Assembly: GCF_902459465.1 (NCBI RefSeq)
Contig: NC_047079.1
Coordinates: 7,316,001-7,380,000 of the forward strand
Source: Asterias rubens
Lineage: Eukaryota
Length of the DNA stretch: 64,000 nucleotides
Direction of reading: 5' to 3'
Shown: one piece after another, positions 1 through 64,000 of the stretch
Numbering within the stretch: position 1 is the first letter of the stretch
How the letters are laid out: every line of letters starts with the position of its first letter
Position numbers and translations under genes: made by a program
Notes under the pieces: model-generated
The model's database searches: none
Told to the model about the DNA's origin: nothing
Seen by the model: only the letters and a program-made list of their open reading frames with translations

Positions 1-10598: not shown

Positions 10599-13104
10599 CA
10601 GTTCCTCTTTAGTTGCAAATAAATGACGTATGACACGAGTGAAATACCTACCACTACACCAATAAGTGACGTTGTTGTGTTTGGTTTTTAGCTACTACTA
10701 AAAGATAAAAATCACCTTTGGCTGAAACAAAGAGCTTGTAAGCCCTTACTCCGAAACGTATCTGGCAAGTACGCGTGCTCCGTAGACTCCCGCGTTGCTG
10801 GAGAAATGTGACGTCAGTTACAAAGGCTAATTGGCATTATGACGTCACACTATACTCCCCTGGACGCCGTACAGCTAGCTACACGCGCGTTGGGCTACTA
10901 CGCGACGCGTCATGATAAAACAAACAAACACAGTAGTTCATGTTTCTACACTTTGCAGAGGGAGAGACGGGCCTGTCTCTTAAACGCTTCATAAATAAAG
11001 TAAGACTCTTAAAAGATGGTTGGCTGTTCCATTTTGGTCCAGAATCTACGCTGGTAACAATCAAACTCTGAATCACTAGAAGGTTTTCAGTATGCAGCAG
11101 TGGATCTGTATCAAGGCGTTGTCGCTGGTGCTCGGCTTGTCAACATGCATTGTCATAGGTACTTATTCCATCTTAACATTTTATGTTTAAACATATCGTA
11201 GACATAGTAAGCCATGATAATGTTGTACACAATTAAAGTGATAATCTTAACTTTGAAAACGGTTTCACATTGTAATTTCGTGACGTATGTTTTTCTGTTT
11301 TCCCTTTTTTCCGTTAATTTAGGCCCTCCATTTAAGATTAGATTCTGACGAGATCATTTTTAGAAAATGGAAATAAAAACATGTGACTAATCATGTAGGC
11401 CCACTATTTTTAAATTTAAGTAACTTGTTATACTTTACATAATACCTTACATAATTGACACAATATCGTTGGATTTTGACTCACAACATCCGGGTTTTCT
11501 TTCTCTTTTATTTGGCGGCGATCAAAACTAGCGGACGGGTTTCTGTCAGAGTGGACAATGAGGGCGCCTTGCGACGATCAACATTTCCCCCCTTCCTCAA
11601 TGACCGATAAGGGCGATGATTCTCGTTATCCATGTACGATGTTTCTGGAAAAGATATATCTTGAAGGTATCTGAGGTTATGTCTTTACTACCCCCACCCC
11701 ATCCTCCCCACCCTGACCTTTTCCAGATCATCAACTGTTCGGTCAAGGTAAAAACAAACAGCCCATAGCCATTGTTTACAAAAGCAGAATATCTGAATGA
11801 ACTTTGCAGCTGGAAAAACAAAAACTGATTCATCCGGGACAAAAATCGAAGTCATGATTACGATGTTTTCTTTTAAAATAGCAATCATAAAATACAGGGA
11901 AGAGAATGTTTTTGAAAGACAGACAATCTGCCTTATAACCTTCACCTAATTCCAAACCACACAGCATTTTACTTGATTCTGCACTAGTCAACTGATTATG
12001 CTTTATATGGTAAATTCACATGTTATTAAGCGTTTCCCTGTAAATGTAACAAATATTGGTTGATTTGCCTTCAAATACTCCATGAAAGAGTATTGACTGG
12101 TTTATTGGAGGAGGAACATCATGGGCAGTGGACAATTGTGTGCTCCTTATATACTGTTTTAACCCACCTTTTCTTGACTCATTGCAAAATTGATTGTCAT
12201 GTACTTTATTTGGGATATTGACCCCATACCTGACGTCATCATTCCAACAAATCTTTTCTCCGACATTTTGGAGATACCTCGTCTGTTGGTGCAGAGTGTG
12301 CATTTTAGACAAGATTTGTATGCGCTATGAGACTAGTATCTTTACGCCAAAAAATGGCACCCAATTGTTTTAAAGTGATTATCTCCTCATTTGTATCCCC
12401 AATTTCAATATCTGTTTCAGAAAACGAGAGTTTCATGTTTTACTTCTCGAGTGCCGCGAGCAGACATCCAGTATTTTCTACTTTCCTTGCGTGTCTTGCT
12501 ACAGTCCTGTTGTACCTCGCTCATGTTACCTTCAAATGGGACCACCGTCATTCGGCTGTTTACTTACCCGGTGTTTGGGAGCCGAGGCACGGCCCGGTCA
12601 GAGAGCTCAGGGTACGGTGGGTGGACGAACAGCCAGAATTCTCGTTGTTTGAATGGAAGAGATGTAACAGTTGTCATCGTCTGAAACGAGTCGGCTAAAA
12701 CAACAAATGAAATAAAGTTAAAGATGGCATTTCACATTAATTTTGTATAAACAATTTTCATTGCTTCTCGATTTAAACTTGGTATGTTTATTGCCTAACA
12801 CACTTGACTCTTTGCAGTTTTATTAAAAACCAAGTCATTAATAACTGATCACAAAGGTAACCTTTGTCAAGTTTATTTGGAGAGTTTTCCTCAAAAAGTA
12901 ACTGTTTGATTTAAAATCGAGGTGTGATTTATTTTCCTTTTCCTGCTAGGGATAAGAATAACATCATTTATTATGGGATTCATTGACATAAGAGATCAAT
13001 CGCACGTCAGGTTAAAATAAATCAATAACCTAGCCTACACGGTCCCCCATTAAAGCATAGCTTGAATAAAAAAAATAAAAAAAAAAAAGGATGACTGAGA
13101 GTGC

Positions 13105-13428
13105 TTAAAGGCATGGGCACCTTTGGTAATTGTCAAAGACCTGCATTCTCACTTGGTGTATCCCAACATATTATGCATAAAATAAAATAATAAATCTGTG
13201 GAAATTCGGGCTCAATTGGTCATCAAATTTACAAGAGATTGTGTTAGAAAAAAAACACCCTTGTTGCTTATATTTGAGTGAGAAATTACCCTTTCTCAAA
13301 AACTACATTACAGAGGGAGCCGTTTCTACAATGTTTTATATTACACCACTCCCCATTACTCGTTACCAAGTAAGGTTTTATGCTAACAATTATTTTGAGC
13401 AATTACCAATAGTGTCCAGTGCCTTTAC
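13105..13428. mobile_element. Kolobok-like MITE (TTAA-AGG...CCT termini)
   Basis: TTAA-AGGCATGGGCACCTTTGGTAATT ... AATTACCAATAGTGTCCAGTGCCT-TTAC. Same family as the copies at 23301, 46173 and 50713. Confidence 0.8.
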
Positions 13429-14199
13429 AACTCAAGTTGTTGTCTCTTCACGGAGCAAAGACTATACCGTCGATGGCGATGAAACACCGGGGGGAAAGCT
13501 AAGTCTGTTTCCGCTCAGGTGCGTGAGTGCTCACTCCTCGTACTATAATTCATCATCTCACACCATCATCAGTGACCTTGAGAACTTAATGCAAAGCCAA
13601 CAACCTTCAAATTGAATTAAAACGCCAGGAAGGAAAAACTTGTGATATCTAAGAGTCTTTTGTGATCATCTTGATTTTTTAAAAATTGTTTAGTGGTGGA
13701 TGAAAGTAACCAATCCATATCTCGATTGACCATTTAAACTGTGCAGCCAGCACTAATTCATTATTCATAATTACTGTTTCTTGATATTAAATGTCAATGC
13801 TTAAATAAAACTCTTCATCCGTGTACGTCCATAGCCGTTTCAAATTGTTGTCGTTGTTGTTACTGGTCACTGGAAAAAGGTTTTCACGAATCCATTATCT
13901 CAAAGGTTCTTGCTCTTTGCTCAAGGACAACCTCTTTGCTAAACAGGAAGGCCACTGATTGGCTAATGCTTGAGATGGCAGCAACCTCGGGTATCTAACT
14001 CGACGGTCAATATTTAATACATTGTCATCGCGCACGTTATTTTCACACTGTTTGATACAATGTAAATAATATGGATATACTATCTTGGACTTTGGGAGAA
14101 GATTGTAGTTAAAGACATACAGTAGATACATAAAGACAGCGTCAATCGTTCATTATTACAAATAAATTGCATTTGCATTACGGCATAACGGTACCTCAA

Positions 14200-14450
14200 A
14201 GTGACACGACACGTAAAGAATGTGAAACAAAACTCACAATACGTTGCGATGGCATGACGCGGAGTCACGACACAAAGGCCCACGACAACACGACGTGACA
14301 CGACACGGTGAGTCATTAATGACAAGCCAGGAGACATGAAACGACACGTCGAGTCACGAGTCACGACAAGCCACAAGACACGAAACACGTCGAGTCACGA
14401 CACGACAAGTCACGACACAAGACACACGCCAACATAAAATGACGACACTT
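14200..14450. repeat. CACGAC/GACACG-rich degenerate array
   Basis: Dense repeats of ACACGAC, GTCACGAC and CACGTCGAGTCACGA. The last motif occurs twice. Confidence 0.7.
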
Positions 14451-15380
14451 TTGAAAATGTACTTTTATCACGATTGCAAAATATCCCATTCCGTGTATGA
14501 CCAAGACCACCATTGATATTAAAAAGCAACTGCTGATCAGTTTATAACATCAAACGTACTTTTAAAATCACATCCCTCAATAGCCAAAGCAACATCGAAC
14601 TGTGTGAAGATACAAGCAACACTCTAGCGTTAACACCCAGATCACGTGAGGGGTTCTCCATTCCCGCGTTATCCCGTCAGGCATCACTCTAGCCAGAAAT
14701 ATAGAAATAACCATCGCATTTTGAAGTGGTATCGCTTGAATAAACTTACCTACTATTGTATAATTCGGTGATAAGATTGCATCTGCTTCAATGAAACTGA
14801 TTCTTAGTGTCCATCACAGTGTGGCGAGATTGAACTTGATAGGTGCATAATCGAAACTTCTCACGCACTGATGCTTCTTAGCAAATATTGATTCTTTTCT
14901 TGTTTTGTTGTTTTCCGTCTCTCTAACTTTCTTCCTTTTTTCGGAGGGGACTTTATCAATGAATATTTCGATGATTTACGAATGACTGTCGCATGATGGC
15001 GCAACTCATTGCGTTGGAAATAGTTGAAGGACATCTTAATGTGTATCTGAGGGAAGACAAAAATAAATAATCCATATAAGTGGTTGGTTTCCATCATGCT
15101 GGTTGTGAGTGAGACTACTTCGAGATAAGAGCATATTTGGATTTTCTGATTTGGCGGCGATTTGAGGAGCAAAAGAAATAACTAATATGAAATTTTGCAA
15201 CAACAATTACTTAACCCTGCAACAAATTATAATTGATTACCTGTTTGGCTGCAACGCCCCTGGGGTACGTTGTGTTGCTGACAAGCTTTTCCCATTGATA
15301 TGATTAGAGGTTTATTTGACATGTGTTCGTGTGTTGCCTACAATGTCCATGCATTGCCTCGGCTAATTAAAGCTTAAATT

Positions 15381-15657
15381 GAGTTTTCACATCACTTTTG
15401 TTTTCCTGAAGACCAACATAACATAGCGGTCGAAACGTCAAGTAATTGAACGATTAGTTCTTGTGCATTCCATGATTATTTATAAATAATGTCACTTGAA
15501 AATCGTGTTCTGATCCATGAGTTTTCACGTCACAATTGTTTTCCTGAAGATCATCCGAACATAGCGGTCGAAACTTCAAGTTATTAAACGATTAGTTCTT
15601 GTAAGACTCCAGGATTATTAATAAATAATGTCACTTAAAAATCGTGTTCTGATCCAT
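15381..15657 (+). repeat. 138-bp tandem duplication, each unit with a degenerate minimal hammerhead-ribozyme-like core (Penelope-like element terminus)
   Basis: Units start at 15381 and 15519. Each carries CTGAAGA (15406, 15544) ... GCGGTC-GAAAC followed by GTC (copy 1) or TTC (copy 2). Confidence 0.6.
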
Positions 15658-16104
15658 CAGGGATTAAATTAACGTCACCTACGTAAACACACATGTATTG
15701 TTTTCGATTCGAAAGTCACTCCCAGCAAAAGGTCCTATCACTGATATCCCTAACCATTGAACGGTGAAATCTGGACACGCTACAAATGTTACATTAAAAA
15801 CACGTCACTGTTTGTTGAGCTGAGAGGATTCGATTGTCAACTAAACAGTACCCAGCTTGATGCTGTATCAACCAACATGGAGATACATGTTGAAGTGGTG
15901 CGTGTGGAGATATCAAAATAATGTATAATAATCTGATAGGCTTGTACAGTGCGCATGAAGATATCAAAATGTTGAAGGGTAGAAATAGCCATGACGGGTT
16001 ATATTGACTATTCTGGTCATACGTTTATATCATTTTCTTCGCCGTCCATGGGTTAAGAAAAAAAATTCCCGCATATACAAGGACAAGTTGAACGACTAGC
16101 CCAG

Positions 16105-19100
16105 ATGGAATCTGCGCGGGAGATAATGTGCTGCACCTGCCTGATAAAAACCAAAAGTTACGGCCGACGAAACAGCGTGGCCCCGCTGGGTTCGGACACC
16201 GAGTTGGGGAACGTTGTCTGCAGGACAGACCTGTCTTCGGAGAGGGGCAAACAGCTCCAGATTGCCCGCCTTAGTGTGGTCTGCGCTCTGGCTTCACTCG
16301 CTCTTATTTTCTCGTCTCTGGTCGATATTCAACACTTCACTAATCTTGAGTTTGCTCTCCGTAAAGCACGTACTCTATTCACGAACCTCACGGGGGATGA
16401 AACGCTCTTGCACTCTTTGCAAGTTGAAAGTGCCATGTCTGGATTCTGGCACAGGTGGAATAGTAACTGTAGGACTAATATGTCTTCAAACCTAACTGAA
16501 ATTTTAACTTTTGAAGCTGGTCTTCGTCAAAGCTATACAAACACTGACCTTGCTTGGAGTACATGTACCTTAACCTATTGTGCCTCTTTAGATTCCATTG
16601 AAACCATTGGGTCGACCATCAATGACATTTTGCAGACGATAAAAGTGCACCGTTCCCGCCCAAACCAAATCTCTTCCGTCTCAGGGGTTGGTTTTTACTA
16701 CAACCTTACCGGTTCGTTAGTAACGGCTGTTTCGAAACTTATAAGTAAATCTGAAGTTGAGAATTCTGGAGTTTTTATTGCAAGTTACGATTCGCTGATG
16801 TTAGCGAAGGATTATTATAGCAGGGACATGTATGGTGGGGCAAGTTTCTACGCAGGAACATCAACTCTGGGATTTGAGTCAACTCTTTCTGTTGGAGATG
16901 CTTTCTTTGCTCATGCAGTTAACATTGATGAGGATATTTTGAACGTCTTTAAAGATGAGTTTAATGGAAATACTACCCGGGAAATTCTTGAAGAGATGTC
17001 TAAGATAAGACAAACGACTGTAGAGAGGACGGGCAAGTGTGATTTTGCAGAAGCCTTAAGGTGGTTGGACACCTCGGCGGAGTTTCTTGTAATCTTGCTT
17101 GAGATCCAGCGCAACCGGAGAGCGCGACTCATCGAACATATCACCCTTGAAATCGAGTCCACGACCCGTCTGCTTGCCTTGGAGTTCGCGGTCACGATCC
17201 TCGTGGTCATCTCGTTCCCTTTGCTTCTTCATTCAGCGTGTAGCATGACCGGGTGGATTCAAGACTATATCAAGAGGCTACAGGGGAAGACGTTAGAGCT
17301 ACAGAGAGAGAAGATGATCGTGGAGGGGCTGCTGTTTCAAATGTTACCCCCGACCGTAGCCAATCAATTACGGAGGAGCAAATCGGTGCCCGCTGAGAGC
17401 TTTGACAGCGTCACAATATTCTTCTCTGACATTGTCGGGTTCACATCCATCTCTGCTCAGATAACACCTATGCAGGTACGGTACCCCACCCCAACCCGCA
17501 CACATTCAAGTGTTTAATAATAGCCCCTAGGCGTGCACGCTCCTTTGCTCCACGCTTGGTCCTGGCAAACAAGGACCTAATTGTTTTCCTTGGAATAGCA
17601 ATCGTGGACCTATTGTCTTTAATGTTATAAGTACTCGGTCTTAATATCGCTACAATTTCACTCAAATAAAGCTTTATGGAACACATACTCTGTGAACATT
17701 TCGTTGTTCCCTCAAGCTTTATGGAACACATACTCTGTGAACATTTCGTTGTTCCCTCTTGGGTGTGCACTGCCGACTAGCGGCACTCACAAAACAGGAA
17801 GTCGCGGGAAGTACTTGGAATTCCAATTGTGCCCGTTTCCTTTAATTTATAATGATTTGGGTTTTAACACGTCAAAGATTAATGTGAATGAAAGTACACT
17901 TCTTGCCACCTGATTTAAAACCCTCAATTGAAGCACCTGTTTAGTCCTAACAGCGGCACTCGTTTTATAGTTTGAATGAGTGTATTTAATGATATTCATG
18001 TTCATGTCTCGTGGTCCAACTCATTCAGCGGGGCTCGAAAGGCAAAATTGTTCCCGAACATGGGGCACCACCCCTTGAATCTAGGACAGTAACGTGCAAA
18101 TATGAAATATACATCAGATAAACTTTTAAGCTTTTAAAAGCCGACTATAAAAGCTCACGGCCCTCACATGTAGGTTACGGTTAATCAAATTTAGCCTAAA
18201 TGAACCACATTATTCGAGGCTAAACCAGTAAAAGCGAGTCGTCGCCCCATTTCCATATTTCACTTAAACTTCTCGAGACATGTTTTAAAGCCTTTTTTAA
18301 ATACGCTTGATGGAACCTGAAGGATATAATCACCTTTTCATCTGGCTAAGCCTGTGCCAGATGCAATTGTGTCCGCCATGCAATACTGTCCGCTCCGGAC
18401 ACCTTTGCATGTGCAATCGTGTCCGAGGCTATGCAAAAACCGTCCGGTGGACATGTGCATGACTGTACATGTATGTGCGCGCGTAAGCGACCGTGCATGC
18501 ACTGAACCTACGTATATGCAGCATGAATATTTACCTTCTTTATGATCGCAACGAATACCCAACGGCCGAACATTTCCCAGCATGTCACTCATGACATGCA
18601 CTTAGCTTGTAAACAAAATGGCGAACGTGTTCTGTCATCGACTAGGGGCGTGTTATACTGCAAGGACGGTTTTGCACGGGGCGGACACAACTGCATATGC
18701 AAATGTGTCCGGGCGGACATAATTGCATTATGCAGCAGCGTCCGGGCGCACACGATTGCATATGCAAAACCGTCCGGCGAACATTATTGCATATGCAATA
18801 ATGTCCTCCGGATAGTATTGCATAGAGGACATAAGTGCATGCGACACCGGATTCTTAGAGCGTGTAGCTATAGAGGGAGAACTAGAGCGACTATCGACGC
18901 AAGAAAACAAACAAGAATTCGACATTCTTGGAGCTCATATGATTACATTAAGAAGTAAAAAGCGTAGGCGACAAGAGATGGCTATAAAATCAATTTTTTT
19001 AAAAATGCGAAGATTACCCCCAACCCGATGTTGTATTGTATCGTTCAAAATACACCAAGCCACAAATTATGCTATTTGTTTTACACTATGTGCCAACCGA

Positions 19101-22100
19101 ATAAAACTCTAACCCCAAACGAACTTCATGACAAAATTGGTTAAAATTAATTTGCCGTTCCGTGAACGGTTATTTTTGACATTTTAATTTAATCGCACTC
19201 CGAGAAACCCTGAATGAATATTTCCCCATCATCCTTTTAAATACATTCTACACAAACAATTCAATGACCTTTGCCTGATACTATCTCTTATTGCTACTTG
19301 ATGATGTTAACAAAATGTGACATTGGGGGACAACAGTTTCAATTTATAGACAATTTGATAATGCCGTATGGTGCCAAACTCTCTTGTTCTATACACCAAT
19401 TCAACTTGATTAAAGCAAAGCATTGCTGAAAAGGAGAAGACAGTATGTTCTCTTTATACCAAGACGAGAGGAAAACACAGTATGAGTCAGGGAACTAAAC
19501 AGACATGACAGTAGGATTTTAAAATATACAAATTGGTTATTAAAAAGGCTTGCGGTAGCACCGTTGGACTTAAAATCTTGCACGTGCAATACTGTCTGTG
19601 CAGCAGCACCGAACATGAATATGAAGTGCATTTTAAATTTCCATCTTCATCTTGGTTTATTTTTTTATATATTTTGTTCTTACTAAAAAGGGGCAACAAC
19701 AAAGTGGATTAATTTGTGTGAAAGTTGCTTCAAAGGGCTGTTCGTTCATAATTGTTTCATTTCTCCTTTCCGTATAATAGTATTCCTTTCTCAAGGGTCA
19801 CTTCAAACACCTCGAAAAACAAATATTGCTCGCCCTTGGAAGTAATTATCCCAAGTTATATACAGTATACTTTATATCTCTTCCGAGATGAACGATTCTA
19901 AAAATTTAATTTAAATTGAGAAATTTGGAAGGAGCAGATGTGATACAGTAGAACGGGTATAATTATTAGATTTGTTGGTAAGATATTAAAGAAGTGTGAG
20001 AAGAATATTTTGTTGGTGCGTCTCGTCGTTCTGTTCTAATCTCATTAAGCAATCGTGTGACATTTTGTAATTATCTCAAACCATTTATATAACCATTTAT
20101 ATTTATTAATTTATTTTATATGCTCTTTTGTTTCAATTTGTTTTGTATTTTTCGTAATTTTCTGTATTTTTGTTTCATATCTTATTTACTTGTTATTATT
20201 ATTGTATCCGGTGGCTGTTTGTTGGGGATGTCTATTTTTTTGGTATTGTTTGTGTTATTTGTTCTTGATTGACTCAGATTTGGTTTTCTGTGGAGCTTTT
20301 TCTGTTTCAATCAAAGCATGTATGAAATACACAGTGCGTTTTTCCCCAATAAAGCAAACATAAATATCTGCAAAATTATTTGAATTGTCCATCTTCTGCG
20401 ACTGCTTTCCTTTTTCTCTGCCTCGTCCTTAACTATTCATGTCTCTTCCTGCCTGACCTCAATCTGTCACGAGAATTCCAGATTACGTGTAGATTGTGTT
20501 CTGTAGTCACTTAAAAAGACTCTGCCACGGTCATGACTGTCGGCAAATGTATCTGAATGCTTTGAGGCTGCCCCCCCCCCCCTCCCAGCCTGAGGGACCT
20601 TGACTTATCTTCAAGACATCAATGCATGTTCTTGGCGTTTTAGTTGATGTTTGAAAGGATCAATGGAATCACTGTGAGTAATGTCCATACACTGACATTT
20701 GCTCATTTACCGTCACAAATTACAGTTTAAATTAGATTTTTTCAAAGTATAAAGACAGTTGTTATGTTAAATGTTTGGGGAAATGTTTTTGTATTGCAAC
20801 CTCATTCATCTGTGTGTGGGTGTTCCTTGTCACCAAATATCAAGTATGCACTGGTCGACTTATTTGTTGTAACAATAGACTGATGTATACAATGGCCGCA
20901 ATGTTTCCATGCCAACTTCACAGACCCAGCTACCATTGCTCTCATTTCGGTACCTTCTTGAGACCACGGGAAAATAAAGGGGGGGGGCTGCATACGGGAA
21001 TTCTAAAGACCGGGCGCTCGACAAGGAATGTTGCGTACACAGTCCATGGGGAAATCTTTAGTATAATGGATAAAAGAAAGAACAAAGATGTCTCCTCATG
21101 AATGCAAAGCGAGAGTGTGCACTTGCTGCTGTGAGATCTTTGCTTGCGACTTCAAGCAAGTCGTTGTACCAGACAATTTTCAAACTGAACTCATAAAGTG
21201 TTTCTTAAAATACTATACAAAATAGTACTGATGTTTTGTATCTTTTATTTCCCATAGGTGGTAGACATGTTGAATCGTTTATACATGTGTTTCGATGGCC
21301 GTATCGACATCTACGATGTATATAAAGTGGAGACGATTGGAGATGCCTACATGGTGGTCAGTGGTTGCCCTCATCTCAACGGGGATAAACATACCGGGGA
21401 GATCGCAACGATGGCCCTAGACCTTCGTAGTGCCATCAAGCAGGTCCAGTTGCCCCATGACCCGGAGAGAAAGCTAGAACTCCGAATCGGTATTCACACT
21501 GGTAAGGATTTCCATTTTTAACGAAAATTCTCAAATTCTGAAAAGGAAAGTCATTATTAAAAGGACCCAATGGAACTAAGGTTTTGGGGGCTATATCCTT
21601 AGATGATTTTGTCAGTTTTTCTTTCTTCTGTAAGAGTTCTATTTTGGTTTATTTTATTTCATTGTTTAACCTCTCGATGCTGTGTATGTATTTGTATGTA
21701 TTCGACCTTCTTGCTGTATTTTTACTCAAATAAATTCAACCAATTGATCAATTTTTACTACTCTTACAACTTTGGACATTCTTTTATTTATGTTATTATT
21801 TTTCTTGTACTGCGTTTGTAATTGGTTTTGCCTCTTGGTTTATAAGAAATAATTATTATCCTGCAGTGTACACCTGTTTGGCTGCAATGCCCCCCTTTGG
21901 TTCGAGTCGTTGTCAGAATATGCTGGCAAGCTTTCCCCCTAGATTGAGGGGGGGGGGGGGGTATTTTGTATTTCTCATAGGTTGTTTTATCCAGTGAGTT
22001 GTGAACGTGTTCAGTTATAGCCTGGGTTATAATTTTCCTCAGTAATTAAGTTTGACAATTTATTTGATCTATCGTTGACATACAAATTCTGTACACAAAG

Positions 22101-25100
22101 AATATACTGCCAGAGTTTTGTCTTGCCCCCATCAAACCAAATCACTTACCCCTGTTGATTGACACCCCTCTATGACATGTGGTATGGTCCAACTTAGGCT
22201 GTCATGGCCTTATATGAGACGACTGGTGTGTACGATGTGATTAAAGCAATGGAAATATTTAAATAATGTCAGCATGACAGGTAGTCACTACAGTGTTTTA
22301 AATATCTATACATAACATTTTGTATAAGTATGTGTATTTATTCTGTTATTTAGGTTAAACAGTAATATAAACTTTATAATTATTTCTGTTGTAATTGTAA
22401 TTTGTTGTTTTGTAAAGCGCATAGAAATGTTAATTCATATTTTGCGCTATATAAATGTAATTTATTATTATCATTATTATTAAAATAAAAATTATTCCCG
22501 AATGATAACAAATCCGGTTTTCCGGAAACACTCACAGCAGGAAAGACACAACAAGATAATGCATTTACCGGATTCTCCAGGAACACCATTAAACAATTCC
22601 TAACTGGTTGAACAAAATGTATTTTTTATTTTTATTTTTGTATTTTTTATAAATTGCTCCCAAAAGAAGAGGAACAAATATCGATCACTAAAACCCCAAA
22701 TCCAGTTTTAATCCAATCAACGTCCTTAGCATTAACCCGTTGAAAAACATCCTTATTAAATACAGTAACCCCAAAAGTTCACATTCAAGAGATTATTGAA
22801 TCAAGTTAAAAGATGGCAATGTGTAGGGTTTCCGGAGTAAAGGGTTGGCCTTTACTAAAATTAAATTTATGGGTTTTATGAAGAGTAGGAATTCCTGCTG
22901 CGGAAACAAGGGGCTATTATACCTCGTAGTTTGTTTCTTACGCTGATTGAATTATTTGTGTGGATCCGTGCGTAACATAAAAGATGCATTATATTGGCAC
23001 CGACGGAAATGTGTGTAATAAACATGTACCGGTATAGTTGAATTTGTTTTATGAAATTGCTTTTCAACCCATTTATGATAAATTTAAAAAAAAATACTAA
23101 ATTAATAATGACAAACTTTATATTTTTTTATAATTTTTAACAATGTTGTTTTGTTTACCCTAGTATTTGTTTAGCTTACTCGCAAAATGTGACGCACATA
23201 ATATTTCAGGATTTTCTCTGAACCTCCTTGAGAATTCAGATTTTCCTTTAAAGCAGTGAAATAGTCATCAATGTGATAAATAAATAGTCCACAATGTGTC
23301 TTAAAGGCAGTGGACACTATTGGTAATTACTCAAAATAATTATTAACATAAAACCTTTCTTTGTGACGAGTAATGGGGAGAGGTTCATGGATAACATTGT
23401 GAGAAACGGCTCCCTCTGAAGTGCCATAGTTTTTGAGAAAGAAGTAATTTTCCACGAATTTTATTTCGAGACCTCAGATTTAGAACTTGAGGTCTCGAAA
23501 TCAACCATCTAAACGCACACAAGTGTGACAAGGGTGTTTTTTTCTTTCATTATTATCTCGCAAGTTCGATGGCCGATTGAGCTGAAATTTTCACAGGTTT
23601 ATTATTTTATGCATATGTTGAGATACACTAACTGTGAAGGCTAGTCTTTGACAATTACCAACAGTGTCCACTGTCTTTAAAGTGTGGTTTTGTTGTTCTT
23701 ATGATACACAGAGTCTGTAAATCACCTGATTTGTAACATCTAAAAGGTTCTGATGGCTCTAGAATATGAGAGAACCCAAGCCCAAAAGCCCTTTTCAGGA
23801 ATTTTCATAAATAATCTTCCAATTTCCTCTTTGTATGTTTTAGGGCCGTGTGTTGCGGGTGTCGTTGGTTCAAAGATGCCTCGATATTGTCTTTTCGGTG
23901 ACACCGTAAATACAGCTTCAAGAATGGAGTCAAACAGTCTACGTAAGTTCATTTATTTTCTTGGAAATAAAAATATATGTTTTTCTATAAACATAATGTT
24001 CGTATTTGGTATTTTTATTTTCGTTTGTTATCTCACGTACACGCCATTTTCAGTCTGTACTATGTTTTTATTTGATATTTTTGAATGTTCGTTTGTTCTA
24101 TTTTTCACGTACGCCATATATTTCGATGTGTATTACTCTACTTGTTACTATGGTGATAATGTGATCTGATGTAGATTAGTTTGAAACATTTTGTTTTCAG
24201 CAAATAAGATCCACGCCAGTGACGTCACATACATGGCCCTGTCCAAAGACAGTTCGTACGAGATGGAAAAGCGAGGAGAAATTAACATCAAGGTGAGACT
24301 GTTTGATAGATCTGTCTTTGGGTGAAAATAAATCACCGTTTTAGGATTCAAACTTTCTTAATGGTCAAGTGAATGCTGCAGAAATCAGTATCTGAAATGC
24401 GCTTAGGTTTCGGAGTTGTTTATAAAAATGCCACAGTGTGATTTTGTCACACAGTTAATCCACACTGATTACATGAATTTATTTAATGGTGAGTTGTGTT
24501 ATGTGTATTGCATCCGATAACAGCTTTCTCATGAAGACATTCAGAGCATACTGATCGAAACGTTGTTTCACACCACGTTGAAGAACCGACACAATTACTC
24601 ATAGAGATATATGTTCATGTACATGGTCTAAAGCGCCAACCTTAGTCGACTATCAATGATCACAGAAACAAAGAGACTCCTCGACAGGTCCGACCTGGGC
24701 TCAATCTCATGGCTCTGCTTACCGCCGAATTCTGCGCTTAGCGATTCCCCGCTTTACGTGTTTCTCCGCTAGTCTTGTAAGCGTAAAATGCCTAGTAGCG
24801 TGAAGTACGCACGCGCAGAAGCCCAAATTCGCCACTAACCCGTGAATTACGCTTGCAGTAAGCACATAATTCCCTGCTTCCGTACGCGCCGATTCTGTGC
24901 TTACGGTAAATAGAGCCATGAAATTGGGCCCATGCTTAGCAAAACTAATAAGCAAAAAAGGGAACCCAGTCAGAGATGGCATGTGTGAGATGTTTTTTTG
25001 AATGATAAACTTGTTTTTGCTTGTTAGCAAAATGTTTCATGCTAAGCTACGTGATTAATAAGCAGTTCATTAAAATGTGGCTTTTAGCATTACTAAAGTT

Positions 25101-26661
25101 TTTAAATTTTGCTTGAAATGTTAATAGGCTTTTTCTCAGCGAGAGATTGTCCGGGTCTATACTTCCCTCATGAGATTATAGGGTGCCATCATTAACGACT
25201 CTTGTTTCTAATTACCAATGATTATTGGAACAACTTGAAGCACCCTTGAGTCGGAGGCTAGTCTCGTTGCAGCTATACTTAGAGCTACGCTGAGACGTTT
25301 GGACAATTATTCTCCACCCTCAGGTGCAGAAATGTCATCAGAGATGGAATGATTAATTCCTTCTCGAGGACACACGGGAAAATGTCTAATAAGAAAAGTC
25401 AACCTTGGTATCTGAATGACGAGCTAATACCTTTTAGAGTCAGTCAGTGCTATAACCAAATAAATTGCTAATAATTTATTTCATTAAAATGAAAAGAGAG
25501 CACAAATTTCAAGTAAATTCCAGTCATATTGATTGAACTGAATTCCATTTCAATACATACATACCTACATTACAATAGAGCATTTGTAAAGCGCCTTTTT
25601 AACCAGATCAAAGCGCTGAAAAAGCAAACTAATGTAACTTTACTATACAACATTATTATACATCTGACACAAATAAAACAATTAAGAGATTTTTTTCAAA
25701 AATGAATCAGTCATGATGGCATCAATTAATTCATTGGTTTCGTTTGATTTGATTTGATTTGATTTGATTTGATTTGATTTGATTTGATTTTGATTTGATT
25801 TGAACGGTACAGTATAAGTGAGTTTAATGCTTGACATCGATTTGAAAATATATGCAAATTGTTTCAATATGTTGTTTTTTCCAGGGAAAGGGTATGATGA
25901 ATACTTACTGGTTGGTCAGCCGTAAAGGATACGGCGAGCAAAATGAAAGCATGGTGTGCCATATTGACTTCGCTAAGATCAGGGCCCAAAAGAAGGCTGC
26001 ACGGGAGGCCAAAAAGAAAGCAGAAGAAGAAAAAGCCAAGAAGAAAGCAGAAGAAGAGGAGGCGAGAATTAAAGAAGAGGAAGCTGAGGCCAAAAAAGAC
26101 GAGGACGAAGCAGGATCTACACAAAAAGCAGAGCAAAATGAGGCCAAGAAAGACGAGGACGAAGCAGGGTCCACACAAAAAGAAGAACTAGCTGAAGCTA
26201 AGAAAGATGAAGAAGCAGAACTCACAATTAAAGAAGTGGTGGCTGTGGCTAAGAAAGACGAAGCAGAGTCCAGAAACAAAGAAGAGGGAGCTGAGACTAC
26301 GCTAGATGAAGAAAAACACAAGTCAACCATTAAAATTCCACAAGACGAGTCCACAAACAACAAAGGAGAGACGACACTTGAAGGCGCTAGTAACATTTCT
26401 CCCTGGACTGAGGCTACAAAAGAAGAAAAAAAATCAGAGTCCATAAATATAGAAAAGGCAGCTGAAGCTACGCTTGATGAAGAAACACACAGGTCAGCCA
26501 CTAAAAATATACCACAAGAGGAGCCTAAAAACATTAAAGGAGAGTCGACACTTGAGGGCGCTAGCATTTCTCCTGTACTTGTTTTCAAACCGGCAGCAAC
26601 GGGCGCGAGTGACCACGTGGAGTCAAAGGCAGCTGATAAAGATAATTCAAATAATAAGTGA
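16105..26661 (+). CDS. Two-TM guanylyl cyclase with an extracellular NIT-like sensor domain (NIT-GC), 860 aa, 5 coding exons
   Basis: Exons 16105-17475, 21258-21501, 23844-23942, 24201-24292 and 25885-26661, all GT-AG with compatible phases, total 2583 nt. TM1 [17 protein letters not shown]; NIT-like [12 protein letters not shown]; TM2 [16 protein letters not shown]; signalling helix [16 protein letters not shown]. Catalytic motifs [53 protein letters not shown] and [11 protein letters not shown]. No kinase-homology domain. Confidence 0.92.
17669..17758. repeat. Perfect 2x45-bp tandem duplication in intron 1 of the cyclase gene
   Basis: AAGCTTTATGGAACACATACTCTGTGAACATTTCGTTGTTCCCTC occurs at 17669 and 17714. 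Confidence 0.9.
18346..18858. mobile_element. Degenerate foldback element rich in TGTCCG/CGGACA/ATGCA sub-repeats
   Basis: The left end ATGCAATTGTGTCCGCCATGCAATACTGTCCG matches the reverse complement of the right end CGGATAGTATTGCATAGAGGACATAAGTGCAT. Confidence 0.6.
22405..22486 (+). mobile_element. CR1/L2-type LINE or SINE 3' tail
   Basis: TGTAAAGCGCATAGA...TTGCGCTATATAAAT followed by an (ATT)n-like tail, the typical 3' end of CR1/L2-clade elements. Confidence 0.55.
23301..23680. mobile_element. Complete Kolobok-like MITE with TTAA at both ends
   Basis: TTAA-AGGCAGTGGACACTATTGGTAATT ... AATTACCAACAGTGTCCACTGTCT-TTAA. Confidence 0.88.
24698..24930. mobile_element. Harbinger-like MITE with a 27-bp TIR
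   Basis: ctg-GGCTCAATCTCATGGCTCTGCTTACCG ... CGGTAAATAGAGCCATGAAATTGGGCC. Confidence 0.75.
25743..25803. repeat. (GATTT)n pentanucleotide microsatellite about 80 bp upstream of the last cyclase exon
   Basis: About 12 near-perfect GATTT units. Confidence 0.95.
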
Positions 26662-27679
26662 AGAAGTATTAGATACAGATAATGGTGAAGTACATGATGA
26701 TTTCAAATGAGTTGGAGACAGGTCAAGAGTAGTTTTTGAATATTAAGGAGGATGGATAAACACAATATTTTTATCAAAATTCAGAAACCTCTGATTGTTA
26801 TTACGCACGCCCAACCCTTACCAGCATACAACATTTTCATACATTTGTGATGAATAAATTGTGCAAGTTTCTCGCGCGTATTGTAAATGCGAAACAAAAG
26901 TCGAATGAAGATTTGTTTGTTTGTTTGTTTGATCTTTTAAAAGTATATTTTACACAATTTTCTGAAAAATTTAAAAACCAGTCTGTTAATATAAAGAATA
27001 ATGTTTATGTGCGACAAATAAAGTTTTTTTAACACATTACTACCTCCGAAACAAAATCATATAAATCTTCGTTGATTGTAAAGTTACTTTATTACGGCCT
27101 AATTATATTTCATTGGCTATACTGTCCCAACTTATAACACATTATTTTGCAGCCATAAACTACGTATAAACAAGTTTCAATAAACCGAATCTTATACACA
27201 TAACATTCAATTCTTAGGATCACAACTTGGTTTCGGAAGGTCAAATACGCGCGAGACTTGCACAAGTCTAGTATCATAGTTAAACACGACTCTCCCCACA
27301 TATCCGGGATCCACCTTAAAAAAATGTGCATTTCATCCAAAACACTGTGCCAAACCTTTTAAAGGTTGGCTTAATTATCAAAATAGCAAGTCATCGGAGT
27401 TGTGTTTTTGTTACCTTGCATTCGAAAGAGAATACGATTCGGTGAAAGCAAACAAAGTGTCGAAAATGAAAGAAACATAAATACCGAGTCATATCAAGAA
27501 TATCAGTTACTGTAGTTTTTATTTCTATCACGAAGCCTCTTCTTGAAAAAGGGTGGTTCAATATCAAATAAATTTTTACTTTGCATGCAATACATCAACG
27601 TACTATACCTCGTTCTTTTGTTTCTAACATTAGCAGCTGGGTCCATTCTCATGGCACTATACTCAGTGTAGTTTTATTA

Positions 27680-27918
27680 CACTCTAGAAGACTCACACGT
27701 CAGAGTGAACCGGATGGCAGGTCAGAGTTGACCCGGATGCCAGGTCACAACTGACCCGTATTCCGGGTGCCAAGGGCCTAACCCATTTTCTAGGGCTAGT
27801 TCGACCAATATCTGGGTCATTTTGACACAGATTCCGGATCATCTCGACCCTGCAATGGGTCAGGCCTCAATGGACTCGGAATTTGGGTCAACTCTGAACC
27901 GGAAATATTTTCAGAGTG
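27680..27918. mobile_element. EnSpm/CACTA-like non-autonomous element
   Basis: ta-CACTCTAGAA ... TTTCAGAGTG termini, with internal inverted sub-repeats TGACCC/GGGTCA. Confidence 0.55.
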
Positions 27919-28545
27919 TCTGATGAATTCTTTACTTACCCATAGCTCATTATCTCACTGTATACTGTCAGACTCCCTGTATACACAATGCTATTTGTAG
28001 TGTTAAGTCTCAATTTAAAACAATGGACCAGACTTTTTTTAGGGTGCTGTTTCTCTTGGGCCAAGTATTAACATTCCTTCTTCTCTACCGAAAAGCTACA
28101 TTGCATACCAACAAATCAAAGAATCAAATTAATAACCAAATGTATTGTAAGCTTGCTTGTTTTATAGTGTAGCTGCTGTTCTTCGTTTTTGTTTCGTAAA
28201 AGTATAATTTTGTAACTGCTGCTATGTCCACGCGATCTCAGTTAGACCAATCTTGATTAGTGTTAGTGTGATGGCGAGTGGTGCATTGTTACGATTCGGG
28301 TTCGATGGTGTGTGCGACACCTAAACGTAGCCCGAGCCCTAAATGTAGCCTGACCTAAATGGTGAGACAAGTTTGTCGACGTTTCGGTCAGAATGCGCTG
28401 ATTATCTTCAGGATATTCCAGATCTCTATGAAAGTCCCCAAAGGCAACCATGAAGTTGTGATGACACTAAATGTTTTTAATTAACTCTACGAAAACTGAA
28501 AGTGCCTGTTCATGTTTGGAAGATAGTGCTTTTGCTAAATGCCTT

Positions 28546-29991
28546 CTAAATTGCATAAGAGTGGGTGACTTTTGGGCCAATTACGGTGGCGTACTGTGAC
28601 ATCTCGATGCTTTCAAGAGATTTGTTCGGTTTGGCATACAGTGCGTGGATCGACTCCTTGTGAGCGTGCGTGTCCTTGGACTGTTCGGCCGTCCTCCGTG
28701 GCTCAGTCACGGCGTGGCTGGTTGCCCTTGGTGGGGGAACTGCGGGTGGCTTGGGGTTGCAGCGTGGATCTCCAACAGTCATGTACTCTGATATTGTAAT
28801 GCTTCTCTGTGGTCTTGATGTCAAGCGTGTTGAGTTCCCACTCTCCCGTCTGGTAGAGTCTTGGTCCTTGATGGGAATGGCGCCAGACTGACGTCTGTGT
28901 TTGGCGATTTTGTACAGACACAAGACAGAGACCACAATCATGATTAAGACGACCAGAATGACCCCTATGTAGAGATGAAAACTAGTGAAAGTTCCAGGAG
29001 TGTCTTCTTGTTTACAGTTGGTGATATTGAGAGCTTCGCTTGTCGCATTCAGACCGACGGCATTGGATGCAGAGCATGTCACAATGAGAGAGTTGAACGA
29101 CATGCAGTTGTTGATTCTCAGGAATCTTGAAGTAGCATTCCGGCTTACGTCTTGAAACCCACTATCAGAAACATTCCACGATAACCTACTGGTGCCTTCC
29201 TGCACAGTCCAAGAATAGTGCGACATGTCGGGCACAGCTTCTGATCGACACTCTAAGTGGAGCTCGACCATCCCACTTTCGCTGTTGTACTTTTTGTCGA
29301 CAGCGACAGTAACGTACCCAACCCGCACCTTCAATGGAGTAACCGAGCAGTTGGGCCCCCTCGATCCGCCCCAGCCCGCTATGCATACGAAACGTCCATA
29401 GTTATCGCCCCCGCGAAGGCGATGTTTCACACTACTCGTTGAGCCTGGCTCAATCACGCGTGATTCTGCGAGAAGAGCACTCTGAGCGTTAGTTCGGGCC
29501 GAGTACCATGATAGCAGGGTGGGAACTTTAGTGTTATTTGGTACTCTGCACACCAGTGACACGGTATCATTTACATGTGGGGTCGTTGGATTCAAAGTAC
29601 AGATTGGGGTAGGAGGTTGAACAACAGTCAGATGAGCAGAATCAGAAAGTAGTTTTGAAGATGGCGAACATCTGAGGTCACCTCCTTGCTTGGGACGAAC
29701 TTTGAGAAGCAATAGCGTTGAAATACAGTCTTTAAACAAAACTATTACATCTTGTCTAGCATTTGTCTCTCTGTAAGCAATCGTTGTTGTTGGTGTTCCA
29801 TTAGCCTCCGCCTCATAATAATGAATCCAGACTATTCTCTCGCATTTTTTAGTTCGGCATGTGAACGTCGCGTTGCCTCCAACATCGACAGTAACATCAT
29901 TTGGTTGTATAAAAAACACGCCATTTGATGATGAAGTCCCAAGCACGAATATTTGTATGCTACAGATAAGCAGTAAAATGCATAAAGCCAT
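28546..29991 (-). CDS. Intronless type-I Ig-superfamily receptor (3 Ig domains) with an ITIM-like tail, 481 aa
   Basis: One ORF contains the signal peptide, a V-like domain (QPNDVTVDVGGNATFTC..IVW..LRC), two further Ig domains and TM LYIGVILVVLIMIVVSVLCLY. The tail has SEYMTV, ALYAKP and SQYATV. Confidence 0.9.
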   Translation of the reverse strand: MALCILLLICSIQIFVLGTSSSNGVFFIQPNDVTVDVGGNATFTCRTKKCERIVWIHYYEAEANGTPTTTIAYRETNARQDVIVLFKDCISTLLLLKVRPKQGGDLRCSPSSKLLSDSAHLTVVQPPTPICTLNPTTPHVNDTVSLVCRVPNNTKVPTLLSWYSARTNAQSALLAESRVIEPGSTSSVKHRLRGGDNYGRFVCIAGWGGSRGPNCSVTPLKVRVGYVTVAVDKKYNSESGMVELHLECRSEAVPDMSHYSWTVQEGTSRLSWNVSDSGFQDVSRNATSRFLRINNCMSFNSLIVTCSASNAVGLNATSEALNITNCKQEDTPGTFTSFHLYIGVILVVLIMIVVSVLCLYKIAKHRRQSGAIPIKDQDSTRRESGNSTRLTSRPQRSITISEYMTVGDPRCNPKPPAVPPPRATSHAVTEPRRTAEQSKDTHAHKESIHALYAKPNKSLESIEMSQYATVIGPKVTHSYAI

Positions 29992-31271
29992 ATTAATTCA
30001 GTGATTTAATCAATTAAAACAACAACTGAGGCCTTATAGGTAGTGTGGACTCGGATTAAATGGATCAATGTTATTTCAAATTAACTTATTACAACTAAAA
30101 TTGTTGTGCATTGCTCAGTGAAGATGTTTCCCTTTTCGTTTGCATCAATTTCAGTTTTACATTCGATGTGACTTATTTCAATATTGTTATATGATTATTT
30201 AAATTTTGTTTCCTTTTACAAGAGTGCACTTTGATGTTACACCTATAAATTAACAACCTTGGCAAAATAGCGAAAGAGAAATAGTTTATAGAATGTGTCA
30301 ATTAAAAGCTGAAACAAAAAAAACAAGTTAAACAAAACATTGAATTACTTGTAAAAAAGTAGGTCTACTCTAGGCCTGTGGATCTTGGCACGTTTGATGC
30401 TGAAGTACCGATCAAAATACAGCATCTCTTACAGACGGGGTTAACCACAAATTGACCAAAGTCTGGCGATAAAAACTTTCTAATTGGGAAGCAGCAATTA
30501 GCTAAATGAGTTGGTTACATCACTTTGGTAGAATTGGAGCAATACCCGGGATCCTGCCTAATATTGACAATTCTGACAAATTTCATCATGAAGAAACGCA
30601 CAATTTGATTAACTTGCAACTTGTTATGAACGTCATCTAAAAATTTGCAAAAACCCAAGAACTATCCAATCTCCATTAAGGTGTACGTGGCCGGTGGGGG
30701 CGCCCTGCCCTTCTCTCCTTCCAGCCAAAACTATACCCATATTTGGGAAAATATTCATGTTCATAAAGGTGCAGTAGTAATTATATTAGTGTGGGAACAA
30801 AACTGCCTGTGACCGAAAATAAAACTTATTACAGAGTTTGGTCTCGTAAAAAGAAACGGTATTTCCCGTTTCCTGGTTGCAGCTAAAGTGTGTGAACAAC
30901 TCGTACTACTCCCGTGAAACTGCTGGTTCTCAAGAGCGAACAAAGCAACCTCTTTCGATTTTGGAATCACTCAATTGTTTAGATAGTGGTTGGATACAAC
31001 AACACTTATATGTAAAAATCTCGTTATAAAAGGTGAGATATCGCTGAAGATCAGGAGCAAATGCAAAAGGGAAACTCCCTGAAAGGACACACAATCTGAG
31101 AAGCGTTACAGCAGTATCGCTTCTCGGATTCAAACTTTGGGCATAAATCTGATATATTTTAGGTAACTTCAAAGTGAAGCATTTCTCAAAATGCTTTGTA
31201 AAATCAAAGGCTGCTGTAGGCTTCTAACCCGTCATTATATCTTTTTGAATTACCGAACGTATACATTCCCT

Positions 31272-31560
31272 CTAAAGGCATGGGCACTATTGGTAACTAT
31301 TCAAAGTAATTGTTAGCATACAAACTGACTTGGTAACGAGCAATGGAGAGCTGTTGATAGTATAAAACATTGTAAGAAAGGACCCCTCTGAAGTAACGTA
31401 GTTTTCGAGAAAGAAGTAATTTCTCAGAAATATTTGAAATGAATTCGAGACCTCGAGTTCAAGAATCTGAAAGCACACACAGCTAATATGCGACAATGGT
31501 GTTTTTTCTTCCACTCAACTCTCTTAACCTAGACGACGAATTGTTCAGCTCGTGTTTACT
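31272..31560. mobile_element. Kolobok-like MITE, one-ended
   Basis: CTAA-AGGCATGGGCACTATTGGTAA, followed by the family body (CCCTCTGAAGTAACGTAGTTTTCGAGAAAGAAGTAAT). Confidence 0.7.
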
Positions 31561-33091
31561 GCCATGTGACGAGTCACGGGTTGAGTATTATTGCATAAAC
31601 AGTTATTCAACAATAATAATGTTTGCAACAGGCGGATATTACATTGTTTTTATTCTGTTGTTTTGTGTGTGTGTGGGGGGGGGGTCTTGGAGCGTCGCAA
31701 ACAACCATACTAATCCTATACACTTACCGGTAAACACGTTACACGTTACCGGTAAACTATAGGTCATGACGTTATATAGTGAAAACAATGAGAGAAGCAG
31801 GTTGGGTTTTGTCGTGGATTTTGTGCACGGTCATAAAAGGTGCACGAACCGTTACCAAGCTAATCAGCGTGGTAACGGTAATTTTCACAAGAATGACCAT
31901 GCTGCTGCCTCTATAAATAACTTTGATTGAGAACATATAAGAGTTAAGAACTTCACGGCCAAGTTAAAAGTGTAAATTTTAAAAAGTGTCTTCTAAAAAA
32001 GTCATATGATTTTGTTGTCAGTCATTATATTTTGTTAAGCTGTCAAATCAATTCGATACACACTCGTTTTCATTCTATGTTATTAGCGAGCTTGCTTATT
32101 TACAGCCTTTAATACTGATTATTTTATAAAAGTTCAGATATCTTCACCTGACATTACTAATCTATAAACATTGCAATAATGTCTAGTTTTGGACAATAAC
32201 TAACATGATCGTCTATGTGGAAATCGGTTTTTCTTTTGTGATGTCTAGATTTTTTTTCTCTTCTTTTCTGCTTCCATTCCTTCTTGGTTTTTCCCCGTTT
32301 TTTGCAGCTTTTTCCCCCCTTTTTCTGTATAATAAACGCAAGCATATTGTAGTAATGTTAAATGCATCGCACCATCAGGATATCAAATTGCCAAGCAACA
32401 AGGAATAATTGCAAAAATACGATATCAAAACTCATAGTAAAATGTTATAAGCGAGGCGAAAATTAAGGGTTGTTGTATCAACCTTTACTGTTGGATAAAT
32501 ACAATGATTTGAAGAAGAAAGTTCCAATTAAAGTAAACTTTGTGTAAAACAGTTACGTTCGGTTGCAGTGGTTACATAAGTATAACAGCTCTTACAAATG
32601 CATGGTTATAAAACTAGCTTAAATGTACAAAAGGTATAACTTTCCTTTCAGGATTGCATATAGACCAAAACATTTAAAACAATGTGTCTTGTGGAACTGA
32701 AATATCCATAGTTAAAATGTACAAATTTATATTCCGATATTTTATAGTATGTATATATAGACGATGGTGGTACAAATACACGCCAATTGAGAAACCAAAA
32801 CACTCTATAAAAAGTATGATTTAAAAATATATTGAATTCCGTTCTATTCATGGTTTGCAAAGATACTACAGCATTTAGACAGATGTTTTTTAGAACAATT
32901 TGCTCAGTAAAAAAGTCACATTTTTACAAAACATTATACCCTCCTCTTCAAATGGCGGCATTTAAGCCATATACAGATGTTATGATTTTATAACATTATA
33001 TGCCGCATACGATTACTATTTTTCAAATAACATTCCTTTCTTTTTATACATTAGGCCGTTACAAGTGCAGCCAAGTCAAATATATGAACCG

Positions 33092-33209
33092 GCCCAGTTC
33101 AAACTTCCTGCGAATGCGATGCAGACGCTGTTTGTCTTAATGTGACGCAAGAAACTTCAAATCGCGTTCGCAGGAGGCTAGGCGCAATCGCAGGAAGTAT
33201 AAACCGGGC
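33092..33209. mobile_element. Short MITE with a ~27-bp TIR
   Basis: GCCCAGTTCAAACTTCCTGCGAATGCG ... CGCAATCGCAGGAAGTATAAACCGGGC. Confidence 0.7.
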
Positions 33210-33566
33210 TAACGCTGTTAAAAACAAATGTGTTCAAATAATAATTATAGTACTTTATACTCAGTTATGACACAATGCATACAAAATATACAAATTTTTA
33301 GTAAAATAGAGGTAACAAAATATCAAGTAGAAAGTTTACAAACTGTTGTTATAAAGTCTTGTTTATATCTTGTATTCAAATCTTGCATATAAAAAGGGCA
33401 AAATCAAGGTACAAATGATTTCCCATCGTTTTCTGAAATAGATAGGCCTAATGCGCCAGTGCGCTTCTCCGTGTTTTTTTTTTTTCTTCTTTTTTTCTTC
33501 TTTTTTTCTTCTTCTTTTTTTTCTTTCTTTTAATTCTTTTAAAGATATAGCTTTCTTTTAACTCTC

Positions 33567-33754
33567 TTAAAGGGAAGGTACACTATTGGTAATTGTCAAA
33601 GACCAGTCTTCTCACTTGGTGTGTCTCAACATATGCAAAATATAACAAACTAATGAAAGAAAAAACACCCTTGTCACACGAAGTTGTGTGCTTTCAGATA
33701 GGAATAAAAGACTTCTAGCTAGAAGTCTTTTATTATTTTAGTGAGAAATTACCT
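33567..33754. mobile_element. Truncated Kolobok-like MITE ending about 18 bp from the stop codon of the Ig gene at 33772
   Basis: TTAA-AGGGAAGGTACACTATTGGTAATTGTCAAAGAC..., with body sequence shared with the copies at 13105 and 46173. Confidence 0.7.
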
Positions 33755-33771
33755 GTATTACAAAATCTATG

Positions 33772-35655
33772 CTACATGGTCTTGTAGGAGATGGTTTCGT
33801 AAGTTTCAAAGTCATCAATCTCTCGAGCCTCGTCGGATTGATCAAGCTGACAAGAGGACCCGCCAAGTCCAACCTCTCCAACTGTCATGTAACTTGGTAG
33901 AGTAATAGGCACCCTGGCTTCATTACTCCCGGTGGTTGGTGTAACACGCGCTGTAAGCTTACTCTTTAGAAGCTGGTTTTTCAATGGGACTTTTGGTTTG
34001 GTAGGCCTAGGGTTAGAAGGCTTGATTCTTACCGAGTCGAGACTGCCGCCAGGGTTGACTTTTTCAGGGTCAGGATTGGCTGGGTGGGATGTCTCCTTTG
34101 TTGTTGAGCTCACTGCATGCTTTAGGGGGTGCTGTACATCAGGGGAAGGGGGCGCACCGATTAAATGATAGTCGGGTACTTGGAGTGGATTGGTATCCTC
34201 AACCTGAACTGAAGCTTCGACCTCTGGGTGCTTAACATCAGTGGAAGACTCGCAGCAAGCCCCATGGTCGGTCACGACTGGGAGTGGACGGCTGGTAGCC
34301 CCTATCTGTACTGGGGGTGGACGGCTGGTAGCCCCAATCTGTACTGGCGCTTCAACCCGGGATACAGTAACCGTGGTCGTGTCGCTATCTACTGCGGTAC
34401 CTACTGTGGTGTTCTCAATCGGGCTGTAGTGATTCGGACTTGGGTCAACGCTTGCCTGATTGGTCTGCTCTATGTCATCGTTACTTGACATGGTGTGAGG
34501 AGCAACACTAGTGGTGGGTCTGTAAATCTTCCTGTTCCTCCTGATGACTACAATGATGATTATGGTTACCAAAATGAGAGCTGATACAACGATGATGATT
34601 ATGAGCGCGATTGGGATAACCCAAGCTCCATTGGTCTTACCGGTGCGATTGCACTCTTCAATGTTCCCTGCCACAAAACGGCCGTCGGTACATTGCAATA
34701 TAGTCACTGGTTCACTCATCTTGCTCATACCGATGTCATTATGAGCTGTGCACCTCACCTGTAGACCAGCATCTCTCTCTGTGATGTTGTACACGATGAG
34801 CATATTCGATGTCAACTCAAAACCTCTTCGACTTTCGTTGCGAACATCCACCCAAGTTTGATCTGAGTCGTTCTGGAAGCTGGTATCGACGGCCCAGTCG
34901 AACTCCGTTGCCTCAGGAACCGCCTCCGCATCACATTCTAATCTTAGAGAAAAATTTTGAGAGTCAAAACCGAGAAAATTTACGGTAACGATCATGTCAA
35001 TTTGGAGGGGTGTCACTGTGCAGTTTGGTCCCTCTGTTGGCTGACCGGCAACACATATAAACTTCTTGTAGTTGTCTGTCTCTTTCAATACTAACTGTAC
35101 GGTGTGTGATGAACCAGGCTCGACGTTGCGTGTTATATTTGGGGTTATACGCCATGTTAGTTTAGTTGAAACAACACTCTCTACTGGAACTTTGCAGCTC
35201 AAAGAAACTTTGTCTCCTACCACAGTGTTTTTGGATGAAGTTGAACACATTGGAGTTGGTGGATTCACTACCTGCAAATGTGCACAGTTTGAAAAGTTAT
35301 TTTTGTCTGTATTAAGCCAACACGCGTACATCCCAGCGTCACCAAGTTGTACATTGCTTATTTGGAACTGACTGGATTTGTTCTGAAACAAGATGGAGAA
35401 CCGAGTGGTATCCACACCAGGATTCAAAGTTGGTGCAAGGCACGTCCCAATAGTCAAATAAGAACCACTGTCGCAACCTGACTTCGAATATACCCAGGAA
35501 ACACCGCCACACTCGTAGTCTTGGTTGAAGACGCACTTAAATGTTGCAACGCCCCCAACGGCAACCGTAACATTTTCTGGATCTGCCAAGAAAATGATAG
35601 CTCCTATAAACGACACCTTTAAGCAGCAGAGGATAAAGACAACCGCTGTTTCCAT
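33772..35655 (-). CDS. Intronless type-I Ig receptor, paralogue A (V-like + 2 Ig domains + TM + long Pro/Ser/Thr tail with YxxPhi motifs)
   Basis: The ORF extends to 35721, but paralogues start at MET (35655). Signal peptide METAVVFILCCLKVSFIGA; D1 FKC..SW..DAGMYAC; TM AWVIPIALIIIIVVSALILVTIIIIVVI; tail YSPI, YHLI, YMTV, YETI and YKTM. Confidence 0.9.
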   Translation of the reverse strand: METAVVFILCCLKVSFIGAIIFLADPENVTVAVGGVATFKCVFNQDYECGGVSWVYSKSGCDSGSYLTIGTCLAPTLNPGVDTTRFSILFQNKSSQFQISNVQLGDAGMYACWLNTDKNNFSNCAHLQVVNPPTPMCSTSSKNTVVGDKVSLSCKVPVESVVSTKLTWRITPNITRNVEPGSSHTVQLVLKETDNYKKFICVAGQPTEGPNCTVTPLQIDMIVTVNFLGFDSQNFSLRLECDAEAVPEATEFDWAVDTSFQNDSDQTWVDVRNESRRGFELTSNMLIVYNITERDAGLQVRCTAHNDIGMSKMSEPVTILQCTDGRFVAGNIEECNRTGKTNGAWVIPIALIIIIVVSALILVTIIIIVVIRRNRKIYRPTTSVAPHTMSSNDDIEQTNQASVDPSPNHYSPIENTTVGTAVDSDTTTVTVSRVEAPVQIGATSRPPPVQIGATSRPLPVVTDHGACCESSTDVKHPEVEASVQVEDTNPLQVPDYHLIGAPPSPDVQHPLKHAVSSTTKETSHPANPDPEKVNPGGSLDSVRIKPSNPRPTKPKVPLKNQLLKSKLTARVTPTTGSNEARVPITLPSYMTVGEVGLGGSSCQLDQSDEAREIDDFETYETISYKTM

Positions 35656-36241
35656 TTTAGTAGTGATCGAGTTGACGGCTGCAGCTATAATGACCGAATT
35701 GCTTGCAACATTGTTGTCCATTATATACCAGCTTTATTTGTACACGCCATCGGGAGGTCGTTTCCTGCTTACTGATTATCACTTTCGATATGACAGGGCT
35801 TCATCATTTTCTGCCCTACTTTTTACCGCTCCCTTTTCACATCTTGTTATTTCTCTTCTTCCCTTCCCCTTCTTTCATTTTCTTTAATTTTTCTTTTTCT
35901 ATAAATAGTAAACTTTGTTTTGCTTTCAGTCATCAGAGAATCACATACTGATTTTTGTTATGAACCTATTCGATTTGATTTTCATTTTCTGTATTTTTTG
36001 TTGGTCTCCCTCATTACCAATTCTTCTTCATCTTCTTTTTTCTTTCTATTCTCCGTCAAGTAGAAATTTTTCATGCTATGTATCTATTTATTTTACTTAT
36101 TTATAGAAAGCTGAAAATGATGGTTTTAACAGATCTGATTTTCGGGTCACAGCTGGAAATTCGTTTGATACAAATTTTGTGTGAGTCCGAACAGAGACAA
36201 TCCCTCAGATTGTTTCGTCGCTCATTGTTTGTTATGAATAT

Positions 36242-39200
36242 TCATGAGCTTTGTAGCCGCATGTACTCATGCGCAGTCGTCTCTCTATCACCAAGTTCCA
36301 TGTATTCTCTATCCCCGGGAAGCTCGTACTCCCCACCGTCTGGTTCCCTGACGTCAGACACAGCTTTTCTGTCACTTTGTCGAGCTGAAACCTTCTTGAC
36401 GAGTCGACCTAATCGACGATCCATTCTCATTTTCCGTGGTATCGCGGTTTCTCGTTGTATCTCACGAGATTGGGATTCTTGATATTTGGGGACTTGGTAC
36501 CCTTCGTCGTCTATCACCCTCCCGTCTGAACCTCCTGCCTCCTCTGACGTCATCGGTGTGTCACGTGGTCCTTCTGAAGCAGAGACGGCGCCCATTGGTG
36601 ATGAGATGGGCGCCATTATAGTTCCAATAGAAGTTGCGTAATAACTCGTCTGGCATCCTTCTCCTTGCAAGCCTTGCCTTTGGTGTGTTAGCTTAACAGG
36701 GGTTTTAGGGGCTGCCAGAATCTTCTGTCTTTTAATTATGCAGACGACCATTGGCATAACAGTTACAGACACTGATAAAATTGCAATGACCACCCACACG
36801 TAAAAGGGTATTGGCTGACTGCATTTCTCTGTGCACCCAGACACGCCACAGTCGTCGGTACATTGCAATATAGTCACTGGTTCACTCGTCTTGCTCATAC
36901 CGATGTCATTATGAGCTGTGCACCTCACCTGTAGACCAGCATCTCTCTCTGTGATGTTATACACGGTGAGTAGATTCGATGTCAACTCAAAACCTCCTCG
37001 AGTTTCGTTGCGAACATCCACCCAAGCTCGATTTGAGTCGTTCTGGGACCCGGTCTCGACGGCCCAGTCGAACTCCGTTGCCTTAGGAACCGCCTCCGCA
37101 TCACATTCTAATCTTAGAGAAGAATGTTGAGAGTCAAAATCGAGAAAATTCACGTTAACGATCATGTCAATTTTGAGGGGTGTCACTGTGCAGTTTGGTC
37201 CCTCTGTTGGCTGACTGCCGGCAACACATATAAACTTCTTGTTAGTCGACTCCCGTTATAACGAGGTCCGCCGGACTGGCCCATTTTCCTCGTATTATCC
37301 GAACCTCGTTATAAACGCAGCGCGCTAAATATAGATACACACGTCATCATTGTGCATGCACACAACACGTGTATGTGCATATACATTGTACACAACACGT
37401 GTACGTGTATATACACTTGTGTTAGCCTGCACGGAGCTGTTTGCTTATCAGAACAGCTATTACGAGCATCTTGTACACAAGAATATCATTGCTAAATGTC
37501 TTTTATTGAGTGATTAATCAGGGAAATGTAATATTTTGTACAATTTATGATAACAATATAGCAAAGAGATGTCAACTTGCCGTTCAGAGCGAGTGGATTC
37601 TGCCGCGTAGCGCATGGTATGAACATGATGCATGCACTGAACGTTCATTTTCGTTGGTGATCGACATGGAGTATCATGATAACAGCATGTCAAGCGTGGG
37701 ACACCAGCGAGATGTTTCTGGAGTTCCGTTGCACATGGACTGAAGGGAGTGATGATTGTATAAAGGAGCTTGTTTCAGTTGTTTGCCGTTTCCTTTTTTA
37801 GCTGTTCCGATCCAGTTGTTTTGTTTCATTTTTCAATTTCTCCTTTTAATTCTTATAACAGTATTTAATTCATTAAATCTTTGTGTATCTGTGTCTTTTA
37901 AAATAATTTTCTTTTTGATTTATATTATTGATTTAATAAAATCTTTGCGTATCTGTGTCTTTTAAACCATCTCTATCTTTTGATGTGATTGAATTAAATA
38001 TTCCGGACGGGCAACCTTTGTTTTTTTCTTTCTTTTCTTAAAAAAAAAACATTTTTGGAAACGGGGGAATCTTTATTCATTGAATTGTTATTATTGAATT
38101 AATAATAATATTTTTCATTGAAAAAGGGGCTCTACTAAAAAAAAAAAACTCGAACAGCGGTGACGTTTTTGAAGTTTTGCATGGATGATACGAGCAAGGA
38201 ATAATCATTAGAACCCCCAAATACTGCCGAGTGCGTTCGCCGACATGAATTTATTAAGAAAGCGGCATGTTTTTGAAATTGAGAAGGATTGTCGTCAGTG
38301 GTTTTGAGCCACGCGCGTGATTTAAGCCCTCTATTGTCTGCTTGGGTAAACCAGTCCGTTGAATAGACTGGTGGCACTCTACGAGCACCATGCAATTATC
38401 ACCTCTATTGTATTGATCATGGGGTTTAAGGGCTTCATGTCATTTCTCAACCTTGACGAAGGTAAGCTTTTTTTACACACTTATTCCAGGCCCTCGCTCC
38501 AAACGTCTGAAAACAATACATTTTGTCTCCAAGGGACCGCAAAATTACCTCGTTATAACCGTGTTCTCGCTACTTCCGTGCTCGTATAATCCATATTTTA
38601 ATGCATTGAAACACGCACGGGGCAGTTCGGGACCGGCAAAAAACCTCGTAATAACCGGAACCTCGTTACATGCGAGCTCGTAATAACGGGAGTCGACTGT
38701 AGTTGTCTGCCTCGTTCAATACTAAATGTACGGTGTGCGATGAACCAGGCTCGACGTTGCGTGTTATCTTAGGGGTACGCCATGTTAGTTTAGTTGAAAC
38801 AACACTCTCTACTGGAACTTTGCAGTTCAAAGAAACTGTGTCTCCTACCACAGTGTTTTTGGATGAAGTTGAACACATTGGAGTTGGTGGATTCACTACC
38901 TGCAAATATGCACAGTTTGAAATAATGTTTATGTCTGTAAGCCAACACGCGTACATCCCAGCATCACTGAATTGTACATTGTTAATCTGGAACTGACTGG
39001 AATTATCATTAAACGAGAATGAAAACCGAGTGGTATCTACACCAGGAAGCAAAGTTGGTGAACGGCATACGCCGATACTTGCTAAGGAATCTCTGTCGCA
39101 ACCTGACTTCGAAGATACCCAACCAACAAATCCACACTCGTAGTCCTGGTTTAAGGCACACTTAAATGTTGCAACGCCCCCAACGGCAACCGTAACATTT

Positions 39201-39280
39201 TCTGGATCTGCCAAGAAAATGATAGCTCCTATAAACGACACCTTTAAGCAGCAGAGGATAAAGATAAGCGCTGTTTCCAT
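36242..39280 (-). pseudogene. Ig receptor paralogue B, split by a 1.46-kb transposon insertion in Ig domain 2
   Basis: The 5' ORF 39280-38666 (signal, D1, D2 up to EADNY) and the 3' part 37242-36242 (KKFICVAG...D3, TM, tail) join into a colinear paralogue once 37243-38699 is removed. Confidence 0.88.
37243..38699. mobile_element. Non-autonomous Tc1/mariner (pogo/Tigger-like) element
   Basis: TIRs (T/C)AGTCGACTCCCGTTATAACGAG and CTCGTAATAACGGGAGTCGACTG, followed by TA at 38700-38701. The intact paralogue reads CTTCTTG-TA-GTTGTC at this site. Subterminal CCTCGTTATA repeats are present. No transposase ORF was seen. Confidence 0.85.
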
Positions 39281-39871
39281 TTTAGTAGTTACCGAGTTGA
39301 AAGCAGCAGCTATAATGAACGAATTGCTTATTGACCATTATATATACCAGCTATATATTTGTTCATGCCATCGCGGGAGGTCGTTTCCTGCTTACTGATT
39401 ATCACTTTCGATATTACGGGGCTTCGCCATATTATTTCTGTCCTACTTTACCGCTCCCTTTTCACATATTTCTCTTCCTTTCCTTCCCCTTCTTTCATTT
39501 TCTTTAATTTTTCTTTTTCTATAAAAAGTATTGCTTTGCTTTCAGTCTTCAAGAATCACATACTGATTTTTGTTATGAACTCTTAAGATTTGATTTCCAT
39601 TTTCTTTCTTTTTTTCGTCTCCCTTTTTTCCTAATTCTTCTTCATCTTCTTTTTTTCTTTCTATTCCTCGTCAAGTAGATATTTTTCTGTTTACCTATTA
39701 ATTTTGTTAACTTAATTTTTGTATAAAAAGCTGATGAGTAATGATGATTTTGACAGATTTGATAGTCGGCTCACAGCTGGAGATTCGATTGAAATGAATT
39801 GTTGTCTGAGTCCAGACTAGACAGAGACAACCCCTCTATTCGTTTCGTCACTAATTGTTTGTTATGAATAT

Positions 39872-41503
39872 TCATGAGCTATGTAGCCCCATGTACTCAT
39901 GCGCAGTCGTCTCTCTATCACAAAGATCCATGTATTCTCTATCCCCGGGAAGTTCATATTCCCCATCGTCTGGCTCACTGACGTCAGACACAGCTTTTCT
40001 GTCACTTTGTCGAGCTGAAACCTTCTTGATGAGTCGACCTGATCGACTATCCATACTCAATATGCGTGGTATCGCGGTTTCTCGTTGTATCTCACGAGGT
40101 TGAGATTCGTGATATTTTGGGACTTGGTACCCGTCGTCGTCCATAATCATCCCGTCTGAACCTCCTGCCTCCTCTGACGTCATCCTCCCGTCTGAACCTC
40201 CTGCCTCCTCTGACGTCATCGGGGTGTCATGTGGTCCTTCCGAAGCAGAGACGGCGACCATTTGTGAGATTGGCACCATTCTAGTATCAATAGAAGTTGC
40301 GTAAAAACTCGTCTGGCATCCTTCTCCTTGTAAGCCTTGCCTTTGATGGGTTGGCTTAATTGGGGTTTTAGGGGCTGCCAGAATATTCTGTCTTTTAATG
40401 ATGCAGACGACCATTGTCATAACAGTTACAGACACTGATAAAATTGCAATGACCACCCACACGTAAAAGGGTATTGGCTGACTGCATTTCTCTGTGCATC
40501 CAGACACGCAACAGTCGTCGAGACTTTGCAATACAGTAACTGGCTCACTCGTTTCGCCAACTATGACGTCATTATGAGCTGTGCATCTTACCTGCAGACC
40601 AGTGCCATTTTCGTAAACATATTTCTTGACCATCACTAGAAATCTTTCTGCCTCGATAAACTCATATGTGTTGGATGCATTAATGTTCTTCCATTCCATC
40701 GACGGATCTTTAACCAACCAATCATACCTCGTAACCGCTGGTACCGCGAACGCAACACATTCTAAAAGAAACGTCGACTCGGAACCGTCTTCATCCGGGA
40801 GGATACCAATATGAACCTTGACCCTGGTCGTCATAGGAACCCTCAGTGGTGAAGCCACCGTGCAGTTCGGACCTTTGTCTGTATTGTAACCAGCAATGCA
40901 CATGAACTGTCCGTTATTATCTGTTTCTGTGAGAACATGCAGGGTAACTAACTCCATTGCGCTTTGTGTCGTTCTGATTATGCGCGTTGGCTCCACTGAC
41001 CAGGTAAGTTGTGTACCGACTGTCAGGTTTTCCGGCACTTTACAGGTCAGCATAACAGTTTCCCCTAGCGCGGCATTTTCGTGTGGGTAAACCGTACATA
41101 CAGGAGTAGGGGTTTGGACAACCTGCAAATGTGCACAGTTTGAAACTTTGTTTATGTCTGTAAGCCAACACGCGTACATCCCAGCATCACTGAATTGTAC
41201 ATTGTTAATCTGGAACTGACTGGAGTTGCCAGTGAACGAGAAGGAGAACCGAGTGGTATCCACTCCAGGATCCAAACTTGGTGTACGGCATACGCCAATA
41301 CTGGAATAAGAACTTGTGTCGCAACCTGATTTCGAATATACCCAGGCAACACTTCCACACTCGTAGTCTTGGTTGAAGACGCACTTAAATGTTGCAACGC
41401 CCCCAACGGTAACCGTAACATTTTCTGTATCTGCCAAGAAAATGCTAGCTCCTATAAACGACACCTTTAAGCAGCAGAGGATAAAGAAAACCACTGTTTC
41501 CAT
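39872..41503 (-). CDS. Intronless type-I Ig receptor, paralogue C, with an ITAM-like tail, 543 aa
   Basis: Signal peptide, 3 Ig domains, Cys-rich stalk DDCCVSGCTEKC and TM FYVWVVIAILSVSVTVMTMVVCII. The tail ends YELPGDREYMDLCDRETTAHEYMGLHSS. Confidence 0.92.
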   Translation of the reverse strand: METVVFFILCCLKVSFIGASIFLADTENVTVTVGGVATFKCVFNQDYECGSVAWVYSKSGCDTSSYSSIGVCRTPSLDPGVDTTRFSFSFTGNSSQFQINNVQFSDAGMYACWLTDINKVSNCAHLQVVQTPTPVCTVYPHENAALGETVMLTCKVPENLTVGTQLTWSVEPTRIIRTTQSAMELVTLHVLTETDNNGQFMCIAGYNTDKGPNCTVASPLRVPMTTRVKVHIGILPDEDGSESTFLLECVAFAVPAVTRYDWLVKDPSMEWKNINASNTYEFIEAERFLVMVKKYVYENGTGLQVRCTAHNDVIVGETSEPVTVLQSLDDCCVSGCTEKCSQPIPFYVWVVIAILSVSVTVMTMVVCIIKRQNILAAPKTPIKPTHQRQGLQGEGCQTSFYATSIDTRMVPISQMVAVSASEGPHDTPMTSEEAGGSDGRMTSEEAGGSDGMIMDDDGYQVPKYHESQPREIQRETAIPRILSMDSRSGRLIKKVSARQSDRKAVSDVSEPDDGEYELPGDREYMDLCDRETTAHEYMGLHSS

Positions 41504-41862
41504 TTTAGTAGTGATCGAGTTGATAACAACAGCTATACTGACGGCTCAGTGCCAATTCCCACACCAACTAAATTGAACCGTTCAAAGGTAAATTCTTCCG
41601 TCCCTGGCTTTCATTTTCGTTTTTTAAATATTTATTTCCTTTTGGAAATTTACCTTTTTGTGTCTGTTGCCATAGCGGGCGCAAAATTAACTGGCTCTGG
41701 GGAATCTTTATCAAAAGCAGCCTTTTGGCGTAAGTATGTTTTGCTCAGGAACCCGGCTAATTTGCATGTTGGCGAAGCAAGCAGTGACAGAGTGTTTGCA
41801 TGCCTTAGACTTTTATTAGAACTGCAAAATGTAAAAATCAAGACGTGAACAGGAATAGGCTG

Positions 41863-42114
41863 CTATAGGTCCGGTGCGAGAGGAGATGTCTCTCTGTAAA
41901 CGGTCGTTGATGTTGAGGTTCCATTGGCCTCCGCCTCATAGTAACGAATCCAGACTATTCTCTCGCATGTTTGCGTCCGGCATGTGAACGTCGCGTTGCC
42001 TCCAACTTCGACAGTAACATCATTCGGTTGTATAGAAAACACGCCATTTGATGATGAAGGCCCAAGTACGAATATTTGGATGCCACAGATAAGCAGTAAA
42101 ATGCATAAAGCCAT
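41863..42114 (-). pseudogene. 5'-only fragment of a duplicate of the 28546-29991 Ig gene
   Basis: MALCILLLICGIQIFVLG...YYEAEANGT is nearly identical to the N-terminus of the 481-aa gene. Homology stops at about 41887 and the ORF ends in unrelated sequence (SPLAPDL). Confidence 0.85.
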
Positions 42115-43280
42115 TTTAATTCAGGGAGTTTATCAATTAAAACAACAACTGAGTCCAGAAGACGCCTTATAGGTAGCTTGGGCATGTGGATGAAATGATT
42201 CTGTTATTTCAAATTGACTTATTACAACTAAAATTGTGGTTCGTTGCTCAGTGAAGATGTTTCCCTTTTCGTTTGCATCAATTTCAGTTTTGCATTCGAT
42301 GTGACTTATTTCAATATTGTTATACGATTATTTGATTTTACTTTCTTTTACTCCCAAGAGTGCACTGTGATGTCAGTTTGTTACACTTGAAAATTAACAA
42401 CCTTGGCAAAATAGCGAAAGAGAAATAGTTTATAGAATGTGTCAATTAAAAGCTGAAACACAAAAAGTTCAAAACACCATAGAAGTTAAACAAAACATTG
42501 AAAAACTTGTAAAGTAGGTCTACTCTAGGCATGTGGCTCCCGGGCCCGTTTGATGATATGAAGTACCGATCAAAATACAGCATCTCTTACAGACGGGGTT
42601 AACCAAATTGACCAAAGTTGGACGAAGAAAAACCTTTCTAATTGGGAAGCAGCAATTAGCTAAATGAGTTGGTTACATCAGTTTGGTAGAATTGGAACTA
42701 TAATGTGAGGATCCTGCCTTATTGGCAATTCTGACCAATTTCAATCAAGAAACACAGAAATTCTACAATTTGATTAACTTGCAACTTGTTATGAACAACA
42801 TCTAATAAAAAACTTTAAAAAAAATCAAGAACAACTCATTCAGGTTTACATTTCCGGTGGGGGCGCCCTGCATTTCTTCCCAGCCAAAACATACCCATAA
42901 TATTTGAAATAAATGTTCATGTTTATAAAGGTGCAGTTATAATCATAATAGTGTGACAATAAAACTGCCTGTGAACGAAAATAAAACTTATTACAGGGTT
43001 TGGTCTCATAAAAAACAGTATTTCCCGTTTCCTGGTTGCAGCTTAAGTGTGTGAACAACTCGTTCAAATTGAGTGGCTGACACTTGACTATACTACTCTG
43101 GTTCTAAGAGCGAACAAAATAGCAACCTCTTTCGATTTTGGAACCACTCAATTGTTTAGATAGTGGTTGGATACAACAACACTTACATGGAAAAATCTCG
43201 TTATAAAAGGTGAGATGTCGCTGAAGATCAGGAGCAAATGCAAAAGGGAAACTCCCTGAAAGGAACACACAAACTTGATT

Positions 43281-43352
43281 TGCCAAGAAAATGCTAGCTC
43301 CTGTAAACGACACATTTAAGCAGCAGAGGATAAAGAAAACCGCTGTTTCCAT
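43281..43352 (-). pseudogene. Signal-peptide-only fragment of a MET-type Ig paralogue
   Basis: METAVFFILCCLNVSFTGASIFLA, then an abrupt switch at about 43275 into sequence homologous to 31092 and below. Confidence 0.8.
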
Positions 43353-43937
43353 TTTAGTAGTGATCGAGTTGAAAGCAGAAGCTATAATGACCGAATTGCT
43401 CATAACATTATTTGCCATTATACCAGCTATATTTGTACACGCCATCGGGAGGTCGTTTCCTGCTTACTGACTATTACCTTCGATATTACGGGGCTTCACC
43501 ATATTTCTGTCCTACTTTACCGCTCCCTTTTCACATATTTCTCTTCCTTTCCTTCCCCTTCTTTCATTTTCTTTAATTTTTCTTTTTCTATAAAAAGTAT
43601 TTATGCTTTGCTTTCAGTCTTCAAGAATCACATACTGATTTTTGTTATGAACCCTTTAGATTTGATTTCCATTTTCTTTCTTTTTTTCGTCTCCCTTTTT
43701 CCTAAATCTTCTTCATCTTCTTTTTTTCTTTCTATTCCCCGTCAAGTAGATATTTTTCTGTTTACCTATTTGTTAACTTAATTTTTGTATAAAAAGCTGA
43801 TGAGTAATGATGATTTTGACAGATTTGATAGTCGGCTCACAGCTGGAGATTCGATTAAAATGAATTGTTGTCTGAGTCCAGACTAGACAGAGACAACCCC
43901 TCTATTCGTTTCGTCAATAATTGTTTGTTATGAATAT

Positions 43938-45524
43938 TCATGAGCTATGTAGCCCCATGTACTCATGCGCAGTCGTCTCTCTATCACAAAGATCCATGTA
44001 TTCTCTATCCCCGGGAAGTTCATACTCCCCACCGTCTGGTTCACTGACGTCAGACACAGCTTTTCTGTCACTTTGTCGAGCTGAAACCTTCTTGATGAGT
44101 CGACCTGATCGACGATCCGTACTCAGGTTCCGTGGTATCGCGGTTTCTCGTTGCCTCTCACGAGATTGAGATTCGTGATATTTGGGGACCTGGTACCCGT
44201 CGTCGTCCATTATCATCCCGTCTGAACCTCCTGCCTCCTCAGACGTCATCGGTGTGTCACGTGGTCCTTCTGAAGCAGAGACGGCGCTCATTGGTGAGAC
44301 GATGGGCACCATTCTAGTATCTATAGAAGTTGCGTAATAACTCGTGTGGCATCCTTCTCCTTGTAAGCCTTGCCTTTGGTGTGTTGGCTTCATGGGGGGT
44401 TTAGGAACGTTCAGAATCTTCCGTCTTTTAGTGATGCAGACGACCATTGCCATAACAGTTACAGCCACTGATAAAATTGCGATTACTACCCACAAGGGTA
44501 TTGGCTGACTGCATTTCTCTGTGCATCCAGACACGCAACAGTCGTCGAGACTTTGCAATACAGTAACTGGCTCTCTCGTTTCGCTGACACTGACGTCATT
44601 ATGAGCTGTGCATCTAACCTGCAGACCAGTGCCATTTTCGTAAACAGATTTCTTGACCATCACTAGAAATCTTTCTGCCTCTATAAACTCATATGTGTTG
44701 GATGCATGAATCTTCTTCCATTCCATCGACGAATCATTAACCAACCAATCATACCTCGTAACCGCTGGTACCGCGAACGCAACACATTCTAAAAGAAACG
44801 TCGACTCGGAACCGTCTTCATCCGGGAGGATACCAGTATGAACCTTGACCCTGGTCGTCATAGGAACCCTCAGTGGTGAAGCCACCGTGCAGTTCGGACC
44901 TTTGTCTGTATTGTAACCAGCAATGCACATGAACTGTCCGTTATTATCTGTTTCTGTGAGAACATGCAGGGTAACTAACTTTATTCCGCTTTGTGTCGTT
45001 CTGATTTGGCGCGTTGGCTCCACTGACCAGGTAAGTTGTGTACCGACTGTCATGTTTTCCGGCACTTTACAGGTCAGCAAAACAGTTTCCTCTACCGCGG
45101 CATTTTCATGTGGGTCAATTGTACATGTGGGGGTTCCGACAACCTGCAAATGTCCACAGTTTGAAACTTTGTTTATGTCTGTAAGCCAACACGCGTACAT
45201 CCCAGCATCACTGAATTGTACATTGTTAATCTGGAACTTACTGGAGTTGCCACTGAACGAGAAGGAGAACCGAGTGGTATCCGCATCAGGGTTGAAATTT
45301 GGTGTACGGCATGTCCCAATGGTAAAATAAGAATAACTGTCGCAACCTGACTTCGAAGATACCCAGGAAATACTTCCACACTCGTAGTCTTGGTTGAAAA
45401 CGCACTTAAATGTAGCAACGCCTCCAACGGCAACCGCAAAATTTTCTGGATCTGCCAAAAAAATGCTAGCTTCTGAAAACGACACCTTTAAGCAGCACAG
45501 GATAAAGACAACCACTGTTTCCAT
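43938..45524 (-). CDS. Intronless type-I Ig receptor, paralogue D, with an ITAM-like tail, 528 aa
   Basis: Same architecture as 39872-41503. D3, stalk and tail are nearly identical, while D1 is more divergent. The tail ends EYMDLCDRETTAHEYMGLHSS. Confidence 0.92.
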   Translation of the reverse strand: METVVVFILCCLKVSFSEASIFLADPENFAVAVGGVATFKCVFNQDYECGSISWVSSKSGCDSYSYFTIGTCRTPNFNPDADTTRFSFSFSGNSSKFQINNVQFSDAGMYACWLTDINKVSNCGHLQVVGTPTCTIDPHENAAVEETVLLTCKVPENMTVGTQLTWSVEPTRQIRTTQSGIKLVTLHVLTETDNNGQFMCIAGYNTDKGPNCTVASPLRVPMTTRVKVHTGILPDEDGSESTFLLECVAFAVPAVTRYDWLVNDSSMEWKKIHASNTYEFIEAERFLVMVKKSVYENGTGLQVRCTAHNDVSVSETREPVTVLQSLDDCCVSGCTEKCSQPIPLWVVIAILSVAVTVMAMVVCITKRRKILNVPKPPMKPTHQRQGLQGEGCHTSYYATSIDTRMVPIVSPMSAVSASEGPRDTPMTSEEAGGSDGMIMDDDGYQVPKYHESQSRERQRETAIPRNLSTDRRSGRLIKKVSARQSDRKAVSDVSEPDGGEYELPGDREYMDLCDRETTAHEYMGLHSS

Positions 45525-46172
45525 TTTAGAAGTTATCTAATTGACAACAACAGCTATAATGACGGCTCAGTGCCAATTCCCACACCAATTATTAAATTGA
45601 GCCGTTCAAAGATAATTTTTTCTGTCCCTGGCTTTCATTTTCGTTTATTTAAATATTTATTTCCTTTTGGAAATTTACATTTGTGTGTCTGTTGCCATAG
45701 AGGGCGCAATATTACATGGTACTGGGGAATCTTTATAAAGCCTTCTAGGCGTATTACTTTTTGCTAAGGAACCCGGCTAACTTGCACAATGTCACCAAAG
45801 CAAGCAGCGATAGTGTTTGCGTCTTAGACCTTTTTTCAGGACTGCAAAATGTAAACATCAAGACGTGTGCCTACAAAAAAAAGGCTGTTATAGGACCGGT
45901 GTGAGAGGAGAGTTGCTTCACCCCCCCCCCCTTCCCCGCCCCACCACACCCACCAACTAACGGAAAATTTAATGCAGATCGGAAGTTTCGTCTTTATAGA
46001 GCCCTCTTTCGACTGCTTCTTTCGGCCCGTGTTAGCACCAATGAGGTACACACATCGAGAAAACAAAATCCCTTCTGATGACACCTGCGTTGGAATCTGT
46101 AAGAAGTGAATAAATTAAGCGCTCTCTTGTAAGGATGAGGACTGACGTCAGCACAATGCTGACATCCAGTCT

Positions 46173-46558
46173 TTAAAGGCACTGGACACTTTTGGTAATT
46201 GTCAAAGACTAGCCTTTACACTTGGTGTATCTCAACATTTTATGCATAAAATAACAAACCTGTAAAAATTTGAACTCAATCGGTCATCGAACTTGCGAGA
46301 TAATAATGAAAGAAAAAAACCTGTCACACGAAGTTGTGTAAGTTTAGATGGTTGATTTCGAGACCTCAAGTTCTAAATCTGAGGTCTCGAAATCAAATTC
46401 GTGGAAAATTACTTCTTTCTCGAAAACTATGGCACTTCAGAGGGAGCCGTTTCTCACAATGTTTTAGACAATCAATCTCTCCCCATTACTCGTCACCAAG
46501 AAAGGTTTTATGCTAATAACTATTTTGAGTAATTACCAATAGTTTCCACTGCCTTTGA
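46173..46558. mobile_element. Kolobok-like MITE
   Basis: TTAA-AGGCACTGGACACTTTTGGTAATT ... AATTACCAATAGTTTCCACTGCCT-TTGA. Confidence 0.85.
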
Positions 46559-46946
46559 AGGAACACGTTGCCTTGGATCGGACGAGTTGGTCTATTAAAA
46601 GCGTTTGAAACCGTTTGTTATGAAATGCATATGGTTAGAAAGATGTTTTAAAAGTAGAATATAATGATCCACAGAAGTATCACTCGAAACTGCACGGTTT
46701 TCCTTTTACGTCGCGAACCATCACGGTCGGCCATTTATAGGAGTCAAAATTTTGACTCCCATAAAATGGCCGACCGTGTAAGTCGACAGGGTAAAAAGAA
46801 AACCACGCAATTTTGAGGCATATTTGTGTAGATCATTGTATTTTACTTTTACAATATCTTTCTAACCGTATACATTTTACAACAAACGGTTACAGAACGA
46901 TTTTCAAAGACCAACTCGACCGATCCAAGGCAACGTGTTCCTTTAA
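46555..46946. mobile_element. Second Kolobok-like MITE family with a ~31-bp TIR
   Basis: TTGA-AGGAACACGTTGCCTTGGATCGGACGAGTTGGTC ... GACCAACTCGACCGATCCAAGGCAACGTGTTCCT-TTAA. Confidence 0.85.
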
Positions 46947-47052
46947 TGTTACTACACCGTACACACTGGATATGCCATGATAACCCAGGCTTGACCGTTC
47001 CTAAAGGGGTGTCAATCAATATGAACCGGCGGGGCAGCAGACAACTCTGCCA

Positions 47053-47255
47053 CAGCCGTCGATTTCACACAGAGTTAGGACTCGTCTTATCTCGAGTTAG
47101 GACAAGTAACTCGTTAGGACGAGTAACTCGTCCTAGTAACTCGTCCTAACTTAGGATTAATCTCCAGGTCTCCATGATACAGTGCAGGGTTGGGACTCGT
47201 CCTAAGTCCTAAGATTAATCCTAAGTTAGGAAGAGTTTTGTGAAATCGACGGCTG
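47053..47255. mobile_element. MITE with a perfect 17-bp inverted repeat, related to the 10292 element
   Basis: CAGCCGTCGATTTCACA ... TGTGAAATCGACGGCTG. Internal GTAACTCGTCCTAACTTAGGA resembles GTAACTCATCCTAACTTAGGA at about 10371. Confidence 0.8.
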
Positions 47256-48129
47256 CATCCTTTGTGTACAAACTTAGTTTGCCCGACTGCCATTGATAAA
47301 TCAAACCAATATCAAACTTTTAAATTTTAAAATTGATTGTAAGAAAACAAATAAGCTTAAATAAACCCAGGCACTACATGGACATGTAAGATTAAAATAA
47401 CGCCGAATAATTTACGGAGAACACCGTGAAGACAAAAATGTGGATGATCGGCCATCCTACGTATCATTATGCTGACAGTAAATTTAAAATATCACGTAGT
47501 TTTAATTGGGGTTTGTGGTAGGTTTTGTATTAAAACTGTGTTCTTTCTTTTCTTTTTGCTACTCAAAGTAGACAAGGAAAAACCCTTTATTCCTACCCTT
47601 GATCGAATCTGATATCGGTGTATCACTCCAAAATAACGATAGTGAAAGCTATGAAGTGAAACACATCAAATTGAATTTTCATTTTACTATTTTTTTTATA
47701 TTTTTTTTATTGAAAAGAAATTATTTAATTAAATATGATCATAATGTAAGTAGCTAACGAAACTTCCCAATGTTTTTCAAGTCAGTTTAAAGTTCCCCTT
47801 TGTGCTTTCTATTATTGACTAATAAAAGGGCGTGGAACAAACAAATGACCTCGTCAAAAGTGAAAGAAAAACCTTGTTAGAAAGGCTCATGTGGTTTTTA
47901 CTCCCGGTTATGACGTGCAGAAGTATTATTGATATTATTTTCACTACGCCCTTACATTTTATAGACCGAAGATGGTCACTGCTGTTGAGCTGTGAAGAAT
48001 CCCAACCTGGGACAGAATAAGGCTGATCTTATTGACTCTAATTAAATGAAGAGTAAAGTCAAATTATTTACATTAACTTGGCTAATTAATTGAGTTACAA
48101 TCGGGTTTGGTGTTAAAGTTGTTGTCAAG

Positions 48130-49407
48130 ATGGCGTCAGTTCTACACAGCCTCGCCATTCTGCTGGTTGCTACATTGGTGTGCTATGTAAAAAGCAACGT
48201 CAATGTGACCACTACGTCAATCATGAACAGCGAACTCAACCCAACATCTTCCGGAGGCTCAGTTTGGTTCCCTGAGGATCAACTAGGAGTGACTGTCTGT
48301 TTGCTGGCTCGTGAGGAGGGGGCAGACGTCTTAAACATCACCCTTGAATGCAGAACAATGCCTTCTTATCAAAATGTCTCATGGAGTATCAAGAAAGCAA
48401 CGGGTACCTCATGGGTGAACATTGAGGCTATCTCTGATGAGAGGTTTGAGGTTTCTTTGAGGCAACTTCGAATATCAAGAGTAACCCTCCAACAAGATAA
48501 TGGTCTTATGGTGAGATGCCTCAATTTGTGTACTCGTATCAACGACGCGTTCACAGTCACATACCATGGACAAAATATGAGTAACGAAAACACATGTCCA
48601 TTTAACGCAATCACAGATGCAAACCGAACAGATTTGAATCAGAATTTCAACACCACGTGCTTCACCGACACACCCAGGCAACTGCACCCTATAGTCTTCA
48701 TGTGGGTCGCCATAGTTGTCGTTGCTTTAGGCGTTTGCCTGGTTGGTGTACTATGTTATATTTCTTCAAGCAAGCGACAACGAGGTGAGCGTGGTGAGGG
48801 AGGTGAGAGAGATGACATGGGTGGTGAGTCAGGTGTAGGACCGTCTAGTGGTGAAGCTCAAGCTCGAGGCAAGGGTAGCCTGGACACAGTGTACTCATCA
48901 CCTAGAGATATCTGTAGTTCTAATACCCTATCGAGGATCCAGGCATTTCTGTCACCGAAGAGACCGGCATCTACGTCCATTGGAAACACTCCCTCAGCCG
49001 AAGACGTAGACGCACCACAAGCCGCTTTGGACCAACCTGAAAAGTCATCCACTGTACGCTTGAAACGTGTAAAGCGTTTTAGTGCAAAGAAAACGGTTGC
49101 TGAACCGGCTGCAGGGACGTCTAATGATGATGTTCCAGCTACACCTGGAGATAAGCTTGGCATGATTTATTCAATACCTCGAGAGATCCGTAAGTCAAGC
49201 ACTCTGTCCAGAATCCAAACATTGCTGTCCACCAAGAAAGCGCACTCTACATCAAAGGCTGATGAAGGACTAGACACAGCCGCCGCCGTGGACCAACCCG
49301 AGCCAGAGACGCCCAAATTGCGCTCAAAAGTCCGAAATGCAAATACACGTGTAAAGACTATCTCAGGTGAGGGCTGGCTGGATGATAGACCGTATGTAAA
49401 TGTATAG
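48130..49407 (+). CDS. Intronless type-I receptor with one Ig-like domain, an internally repeated tail and C-terminal YVNV, 425 aa
   Basis: Signal peptide MASVLHSLAILLVATLVCYVKS. Ig-like ITLEC...VSWSI...LRISRVT..DNGLMVRC resembles D3 of the neighbouring genes. TM IVFMWVAIVVVALGVCLVGVLCYI. The tail has two copies of YS.PR(D/E)I..S.TLSRIQ. Confidence 0.88.
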   Translation: MASVLHSLAILLVATLVCYVKSNVNVTTTSIMNSELNPTSSGGSVWFPEDQLGVTVCLLAREEGADVLNITLECRTMPSYQNVSWSIKKATGTSWVNIEAISDERFEVSLRQLRISRVTLQQDNGLMVRCLNLCTRINDAFTVTYHGQNMSNENTCPFNAITDANRTDLNQNFNTTCFTDTPRQLHPIVFMWVAIVVVALGVCLVGVLCYISSSKRQRGERGEGGERDDMGGESGVGPSSGEAQARGKGSLDTVYSSPRDICSSNTLSRIQAFLSPKRPASTSIGNTPSAEDVDAPQAALDQPEKSSTVRLKRVKRFSAKKTVAEPAAGTSNDDVPATPGDKLGMIYSIPREIRKSSTLSRIQTLLSTKKAHSTSKADEGLDTAAAVDQPEPETPKLRSKVRNANTRVKTISGEGWLDDRPYVNV

Positions 49408-50712
49408 ATCAACTCTTTCTAAAAACTAATCGAAAGACAATAGGTAGGTAAAGTCTCGACGTTTCGATATAGACACTATAAATCTTCATCGGATCAAGAA
49501 ACTACACAAAAGTTTATGTAACAAAACAATACCAAAGTTTAAGTTCAGATTGTACTATATATTGGATGGATATTGATAAATATTAAGTAAAAATACGTGT
49601 GAAAGAGTAAAGTAAAAACATTGAATCAAACACAGTCAATGTACGTACATACTACCAATTAAGGATTTTCAATTTATTGCAGCGTTGAATTAATAATTAC
49701 ATCTCTAAAATACAAAAATGTGGACGGATCGCGTATGAAAAGATCATTTTTTTTTAATATTTAAAATATATAATAATTTGTTATATGAGTGTGATCCAGA
49801 AAACTAAAAGAATGTTTTCAAATTATTTAATGTCATTGACAAATGAAGTATCAGTCATTTGCTGTCAATAACGCTTCTCACACTGTCAGCAGGATTGTTA
49901 TTCCTGCGTGACATATTATTCGCTCTGGATTTACGGCGATATCTCAAATACTAAACCACCTTTTGAACTGAAATGTTCATATGTTAGTTGTATTGTATAC
50001 ACATGTATATCTAATATGATTAAAACAATCTAACGGTTGCAGCAACCAAATGTATACTGTGCCTTTAAGTTTGACATTTCGAACTACAAGTTCACACGGT
50101 TTGAGGAACAAAATAAATAAGTTATACGTTCAAACAAAAGTGTTAAAGTCAATCAAACTTCAACTGCTAAAGGAAATGAATGGCCATTATTCAACTTGAA
50201 ACAACCCGCTTTTCGAAACTACTATTTCCTTTGCACAACAAAATACTTTGAATGGATGATCACACAGTAACATGCTACTGTTTTCGTTGTGAAAGCTCAC
50301 TGGTCATAAAAGTCATACCAGTACCAGTCCCTCAGAAGGGTGAAGGGTGGTGAGAAGTTCATATTGTTAGAAGTCACAATAATTAATTTAGCATTCGTCA
50401 TAACCATGACCTACATCGTTCTTAAGACTATCTCTTAGAATTGGTCATAACTATGATCTGTAACAATGAAGTCATATTTATGACATGTCATATACGGGTA
50501 TTGTACAAGTCATAGTTAAGAGATAATAAAACAAAAACAATTTTGACCAATCATACGACCAATCATAATTATGAGATTCTAGTTATAATAGGGCTTGCTC
50601 TATGCATTCTTTATCTATCAATAGTGTGGTCAACGATTTTCAGGAAACAGGACAATATTTTGTTCTTTTGTTTTTCAAGGTTAAGATTTCCTTTTTATGT
50701 AAGCTATCTGGT

Positions 50713-51073
50713 TTAAAGGCAGTGGACACTATTGGTAATTACAATGTACTCAAAATGATTATTAGCACAAAACCTTACTTAGTAACGAGTAATGGGGAGA
50801 GGTTGGACACGACTCCCTCTGAACTGAAGTGACGTAGTTTTCGAGAAAGAAGTAATTTTTATCGAGTTTGATTTCAAGACCTCATATTTATAATTTGAGG
50901 TCTCGAAATCTCTACTAAAAGCGCACAACTCCGTGATACAAGGTATTTTTTTCATTATCTCCCAACTTTGATGTTCGATTGAGTCCAAATTTTCACAGGT
51001 TTGTTATTTTATGCATATGTTGAGATACACGAAGTGAGAGACAATAATTACCATAAGTGTCCAGTGTCTTTAA
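50713..51073. mobile_element. Complete Kolobok-like MITE
   Basis: TTAA-AGGCAGTGGACACTATTGGTAATT ... AATTACCATAAGTGTCCAGTGTCT-TTAA. Confidence 0.85.
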
Positions 51074-51930
51074 ATGGCTCGACCTACGGGTCCATCGTAT
51101 GCTACGATAACTATGGTATGTAATCAAATGTATAGTCAGAAAATCTGCAAATATAAAGTGAAGTTACCATTTAGTGTGTTCACAAGTTACCGGACAATAA
51201 ACTATATAAAAAAAAGAAAACAAGTTTGAATCTCAATTTACTTTTTGTCTTCCAGAAACAAATGTAGCCTACAGGTTTGAGTATCAAAGTCTTGGACATT
51301 GAAAACGGCTAACAACATTGACTTCTCCTACATGTGCTTCGATTGTAGCAATTAAAATAAGCTAAATGGTGCAAACAAGTAAACAAGTTTTTCATAGTAT
51401 TCTATAGAGAGTGATATAGGCTAGGTGCTGTGTTTACCAACAAACTATGTGACAGGAATGAATTTAAAGTTGTAGAGTTGACTCCGTTTGTATAACAAGA
51501 TCAATGGGACTGGCCAAATCACCTCTTTATATCAACACGAATGTTATAGTAGGACAGCAAAACAAAGACGCACAAAGAAGAAATTAAATTTATGACTTTA
51601 GAATGTACTCTTTATAAGCAAGACCTGATTTAGCCTGCTCTTAATAATTAGGGTTCACTACTGCACTTTTCTTTAACAATAAATCGACATTGTGCACATA
51701 TTATTTCAGATATATGAACTATAAAAATAACTGTTCTGAAATACATGTAGGTAATTACTGCACATAACTCATTTGATACCTGAGTTAAATCATCTTTCTT
51801 GATCATTTTTCCCCGCGAGAATTTGAACATTTCTTTGGCATTTTTATGGATATTAAATAAATAGGATATTTGATCATTGAGTCCGATTTCATTTCTTGAA
51901 TTTGCGTAAGTGTTATGGCTAAAGGTTTTA

Positions 51931-54900
51931 TCAAAGCCAACTTTGCTTGACTCGGACAACCGACTGATTTTCAACGGCTCTCAATTCTCCCCGTTTCATT
52001 TCTGTTTTCCCATCACTGGGCAAATCAATTTTCCCCGCCTGCACTTTGTGTCGATTGGAATGAGACTCATTCACCATTGGGGATCCAGAGGGGGACTCGG
52101 GAATAAAAAATGGATCTGATACCTCCTGCTGGGAATTCAACAGCTGTTTTTTCCGGGCGGATTGTATAACATGCGGTATGGCAGGATGGGGATCTTTGCT
52201 AGTACGCTGGAACATTTTCAGTTTGAACTCCGGCGTTGCCATTTCCGTTTTGAATGTTGGGTCAAGACGAAGTGGACTCATCTCAAACTCCATCGGGTCG
52301 TGGTTTCGGTGAGGTCGCGGTTGCGTTTCACGTGTCGGGGACTTTATCCGTCTTCCTGGGGTGGTTTGCCTCGGTCGTCGATCATGGTTTTCAGTCTCTG
52401 ATAAAAAATGAACCATGGCCTCGGAGCCTGGGCTGGAAGAGCGCGATGAGGTGTTGAGATCTCGAGGAGATCCAAGGCGGTCAGGGGTCAGTGACATCGG
52501 TGAGGTTGGTCTCTTCAGGGACAAGGATGTCGGTGAGGTGGTTCTATTAAGATCAGTGTGCATCAAGCCATGGGTAAGAGGTTGAGGGAAGTCTTGGTCT
52601 GGTACCCTACCCCGTGTGTTCGGTGCTACGCTTATAGATGAAGCATCAACTCTTTCTGGTGACGGCTTATCTCTTGGTGAGGATTTTTTCGGTGTTGAAT
52701 GTTTCCCGGGTTTCCAGTTTCCAAACTGTGTCTCAGAAACAGTCTGCACTTCCGGTAGATTATTTGGAGATAAAGTCAACTGAGACATTGGAAGCGCAGC
52801 CCTAGAGTGTTTATCTCTTCTCTTTGAGGTTTTTGAGGTCTTACCATCAGAAGCCTCGGACTTCTGACTGAGTGCTTTGTTGAATTTTGAGGCAGAGAGT
52901 TTAGTTGTCGCTGTTGACAGCTCACTTATCTCACTGTACTTTGCATTACTTGAGTGGTCTTCATCATCTTGGAATACAGGCGAGAAGATGCCTTCCTTTT
53001 CACTAAATGTTCTTAGAAGTTTTTGGTGTCCTCCTTTATGCTCTTTCTTCTTATCCTTGACCTTTGACATTATTGTCTCCTTCCTGCCGAGAGCCTCCTT
53101 TTCGCTTATGTGGAAAACTCCAGCAGGATTACTGTGACTTATCATTTCCTTGGCAACATCATAACTATCGCTGCTACCGAGATATTTGTGGACAGCAGAG
53201 ATGGGAATAGCTCGACCTGGTTTCGGAGGTTCAGTAGTCCTGTCATGACTCTTTGTGCTTCTTCTAAGATTAACTGCGTCCGATGGTTCTTGCTTTGGTC
53301 GAGAGGATGAACTTTGCTTCCGTGGTCTGTGGTAGGATGCAGGAGGAACAGCTAGTCTATTCGGTGGAGACGTCGGTCGGGTCAGTTTCTTCACGGGAGT
53401 TTCACCTTCCAAATCTTCAATTTGTAAGACGGGAATATTTGGAGTGCTCCTGCTGAACCTGGAGAGTGACGGGGACTCAACTTTGACCTCCGAGAGACCA
53501 GAGTCAATGGTCCCTGGAAGAAGAGTGTTCATTTCATGAATTTCTACAACATGGATGTCTGGATTGCTGTGACTGAGATGCGTAGATCTCGGAGAGTCAT
53601 TCATAACGGTGATGGCTTGCAATGCATCATGGTCCATCTGTTCATCGTCAGGTATGCTTAAAGAAACTGACGGGATGCTCTCAGTTGAGTGACAGCGCAC
53701 AGTCTGTAAGTTGATGTCACTAGTGGCCCGCTGCTCTCCCGCAACTTTCAAACTCTGTTCGGAAGACGAGCGAAGGTTTGGATTACTCACTGTCTTATTA
53801 GTGTACATCCCCTCCGAGACGATAACAAGATCACTTGGGTCGTAAGAATGAACATTATCCGGCATCGAGTAATTAATGCATGGATGAAGTCTGTACTTTC
53901 TCTTTCGAAGCTTGCGGACAGCTTCCTTCAGAGGGAGTTGCAAGTTGGCCACTGTGAAACTTTTATTTGTATACTTGTGCTTAACGTTAACGTCAATATG
54001 AACGGTTTTACTCTCAACGATCTCCTTAGTGATGTTTTTGTACTCCAGTGGTTTAGTAAATAGGAATGTACAGGGGAGGTAGATGGCTTTGAAACTTTCC
54101 TTCGCTGATTTACGTTTGACGCTTACTAAGCTGGTTTTCATCTTAGCTGGATCTTCTAAGCGTGCGTCCTCTGTCTTTCGTTTGGAATCACCCTTCTTGT
54201 CTGGAAGAAGACGACTTTTGATGCTGAGGCGAGTAACATTTGCCACTTCAGCTGCAAACAAAATAAAAAATAATTTGTTCACAGAACTCGGGAATGTACT
54301 GAGTACACAGTGCTTGACAAACATTGACGTAAGAGTAAAAATAAATGATATTCTTTATCCCGATGCAAAACTAACATCTATTACAATTTTCTAGTCTTTA
54401 GACTTTCATTAAAAAATTCACTTCGTTTCAGTTCAATATTTTAAAACAAAACTTCACAACCGAAAAACTTCACAACCGAATAAAAAAGAAGATAAACTTT
54501 CTTTCCATACAACAAAAAAGGGCAACGACTACCCTAGTTTAAAAATTTTCTCTGCAATTAATTGCGGTGGGAAAATGTTATAAACTCTTCCAACCAACAC
54601 TGTGGATTAAAAATCAACAACCCCTCTGTAAAAGCAACAGCATTTTTATGTCTTGATATTTACCTGGTGGTAAGAGAAGATCCTCAAGCTGCCACACCCG
54701 AATCTTCATGATTGACGTACGTGAGTTATACTCAAAGGACAGTTGAAGATGTCCAGTGCCTGAAAGGAAATGAAAGGACAACAAGAAGTGAGAAAATGAA
54801 AATTTAAACTCAAGCTGGGCTTAATTATGGTGCTGCAGAACCCTGTCTCATAAGTGGTAAACCCAAGTTCCGCAAACTAAGTGGCGCCATACAATTTGAC

Positions 54901-56989
54901 CCTGTCAGGGTGATCCCTCTGCTACTGCTTCCAAGGTCGATTCATAATCTTGGGTGTGATCCCTGGCTATAGTAGTTAATATAGAGGTCGTATGTGCAAA
55001 TCCTGAACAGTCAATTTTTAGGGACTGTAAACACAATCGGCATTCAGGGCTCCAGTATTAGGTGGGATTCGAACCAGAGTCCACGGAGGTGAAAGGCAGG
55101 GAGAGAAACCACTCAGCCAACCTGATCTTCGATAATAACTCTCTTAGCTTTGTATATTACCTGCATCTTTGATCGGTTCGGCATTCGTCTCTTGAACCTG
55201 TATTGCATCCCAAGCTGTGGGCGTGTCACTCTTAAAGGAGGGGGTAGGAGATGTAGCTCCTTCTCTTTCACTCAAGATATTATCTTTCCCTGCCTTCTCA
55301 GGGTTGTCATCTCGAAAGACTTTAACCTCGTTATCGTAGTGTCTCGGTTTCCTTTTGACTGATGTTGTGATAAGTTCTTCCGTTCCTGAAATCATAAAGT
55401 TTTCTTTATTTTTAAAGTGGTGAAGTTGATGAAATTTTATGCAACAGGCTCAAAATAAAAATAACAATACTAATACTATTCTTCTTAAATAAAAAATTGA
55501 AAAACTTCACTGGTCTCACAAAGTGTGGATCATGCTTTTGACGATTACCCATGTTTTTGATGTTGGCCAAGTGCAATCGGCATGAATAAAAAAAGGGAAA
55601 GTATTTGCTAAAAGGAAAGTCAAACCAAACATGAAAATAAAACTTATGCAGGGGAAACAAAAACATGGATGTCACATACAAATCACAAATAATCGCTTTA
55701 CATATTGAGCAACTCAAGTTTCATATCATGCTTAGAACAAATATCTTGGAGAAATATAGAAAGTTTCACTCCAAAAGAAAATAACCAAGGACTCTCTGTT
55801 TTGTGACTTAAAGAAAGAAAAACCAAAGGACCTGAAATTAGCAAGAAATAACTTTTAATACCCTGGATTTTATTTTAACTTTTGCTTGGCCAAAAACTTT
55901 ACCAGCAGGATACCATACTCTGACTGGTACCTCGGTCATTACTTGCTTACCCTTAGTCAAGAAATTTGCTTAGCAGAATTTTCCGCTTAACAGCTTTATG
56001 AAGTTGGACCCAGGTTAGCATATTTTGTTGCTTACGTTTCTTGTCCAGTATCTCCTTGCATTTACCGACAGCAACATCGAGTCCAGTTTCTCCATCGTTG
56101 TTAGCCACATTGTGACGACCTCCGTTCTCAAGAAGCGCCTCTAAACAATCTACATGCCCCTCTCTTCCAGCATAGTGGACTGCTGTACAACCATGCAGGT
56201 CATCTTTAGCATTAGGGTCACCTGTAATGGAAGATTCAACTTTCAATTATAAAACGACTGGGGATCAAAGCCTGCTAGCACAAACACTTGCTAACACAAA
56301 TAGATTACCAGCCAAAACTACACTAAGTTTACATTGTTGTGACTGGTGCCACATTCAACTTTTGCTTAGCAAAGAAATTTGTCAAGCAGTGTTACCATAA
56401 ACCTGAACCATAACTAACAATCAAAATGATTTGTCAAGAAAAAAAAAAGCAATCATGCAATTGGGGTCTGTGAAGAAACTGAGCTATCCATCACATTTCA
56501 ACTGTACAACTTCATGAGGCTCAATCAAAATCCAACAATGGCGAAAGGAATTATAAAGCTCATTACATTATTTGTTTGCTTCTTCTTTGATAAGCAATGA
56601 TGCAAGTCATTGTTCAGAGAAAAGTAGTCGGAAGAACACCTTCAATTTTTTTTTTGCGTGTAAGATGAAAAAGGCTACAGAATGGGAGGTGGGGGGAAGC
56701 AAGTGGGGGGTTAAACTTAGTTGCGGTAATCGCAGCCCTCCTCCCAACAGCGGGTTATGGTTATCGCAACTACCTAAACCTGAACCCATTTTCTTTTATC
56801 CTTACCTTTGAACTGAAGTAAAAGTCTGACAATCTCTAAATCGCCATTACTGCATGCTTCATGCAGCGCACTCCATTGGTACAGACCAATTGCGTTGGGA
56901 TCCAAGTCATCCTTGAGGGCACTCTCAACGAGGTTTGTGTCACCATAGCGAACTGCCTCGTGGAGTTTAGTGTCAAGAAAACCCTCCAT
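51931..56989 (-). CDS. Ankyrin-repeat + C2-like domain protein with a long disordered Ser/Pro/Lys-rich C-terminus, 1003 aa, 5 coding exons
   Basis: Exons 56989-56806, 56221-56036, 55385-55161, 54759-54664 and 54251-51931, all GT-AG phase 1, total 3012 nt. Ankyrin motifs TKLHEAVRYGD, WSALHEACSNGDLEIVRLLL and TAVHYAGREGHVDCLEALL. C2-like GHLQLSFEYNSRTSIMKIRVWQLEDL and SIKSRLLPD..KRKT. Confidence 0.85.
54830..55121 (-). mobile_element. tRNA-derived SINE in an intron
   Basis: The minus strand reads TGGCTGAGTGG (A box) and GGTTCGAATCCC (B box) at 55121-55060. It has no full cloverleaf. The extent of the body is approximate. Confidence 0.65.
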
Positions 56990-57657
56990 GTCATGGGGTT
57001 AGATCTTTAAGCCCGCTTGTTGCCTGAAACAGATCTACATGTTTTCTGTGATGAGAAAGATGGGACAATAAATACAATTAAAACTTATATGGAATCATGA
57101 GGCGGAAACATGTGCAAAACAGCATTAACTTATTTCACAGATTCAGATCATTCAGAGGTCAGGTGCTTTTTTAGTTTCCCTGAAATGTTATCTATATGTT
57201 TTAAGACTAAGTCTAGAGTAAGACTAAAAAGAAGGCAAGACAATTATAAAATCTGAAGGAAAGTCTATGGATTTGTCTTGGCACATTAAGACCATGCTGC
57301 ATGCACAGGCAACAATGAATTAAATGATTTCGTTCATCATAAGTTTAGCATGTTTAGCAAATTACCAACTAGACTTGTTGTTAAGTGTTTACATTGTTTT
57401 GTCGGTGTGTTTATCATACAATTGAATTACACCATTGAGGAAGAAATAGCTATTATTCTTACTCCATGATTGACACAATCAATTACATCACCTATCTATA
57501 ATTATAACAACAACACGAGTTGTTTATTGAAAAGAAATCGTTTACTTCTGATGACTGACAATGACATTCGCAGTCGCACCGTTATATTACAAGTTGAAAC
57601 AATTTGCATTATTAGAGTTATTTCATCATTTTCTACTCATCATTATCAGGTATTTAC

Positions 57658-58736
57658 CTTCCCTTGTTCACCTTTACTTCCTTTCGTCTGCGTCCATTTG
57701 TCGTGAAAATGTTGTCATCATTTCTCACGAGACGAGCACAAGTTCCGGGTCCTTGATGTCAACGTACGTGCTGCTATGACGCTAACCTGTCGATCTCACT
57801 AATCAATTCATTACGATAACAGTATAACATCCGGTATTGCTAAATCCACTGGTTAACAAGCTCCCTCAACAAGCACTTTGTGTGTTGACTACGGATACCA
57901 GCGAAAATACAGATTTAAATGGAGCACGTCCTGATTATTGACTTTTCTTTTGTTGCATAGGAGGGGGGATGTGGATTATTTCTTCAGAGTTCACGCTTTT
58001 AGAAAAGTAAGTTAGGATGGAAAATAAAGTTATGGCAAAGATTATTTTGTTATTGTTTTGTTTTGTTTTAATTATAAGGAGATTATTATTTGATTATATT
58101 TGATTCAAAGTTTCTCATAGTTGGAAAGCTGTCCCATGACAAAATTAAAACAAGTACAGTTTTGTTTATTGACTCCATCTCTTCATATGTATTGAATTTA
58201 TTATGGAGGAATACTTTGCCCGATTTTCAGCAAACAGATGGATGGGCGTGGTGTAGGATAGGAGACGGGGAGCACACTTTGTTTTTCATCCCTATTAGGA
58301 ATTTTTTGTGAACTTTGTTCACATGCTTATTTTTGTTTCCTATTATCTCCACTCAGTTTTTGTTCATGTAATTGTAGGAATGAAAAATTAATGCTAACAA
58401 ACCTGGATTTTATATCTGCAAATTTGTTTGTAATAAAGAGGAAGTTTCCTTTAAAAAAACCCAGCTTGCAATTAAGACAGGTTTCCGCCTCGTTCCAATT
58501 GCACTCAATTGGATTATAGTCCAATGCCCTTTGTACGCGTACAGAAATAACGAAACCAGACTCACACTGTAAAATTGAACCATGGGATACAAATGGCGAC
58601 TTGGACCCTGGGTTTGACTTTTGACCGGTGAATGTTGTGCCAACTTAGCCTGTTTTTGCATGATTATCTCTGGGAAAAGTAGGCTGTTTCGGGCAGTTTG
58701 GTTATTCTGAGAGGCTGCAGACTTCACACAGCACGA
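57658..58736. promoter_or_regulatory. Putative bidirectional promoter between the ankyrin/C2 gene (-) and CTDNEP1 (+)
   Basis: Head-to-head arrangement. A minus-strand donor AAG/GTAAAT at 57657 suggests a 5'UTR exon. TCTCACGAGA near-palindrome at 57723-57732; ETS-like TTCCGG and ACATCCGGT nearby. Confidence 0.4.
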
Positions 58737-61700
58737 ATGTCAATGCGAACGATTGTCCTGATGGGAGTGCGGATGGTGTTTTTAGTAGCATCAAAATTGT
58801 GGGAGGCCGTGTGTTATTTGATACGGAAAAATACGAGAAAGGTAAATTGATTTAATTTGAAAACAGAATACAGAATGTTTCTTGCGAATGTTTTTTTGTT
58901 AATGTTTGATTTCAATCAGGAGGGAACCGTTAATGTCATTTTAAAGGTACAATAACTTACTATCCATCATTACTAGCTTGAACGGGAAAAAATTACTAGC
59001 GTTTAAATTAAAATAAACCAAAAAAGCTGTGGTTTGTTAACTTCTTAAAAACCACAAGACATTTCAACAACGGGCATTGTTTTCATTATCTATATAAATT
59101 ATAAAAATAATAAATAAAACTAGTGATTTTTTTAGTTTGTACTCTGGACTCCCCGTATCCTGCCACCAATTTTCCACTCATTTTATAAAAATTATTATAC
59201 CAACAAAAGGATATTTTGAGTAAATTTTCCAATTAAGATTAATGATTGAAATGAAACAATCTGAACAGTGGTTGGTGGACGCATGGTCACTGTGGCAGAG
59301 ACCTTATCGCAAATACCAATGCGCAAGTGCAGACTGTTGAACGAGGTGCATTGTGGGATAGATATGGATCAAATTTGGATACCAGCTAGACCACAATGCA
59401 CCTAATTCCAAGCTTTACGCGCGCCCCAGTGTTTGCGAAAAAGGTCTAGGATAAACGGACATTTTCCCCCACCCAAGTTCCATACCTGTGGCATACTGTG
59501 TAGCCCCATAAATAGTGCCAATCTGTGGAGAGTATACTACACGGTTTCAAAATATTTTTTCATAACACGATAAAAGTGTATAAATAAATCATTTTTAAAT
59601 TTCCCTGTTCGAAAGATTTGTCATGTTTTAAAATACTTTGAAATTATAAAGATCTGTCTGCAGGTAGGCTTAGGCCGACTTTTCAGTTTCCTTTTTGCTT
59701 CCCCCAAAAAAGTTGCATATCTGATTGTCACTACATTTTTGGCCTAATTTTGAATATTGTGTTTGTCATTTTTTTTCTTCAGGTTATTCAGTATCAAACT
59801 ATTCGATATGGCAGTGCACCGCTATCGCCCCTGTCAAGACATAAACTTTGTAAGTAGTACATGTACTGCGTCTCAACAAGTGAAGACATCGTGATATTTC
59901 ATCAAAACCGTGATTTTCCGTGATTTTTAACAAAAAATCAAGACGATATGGAGTTGTTAAAAAATGGTATTGCGAATTTGGATAATATGTGATATCGCTC
60001 AAGCTTAGCCACGACTCATACATTTTTACATGCCTGGTATGCATCGTTTTTGAAAAGACAAGGGTACCACAGCATTTTCTCCTTGGTAAAGGACATCATA
60101 AGGAAATTGTAAATTTCTATCGGAGAATTTCAAGGGCACCAAGGCAACGACCAAGGGATATGGAGGCAATCACCTTCAATGTTACAGTGTTCGTATCAGG
60201 TTTTTCTGTGTGTTTGTGGTGTCTCCGCAAATCTTTGTAGACTGTTTTCCTGCCTTGTAGCCTATATGCACAGTTTCAAATATTCCTTATAACGTTGTTT
60301 GTGATTAACAGTAAACATGTCAACATATAGCCATTGTCTGTTTTGTTTTTTTATGTTTTTAATGTGTCGATGTTTTTACCCTTTTTGTGATCTAATAAAG
60401 ATCAATTGAATTGAATTGAATTGAATTGAACTGATTTGTCTTTTCTTTGCAGCTCTTGTTAAACGCAAGATAATGGTTTTAGATCTAGACGAGACGCTAG
60501 TCCACTCACAGCATGCCAGCCTGATGAGGCCAAACAGACCAAGTATACCTCCTGACTTTGTTCTTAAGGTAAGAAGCGTAACCTTGTACCATACAGGGAA
60601 CACATTTTTGAAGAAAAATCTACAAGATCGCAGGTCGCAGGATTGTCACTTAAAATGTTTACAAGAGCAGGCCTGGGCTTGATTTTCACAAAGCAATCAA
60701 ATCCACCGCAAGATAAATTCTCAGTATCGCCATAGAGATTACTATTGTGACATCACACATTACTAAGCAGCTACGATTGATTTGCAGTTAAGATCAATTC
60801 AGCTCTTTGTGAAATCGGCCCCTGGTACATCATTTGTAAGTGGGACGGCCATATTCATCTTGTAAAGGGCACATCCATGAGAAAGTCTTAAACACTAAAG
60901 GAAATTTCTGAAGGGCACCAAGGCCAGAGGATGACCCTTTGCCTTCTAGTAATTTCAGGCCTGCTGGACCACAAACTTTTTACAAGAATCAAAGAAAAAC
61001 GAAACAAGAAGAAGAACATATAACTGCATTTATTTGCACTATAAAAAGAGATAGTAAGTTGAGTTTATATCGAGAGATATTTATCATATGACTTGTTTGT
61101 TTTTCTGTCCATAGGTTACGATAGATGCTCTTCCAGAGAGATTTTATGTTTACAAAAGACCTCATGTAGATTTCTTCTTGAATGTTGTAAGTATCTAAAA
61201 TCCAATCAGCCCTGTGAAGGCTTCATTTTTGAAAGGGCAAGGGCACCAAGGCATTTTCTCCTTGGTTAAGGGCACCCTATGAGGAAATTGTAAATTGTAA
61301 TTGGAAATGTCAAGGGCACCAAGGCAAAACCAGGGGGGCATGGAGACAATCGTTGTATCAGGCCTGTCAAACTCTCAGGCTCATAATGTACTATTTGACC
61401 TGTATATCCTTGAGAAATGTCGGCATTTTGCAATTTTTTGAGGTCATAAGTACTTTAATCTAGAAACATCCAGGAAGCTGTACCCACAGGAAGTGTTTAT
61501 TTGTTATGGTGTTTTACACTGAACATTATAAATCATGTCCGCTACTTGATTTGTACACTTTTTGTTTCAGTCTTCTGTGACCTAATCACTGCCAGTTGTT
61601 TCTAGGGCATCCTGCTTTAACACCCTTTCATGCACCATTTATTTTGCAAAAAAAAAGGTCACAGTGGTACCATTAATAGTCCTCTTCCTTGTTCAAAAAC

Positions 61701-63665
61701 TTGTGTGGTCAGGTGATCTTTATTTTTCATTTTACAACCACTTTTTGGAAGGAATTTAAACCAGTCGCTAGCGTTCGTGAGAGTTTATAAAACACAGTTG
61801 AAATGAAGTTTAAATTTGTATATTTATTTATTTTTCCCTTTAAAGGTGAGTCGATGGTATGATCTGGTTATATTTACGGCTAGTATGGAAATCTATGGCT
61901 CTCCGGTCGCAGAAAAACTTGACAATGGCAGGGGAACACTAAAAAGGAGATATTATAGACAGGTAACATGTTTTTATATAGATATGGCCAAGAAGGCTTC
62001 ATAAAAACCAACTGTTTCCTGTGTATTGGTTGATGATCTTTCCTGTGGAAGGCTGTTAACAAAATAAAAACTTGTTTCTCCTATAGAAAAAAACTTGAAT
62101 TACCTGTTCTTGCAAAGTGTCATTCACAAGTGTAACATTGGTTCTATCAAATAGGTTATTTTTTTATTCTTTAATGTGTGATTTTGTGTAAACTATACTT
62201 TATCAAAGAGTGCTTTTTACTTGACAAATTTGTCATCGTCCAATTCTGGTTATATTGCACTATTTTATTTATCTATTTGTTTTTGTATGACAGTCACAGA
62301 CTTGGAAATGACATTTTGTACCACAATTTGTAATGCCGTTAGAATTTAAGTTGTTTTGGTCATTGCTGTGTCTGTTTTACAATTTGCCTCAAGCAGTCAT
62401 TGTCAATCTTCAAGATAACCCATGCATACTTGTACATTTGTATTGTTGAAACTTTGTCTTTATTGCCATGAATTTGTTCATTCCTTTGATTTATATGTTC
62501 ACATTTTATTTTTTTATTTAACCTCCTAGTGAGTTGTGTTACCAACCATTTAAACTATTCACCAGTTAGGTTTGTGTAAGGTAGCAATGTGTGCACGACT
62601 CGTGTACCGTAGCACATCAGAACATGATCATATTTTATTGTAGGCTTATATACTTTAACCATATTATAACCATAGTTGGTGATATTGAATAGTAAGACAT
62701 TGGGAGGGTTGAACATGTACTGTGTATATGCACTTAACATTATGATATGATATTGCAGGCTGGTATAGTCATTCCAAACCACAGTGGATGATGTTGAGTG
62801 GTCAGACAGTAGGAGGGTTGACTGTGTGTACTGTCATGACTGTGTGTGTGTAGATGCTTTCATTATTATGATAATATAATGGGAGCTGGCACAGCGTCTA
62901 CAAAATGTATCATTCAAAACCACAATGGATGTTATTAATTGGTCAGACAGTAGGAGGGTTGACTGTGTACTGTTTAATATCTGCCTAATCAGGAGTGTAG
63001 GCCTAGAACATACTCCAATCTAACATATCCAAATTCTTGATGTACATCATCAAAACCTGAATACTCCACTGACATTGTAAAGAGACTAACCAATTTGTGT
63101 CTTGTCTTTTTTCCTCATCAGCATTGTACATTAGATGCAGGCAGTTACACAAAAGACTTATCTGCCGTCAGCTCGGACTTATCAAGTATTTTTATTGTGG
63201 ATAATTCACCAGGTGCATACAAGTTATATCCTGGTAAGTATAGGCTAAATATAAAAACCCTTTGGTAATACTTGCATTCACTGGTACAAAGATATCAACT
63301 AACAGGGAAGGGAGTCTACCAACAAAGGGCTCAGTTGGTAGAGCGCTGGTACGTTAATCCGGAGGTCTTTAGTATAAGTCCCTTTTCTGTGCTTAGCAAG
63401 TTTTTGTGCTTACAGGCTTAACGTCAACACAATCCACTTCTTCAATTCAACCAAGACTGTTATAATTTATTCTTTTGTTATTTCTTTCCTGATTTCTTTC
63501 CCGCACCATACAGACAACGGGATCCCAGTCAAGTCGTGGCTTTCCGACCCAACAGACATCGGTCTACTGAGTCTGCTTCCAATCCTAGACGCCATGAGGT
63601 TTACCAGTGACGTACGCTCGGTACTGCGACGAAACGTCCACACGACGGCTCATCGGACACTCTAG
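58737..63665 (+). CDS. CTDNEP1: CTD nuclear envelope phosphatase 1 (dullard), 246 aa, 7 coding exons
   Basis: Exons 58737-58841, 59783-59849, 60453-60568, 61115-61186, 61846-61962, 63122-63233 and 63514-63665, total 741 nt. N-terminal membrane anchor; HAD motif DLDET; [38 protein letters not shown] and [10 protein letters not shown]. Confidence 0.97.
59300..59446. mobile_element. Stand-alone copy, in reverse orientation, of the MITE nested at 2327-2474
   Basis: GACCTTATCGCAAATACCAATGCGCAAG...GTTTGCGAAAAAGGTC is close to the reverse complement of 2327-2474. Confidence 0.85.
60676..60821. mobile_element. Harbinger-like MITE with a CTG target duplication in CTDNEP1 intron 3
   Basis: ctg-GGCTTGATTTTCACAAAG ... 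CTTTGTGAAATCGGCCC-ctg. Confidence 0.75.
62763..62973. repeat. Dispersed direct duplication of about 70 bp in CTDNEP1 intron 5
   Basis: CATTC(C/A)AAACCACA.TGGATG...GGTCAGACAGTAGGAGGGTTGACTGTGT occurs twice, about 141 bp apart. Confidence 0.75.
63329..63382 (+). mobile_element. tRNA-derived SINE head remnant
   Basis: GCTCAGTTGGTAGAGCG (A box) followed by a decayed B-box region. Not a functional tRNA. Confidence 0.55.
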
Positions 63666-63774
63666 CTTCAGATGTGATGCTTCCAATCCAATGGGCTGCG
63701 TAATGTACACACGACGGCTCATCGGACACTCTAGCTTCAGATGTGATGCTTCCAATCCAATGGGCTGCGTAATG
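63639..63774 (+). repeat. Tandem duplication with a 69-bp period spanning the CTDNEP1 stop codon
   Basis: 67 identical bp at 63639-63705 and 63708-63774. Confidence 0.92.
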
Positions 63775-64000
63775 AACATGTTATTATTATTATTATTGTC
63801 ATAGTAAGTTTGTAAAAAAAATTAAAAAAAAAAACTTTAGAGAAAACTGAAACCTGTTTGATGGGTTTTGTTTTTGGTTCAATGGTATTTGTTTATGATA
63901 TACAGTAATGAGTAAAGTGGTGACCCCCCTCAAAGCAAAGGTCAAAGTTGGCCATAATTAGGTCAAGTGACAGCCCCTGTTTTGTGTGTGAAAAAACAAA

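What the first reader, a model, noticed from the sequence alone, without database searches (positions are those of the whole stretch)
16105..26661. NIT-domain membrane guanylyl cyclase, a non-canonical candidate sensor for NO, nitrite or nitrate
The architecture is TM - helical extracellular domain - TM - signalling helix - cyclase, with no kinase-homology domain and no H-NOX domain. The cyclase retains both catalytic Asp residues, the GTP-specifying Glu (KVET) and Cys (RYCLF), and the N...R pair, so it should be an active GC. The extracellular segment resembles the bacterial-type NIT domain (Pfam NIT; H.LQ.E motif). Established: NIT-GCs mediate NO feedback in Platynereis photoreceptors and are absent from vertebrates. 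Their function in echinoderms is, to my knowledge, unstudied.
Basis: partly seen in the sequence, partly recalled or inferred. Interest (0 to 1): 0.72.

Follow-up and report, generated by a model that had tools for sequence, protein, structure and literature searches.

The report
Starfish NIT-type guanylyl cyclase, arginine-less sensor
This is a real, expressed starfish gene for a membrane enzyme that makes cGMP and carries a diverged bacterial-type NIT sensor outside the cell, but the sensor has lost both arginines that NIT domains need to respond to nitrate or nitrite, and its closest relatives appear to include an unnamed receptor family in vertebrates.

Summary
Window 16105-26661 (+) is an intact five-exon gene for an 860-residue protein. 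Its layout is cytoplasmic N-terminus, TM1, 279-residue helical ectodomain, TM2, signalling helix, GTP-type cyclase and a Glu/Lys-rich tail. A spliced transcript contig joins exons 2 to 5 exactly at the modelled junctions.

The NIT reading is partly right.
- Pfam's NIT model does not hit the ectodomain.
- Profile-profile comparison with eight Pfam-positive animal NIT domains gives 99% probability (E 6e-18).
- The predicted fold matches only NasR, the one solved NIT structure the fold searches returned (Z 23.2; next best 10.2).

The two arginines whose mutation abolishes the nitrate response of NasR are Arg in 117/117 and 114/117 canonical animal NIT proteins. Here they are Ser109 and Met242. 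A canonical nitrate/nitrite pocket is therefore unlikely, and the ligand is unknown.

The gene is single-copy and sits in a clade with other starfish and sea-urchin genes. An AU test rejects grouping that clade with the kinase-homology receptor cyclases (p 0.005). Its apparent sister group (support 92/80) is a large unnamed family of about 700-residue vertebrate cyclases whose ectodomain model also best matches NasR (Z 13.1).

NIT cyclases in echinoderms were already published in 2006, 2020 and 2023. This scan also noted a canonical paralogue on the same chromosome.

The parts
16105..17475 (+). Exon 1 (residues 1-457): N-terminus, TM1, ectodomain, TM2, signalling helix and start of the cyclase domain
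   Evidence: Open frame from the ATG; GT donor after 17475; tblastn with Patiria orthologue P0003
16165..16176 (+). Conserved cytoplasmic R21-R22-N23-S24 motif. It fits the R-R-x-S consensus of PKA/PKG-type sites; that reading is an inference only
   Evidence: R21, N23 and S24 are invariant in four asteroid sequences; RRNS/RRSS in sea urchins; residues checked
16270..16329 (+). TM1 (about residues 56-75)
   Evidence: Kyte-Doolittle windows above 2.0
16330..17166 (+). Ectodomain (residues 76-354): divergent NIT-fold double helical bundle with 5 N-glycosylation sequons and 4 Cys
   Evidence: hhalign against canonical NIT, probability 99%, E 5.9e-18; AF2 pLDDT 82.5; NasR 4akk at Foldseek TM 0.71 and VIA Z 23.2; sequons and Cys
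16429..16431 (+). Ser109, at the position of the first invariant NIT arginine (NasR R50, motif LQxER)
   Evidence: role of NasR R50 from PMC9581486
16828..16830 (+). Met242, at the position of the second invariant NIT arginine (NasR R176, motif xERAxG)
   Evidence: PMC9581486 and PMC7496416
17167..17238 (+). TM2 (about residues 355-378)
   Evidence: Hydropathy up to 2.47
17239..17385 (+). Juxtamembrane motif (S-M-T-x-W-I-x-D-Y) and signalling helix
   Evidence: Pfam HNOBA tail at residues 387-422; motif shared with sea-urchin, Lingula and vertebrate relatives
21258..21501 (+). Exon 2: cyclase core with E482 and D486
   Evidence: Pfam Guanylate_cyc 3.3e-23; spliced contig of run X2
23844..23942 (+). 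Exon 3: cyclase segment with R552, C554, N561 and R565
   Evidence: Pfam 7.5e-13; spliced contig; residues
24201..24292 (+). Exon 4: cyclase C-terminal part
   Evidence: Weak Pfam match, E 0.024 and below the cut-off; tblastn; spliced contig
25885..26661 (+). Exon 5: end of the cyclase domain and, from 25999, a 220-residue Glu/Lys/Ala-rich repetitive tail, then the stop codon
   Evidence: tandem repeats of period 27-171; transcript contigs and a 27-nt length variant after 26032

Best explanation
The region is an intact, transcribed, single-copy gene for an 860-residue receptor-type guanylyl cyclase. Shown: the exon structure, two TM segments, an ectodomain homologous to NIT in sequence profile and in predicted fold, a signalling helix, and a class III cyclase domain carrying every residue used by GTP-specific homodimeric cyclases. 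There is no kinase-homology domain and no H-NOX domain. Inferred mechanism: as in other two-TM helical-bundle sensors and NIT cyclases, the protein acts as a dimer. A change in the extracellular double four-helix bundle would be passed through TM2 and the signalling helix to the paired catalytic domains and would set the rate of cGMP synthesis. What differs from canonical NIT cyclases is the pocket. Both arginines that NIT domains need for the nitrate/nitrite response are replaced, by Ser109 and Met242. The first is lost in every member of this echinoderm clade. I therefore read it as a NIT-derived sensor with changed ligand specificity: not a canonical nitrate/nitrite binder, ligand unknown. 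The conserved cytoplasmic RRNS motif and the long acidic tail may add intracellular regulation (inference).
For: Gene model and splicing. Domains. Catalytic residues. NIT homology: a 49%-identical relative (P0002) passes Pfam NIT at 27.1 bits against a cut-off of 24.9. A profile of the clade's ectodomain, searched against 1.84 billion proteins, finds beyond starfish only four proteins, all with strong Pfam NIT hits of 80-97 bits. hhalign gives 99% probability, E 5.9e-18 over 236 columns. The AF2 model has pLDDT 82.5. NasR is the only significant Foldseek hit and scores VIA Z 23.2 against a next best of 10.2. Lost arginines: (0 of 6 and 2 of 6 Arg in the clade, against 117/117 and 114/117 in canonical proteins). 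Functional weight of those residues: PMC9581486, PMC7496416 and PMC7400543. Clade: starfish and sea urchins together at 98/89; sea-urchin ectodomains are homologous to the starfish ones (95%, E 4e-8) and to NIT (92%, E 6e-7). Single copy in the genome.
Against: No ligand was tested. The role of the arginines is shown only for bacterial NasR. Whether the NO-responsive Platynereis NIT-GC1 uses them is unknown, because I could not obtain its sequence. A basic residue two positions before Met242 (R240; K in Patiria and P0002) is conserved in starfish and might partly compensate. The window's fold model was built from an alignment that included canonical NIT domains. The tool returned no coordinates for the model, so I could not inspect the pocket geometry.
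Confidence: 0.7

Rival explanations
1. It is a working sensor of NO, nitrite or nitrate, like Platynereis NIT-GC1. The NIT-fold ectodomain would still bind a nitrogen oxide through residues other than the canonical arginine pair.
For: NIT homology and fold; H.LQ.E motif kept; Platynereis NIT-GC1 needs its NIT domain to respond to an NO donor (bioRxiv 10.1101/2023.08.02.551600); R240 lies near the lost second arginine.
Against: Both arginines needed for the NasR response are absent, while they are kept in 117/117 and 114/117 canonical animal NIT proteins. Pfam NIT gives no hit at E<=10.
Confidence: 0.18
2. The ectodomain no longer binds any ligand. The protein would be a membrane-anchored cyclase controlled from inside the cell by phosphorylation of the N-terminal RRNS motif, by partners of the acidic tail, or by Ca-sensor proteins, much as retinal cyclases are controlled intracellularly.
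For: Loss of the pocket arginines. The ectodomain diverges fast (31% identity to Patiria) while the Patiria cyclase region matches the window's exons at 79-87%. The RRNS motif is conserved.
Against: The ectodomain keeps a confident NIT fold and clade-specific conserved residues from starfish to sea urchins, which argues for continued selection on an extracellular function. Nothing here tests phosphorylation or partners.
Confidence: 0.12
3. It is a peptide-receptor-type guanylyl cyclase (natriuretic-peptide or sperm-chemoattractant receptor class).
For: The best solved match of the catalytic region is human GC-A. Automatic names of relatives often say 'atrial natriuretic peptide receptor'.
Against: There is no ANF-receptor ectodomain and no kinase-homology domain. 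Forcing the clade together with the kinase-homology cyclases costs 27.7 log-likelihood units, AU p 0.0047.
Confidence: 0.01

Closest known systems
Animal NIT-domain guanylyl cyclases (NIT-GCs; Anantharaman et al. 2006 PMC1592074; Moroz et al. 2020 PMC7400543; Platynereis NIT-GC1/2, bioRxiv 10.1101/2023.08.02.551600)
   Same: Both have two TM segments around a roughly 250-280-residue helical ectodomain homologous to NIT, a signalling helix, and a GTP-type cyclase without a kinase-homology domain. Both share the N-terminal C-x..GK-x-x-Q motif before TM1, and both encode the whole sensor in one large first exon.
   Different: Pfam NIT does not recognise this ectodomain. Both invariant pocket arginines are replaced. 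It forms a separate clade from the main NIT-GC group. It also has a 220-residue acidic repetitive tail.
NasR NIT domain of Klebsiella oxytoca (PDB 4AKK)
   Same: Same predicted fold of two four-helix bundles: VIA Z 23.2, rmsd 3.1 A, 254 residues aligned. The LQxE part of the first motif is kept.
   Different: About 15% identity. NasR R50 and R176, needed for the nitrate response (PMC9581486), correspond to Ser109 and Met242. The output domain here is a cyclase, not ANTAR.
Unnamed vertebrate two-TM guanylyl cyclases of about 700-750 residues (for example gar P0071, sturgeon P0059, turtle P0129)
   Same: Same architecture and the same juxtamembrane M-T-x-W-I-x-x-Y motif. They are 66-70% identical to the Patiria orthologue in the catalytic region and are sister to the echinoderm clade at 92/80. 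Their ectodomain model also best matches NasR.
   Different: No significant sequence similarity between the ectodomains. The vertebrate ectodomains are Cys-rich. In the one gene checked (gar), the large sensor exon ends at a different point.
Kinase-homology receptor guanylyl cyclases (GC-A to GC-G and echinoderm sperm receptors)
   Same: Signalling helix and catalytic domain, with identical catalytic motifs.
   Different: Those have one TM segment, an ANF-receptor ectodomain and a kinase-homology domain. None of these is present here.

Membership tests
Animal NIT-domain guanylyl cyclases | Ectodomain flanked by two TM segments, followed by a signalling helix and a class III cyclase, with no kinase-homology domain | tested here: met
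Animal NIT-domain guanylyl cyclases | Pfam NIT (PF08376) match at or above the gathering score | tested here: not met
   No hit at E<=10 on exon 1 or at this locus in the six-frame genome search. The 49%-identical relative P0002 passes at 27.1 bits.
Animal NIT-domain guanylyl cyclases | Ectodomain homologous to NIT by profile comparison | tested here: met
   hhalign probability 99.0%, E 5.9e-18, 236 columns. Distant hits of the clade profile are all Pfam-NIT proteins.
Animal NIT-domain guanylyl cyclases | NIT fold (two four-helix bundles, as in NasR) | tested here: met
   Foldseek 4akk E 1.9e-4, TM 0.71; VIA Z 23.2 against a next best of 10.2. This is a predicted model, not a solved structure.
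Animal NIT-domain guanylyl cyclases | The two invariant pocket arginines (NasR R50 and R176) | tested here: not met
   Ser109 and Met242, against Arg in 117/117 and 114/117 canonical proteins
Animal NIT-domain guanylyl cyclases | cGMP production dependent on NO, nitrite or nitrate | not testable with these tools
   Needs a cell assay
GTP-specific homodimeric class III cyclases | Two metal-binding Asp, Glu and Cys for guanine specificity, and the transition-state Asn and Arg | tested here: met
   D442, D486, E482, C554, R552, N561, R565. The Patiria orthologue's motifs align with GC-A.
Kinase-homology (peptide-receptor) guanylyl cyclases | Kinase-homology domain and placement in that clade | tested here: not met
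   No kinase-homology exon in the window; AU test p 0.0047
Soluble guanylyl cyclases | H-NOX haem domain | tested here: not met
   Only the last 36 positions of the HNOBA model (the signalling helix) match

The most novel reading that the evidence does not exclude
The gene marks an unrecognised, old subfamily of NIT-derived receptor guanylyl cyclases with a remodelled pocket that has lost the first ligand arginine. The subfamily would be present in starfish, sea urchins and probably a brachiopod, and would survive in vertebrates from fish to reptiles, birds and a marsupial as a large family of unnamed cyclases of about 700 residues. If so, vertebrates did not lose NIT-type cyclases, and these proteins would sense something other than nitrate or nitrite through the canonical arginine pair.
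Probability: 0.5. Interest if true: 0.8.

Novelty: new variant of a known kind. Interest (0 to 1): 0.55.

Why it matters
NIT cyclases are the only proposed non-haem route from nitrogen oxides to cGMP in animals, and only one, in an annelid, has been tested. This gene shows that not every cyclase with a NIT fold keeps the residues that make a NIT domain respond to nitrate. Assigning the function by domain name alone would be wrong here. It also offers a natural comparison inside one animal: canonical paralogues with the arginines against this gene without them. The possible kinship with an uncharacterised vertebrate receptor family would open a new class of vertebrate cGMP receptors to study, if it is confirmed.

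Tried and rejected
- Direct Pfam NIT scan of exon 1 and a six-frame genome scan with PF08376: no hit at this locus.
- Profile of the clade ectodomain against PDB sequences: nothing.
- First tree of 161 catalytic columns: backbone unresolved. Replaced by a 235-column tree.
- P0013 as a kinase-homology outgroup: rejected because it is a multi-cyclase chimera.
- Vertebrate ectodomain profile against canonical NIT (probability 2%, E 0.023), against the starfish clade and against sea urchins: not significant. The Lingula ectodomain against NIT was weak. The vertebrate link therefore rests on fold, architecture and the intracellular tree only.
- Gar gene structure: a large sensor exon exists, but its 3' boundary differs from the starfish gene, so intron positions give no support.
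- Reciprocal search of the starfish genome with the gar protein: the window gene is best for the core exon (69%) but not for the first exon, so the result is equivocal.
- Rfam on the two high-depth intron repeats: no family.
- The supplement of the Platynereis paper, which lists sequences, is not held, so I could not check whether this gene or NIT-GC1's arginines were already tabulated.
- The look-up of sequencing runs was busy twice before answering.
- The tool returned no model coordinates, so pocket geometry could not be measured.
Full report
**Gene and expression**

The region holds one plus-strand gene. tblastn with the full-length Patiria miniata relative P0003, plus inspection of the junctions, gives five exons: 16105-17475, 21258-21501, 23844-23942, 24201-24292 and 25885-26661. 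Every intron is GT..AG. The CDS is 2583 nt and encodes 860 residues ending in TGA.

One Logan contig of run X2 (1355 nt, depth 60) lies on 21256-21500, 23843-23942, 24201-24290 and 25883-26145 without a break in the contig. The mRNA is therefore spliced as modelled. RNA run X5 covers the exons at 1-7x and leaves the unique intron bins at or near zero.

The genome is 417.6 Mb in 150 contigs, and the window is C19:7316001-7380000. The best protein hit is an Asterias amurensis entry: 94% identical over the queried region, 96% over the whole of exon 1. Another note of this scan names the species as Asterias rubens. The gene is single-copy in this genome.

**Architecture**

Hydropathy gives TM1 at about residues 56-75 and TM2 at about 355-378. 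Residues 76-354 lie between them and carry five N-x-S/T sequons and four cysteines, which fits an extracellular location.

Pfam finds Guanylate_cyc on exons 1 to 4. Its only HNOBA match is to the last 36 positions of that model, which is the signalling helix. The window has no kinase-homology exon.

The catalytic residues are D442, E482, D486, R552, C554, N561 and R565.

The last 220 residues are a Glu/Lys/Ala-rich tail built from tandem repeats. The X2 transcript carries one extra 27-nt unit there.

**Is the ectodomain a NIT domain?**

Pfam NIT gives no hit at E<=10 on exon 1. A six-frame search of the whole genome with PF08376 finds seven matches over the cut-off (nine in all, at six or seven other loci), but none at this gene. 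More sensitive tests say otherwise:
- A 49%-identical relative (P0002) passes the Pfam threshold, 27.1 bits against 24.9.
- A profile of four starfish ectodomains, run against 1.84 billion proteins, finds only six proteins. The four outside starfish (lancelet, acorn worm, scallop and one unnamed) all carry strong Pfam NIT domains of 80-97 bits.
- Profile-profile comparison with eight canonical animal NIT domains gives probability 99.0%, E 5.9e-18 over 236 columns.
- An AlphaFold model (pLDDT 82.5, pTM 0.85, ten helices) has one significant Foldseek match in the PDB, NasR 4AKK, at TM 0.71.
- In an all-against-representatives structural search, NasR scores Z 23.2 (rmsd 3.1 A, 254 of 279 residues). 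The next chain scores 10.2.

The ectodomain is a diverged NIT domain. One caveat: the alignment used for the model included canonical NIT sequences.

**The ligand pocket**

In NasR, alanine substitutions of R50 and R176 abolish the nitrate response. The primers in that paper show that these are the arginines of the two NIT motifs, LQxER and xERAxG (PMC9581486). E175 and R176 are placed in the predicted nitrate pocket (PMC7496416). Moroz et al. point to two conserved arginines at the bundle interface of animal NIT domains (PMC7400543).

I aligned 119 Pfam-positive animal NIT proteins. The first site is Arg in 117 of 117 aligned sequences and the second in 114 of 117.

| Sequence | First site (NasR R50) | Second site (NasR R176) |
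|---|---|---|
| Canonical animal NIT proteins | Arg in 117/117 | Arg in 114/117 |
| Window gene | Ser109 | Met242 |
| A. amurensis (P0001) | Ser | Met |
| Patiria (P0003) | Ala | Arg |
| P0002 | Gly | Arg |
| Two sea urchins | Gly | Met |

The first arginine is thus lost across this whole clade, and the second is lost in Asterias and in the sea urchins. A canonical nitrate/nitrite pocket is therefore unlikely.

Whether NO sensing by Platynereis NIT-GC1 depends on these residues is unknown. I could not get that sequence.

**Relatives**

Seven of the genome's other NIT-type cyclase genes were fetched and their catalytic exons assembled; three of them lie on the same chromosome as this gene.

A search with the catalytic region of the Patiria orthologue returns, after starfish, sea-urchin proteins at 73-77% identity, a Lingula protein at 71%, and more than a hundred vertebrate proteins at 66-70%. 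The vertebrate hits come from fishes, reptiles, a duck and a koala, and are mostly 550-770 residues long. Their precomputed Pfam annotation lists only the cyclase domain and, in most, the HNOBA tail. Their automatic names are inconsistent. They have the same layout as this gene and share the juxtamembrane M-T-x-W-I-x-x-Y motif after TM2 and a C-R..L-S-S..G motif before TM1.

I built a maximum-likelihood tree of 235 columns (signalling helix plus cyclase) from 49 rows, rooted on two soluble-type starfish cyclases.

| Grouping | Support (ultrafast bootstrap / SH-aLRT) |
|---|---|
| Window gene with other starfish and sea urchins | 98/89 |
| That clade with the vertebrate family | 92/80 |
| Both with Lingula | 94/91 |

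This group is apart from the main canonical NIT clade and from the kinase-homology clade. Forcing the echinoderm clade together with the kinase-homology cyclases is rejected (delta lnL 27.7, AU p 0.0047). Forcing it together with the main NIT clade, leaving the vertebrates outside, gives p 0.0275. Sea-urchin ectodomains are homologous to the starfish ones (95%, E 4e-8) and to NIT (92%, E 6e-7).

**The vertebrate family**

Sequence profiles do not link the vertebrate ectodomains to NIT or to the echinoderm ones. A model built from vertebrate sequences only (pLDDT 72.9) gives these results:
- Its top Foldseek PDB hit is NasR, but not significantly (probability 0.90, E 0.49).
- Its top structural match among 48,161 chains is NasR, at Z 13.1 with 226 residues aligned. 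The next is Z 9.0 with 117 residues. The tool warns that Z near 13 can occur by chance for helical bundles.
- Against AlphaFold DB clusters, after its own family it matches full-length N-terminal sensor domains of bacterial chemoreceptors and kinases. Several are named nitrate/nitrite sensing. Invertebrate guanylyl cyclases also match (probability about 1.0, E 4e-3 to 0.2).

In the MAFFT alignment, the sturgeon motif L-Q-Q-E-R sits exactly on the starfish L-Q-V-E-S.

I rate it about even that these vertebrate proteins are NIT-derived relatives of this gene. Intron positions and a reciprocal search gave no extra support.

**What is known already**

NIT-type cyclases in insects and sea urchins were described in 2006 (PMC1592074). 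Their spread across animals, echinoderms included, and their supposed loss in vertebrates were described in 2020 (PMC7400543). NO-dependent activity of one annelid member was shown in 2023. This scan has already followed up a canonical paralogue on the same chromosome and judged it an ordinary member.

What is new here is that this gene belongs to a Pfam-invisible subfamily that has lost the pocket arginines, and that this subfamily may extend to vertebrates. My paper searches found no description of either point. Those searches cover open-access papers only.

**Verdict**

The gene is a new variant of a known kind. The mechanism of signal transfer is inferred from the family, and the ligand is unknown.

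Noticed in passing
proteins P0020-P0130 (for example P0071 gar, P0059 sturgeon, P0129 turtle, P0077 duck, P0097 koala); locus L030: A large vertebrate family of two-TM guanylyl cyclases, mostly 550-770 residues, with no kinase-homology domain, no consistent name and no Pfam hit on the ectodomain. Their ectodomain model best matches the NasR NIT domain (Z 13.1) and NIT-type bacterial sensors in AlphaFold DB. No eutherian sequence was among the 120 best hits.
   Followed up: partly
window 23224-23775 and 24512-25063 (introns 2 and 4): Two intronic stretches have very high depth in all four runs, up to thousands of reads per bin in the RNA runs, with many loose ends and internal joints. They are probably copies of high-copy transcribed repeats. 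No Rfam family matches.
   Followed up: partly
window 26032: The transcript contig of run X2 carries a 27-nt insertion here, one more repeat unit in the Glu/Lys-rich tail. This suggests length polymorphism or a difference between species.
   Followed up: no
G000 C19:407800-417799, C19:9287300-9296300, C19:9303800-9310400, C4:11607000-11616000, C10:13222000-13231000, C14:11147000-11152500, C14:15047000-15052000 (L010-L016): At least seven other NIT-type cyclase genes lie in the same genome, three on the window's chromosome. The four with strong Pfam NIT matches (L001-L004) keep both arginines (LQxER and xERxxG). One, on C14 at about 15.05 Mb, has a degenerate catalytic motif (FCDLVGF, and NAETLGGTF in place of KVETIGDAY).
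   Followed up: partly
P0001 (Asterias amurensis) and P0004 (Acanthaster planci): Public gene models of the orthologues look faulty. P0001 is exon 1 read through into the intron (468 residues, no cyclase core). P0004 lacks about 75 residues from the middle of the ectodomain.
   Followed up: no
window 28546-45524 (- strand) and 48130-49407 (+): A cluster of long single-exon ORFs for membrane proteins with shared N-terminal sequences lies downstream. Other notes of this scan describe them as immunoglobulin-like receptor paralogues. An ORF at 4990-5571 looks like a C-type lectin from its translation alone. None was examined here.
   Followed up: no
P0013: A metagenome-derived 966-residue protein contains four partial cyclase-domain copies. 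It is a likely assembly or prediction chimera, and its high bit score in the homology search is misleading.
   Followed up: yes

What the first reader, a model, noticed from the sequence alone, without database searches (positions are those of the whole stretch)
28546..49407. Cluster of intronless Ig receptors with opposite-sign signalling tails: candidate paired-receptor immune or allorecognition locus
Seen in the sequence: within 21 kb there are four intact 3-Ig type-I receptors, one transposon-split copy, two truncated fragments and one 1-Ig relative. Each CDS runs from signal peptide to stop without introns. The tails fall into classes: ITIM-like (28546 gene), ITAM-like (B, C, D), multi-YxxPhi (A) and Grb2-type YVNV (48130). 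Established: tandem Ig families with mixed ITIM/ITAM signalling and birth-and-death evolution characterise vertebrate paired receptors (KIR, LILR, SIRP, CEACAM, Siglec) and the Hydractinia Alr complex. Inference: this may be an uncharacterised echinoderm analogue. I do not recognise it as a named family.
Basis: partly seen in the sequence, partly recalled or inferred. Interest (0 to 1): 0.9.

Follow-up and report, generated by a model that had tools for sequence, protein, structure and literature searches.

The report
Sea star Ig receptor gene cluster
A sea star locus holds a tandem cluster of intron-free, three-Ig-domain surface receptor genes with interchangeable tyrosine-signalling tails. 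It is an undescribed branch of the echinoderm KirrelL cell-fusion receptor family, built like vertebrate paired receptors, with no evidence yet for an immune role.

Summary
Between 28546 and 49407 there are four intact single-exon 3-Ig type I receptor genes (G1, A, C, D). There is also one copy (B) split by a 1.45 kb terminal-inverted-repeat element, two 5' fragments, and a probable 1-Ig gene (H) on the other strand. G1 has two ITIM-consensus sites, B/C/D have YxxL-x9-YxxL, and H ends in YVNV.

The family is not nameless. It forms a well-supported separate clade inside the echinoderm-specific, intronless KirrelL/Kirrel2L/Hypp1164 Ig-TM superfamily, whose studied member drives fusion of skeleton-forming cells. 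Relatives in sea urchin, crown-of-thorns starfish, brittle star and feather star are also single-exon and tandem.

A paired-receptor-like design is real. Near-identical ectodomains carry two unrelated TM/tail cassettes in both sea star and sea urchin. Mosaic copies arose with different junctions. The core of the V-like D1 is hypervariable.

The "ITAM" is a genus-level duplication of an older YMxM/L site, no TM has a charged residue, and dN/dS stays below 1. ITIM/ITSM-like tails also occur in the skeletogenic paralogues. Expression is essentially untested, so an immune or allorecognition role is unproven. The scan noted a Kirrel-like intronless 3-Ig gene elsewhere in this genome (s1-172764).

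The parts
28546..29991 (-). G1: single-exon 3-Ig type I receptor, 481 aa. The tail has SEYMTV (28774-28791), LYAKP (28627-28641) and SQYATV (28582-28599), and ends in SYAI.
   Evidence: ORF, Pfam Ig domains, TM and motifs. The syntenic A. amurensis orthologue XP_071806002.1 is 90% identical, is also single-exon, lies next to a guanylate cyclase gene and keeps both ITIM-type sites.
33772..35655 (-). A: single-exon 3-Ig receptor, 627 aa from the homologous Met (the ORF extends to 35721). It has a long class II tail with PSYMTV (33880-33894 covers SYMTV) and a terminal YETISYKTM (33775-33801).
   Evidence: The A. amurensis counterpart is at L001:3040-5088.
36242..37243 (-). B, 3' half: end of domain 2, an A-type domain 3, then a C/D-type Cys-rich stalk, TM and class I tail with YMELGDRETTAHEYMRL (36254-36304).
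   Evidence: tblastn, alignment, sliding identity map, motif check.
37244..38698 (.). Non-autonomous DNA transposon of about 1.45 kb, with 25-nt terminal inverted repeats and subterminal short repeats, inserted in domain 2 of B.
   Evidence: Sequence read, inverted repeat I1, a 22-nt terminal-repeat pattern that matches only at 37244-37265 and 38677-38698, with none in shuffles.
38699..39280 (-). B, 5' half: signal peptide, D1 and the start of D2, all A-type.
39872..41503 (-). C: single-exon 3-Ig receptor, 543 aa. The class I tail has DDGYQVP (40118-40138), YELP and YMDL-x9-YMGL (39884-39934). The D1 hypervariable core is 41138-41362.
   Evidence: AlphaFold model of the ectodomain: pLDDT 85, three beta-sandwich domains.
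41884..42114 (-). Truncated G1-like 5' fragment. The duplicated block, which includes about 1 kb of G1 upstream DNA, spans roughly 41887-43185.
   Evidence: tblastn 84% over 77 aa. blastn of L001 8982-10228 onto 43185-41887.
43254..43418 (-). Truncated A-like 5' fragment: leader plus signal peptide only.
   Evidence: tblastn 72% over 57 aa. ORF 43104-43445.
43938..45524 (-). D: single-exon 3-Ig receptor, 528 aa, 85% identical to C. Same class I tail, with YMDL-x9-YMGL at 43950-44000.
48130..49407 (+). H: single-exon type I membrane protein with one probable Ig-like domain. The tail has two YSxPR repeats and an invariant C-terminal GW.D.RPYVNV (YVNV at 49393-49404).
   Evidence: ORF and TM. hhalign to family domain 3, E=8.5e-5. 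Homologue P0157 is 54% identical. The A. planci ORF L003:6832-7686(-) lies beside the 3-Ig genes on the opposite strand and has the same C-terminus.

Best explanation
The locus is a tandem, birth-and-death cluster of a so far undescribed subfamily of the echinoderm-specific, intronless KirrelL-type Ig-TM receptor superfamily.

Shown:
- Each gene encodes a signal peptide, a V-like D1, two C2/I-like Ig domains, a Cys-containing stalk, one uncharged TM helix and a tyrosine-rich tail.
- The subfamily predates the sea star / sea urchin split.
- Its coding sequence is single-exon in every echinoderm class examined here.
- Two unrelated TM/tail cassettes are repeatedly combined with ectodomains that stay similar within a species. 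Class I is short, with DDGYxxP followed by a terminal EYMxM/L. Class II is long and Pro/Ser-rich, with EYM(T/A)VG.
- Recombination has made mosaic copies with different junctions in two related sea stars.
- Sequence variation peaks in the C-C'-C'' and F-G loop region of D1.

Inferred mechanism:
- D1 contacts a ligand on another cell, either homophilic or a polymorphic partner.
- Clustering lets Src-family kinases phosphorylate the tail tyrosines.
- Class I tails, whose YMxL site is doubled in Asterias-type species, recruit activating SH2 proteins: PI3K p85 and Crk/Nck-type adaptors, possibly Syk.
- G1-type and class II tails recruit SHP-type phosphatases or Csk.
- H docks Grb2 through its terminal pYVNV.

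In short, these are cell-contact sensors with alternative signalling outputs. In architecture they work like paired receptors. In ancestry they are closest to the KirrelL and nephrin/Neph type of adhesion-signalling receptor. The tissue (immune, skeletogenic, other) is not established.
For: Gene structure and domains.

Family placement:
- A search of 1.84 billion representative proteins gave echinoderm hits only among the named ones.
- P0082 has a C-terminus identical to Aplc_Kirrel2L in the supplement of PMC8903837. P0055 matches the Hypp1164 tail. P0141 carries the KirrelL tail motif.
- The ML tree puts the window genes, with P0002-P0006 and P0011, in a clade supported 95/87, apart from the KirrelL/Kirrel2L clade.

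Intronless state: the gene spans of relatives in A. amurensis, S. purpuratus, A. planci, A. rubens, Antedon and Amphiura equal 3 x (aa+1). PMC8903837 states that kirrelL lacks introns in all echinoderms examined.

Tandem arrays and synteny.

Two tail classes on similar ectodomains: in S. purpuratus, type 1 and type 2 ectodomains are 77-85% identical (69% over one shorter segment) but their TM/tails show no similarity. Weak cross-species tail matches pair type 1 with C (E=0.002) and type 2 with A (E=0.02).

Mosaic junctions and the D1 hypervariable core.

At least weak purifying selection: dN/dS 0.5-0.7.

Motif statistics.

Sea stars express Syk, Grb2, PLC-gamma, Csk, Abl and Src-family kinases (PMC11593052).
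Against: - No direct expression or binding data. RNA runs of the related species gave almost no reads at the 95% threshold. The one run with coding-only coverage is only guessed to be RNA.
- None of the window's proteins, and no A-, C- or D-type protein, is present in the 15-billion-protein collection. They lack even automatic annotation support.
- dN/dS of 0.5-0.7 is high and could reflect relaxed constraint.
- All SH2 assignments rest on motif consensus alone.
- The three S. purpuratus type 2 copies carry frameshifts or a deletion in that assembly, so the antiquity of the class II cassette rests on degraded copies and short motifs.
Confidence: 0.62

Rival explanations
1. The cluster would be an immune or allorecognition paired-receptor locus. 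Inhibitory copies (G1, possibly A) and activating copies (B, C, D) would be expressed on coelomocytes or epidermis. They would recognise polymorphic self/non-self ligands or pathogens through the variable D1, signalling through SHP-type phosphatases versus Syk.
For: - Paired architecture, recurrent mosaics and D1-focused variation with dS 3-5 times the locus background. This is compatible with old allelic lineages or gene conversion.
- ITIM consensus sites in G1 are conserved in A. amurensis.
- The ITAM-like tandem site is conserved in all class I tails of both species.
- Language-model look-alikes are CD22, Siglec and G6f-like clusters.
- Public DNA contigs over the locus differ from the window at many sites.
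- Syk is present in sea stars.
Against: - The characterised relative, KirrelL, acts in skeletogenic cell fusion. Kirrel2L and Hypp1164, grouped with it as PMC-specific Ig-domain proteins, carry ITIM/ITSM-like tails.
- The ITAM spacer is 9 residues, and the second site is a recent duplication.
- No charged TM residue.
- dN/dS is below 1 in D1.
- No evidence of expression in immune cells.
Confidence: 0.25
2. These would be plain adhesion or fusion molecules of the KirrelL / CADM / nectin type. They would act by homophilic or heterophilic trans-binding in a developmental or structural tissue, for example adult skeletogenic cells or syncytium-forming cells. The tail diversity would be tissue-specific wiring to the actin machinery, as in nephrin/Neph, with no opposing-sign logic.
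For: - Superfamily membership.
- The best structural matches of the ectodomain model are CADM1-4/Necl-4, followed by DIPs, CD22 d1-3, nectin-1, SIRP-alpha and Kirrel2.
- NCBI names the sea urchin and Acanthaster relatives 'cell adhesion molecule 2-like'.
- The ancestral tail sites YxxP and YMxM fit Crk/Nck and PI3K docking, as known for nephrin-type receptors (the docking specificities are from my own knowledge).
Against: - Adhesion orthologues are usually single-copy and conserved. Here there is copy turnover, mosaics, a hypervariable D1 core and dN/dS of about 0.6.
- The CADM/nectin tail hallmarks (FERM-binding site, C-terminal PDZ ligand) are absent from A, C and D.
- Identity to CADMs is only 15-19%.
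Confidence: 0.3
3. These would be gamete or egg-surface recognition receptors. A fast-evolving V domain would bind a partner on the other gamete, and the YxxP/YMxL tail would start the Src-family kinase / PLC-gamma calcium pathway at fertilisation.
For: The rapid, D1-focused divergence is typical of reproductive proteins. The sea star egg pathway uses SFK1/3 and PLC-gamma SH2 domains, and its receptor is unknown (PMC11593052).
Against: Nothing links these genes to gametes. Tandem paired-tail clusters are not a known feature of gamete receptors.
Confidence: 0.05
4. The genes would be decaying, non-functional duplicates: open reading frames kept by chance in a young segmental duplication.
For: One copy is transposon-split, two are fragments, and the sea urchin copies are degraded. 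The genes are unannotated and dN/dS is high.
Against: - Five frames of 1.3-1.9 kb are intact.
- G1 and A are intact in a species with about 8% neutral divergence.
- dN/dS is below 1.
- Cys, Trp and motif positions are conserved across echinoderm classes.
Confidence: 0.05

Closest known systems
Echinoderm KirrelL / Kirrel2L / Hypp1164 'PMC-specific Ig-domain proteins' (Khor and Ettensohn 2022, PMC8903837; Ettensohn and Dey 2017, as cited there)
   Same: - Echinoderm-restricted.
- Coding sequence without introns.
- Signal peptide, three Ig-like domains, one TM and a tyrosine-rich tail.
- Detectable sequence homology, E 1e-5 to 1e-9 against 1.84 billion proteins.
- Shared tail modules: YAKP in G1 and Kirrel2L, and YA-x-hydrophobic sites near the C-terminus.
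   Different: - A separate, well-supported clade with only 25-30% identity.
- Arranged as a multi-copy tandem cluster with two exchangeable tail cassettes, mosaics and a hypervariable D1.
- kirrelL is treated in that paper as a single-copy gene with a well-conserved protein sequence.
- Skeletogenic expression and Alx1/Ets1 control were not tested here.
Vertebrate paired receptor clusters (SIRP, KIR/LILR, CD33-related Siglecs, CEACAM, PILR)
   Same: - Tandem IgSF genes.
- Ectodomains kept similar while tails differ.
- ITIM-consensus sites in one member.
- Gene fragments and mosaics.
- Variation focused on the membrane-distal V domain.
   Different: - No sequence orthology.
- Genes are intronless, where the vertebrate genes have one exon per domain.
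- The putative activating copies carry their own tandem YxxL site with a 9-residue spacer. They do not have the short tail and charged TM residue that recruit DAP12 or FcR-gamma.
- No expression or function data.
CADM/Necl and nectin adhesion molecules
   Same: Best structural matches for the whole V-C2-C2 ectodomain (Foldseek E about 1e-14). Three-Ig type I layout. This is also the source of the automatic name 'cell adhesion molecule 2-like' for relatives.
   Different: - 15-19% identity.
- No FERM-binding or PDZ-ligand tail motifs in A, C or D.
- Extra cysteines in D1 and the stalk.
- Intronless.
- Multi-copy and fast-evolving.
Nephrin / Neph (Kirrel) IRM receptors
   Same: Ig adhesion receptors whose tails are tyrosine-phosphorylated and recruit Nck, Grb2 and PI3K to drive actin remodelling and cell fusion. 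The YxxP, YMxM and YVNV sites found here fit those partners (consensus knowledge, not tested).
   Different: Nephrin and Neph have 5-8 Ig domains (plus FN3 in nephrin) and multi-exon genes. There is no specific sequence relationship beyond general IgSF similarity.
Hydractinia Alr allorecognition complex
   Same: An invertebrate tandem family of Ig-like receptors with a variable N-terminal domain and ITIM/ITAM-like tails.
   Different: Not compared by any tool here. No allorecognition phenotype maps to this locus.

Membership tests
Echinoderm KirrelL-type intronless Ig-TM superfamily | Coding sequence in a single exon | tested here: met
   There are uninterrupted frames in the window. Gene spans of relatives equal the CDS length in six echinoderm genomes. 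The paper's statement on kirrelL agrees.
Echinoderm KirrelL-type intronless Ig-TM superfamily | Signal peptide, three Ig-like domains, one TM, cytoplasmic tail with tyrosine motifs | tested here: met
   Pfam, hydropathy and motifs, AlphaFold model with three beta-sandwich domains at pLDDT 85.
Echinoderm KirrelL-type intronless Ig-TM superfamily | Significant sequence homology to named members | tested here: met
   Hits from gene C:
- P0082, whose C-terminus is identical to Aplc_Kirrel2L: E=2.4e-7.
- P0055, Hypp1164-type tail: E=2.0e-9.
- P0141, KirrelL tail motif: E=7.4e-5.

The tree joins them in one family. The named sequences themselves could not be aligned, because they are available only as text in a supplement.
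Echinoderm KirrelL-type intronless Ig-TM superfamily | Orthology to kirrelL itself (same clade; skeletogenic expression under Alx1/Ets1) | tested here: not met
   The window genes fall in a different clade, supported 95/87, from the KirrelL/Kirrel2L clade, supported 97/95. Expression and regulation were not testable.
Paired activating/inhibitory immune receptors | Clustered genes with closely similar ectodomains but different TM/tails | tested here: met
   A versus B: 90-98% nucleotide identity over most of the ectodomain (76-84% in the D1 core), then unrelated tails. S. purpuratus type 1 versus type 2: 77-85% ectodomain identity (69% over one shorter segment), with no TM/tail similarity.
Paired activating/inhibitory immune receptors | Inhibitory member with an ITIM, (S/I/V/L)xYxx(I/V/L) | tested here: met
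   G1 has SEYMTV and SQYATV, kept in A. amurensis as SEYMTV and SQYATI. A has PSYMTV, which fails at position -2. This is a motif match only; phosphatase binding was not tested.
Paired activating/inhibitory immune receptors | Activating member with a charged TM residue that recruits an ITAM adaptor | tested here: not met
   There is no Lys, Arg, Asp or Glu inside any predicted TM segment.
Paired activating/inhibitory immune receptors | Expression on immune cells and opposite functional effects | not testable with these tools
   The read-laying runs were uninformative.
Canonical ITAM | YxxL/I, then 6-8 residues, then YxxL/I | tested here: not met
   The spacer is 9 residues in B, C and D. Only the broad 6-12 definition is met.
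Canonical ITAM | Both tyrosine sites conserved in distant orthologues | tested here: not met
   The S. purpuratus and A. planci clade members have a single terminal YMEM.
CADM / nectin | V-C2-C2 ectodomain fold | tested here: met
   The top Foldseek hits are Necl-4 (5zo2, 5zo1) and CADM1-4 at E about 1e-14. TM-scores are low (0.3), as expected for flexible multi-domain chains.
CADM / nectin | Juxtamembrane FERM-binding motif and C-terminal PDZ ligand (EYFI, or E/A-x-Y-V) | tested here: not met
   The C-termini are ...GLHSS (C, D)...RLQSS (B) and ...SYKTM (A). G1 ends in ...SYAI, which only loosely resembles a class II PDZ ligand.

The most novel reading that the evidence does not exclude
Echinoderms may possess an ancient, independently evolved paired activating/inhibitory IgSF receptor system that predates the sea star / sea urchin split. 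It would be built from retrogene-like single-exon genes. Ectodomains would be homogenised within species while two signalling cassettes are preserved, and the hypervariable V-like domain would mediate self/non-self (allograft) or pathogen recognition on coelomocytes. The conserved neighbour H would serve as a Grb2-docking co-receptor.
Probability: 0.2. Interest if true: 0.85.

Novelty: new variant of a known kind. Interest (0 to 1): 0.55.

Why it matters
Echinoderms reject allografts and have large innate immune gene families. I found no description of a cell-surface IgSF receptor system with alternative signalling tails in them. This locus, with its counterparts in sea urchin and crown-of-thorns starfish, gives a concrete and testable candidate.

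It also shows that the KirrelL superfamily, known only from skeleton-forming cells, contains fast-evolving multi-copy branches. An intronless multi-Ig gene family that has persisted and diversified for roughly 450-500 million years (the divergence age cited in PMC8903837) is a useful case of how a probable retrogene can seed a receptor family.

If the genes prove to be ordinary adhesion molecules, the value is smaller. It would amount to unannotated genes to add to sea star gene sets, and a caution that ITIM- and ITAM-like motifs alone do not indicate immunity.

Tried and rejected
- **Word-index protein search with gene C.** No hit. This reflects its length and word filters, because the exhaustive search found relatives.
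- **PDB sequence searches with one protein and with the family profile.** Only generic multi-Ig hits such as titin, Robo and antibodies. They do not discriminate.
- **Read laying.** The raw RNA runs belong to a related species. At the 95% threshold they gave 3-10 partial reads, so absence of expression cannot be claimed. X13 and X5 cover intergenic DNA as well, so they are no evidence of transcription. No splice joints were seen in the genes; the joints listed lie in high-copy repeats.
- **Positive selection.** Nei-Gojobori dN/dS by domain never exceeded 1 in D1 (0.5-0.73). The values above 1 in D3 rest on 1-3 synonymous changes. Orthology is also blurred by gene conversion. I therefore do not claim positive selection.
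- **Structure of H.** Confidence was too low for a fold search.
- **Bacterial promoter/terminator scan.** Irrelevant for a eukaryotic locus.
- **Direct alignment of the published KirrelL, Kirrel2L and Hypp1164 sequences.** They are available only as supplement text and I did not paste them. I identified database hits by short diagnostic tail motifs instead.
- **Exact transposon target-site duplication.** Reading the junction against paralogue A suggests a 2-bp duplication, but I could not settle it.

Full report
**What is there**

The region contains eight family elements. ORF listing and tblastn of the family against the whole window give:
- G1 at 28546-29991(-)
- A at 33772-35655(-)
- B in two pieces, 38699-39280(-) and 36242-37243(-)
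- C at 39872-41503(-)
- D at 43938-45524(-)
- a G1-like 5' fragment at 41884-42114(-)
- an A-like 5' fragment at 43254-43418(-)
- H at 48130-49407(+)

Every intact gene is one open frame from a hydrophobic leader, through one uncharged TM helix, to the stop. Pfam finds V-set, I-set, Ig_2, Ig_3 and ig matches above threshold in all genes but H. An AlphaFold model of the C ectodomain, built on 26 family sequences, has pLDDT 85 and three beta-sandwich domains.

B is interrupted inside domain 2 by a 1.45 kb element. Its 25-nt terminal inverted repeats lie at 37244-37268 and 38674-38698. A 22-nt pattern from the repeat matches the window only at these two sites.

H has no Pfam hit. It aligns to family domain 3 by profile comparison (E=8.5e-5, probability 60%), has the Cys-Trp-Cys pattern, and is predicted all-beta between residues 55 and 143, at low confidence.

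**Tail motifs**

- G1 has SEYMTV and SQYATV, both fitting the ITIM consensus, plus LYAKP and a terminal SYAI.
- B, C and D have DDGYQVP, YELP and YM(D/E)L-x9-YM(G/R)L.
- A has PSYMTV and a terminal YETISYKTM.
- H has two YSxPR repeats and a terminal YVNV.

Shuffling each tail gives p of about 0.006, 0.01 and 0.0005 for the G1, C and H patterns. These are post hoc tests. The tandem YxxL site fails the strict 6-8 spacer definition of an ITAM.

**Organism and synteny**

The named relatives are all echinoderm. An Asterias amurensis locus (L001) is collinear with the window at 91-93% nucleotide identity, intergenic DNA included. The order is the same: a class I tail end, a mosaic copy, A, G1, then a guanylate cyclase gene. 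The window therefore comes from a forcipulatid sea star close to, but not identical with, A. amurensis.

None of the window's proteins is in the 15-billion-protein collection. No A-, C- or D-type protein from any Asterias species appeared in the exhaustive search. These genes are effectively unannotated.

**Family placement**

The exhaustive search with C found 197 proteins at E up to 0.001. The closest full-length relatives are:
- Acanthaster planci XP_022090162 and XP_022081681
- Strongylocentrotus purpuratus XP_030845435, named 'cell adhesion molecule 2-like'
- the A. amurensis G1 orthologue

More distant relatives come from Amphiura, Patiria and the crinoid Antedon.

A literature search led to Khor and Ettensohn 2022 (PMC8903837). 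That paper reports that kirrelL lacks introns in all echinoderms examined, may have arisen by retrotransposition, and is required for fusion of skeletogenic cells. Its supplement lists KirrelL, Kirrel2L and Hypp1164 as 'PMC-specific Ig-domain proteins'.

Three of my database hits can be tied to these proteins:
- P0082 has exactly the C-terminus of Aplc_Kirrel2L.
- P0055 has the Hypp1164 tail.
- P0141 has the KirrelL tail motif.

A maximum-likelihood tree of 39 ectodomains puts the window genes in a clade with P0002-P0006 and P0011 (support 95/87). That clade lies inside this superfamily but apart from the KirrelL/Kirrel2L clade. The family is therefore a new branch of a known, little-studied echinoderm group, not a nameless one.

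**Intronless and tandem everywhere**

For relatives in A. amurensis, S. purpuratus, A. planci, A. rubens, Antedon and Amphiura, the called gene span equals the coding length. The single-exon state is therefore ancestral for the superfamily.

Tandem arrangement is also general:
- four copies in 17 kb in S. purpuratus
- two to three copies in A. planci
- pairs in A. rubens and Antedon

In A. planci an H homologue lies next to the 3-Ig genes on the opposite strand, as in the window. It ends in the same GW.D.RPYVNV sequence.

**Paired architecture**

A sliding identity map shows how the mosaic copies were built.
- B is A-like (90-98% outside the D1 core) to the end of domain 3, then C/D-like (85-96%) through stalk, TM and tail.
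- The A. amurensis mosaic is A-like through the TM and juxtamembrane region, and only then switches to the class I tail.

These are two different junctions.

In S. purpuratus, the intact gene (type 1) has a short tail with DDGYEIP and SEYMEM. Its ectodomain is 77-85% identical (69% over one shorter segment) to three neighbouring type 2 copies. Those copies have a different TM and a long tail containing VPEYMAVGG. The TM/tail parts of the two types show no similarity.

Across species the tails correspond weakly. Type 1 matches C (E=0.002) and type 2 matches A (E=0.02). They share the short modules DDGYxxP plus EYMxM/L, or EYM(T/A)VG.

Both lineages thus keep two signalling cassettes on ectodomains that stay similar within a species but are only about 40% identical between species. 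This is the pattern seen in vertebrate paired receptors. One caveat applies: the three sea urchin type 2 copies carry frameshifts or a deletion in that assembly.

**Variation**

Between copies, and between the two sea star species, the D1 core (about codons 48-122) is 74-88% identical at the nucleotide level (up to 96% between the youngest duplicates, C and D). Flanking segments are mostly 88-98%. The variable positions fall in the C strand, the C'-C'' region and the F-G loop of the modelled V-like domain.

Nei-Gojobori estimates against A. amurensis give dN/dS of 0.62 for G1 and 0.67 for A. D1 dS is 0.22-0.26, against roughly 0.01-0.16 in the other domains. High dS and high dN together point to gene conversion or old lineages, not to recent positive selection. 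Orthology is itself blurred by conversion. I claim rapid, D1-focused diversification and not positive selection.

**What the tails say**

The 'ITAM' of B, C and D is a local doubling of the terminal EYMx-hydrophobic site. The sea urchin and Acanthaster clade members have one YMEM, a classical PI3K p85-type site, preceded by a YxxP site.

G1's first ITIM-type site, SEYMTV, looks like the same module with Val at +3. Its YAKP and C-terminal YA-x-hydrophobic sites recur in Kirrel2L.

Many distant superfamily members end in LVYAxLDL, then about 20 residues, then TxYAxI. This is an ITIM plus ITSM-like pair like those of SIRP-alpha, PZR or PD-1 (the vertebrate comparison is from my own knowledge). 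It includes the Hypp1164 type, and Kirrel2L carries a related (L/V)YADLDL ... (V/A)(D/A)YAxL pair; the KirrelL paper lists both types as skeletogenic-cell-specific. Such motifs are therefore no evidence for immunity in this family.

No TM has a charged residue. Sea stars do express Syk, Grb2, PLC-gamma, Csk, Abl and Src-family kinases (PMC11593052), so partners exist.

**Structure comparison**

Foldseek ranks Necl-4/CADM1-4 first (E about 1e-14). DIPs, CD22 d1-3, nectin-1, SIRP-alpha, basigin, Kirrel2 and IgLONs follow. All are three-Ig ectodomains at 14-20% identity. This confirms the V-C2-C2 layout and explains the automatic 'CADM2-like' name, but it does not establish membership. The CADM/nectin tail hallmarks are missing.

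**Expression**

Raw RNA runs of the related species gave 3-10 partial reads on C and D. This is uninformative given the roughly 8% divergence and the 95% threshold.

One contig set guessed to be RNA (X1) covers only parts of the G1, A, C and D coding regions plus a stretch downstream of A. Apart from high-copy repeats, it covers none of the intergenic DNA. A marine metatranscriptome has one exact 151-nt contig in G1. This is weak evidence of transcription and says nothing about tissue.

**Verdict**

The best-supported reading is a new, fast-evolving, multi-copy branch of the KirrelL-type intronless Ig-TM superfamily. It encodes cell-contact receptors with two ancient, exchangeable phosphotyrosine-signalling cassettes and a conserved single-Ig, Grb2-site neighbour.

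The locus works like a paired-receptor cluster in architecture. Whether it serves immunity or allorecognition (about 0.2-0.25), tissue adhesion or fusion (about 0.3), or something else needs expression and binding data.

Noticed in passing
window 16105-26661 (+); L001:13804-19412: A membrane guanylate cyclase gene lies directly beside G1. The last large exon, 25852-26661, ends the cyclase domain and continues into a Glu/Lys-rich repeat. The same neighbourhood is kept in A. amurensis. Another note of the scan (s1-150582) covers it.
   Followed up: partly
window 31252-31448 and 33419-33812: Two short segments have summed contig word depths of 1e5-1e6 in every sea star run, with many irregular joints. 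This indicates a very high-copy interspersed repeat. One segment abuts the stop codon of gene A and overlaps the last 41 bases of its coding sequence.
   Followed up: no
L004 (ENA metagenome contig ERZ1764465 k141_1360994), 632-1426: A 264-aa ORF (P0001) is identical to C through domain 3, stalk and TM, then switches to the B-type tail. This would be a third mosaic junction, found in another individual or species. The 630 bases upstream match nothing in the window, so the contig may be truncated by another insertion or be chimeric.
   Followed up: partly
L001:913-2530 (A. amurensis): The mosaic copy (A-type ectodomain and TM, class I tail) has a frameshift in domain 2 in that assembly. It is either a pseudogene or a sequencing error.
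   Followed up: partly
window 51931-54324 (-): A 797-aa single open frame, Ser/Pro/Lys-rich and without any Pfam match, flanks the cluster on the H side.
   Followed up: no
window 35656-35721, 43353-43445; L001:913-1005, 3040-3132: The in-frame leader upstream of the homologous start Met (...NSVIIAAA.NSITTK-MET...) is conserved among A-type copies, the A-like fragment and A. amurensis. Either the 5' UTR is conserved or an upstream Met is used.
   Followed up: no
window 40460-40500 (C), 44480-44520 (D), 36800-36840 (B): Class I copies have a Cys-rich stalk (DDCCVSGCTEKC) just outside the membrane. A has a two-Cys stalk. This could allow disulfide-linked dimers. Another note (s1-172764) mentions a juxtamembrane Cys cluster in a Kirrel-like gene elsewhere in this genome. 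The coordinates given are approximate.
   Followed up: no
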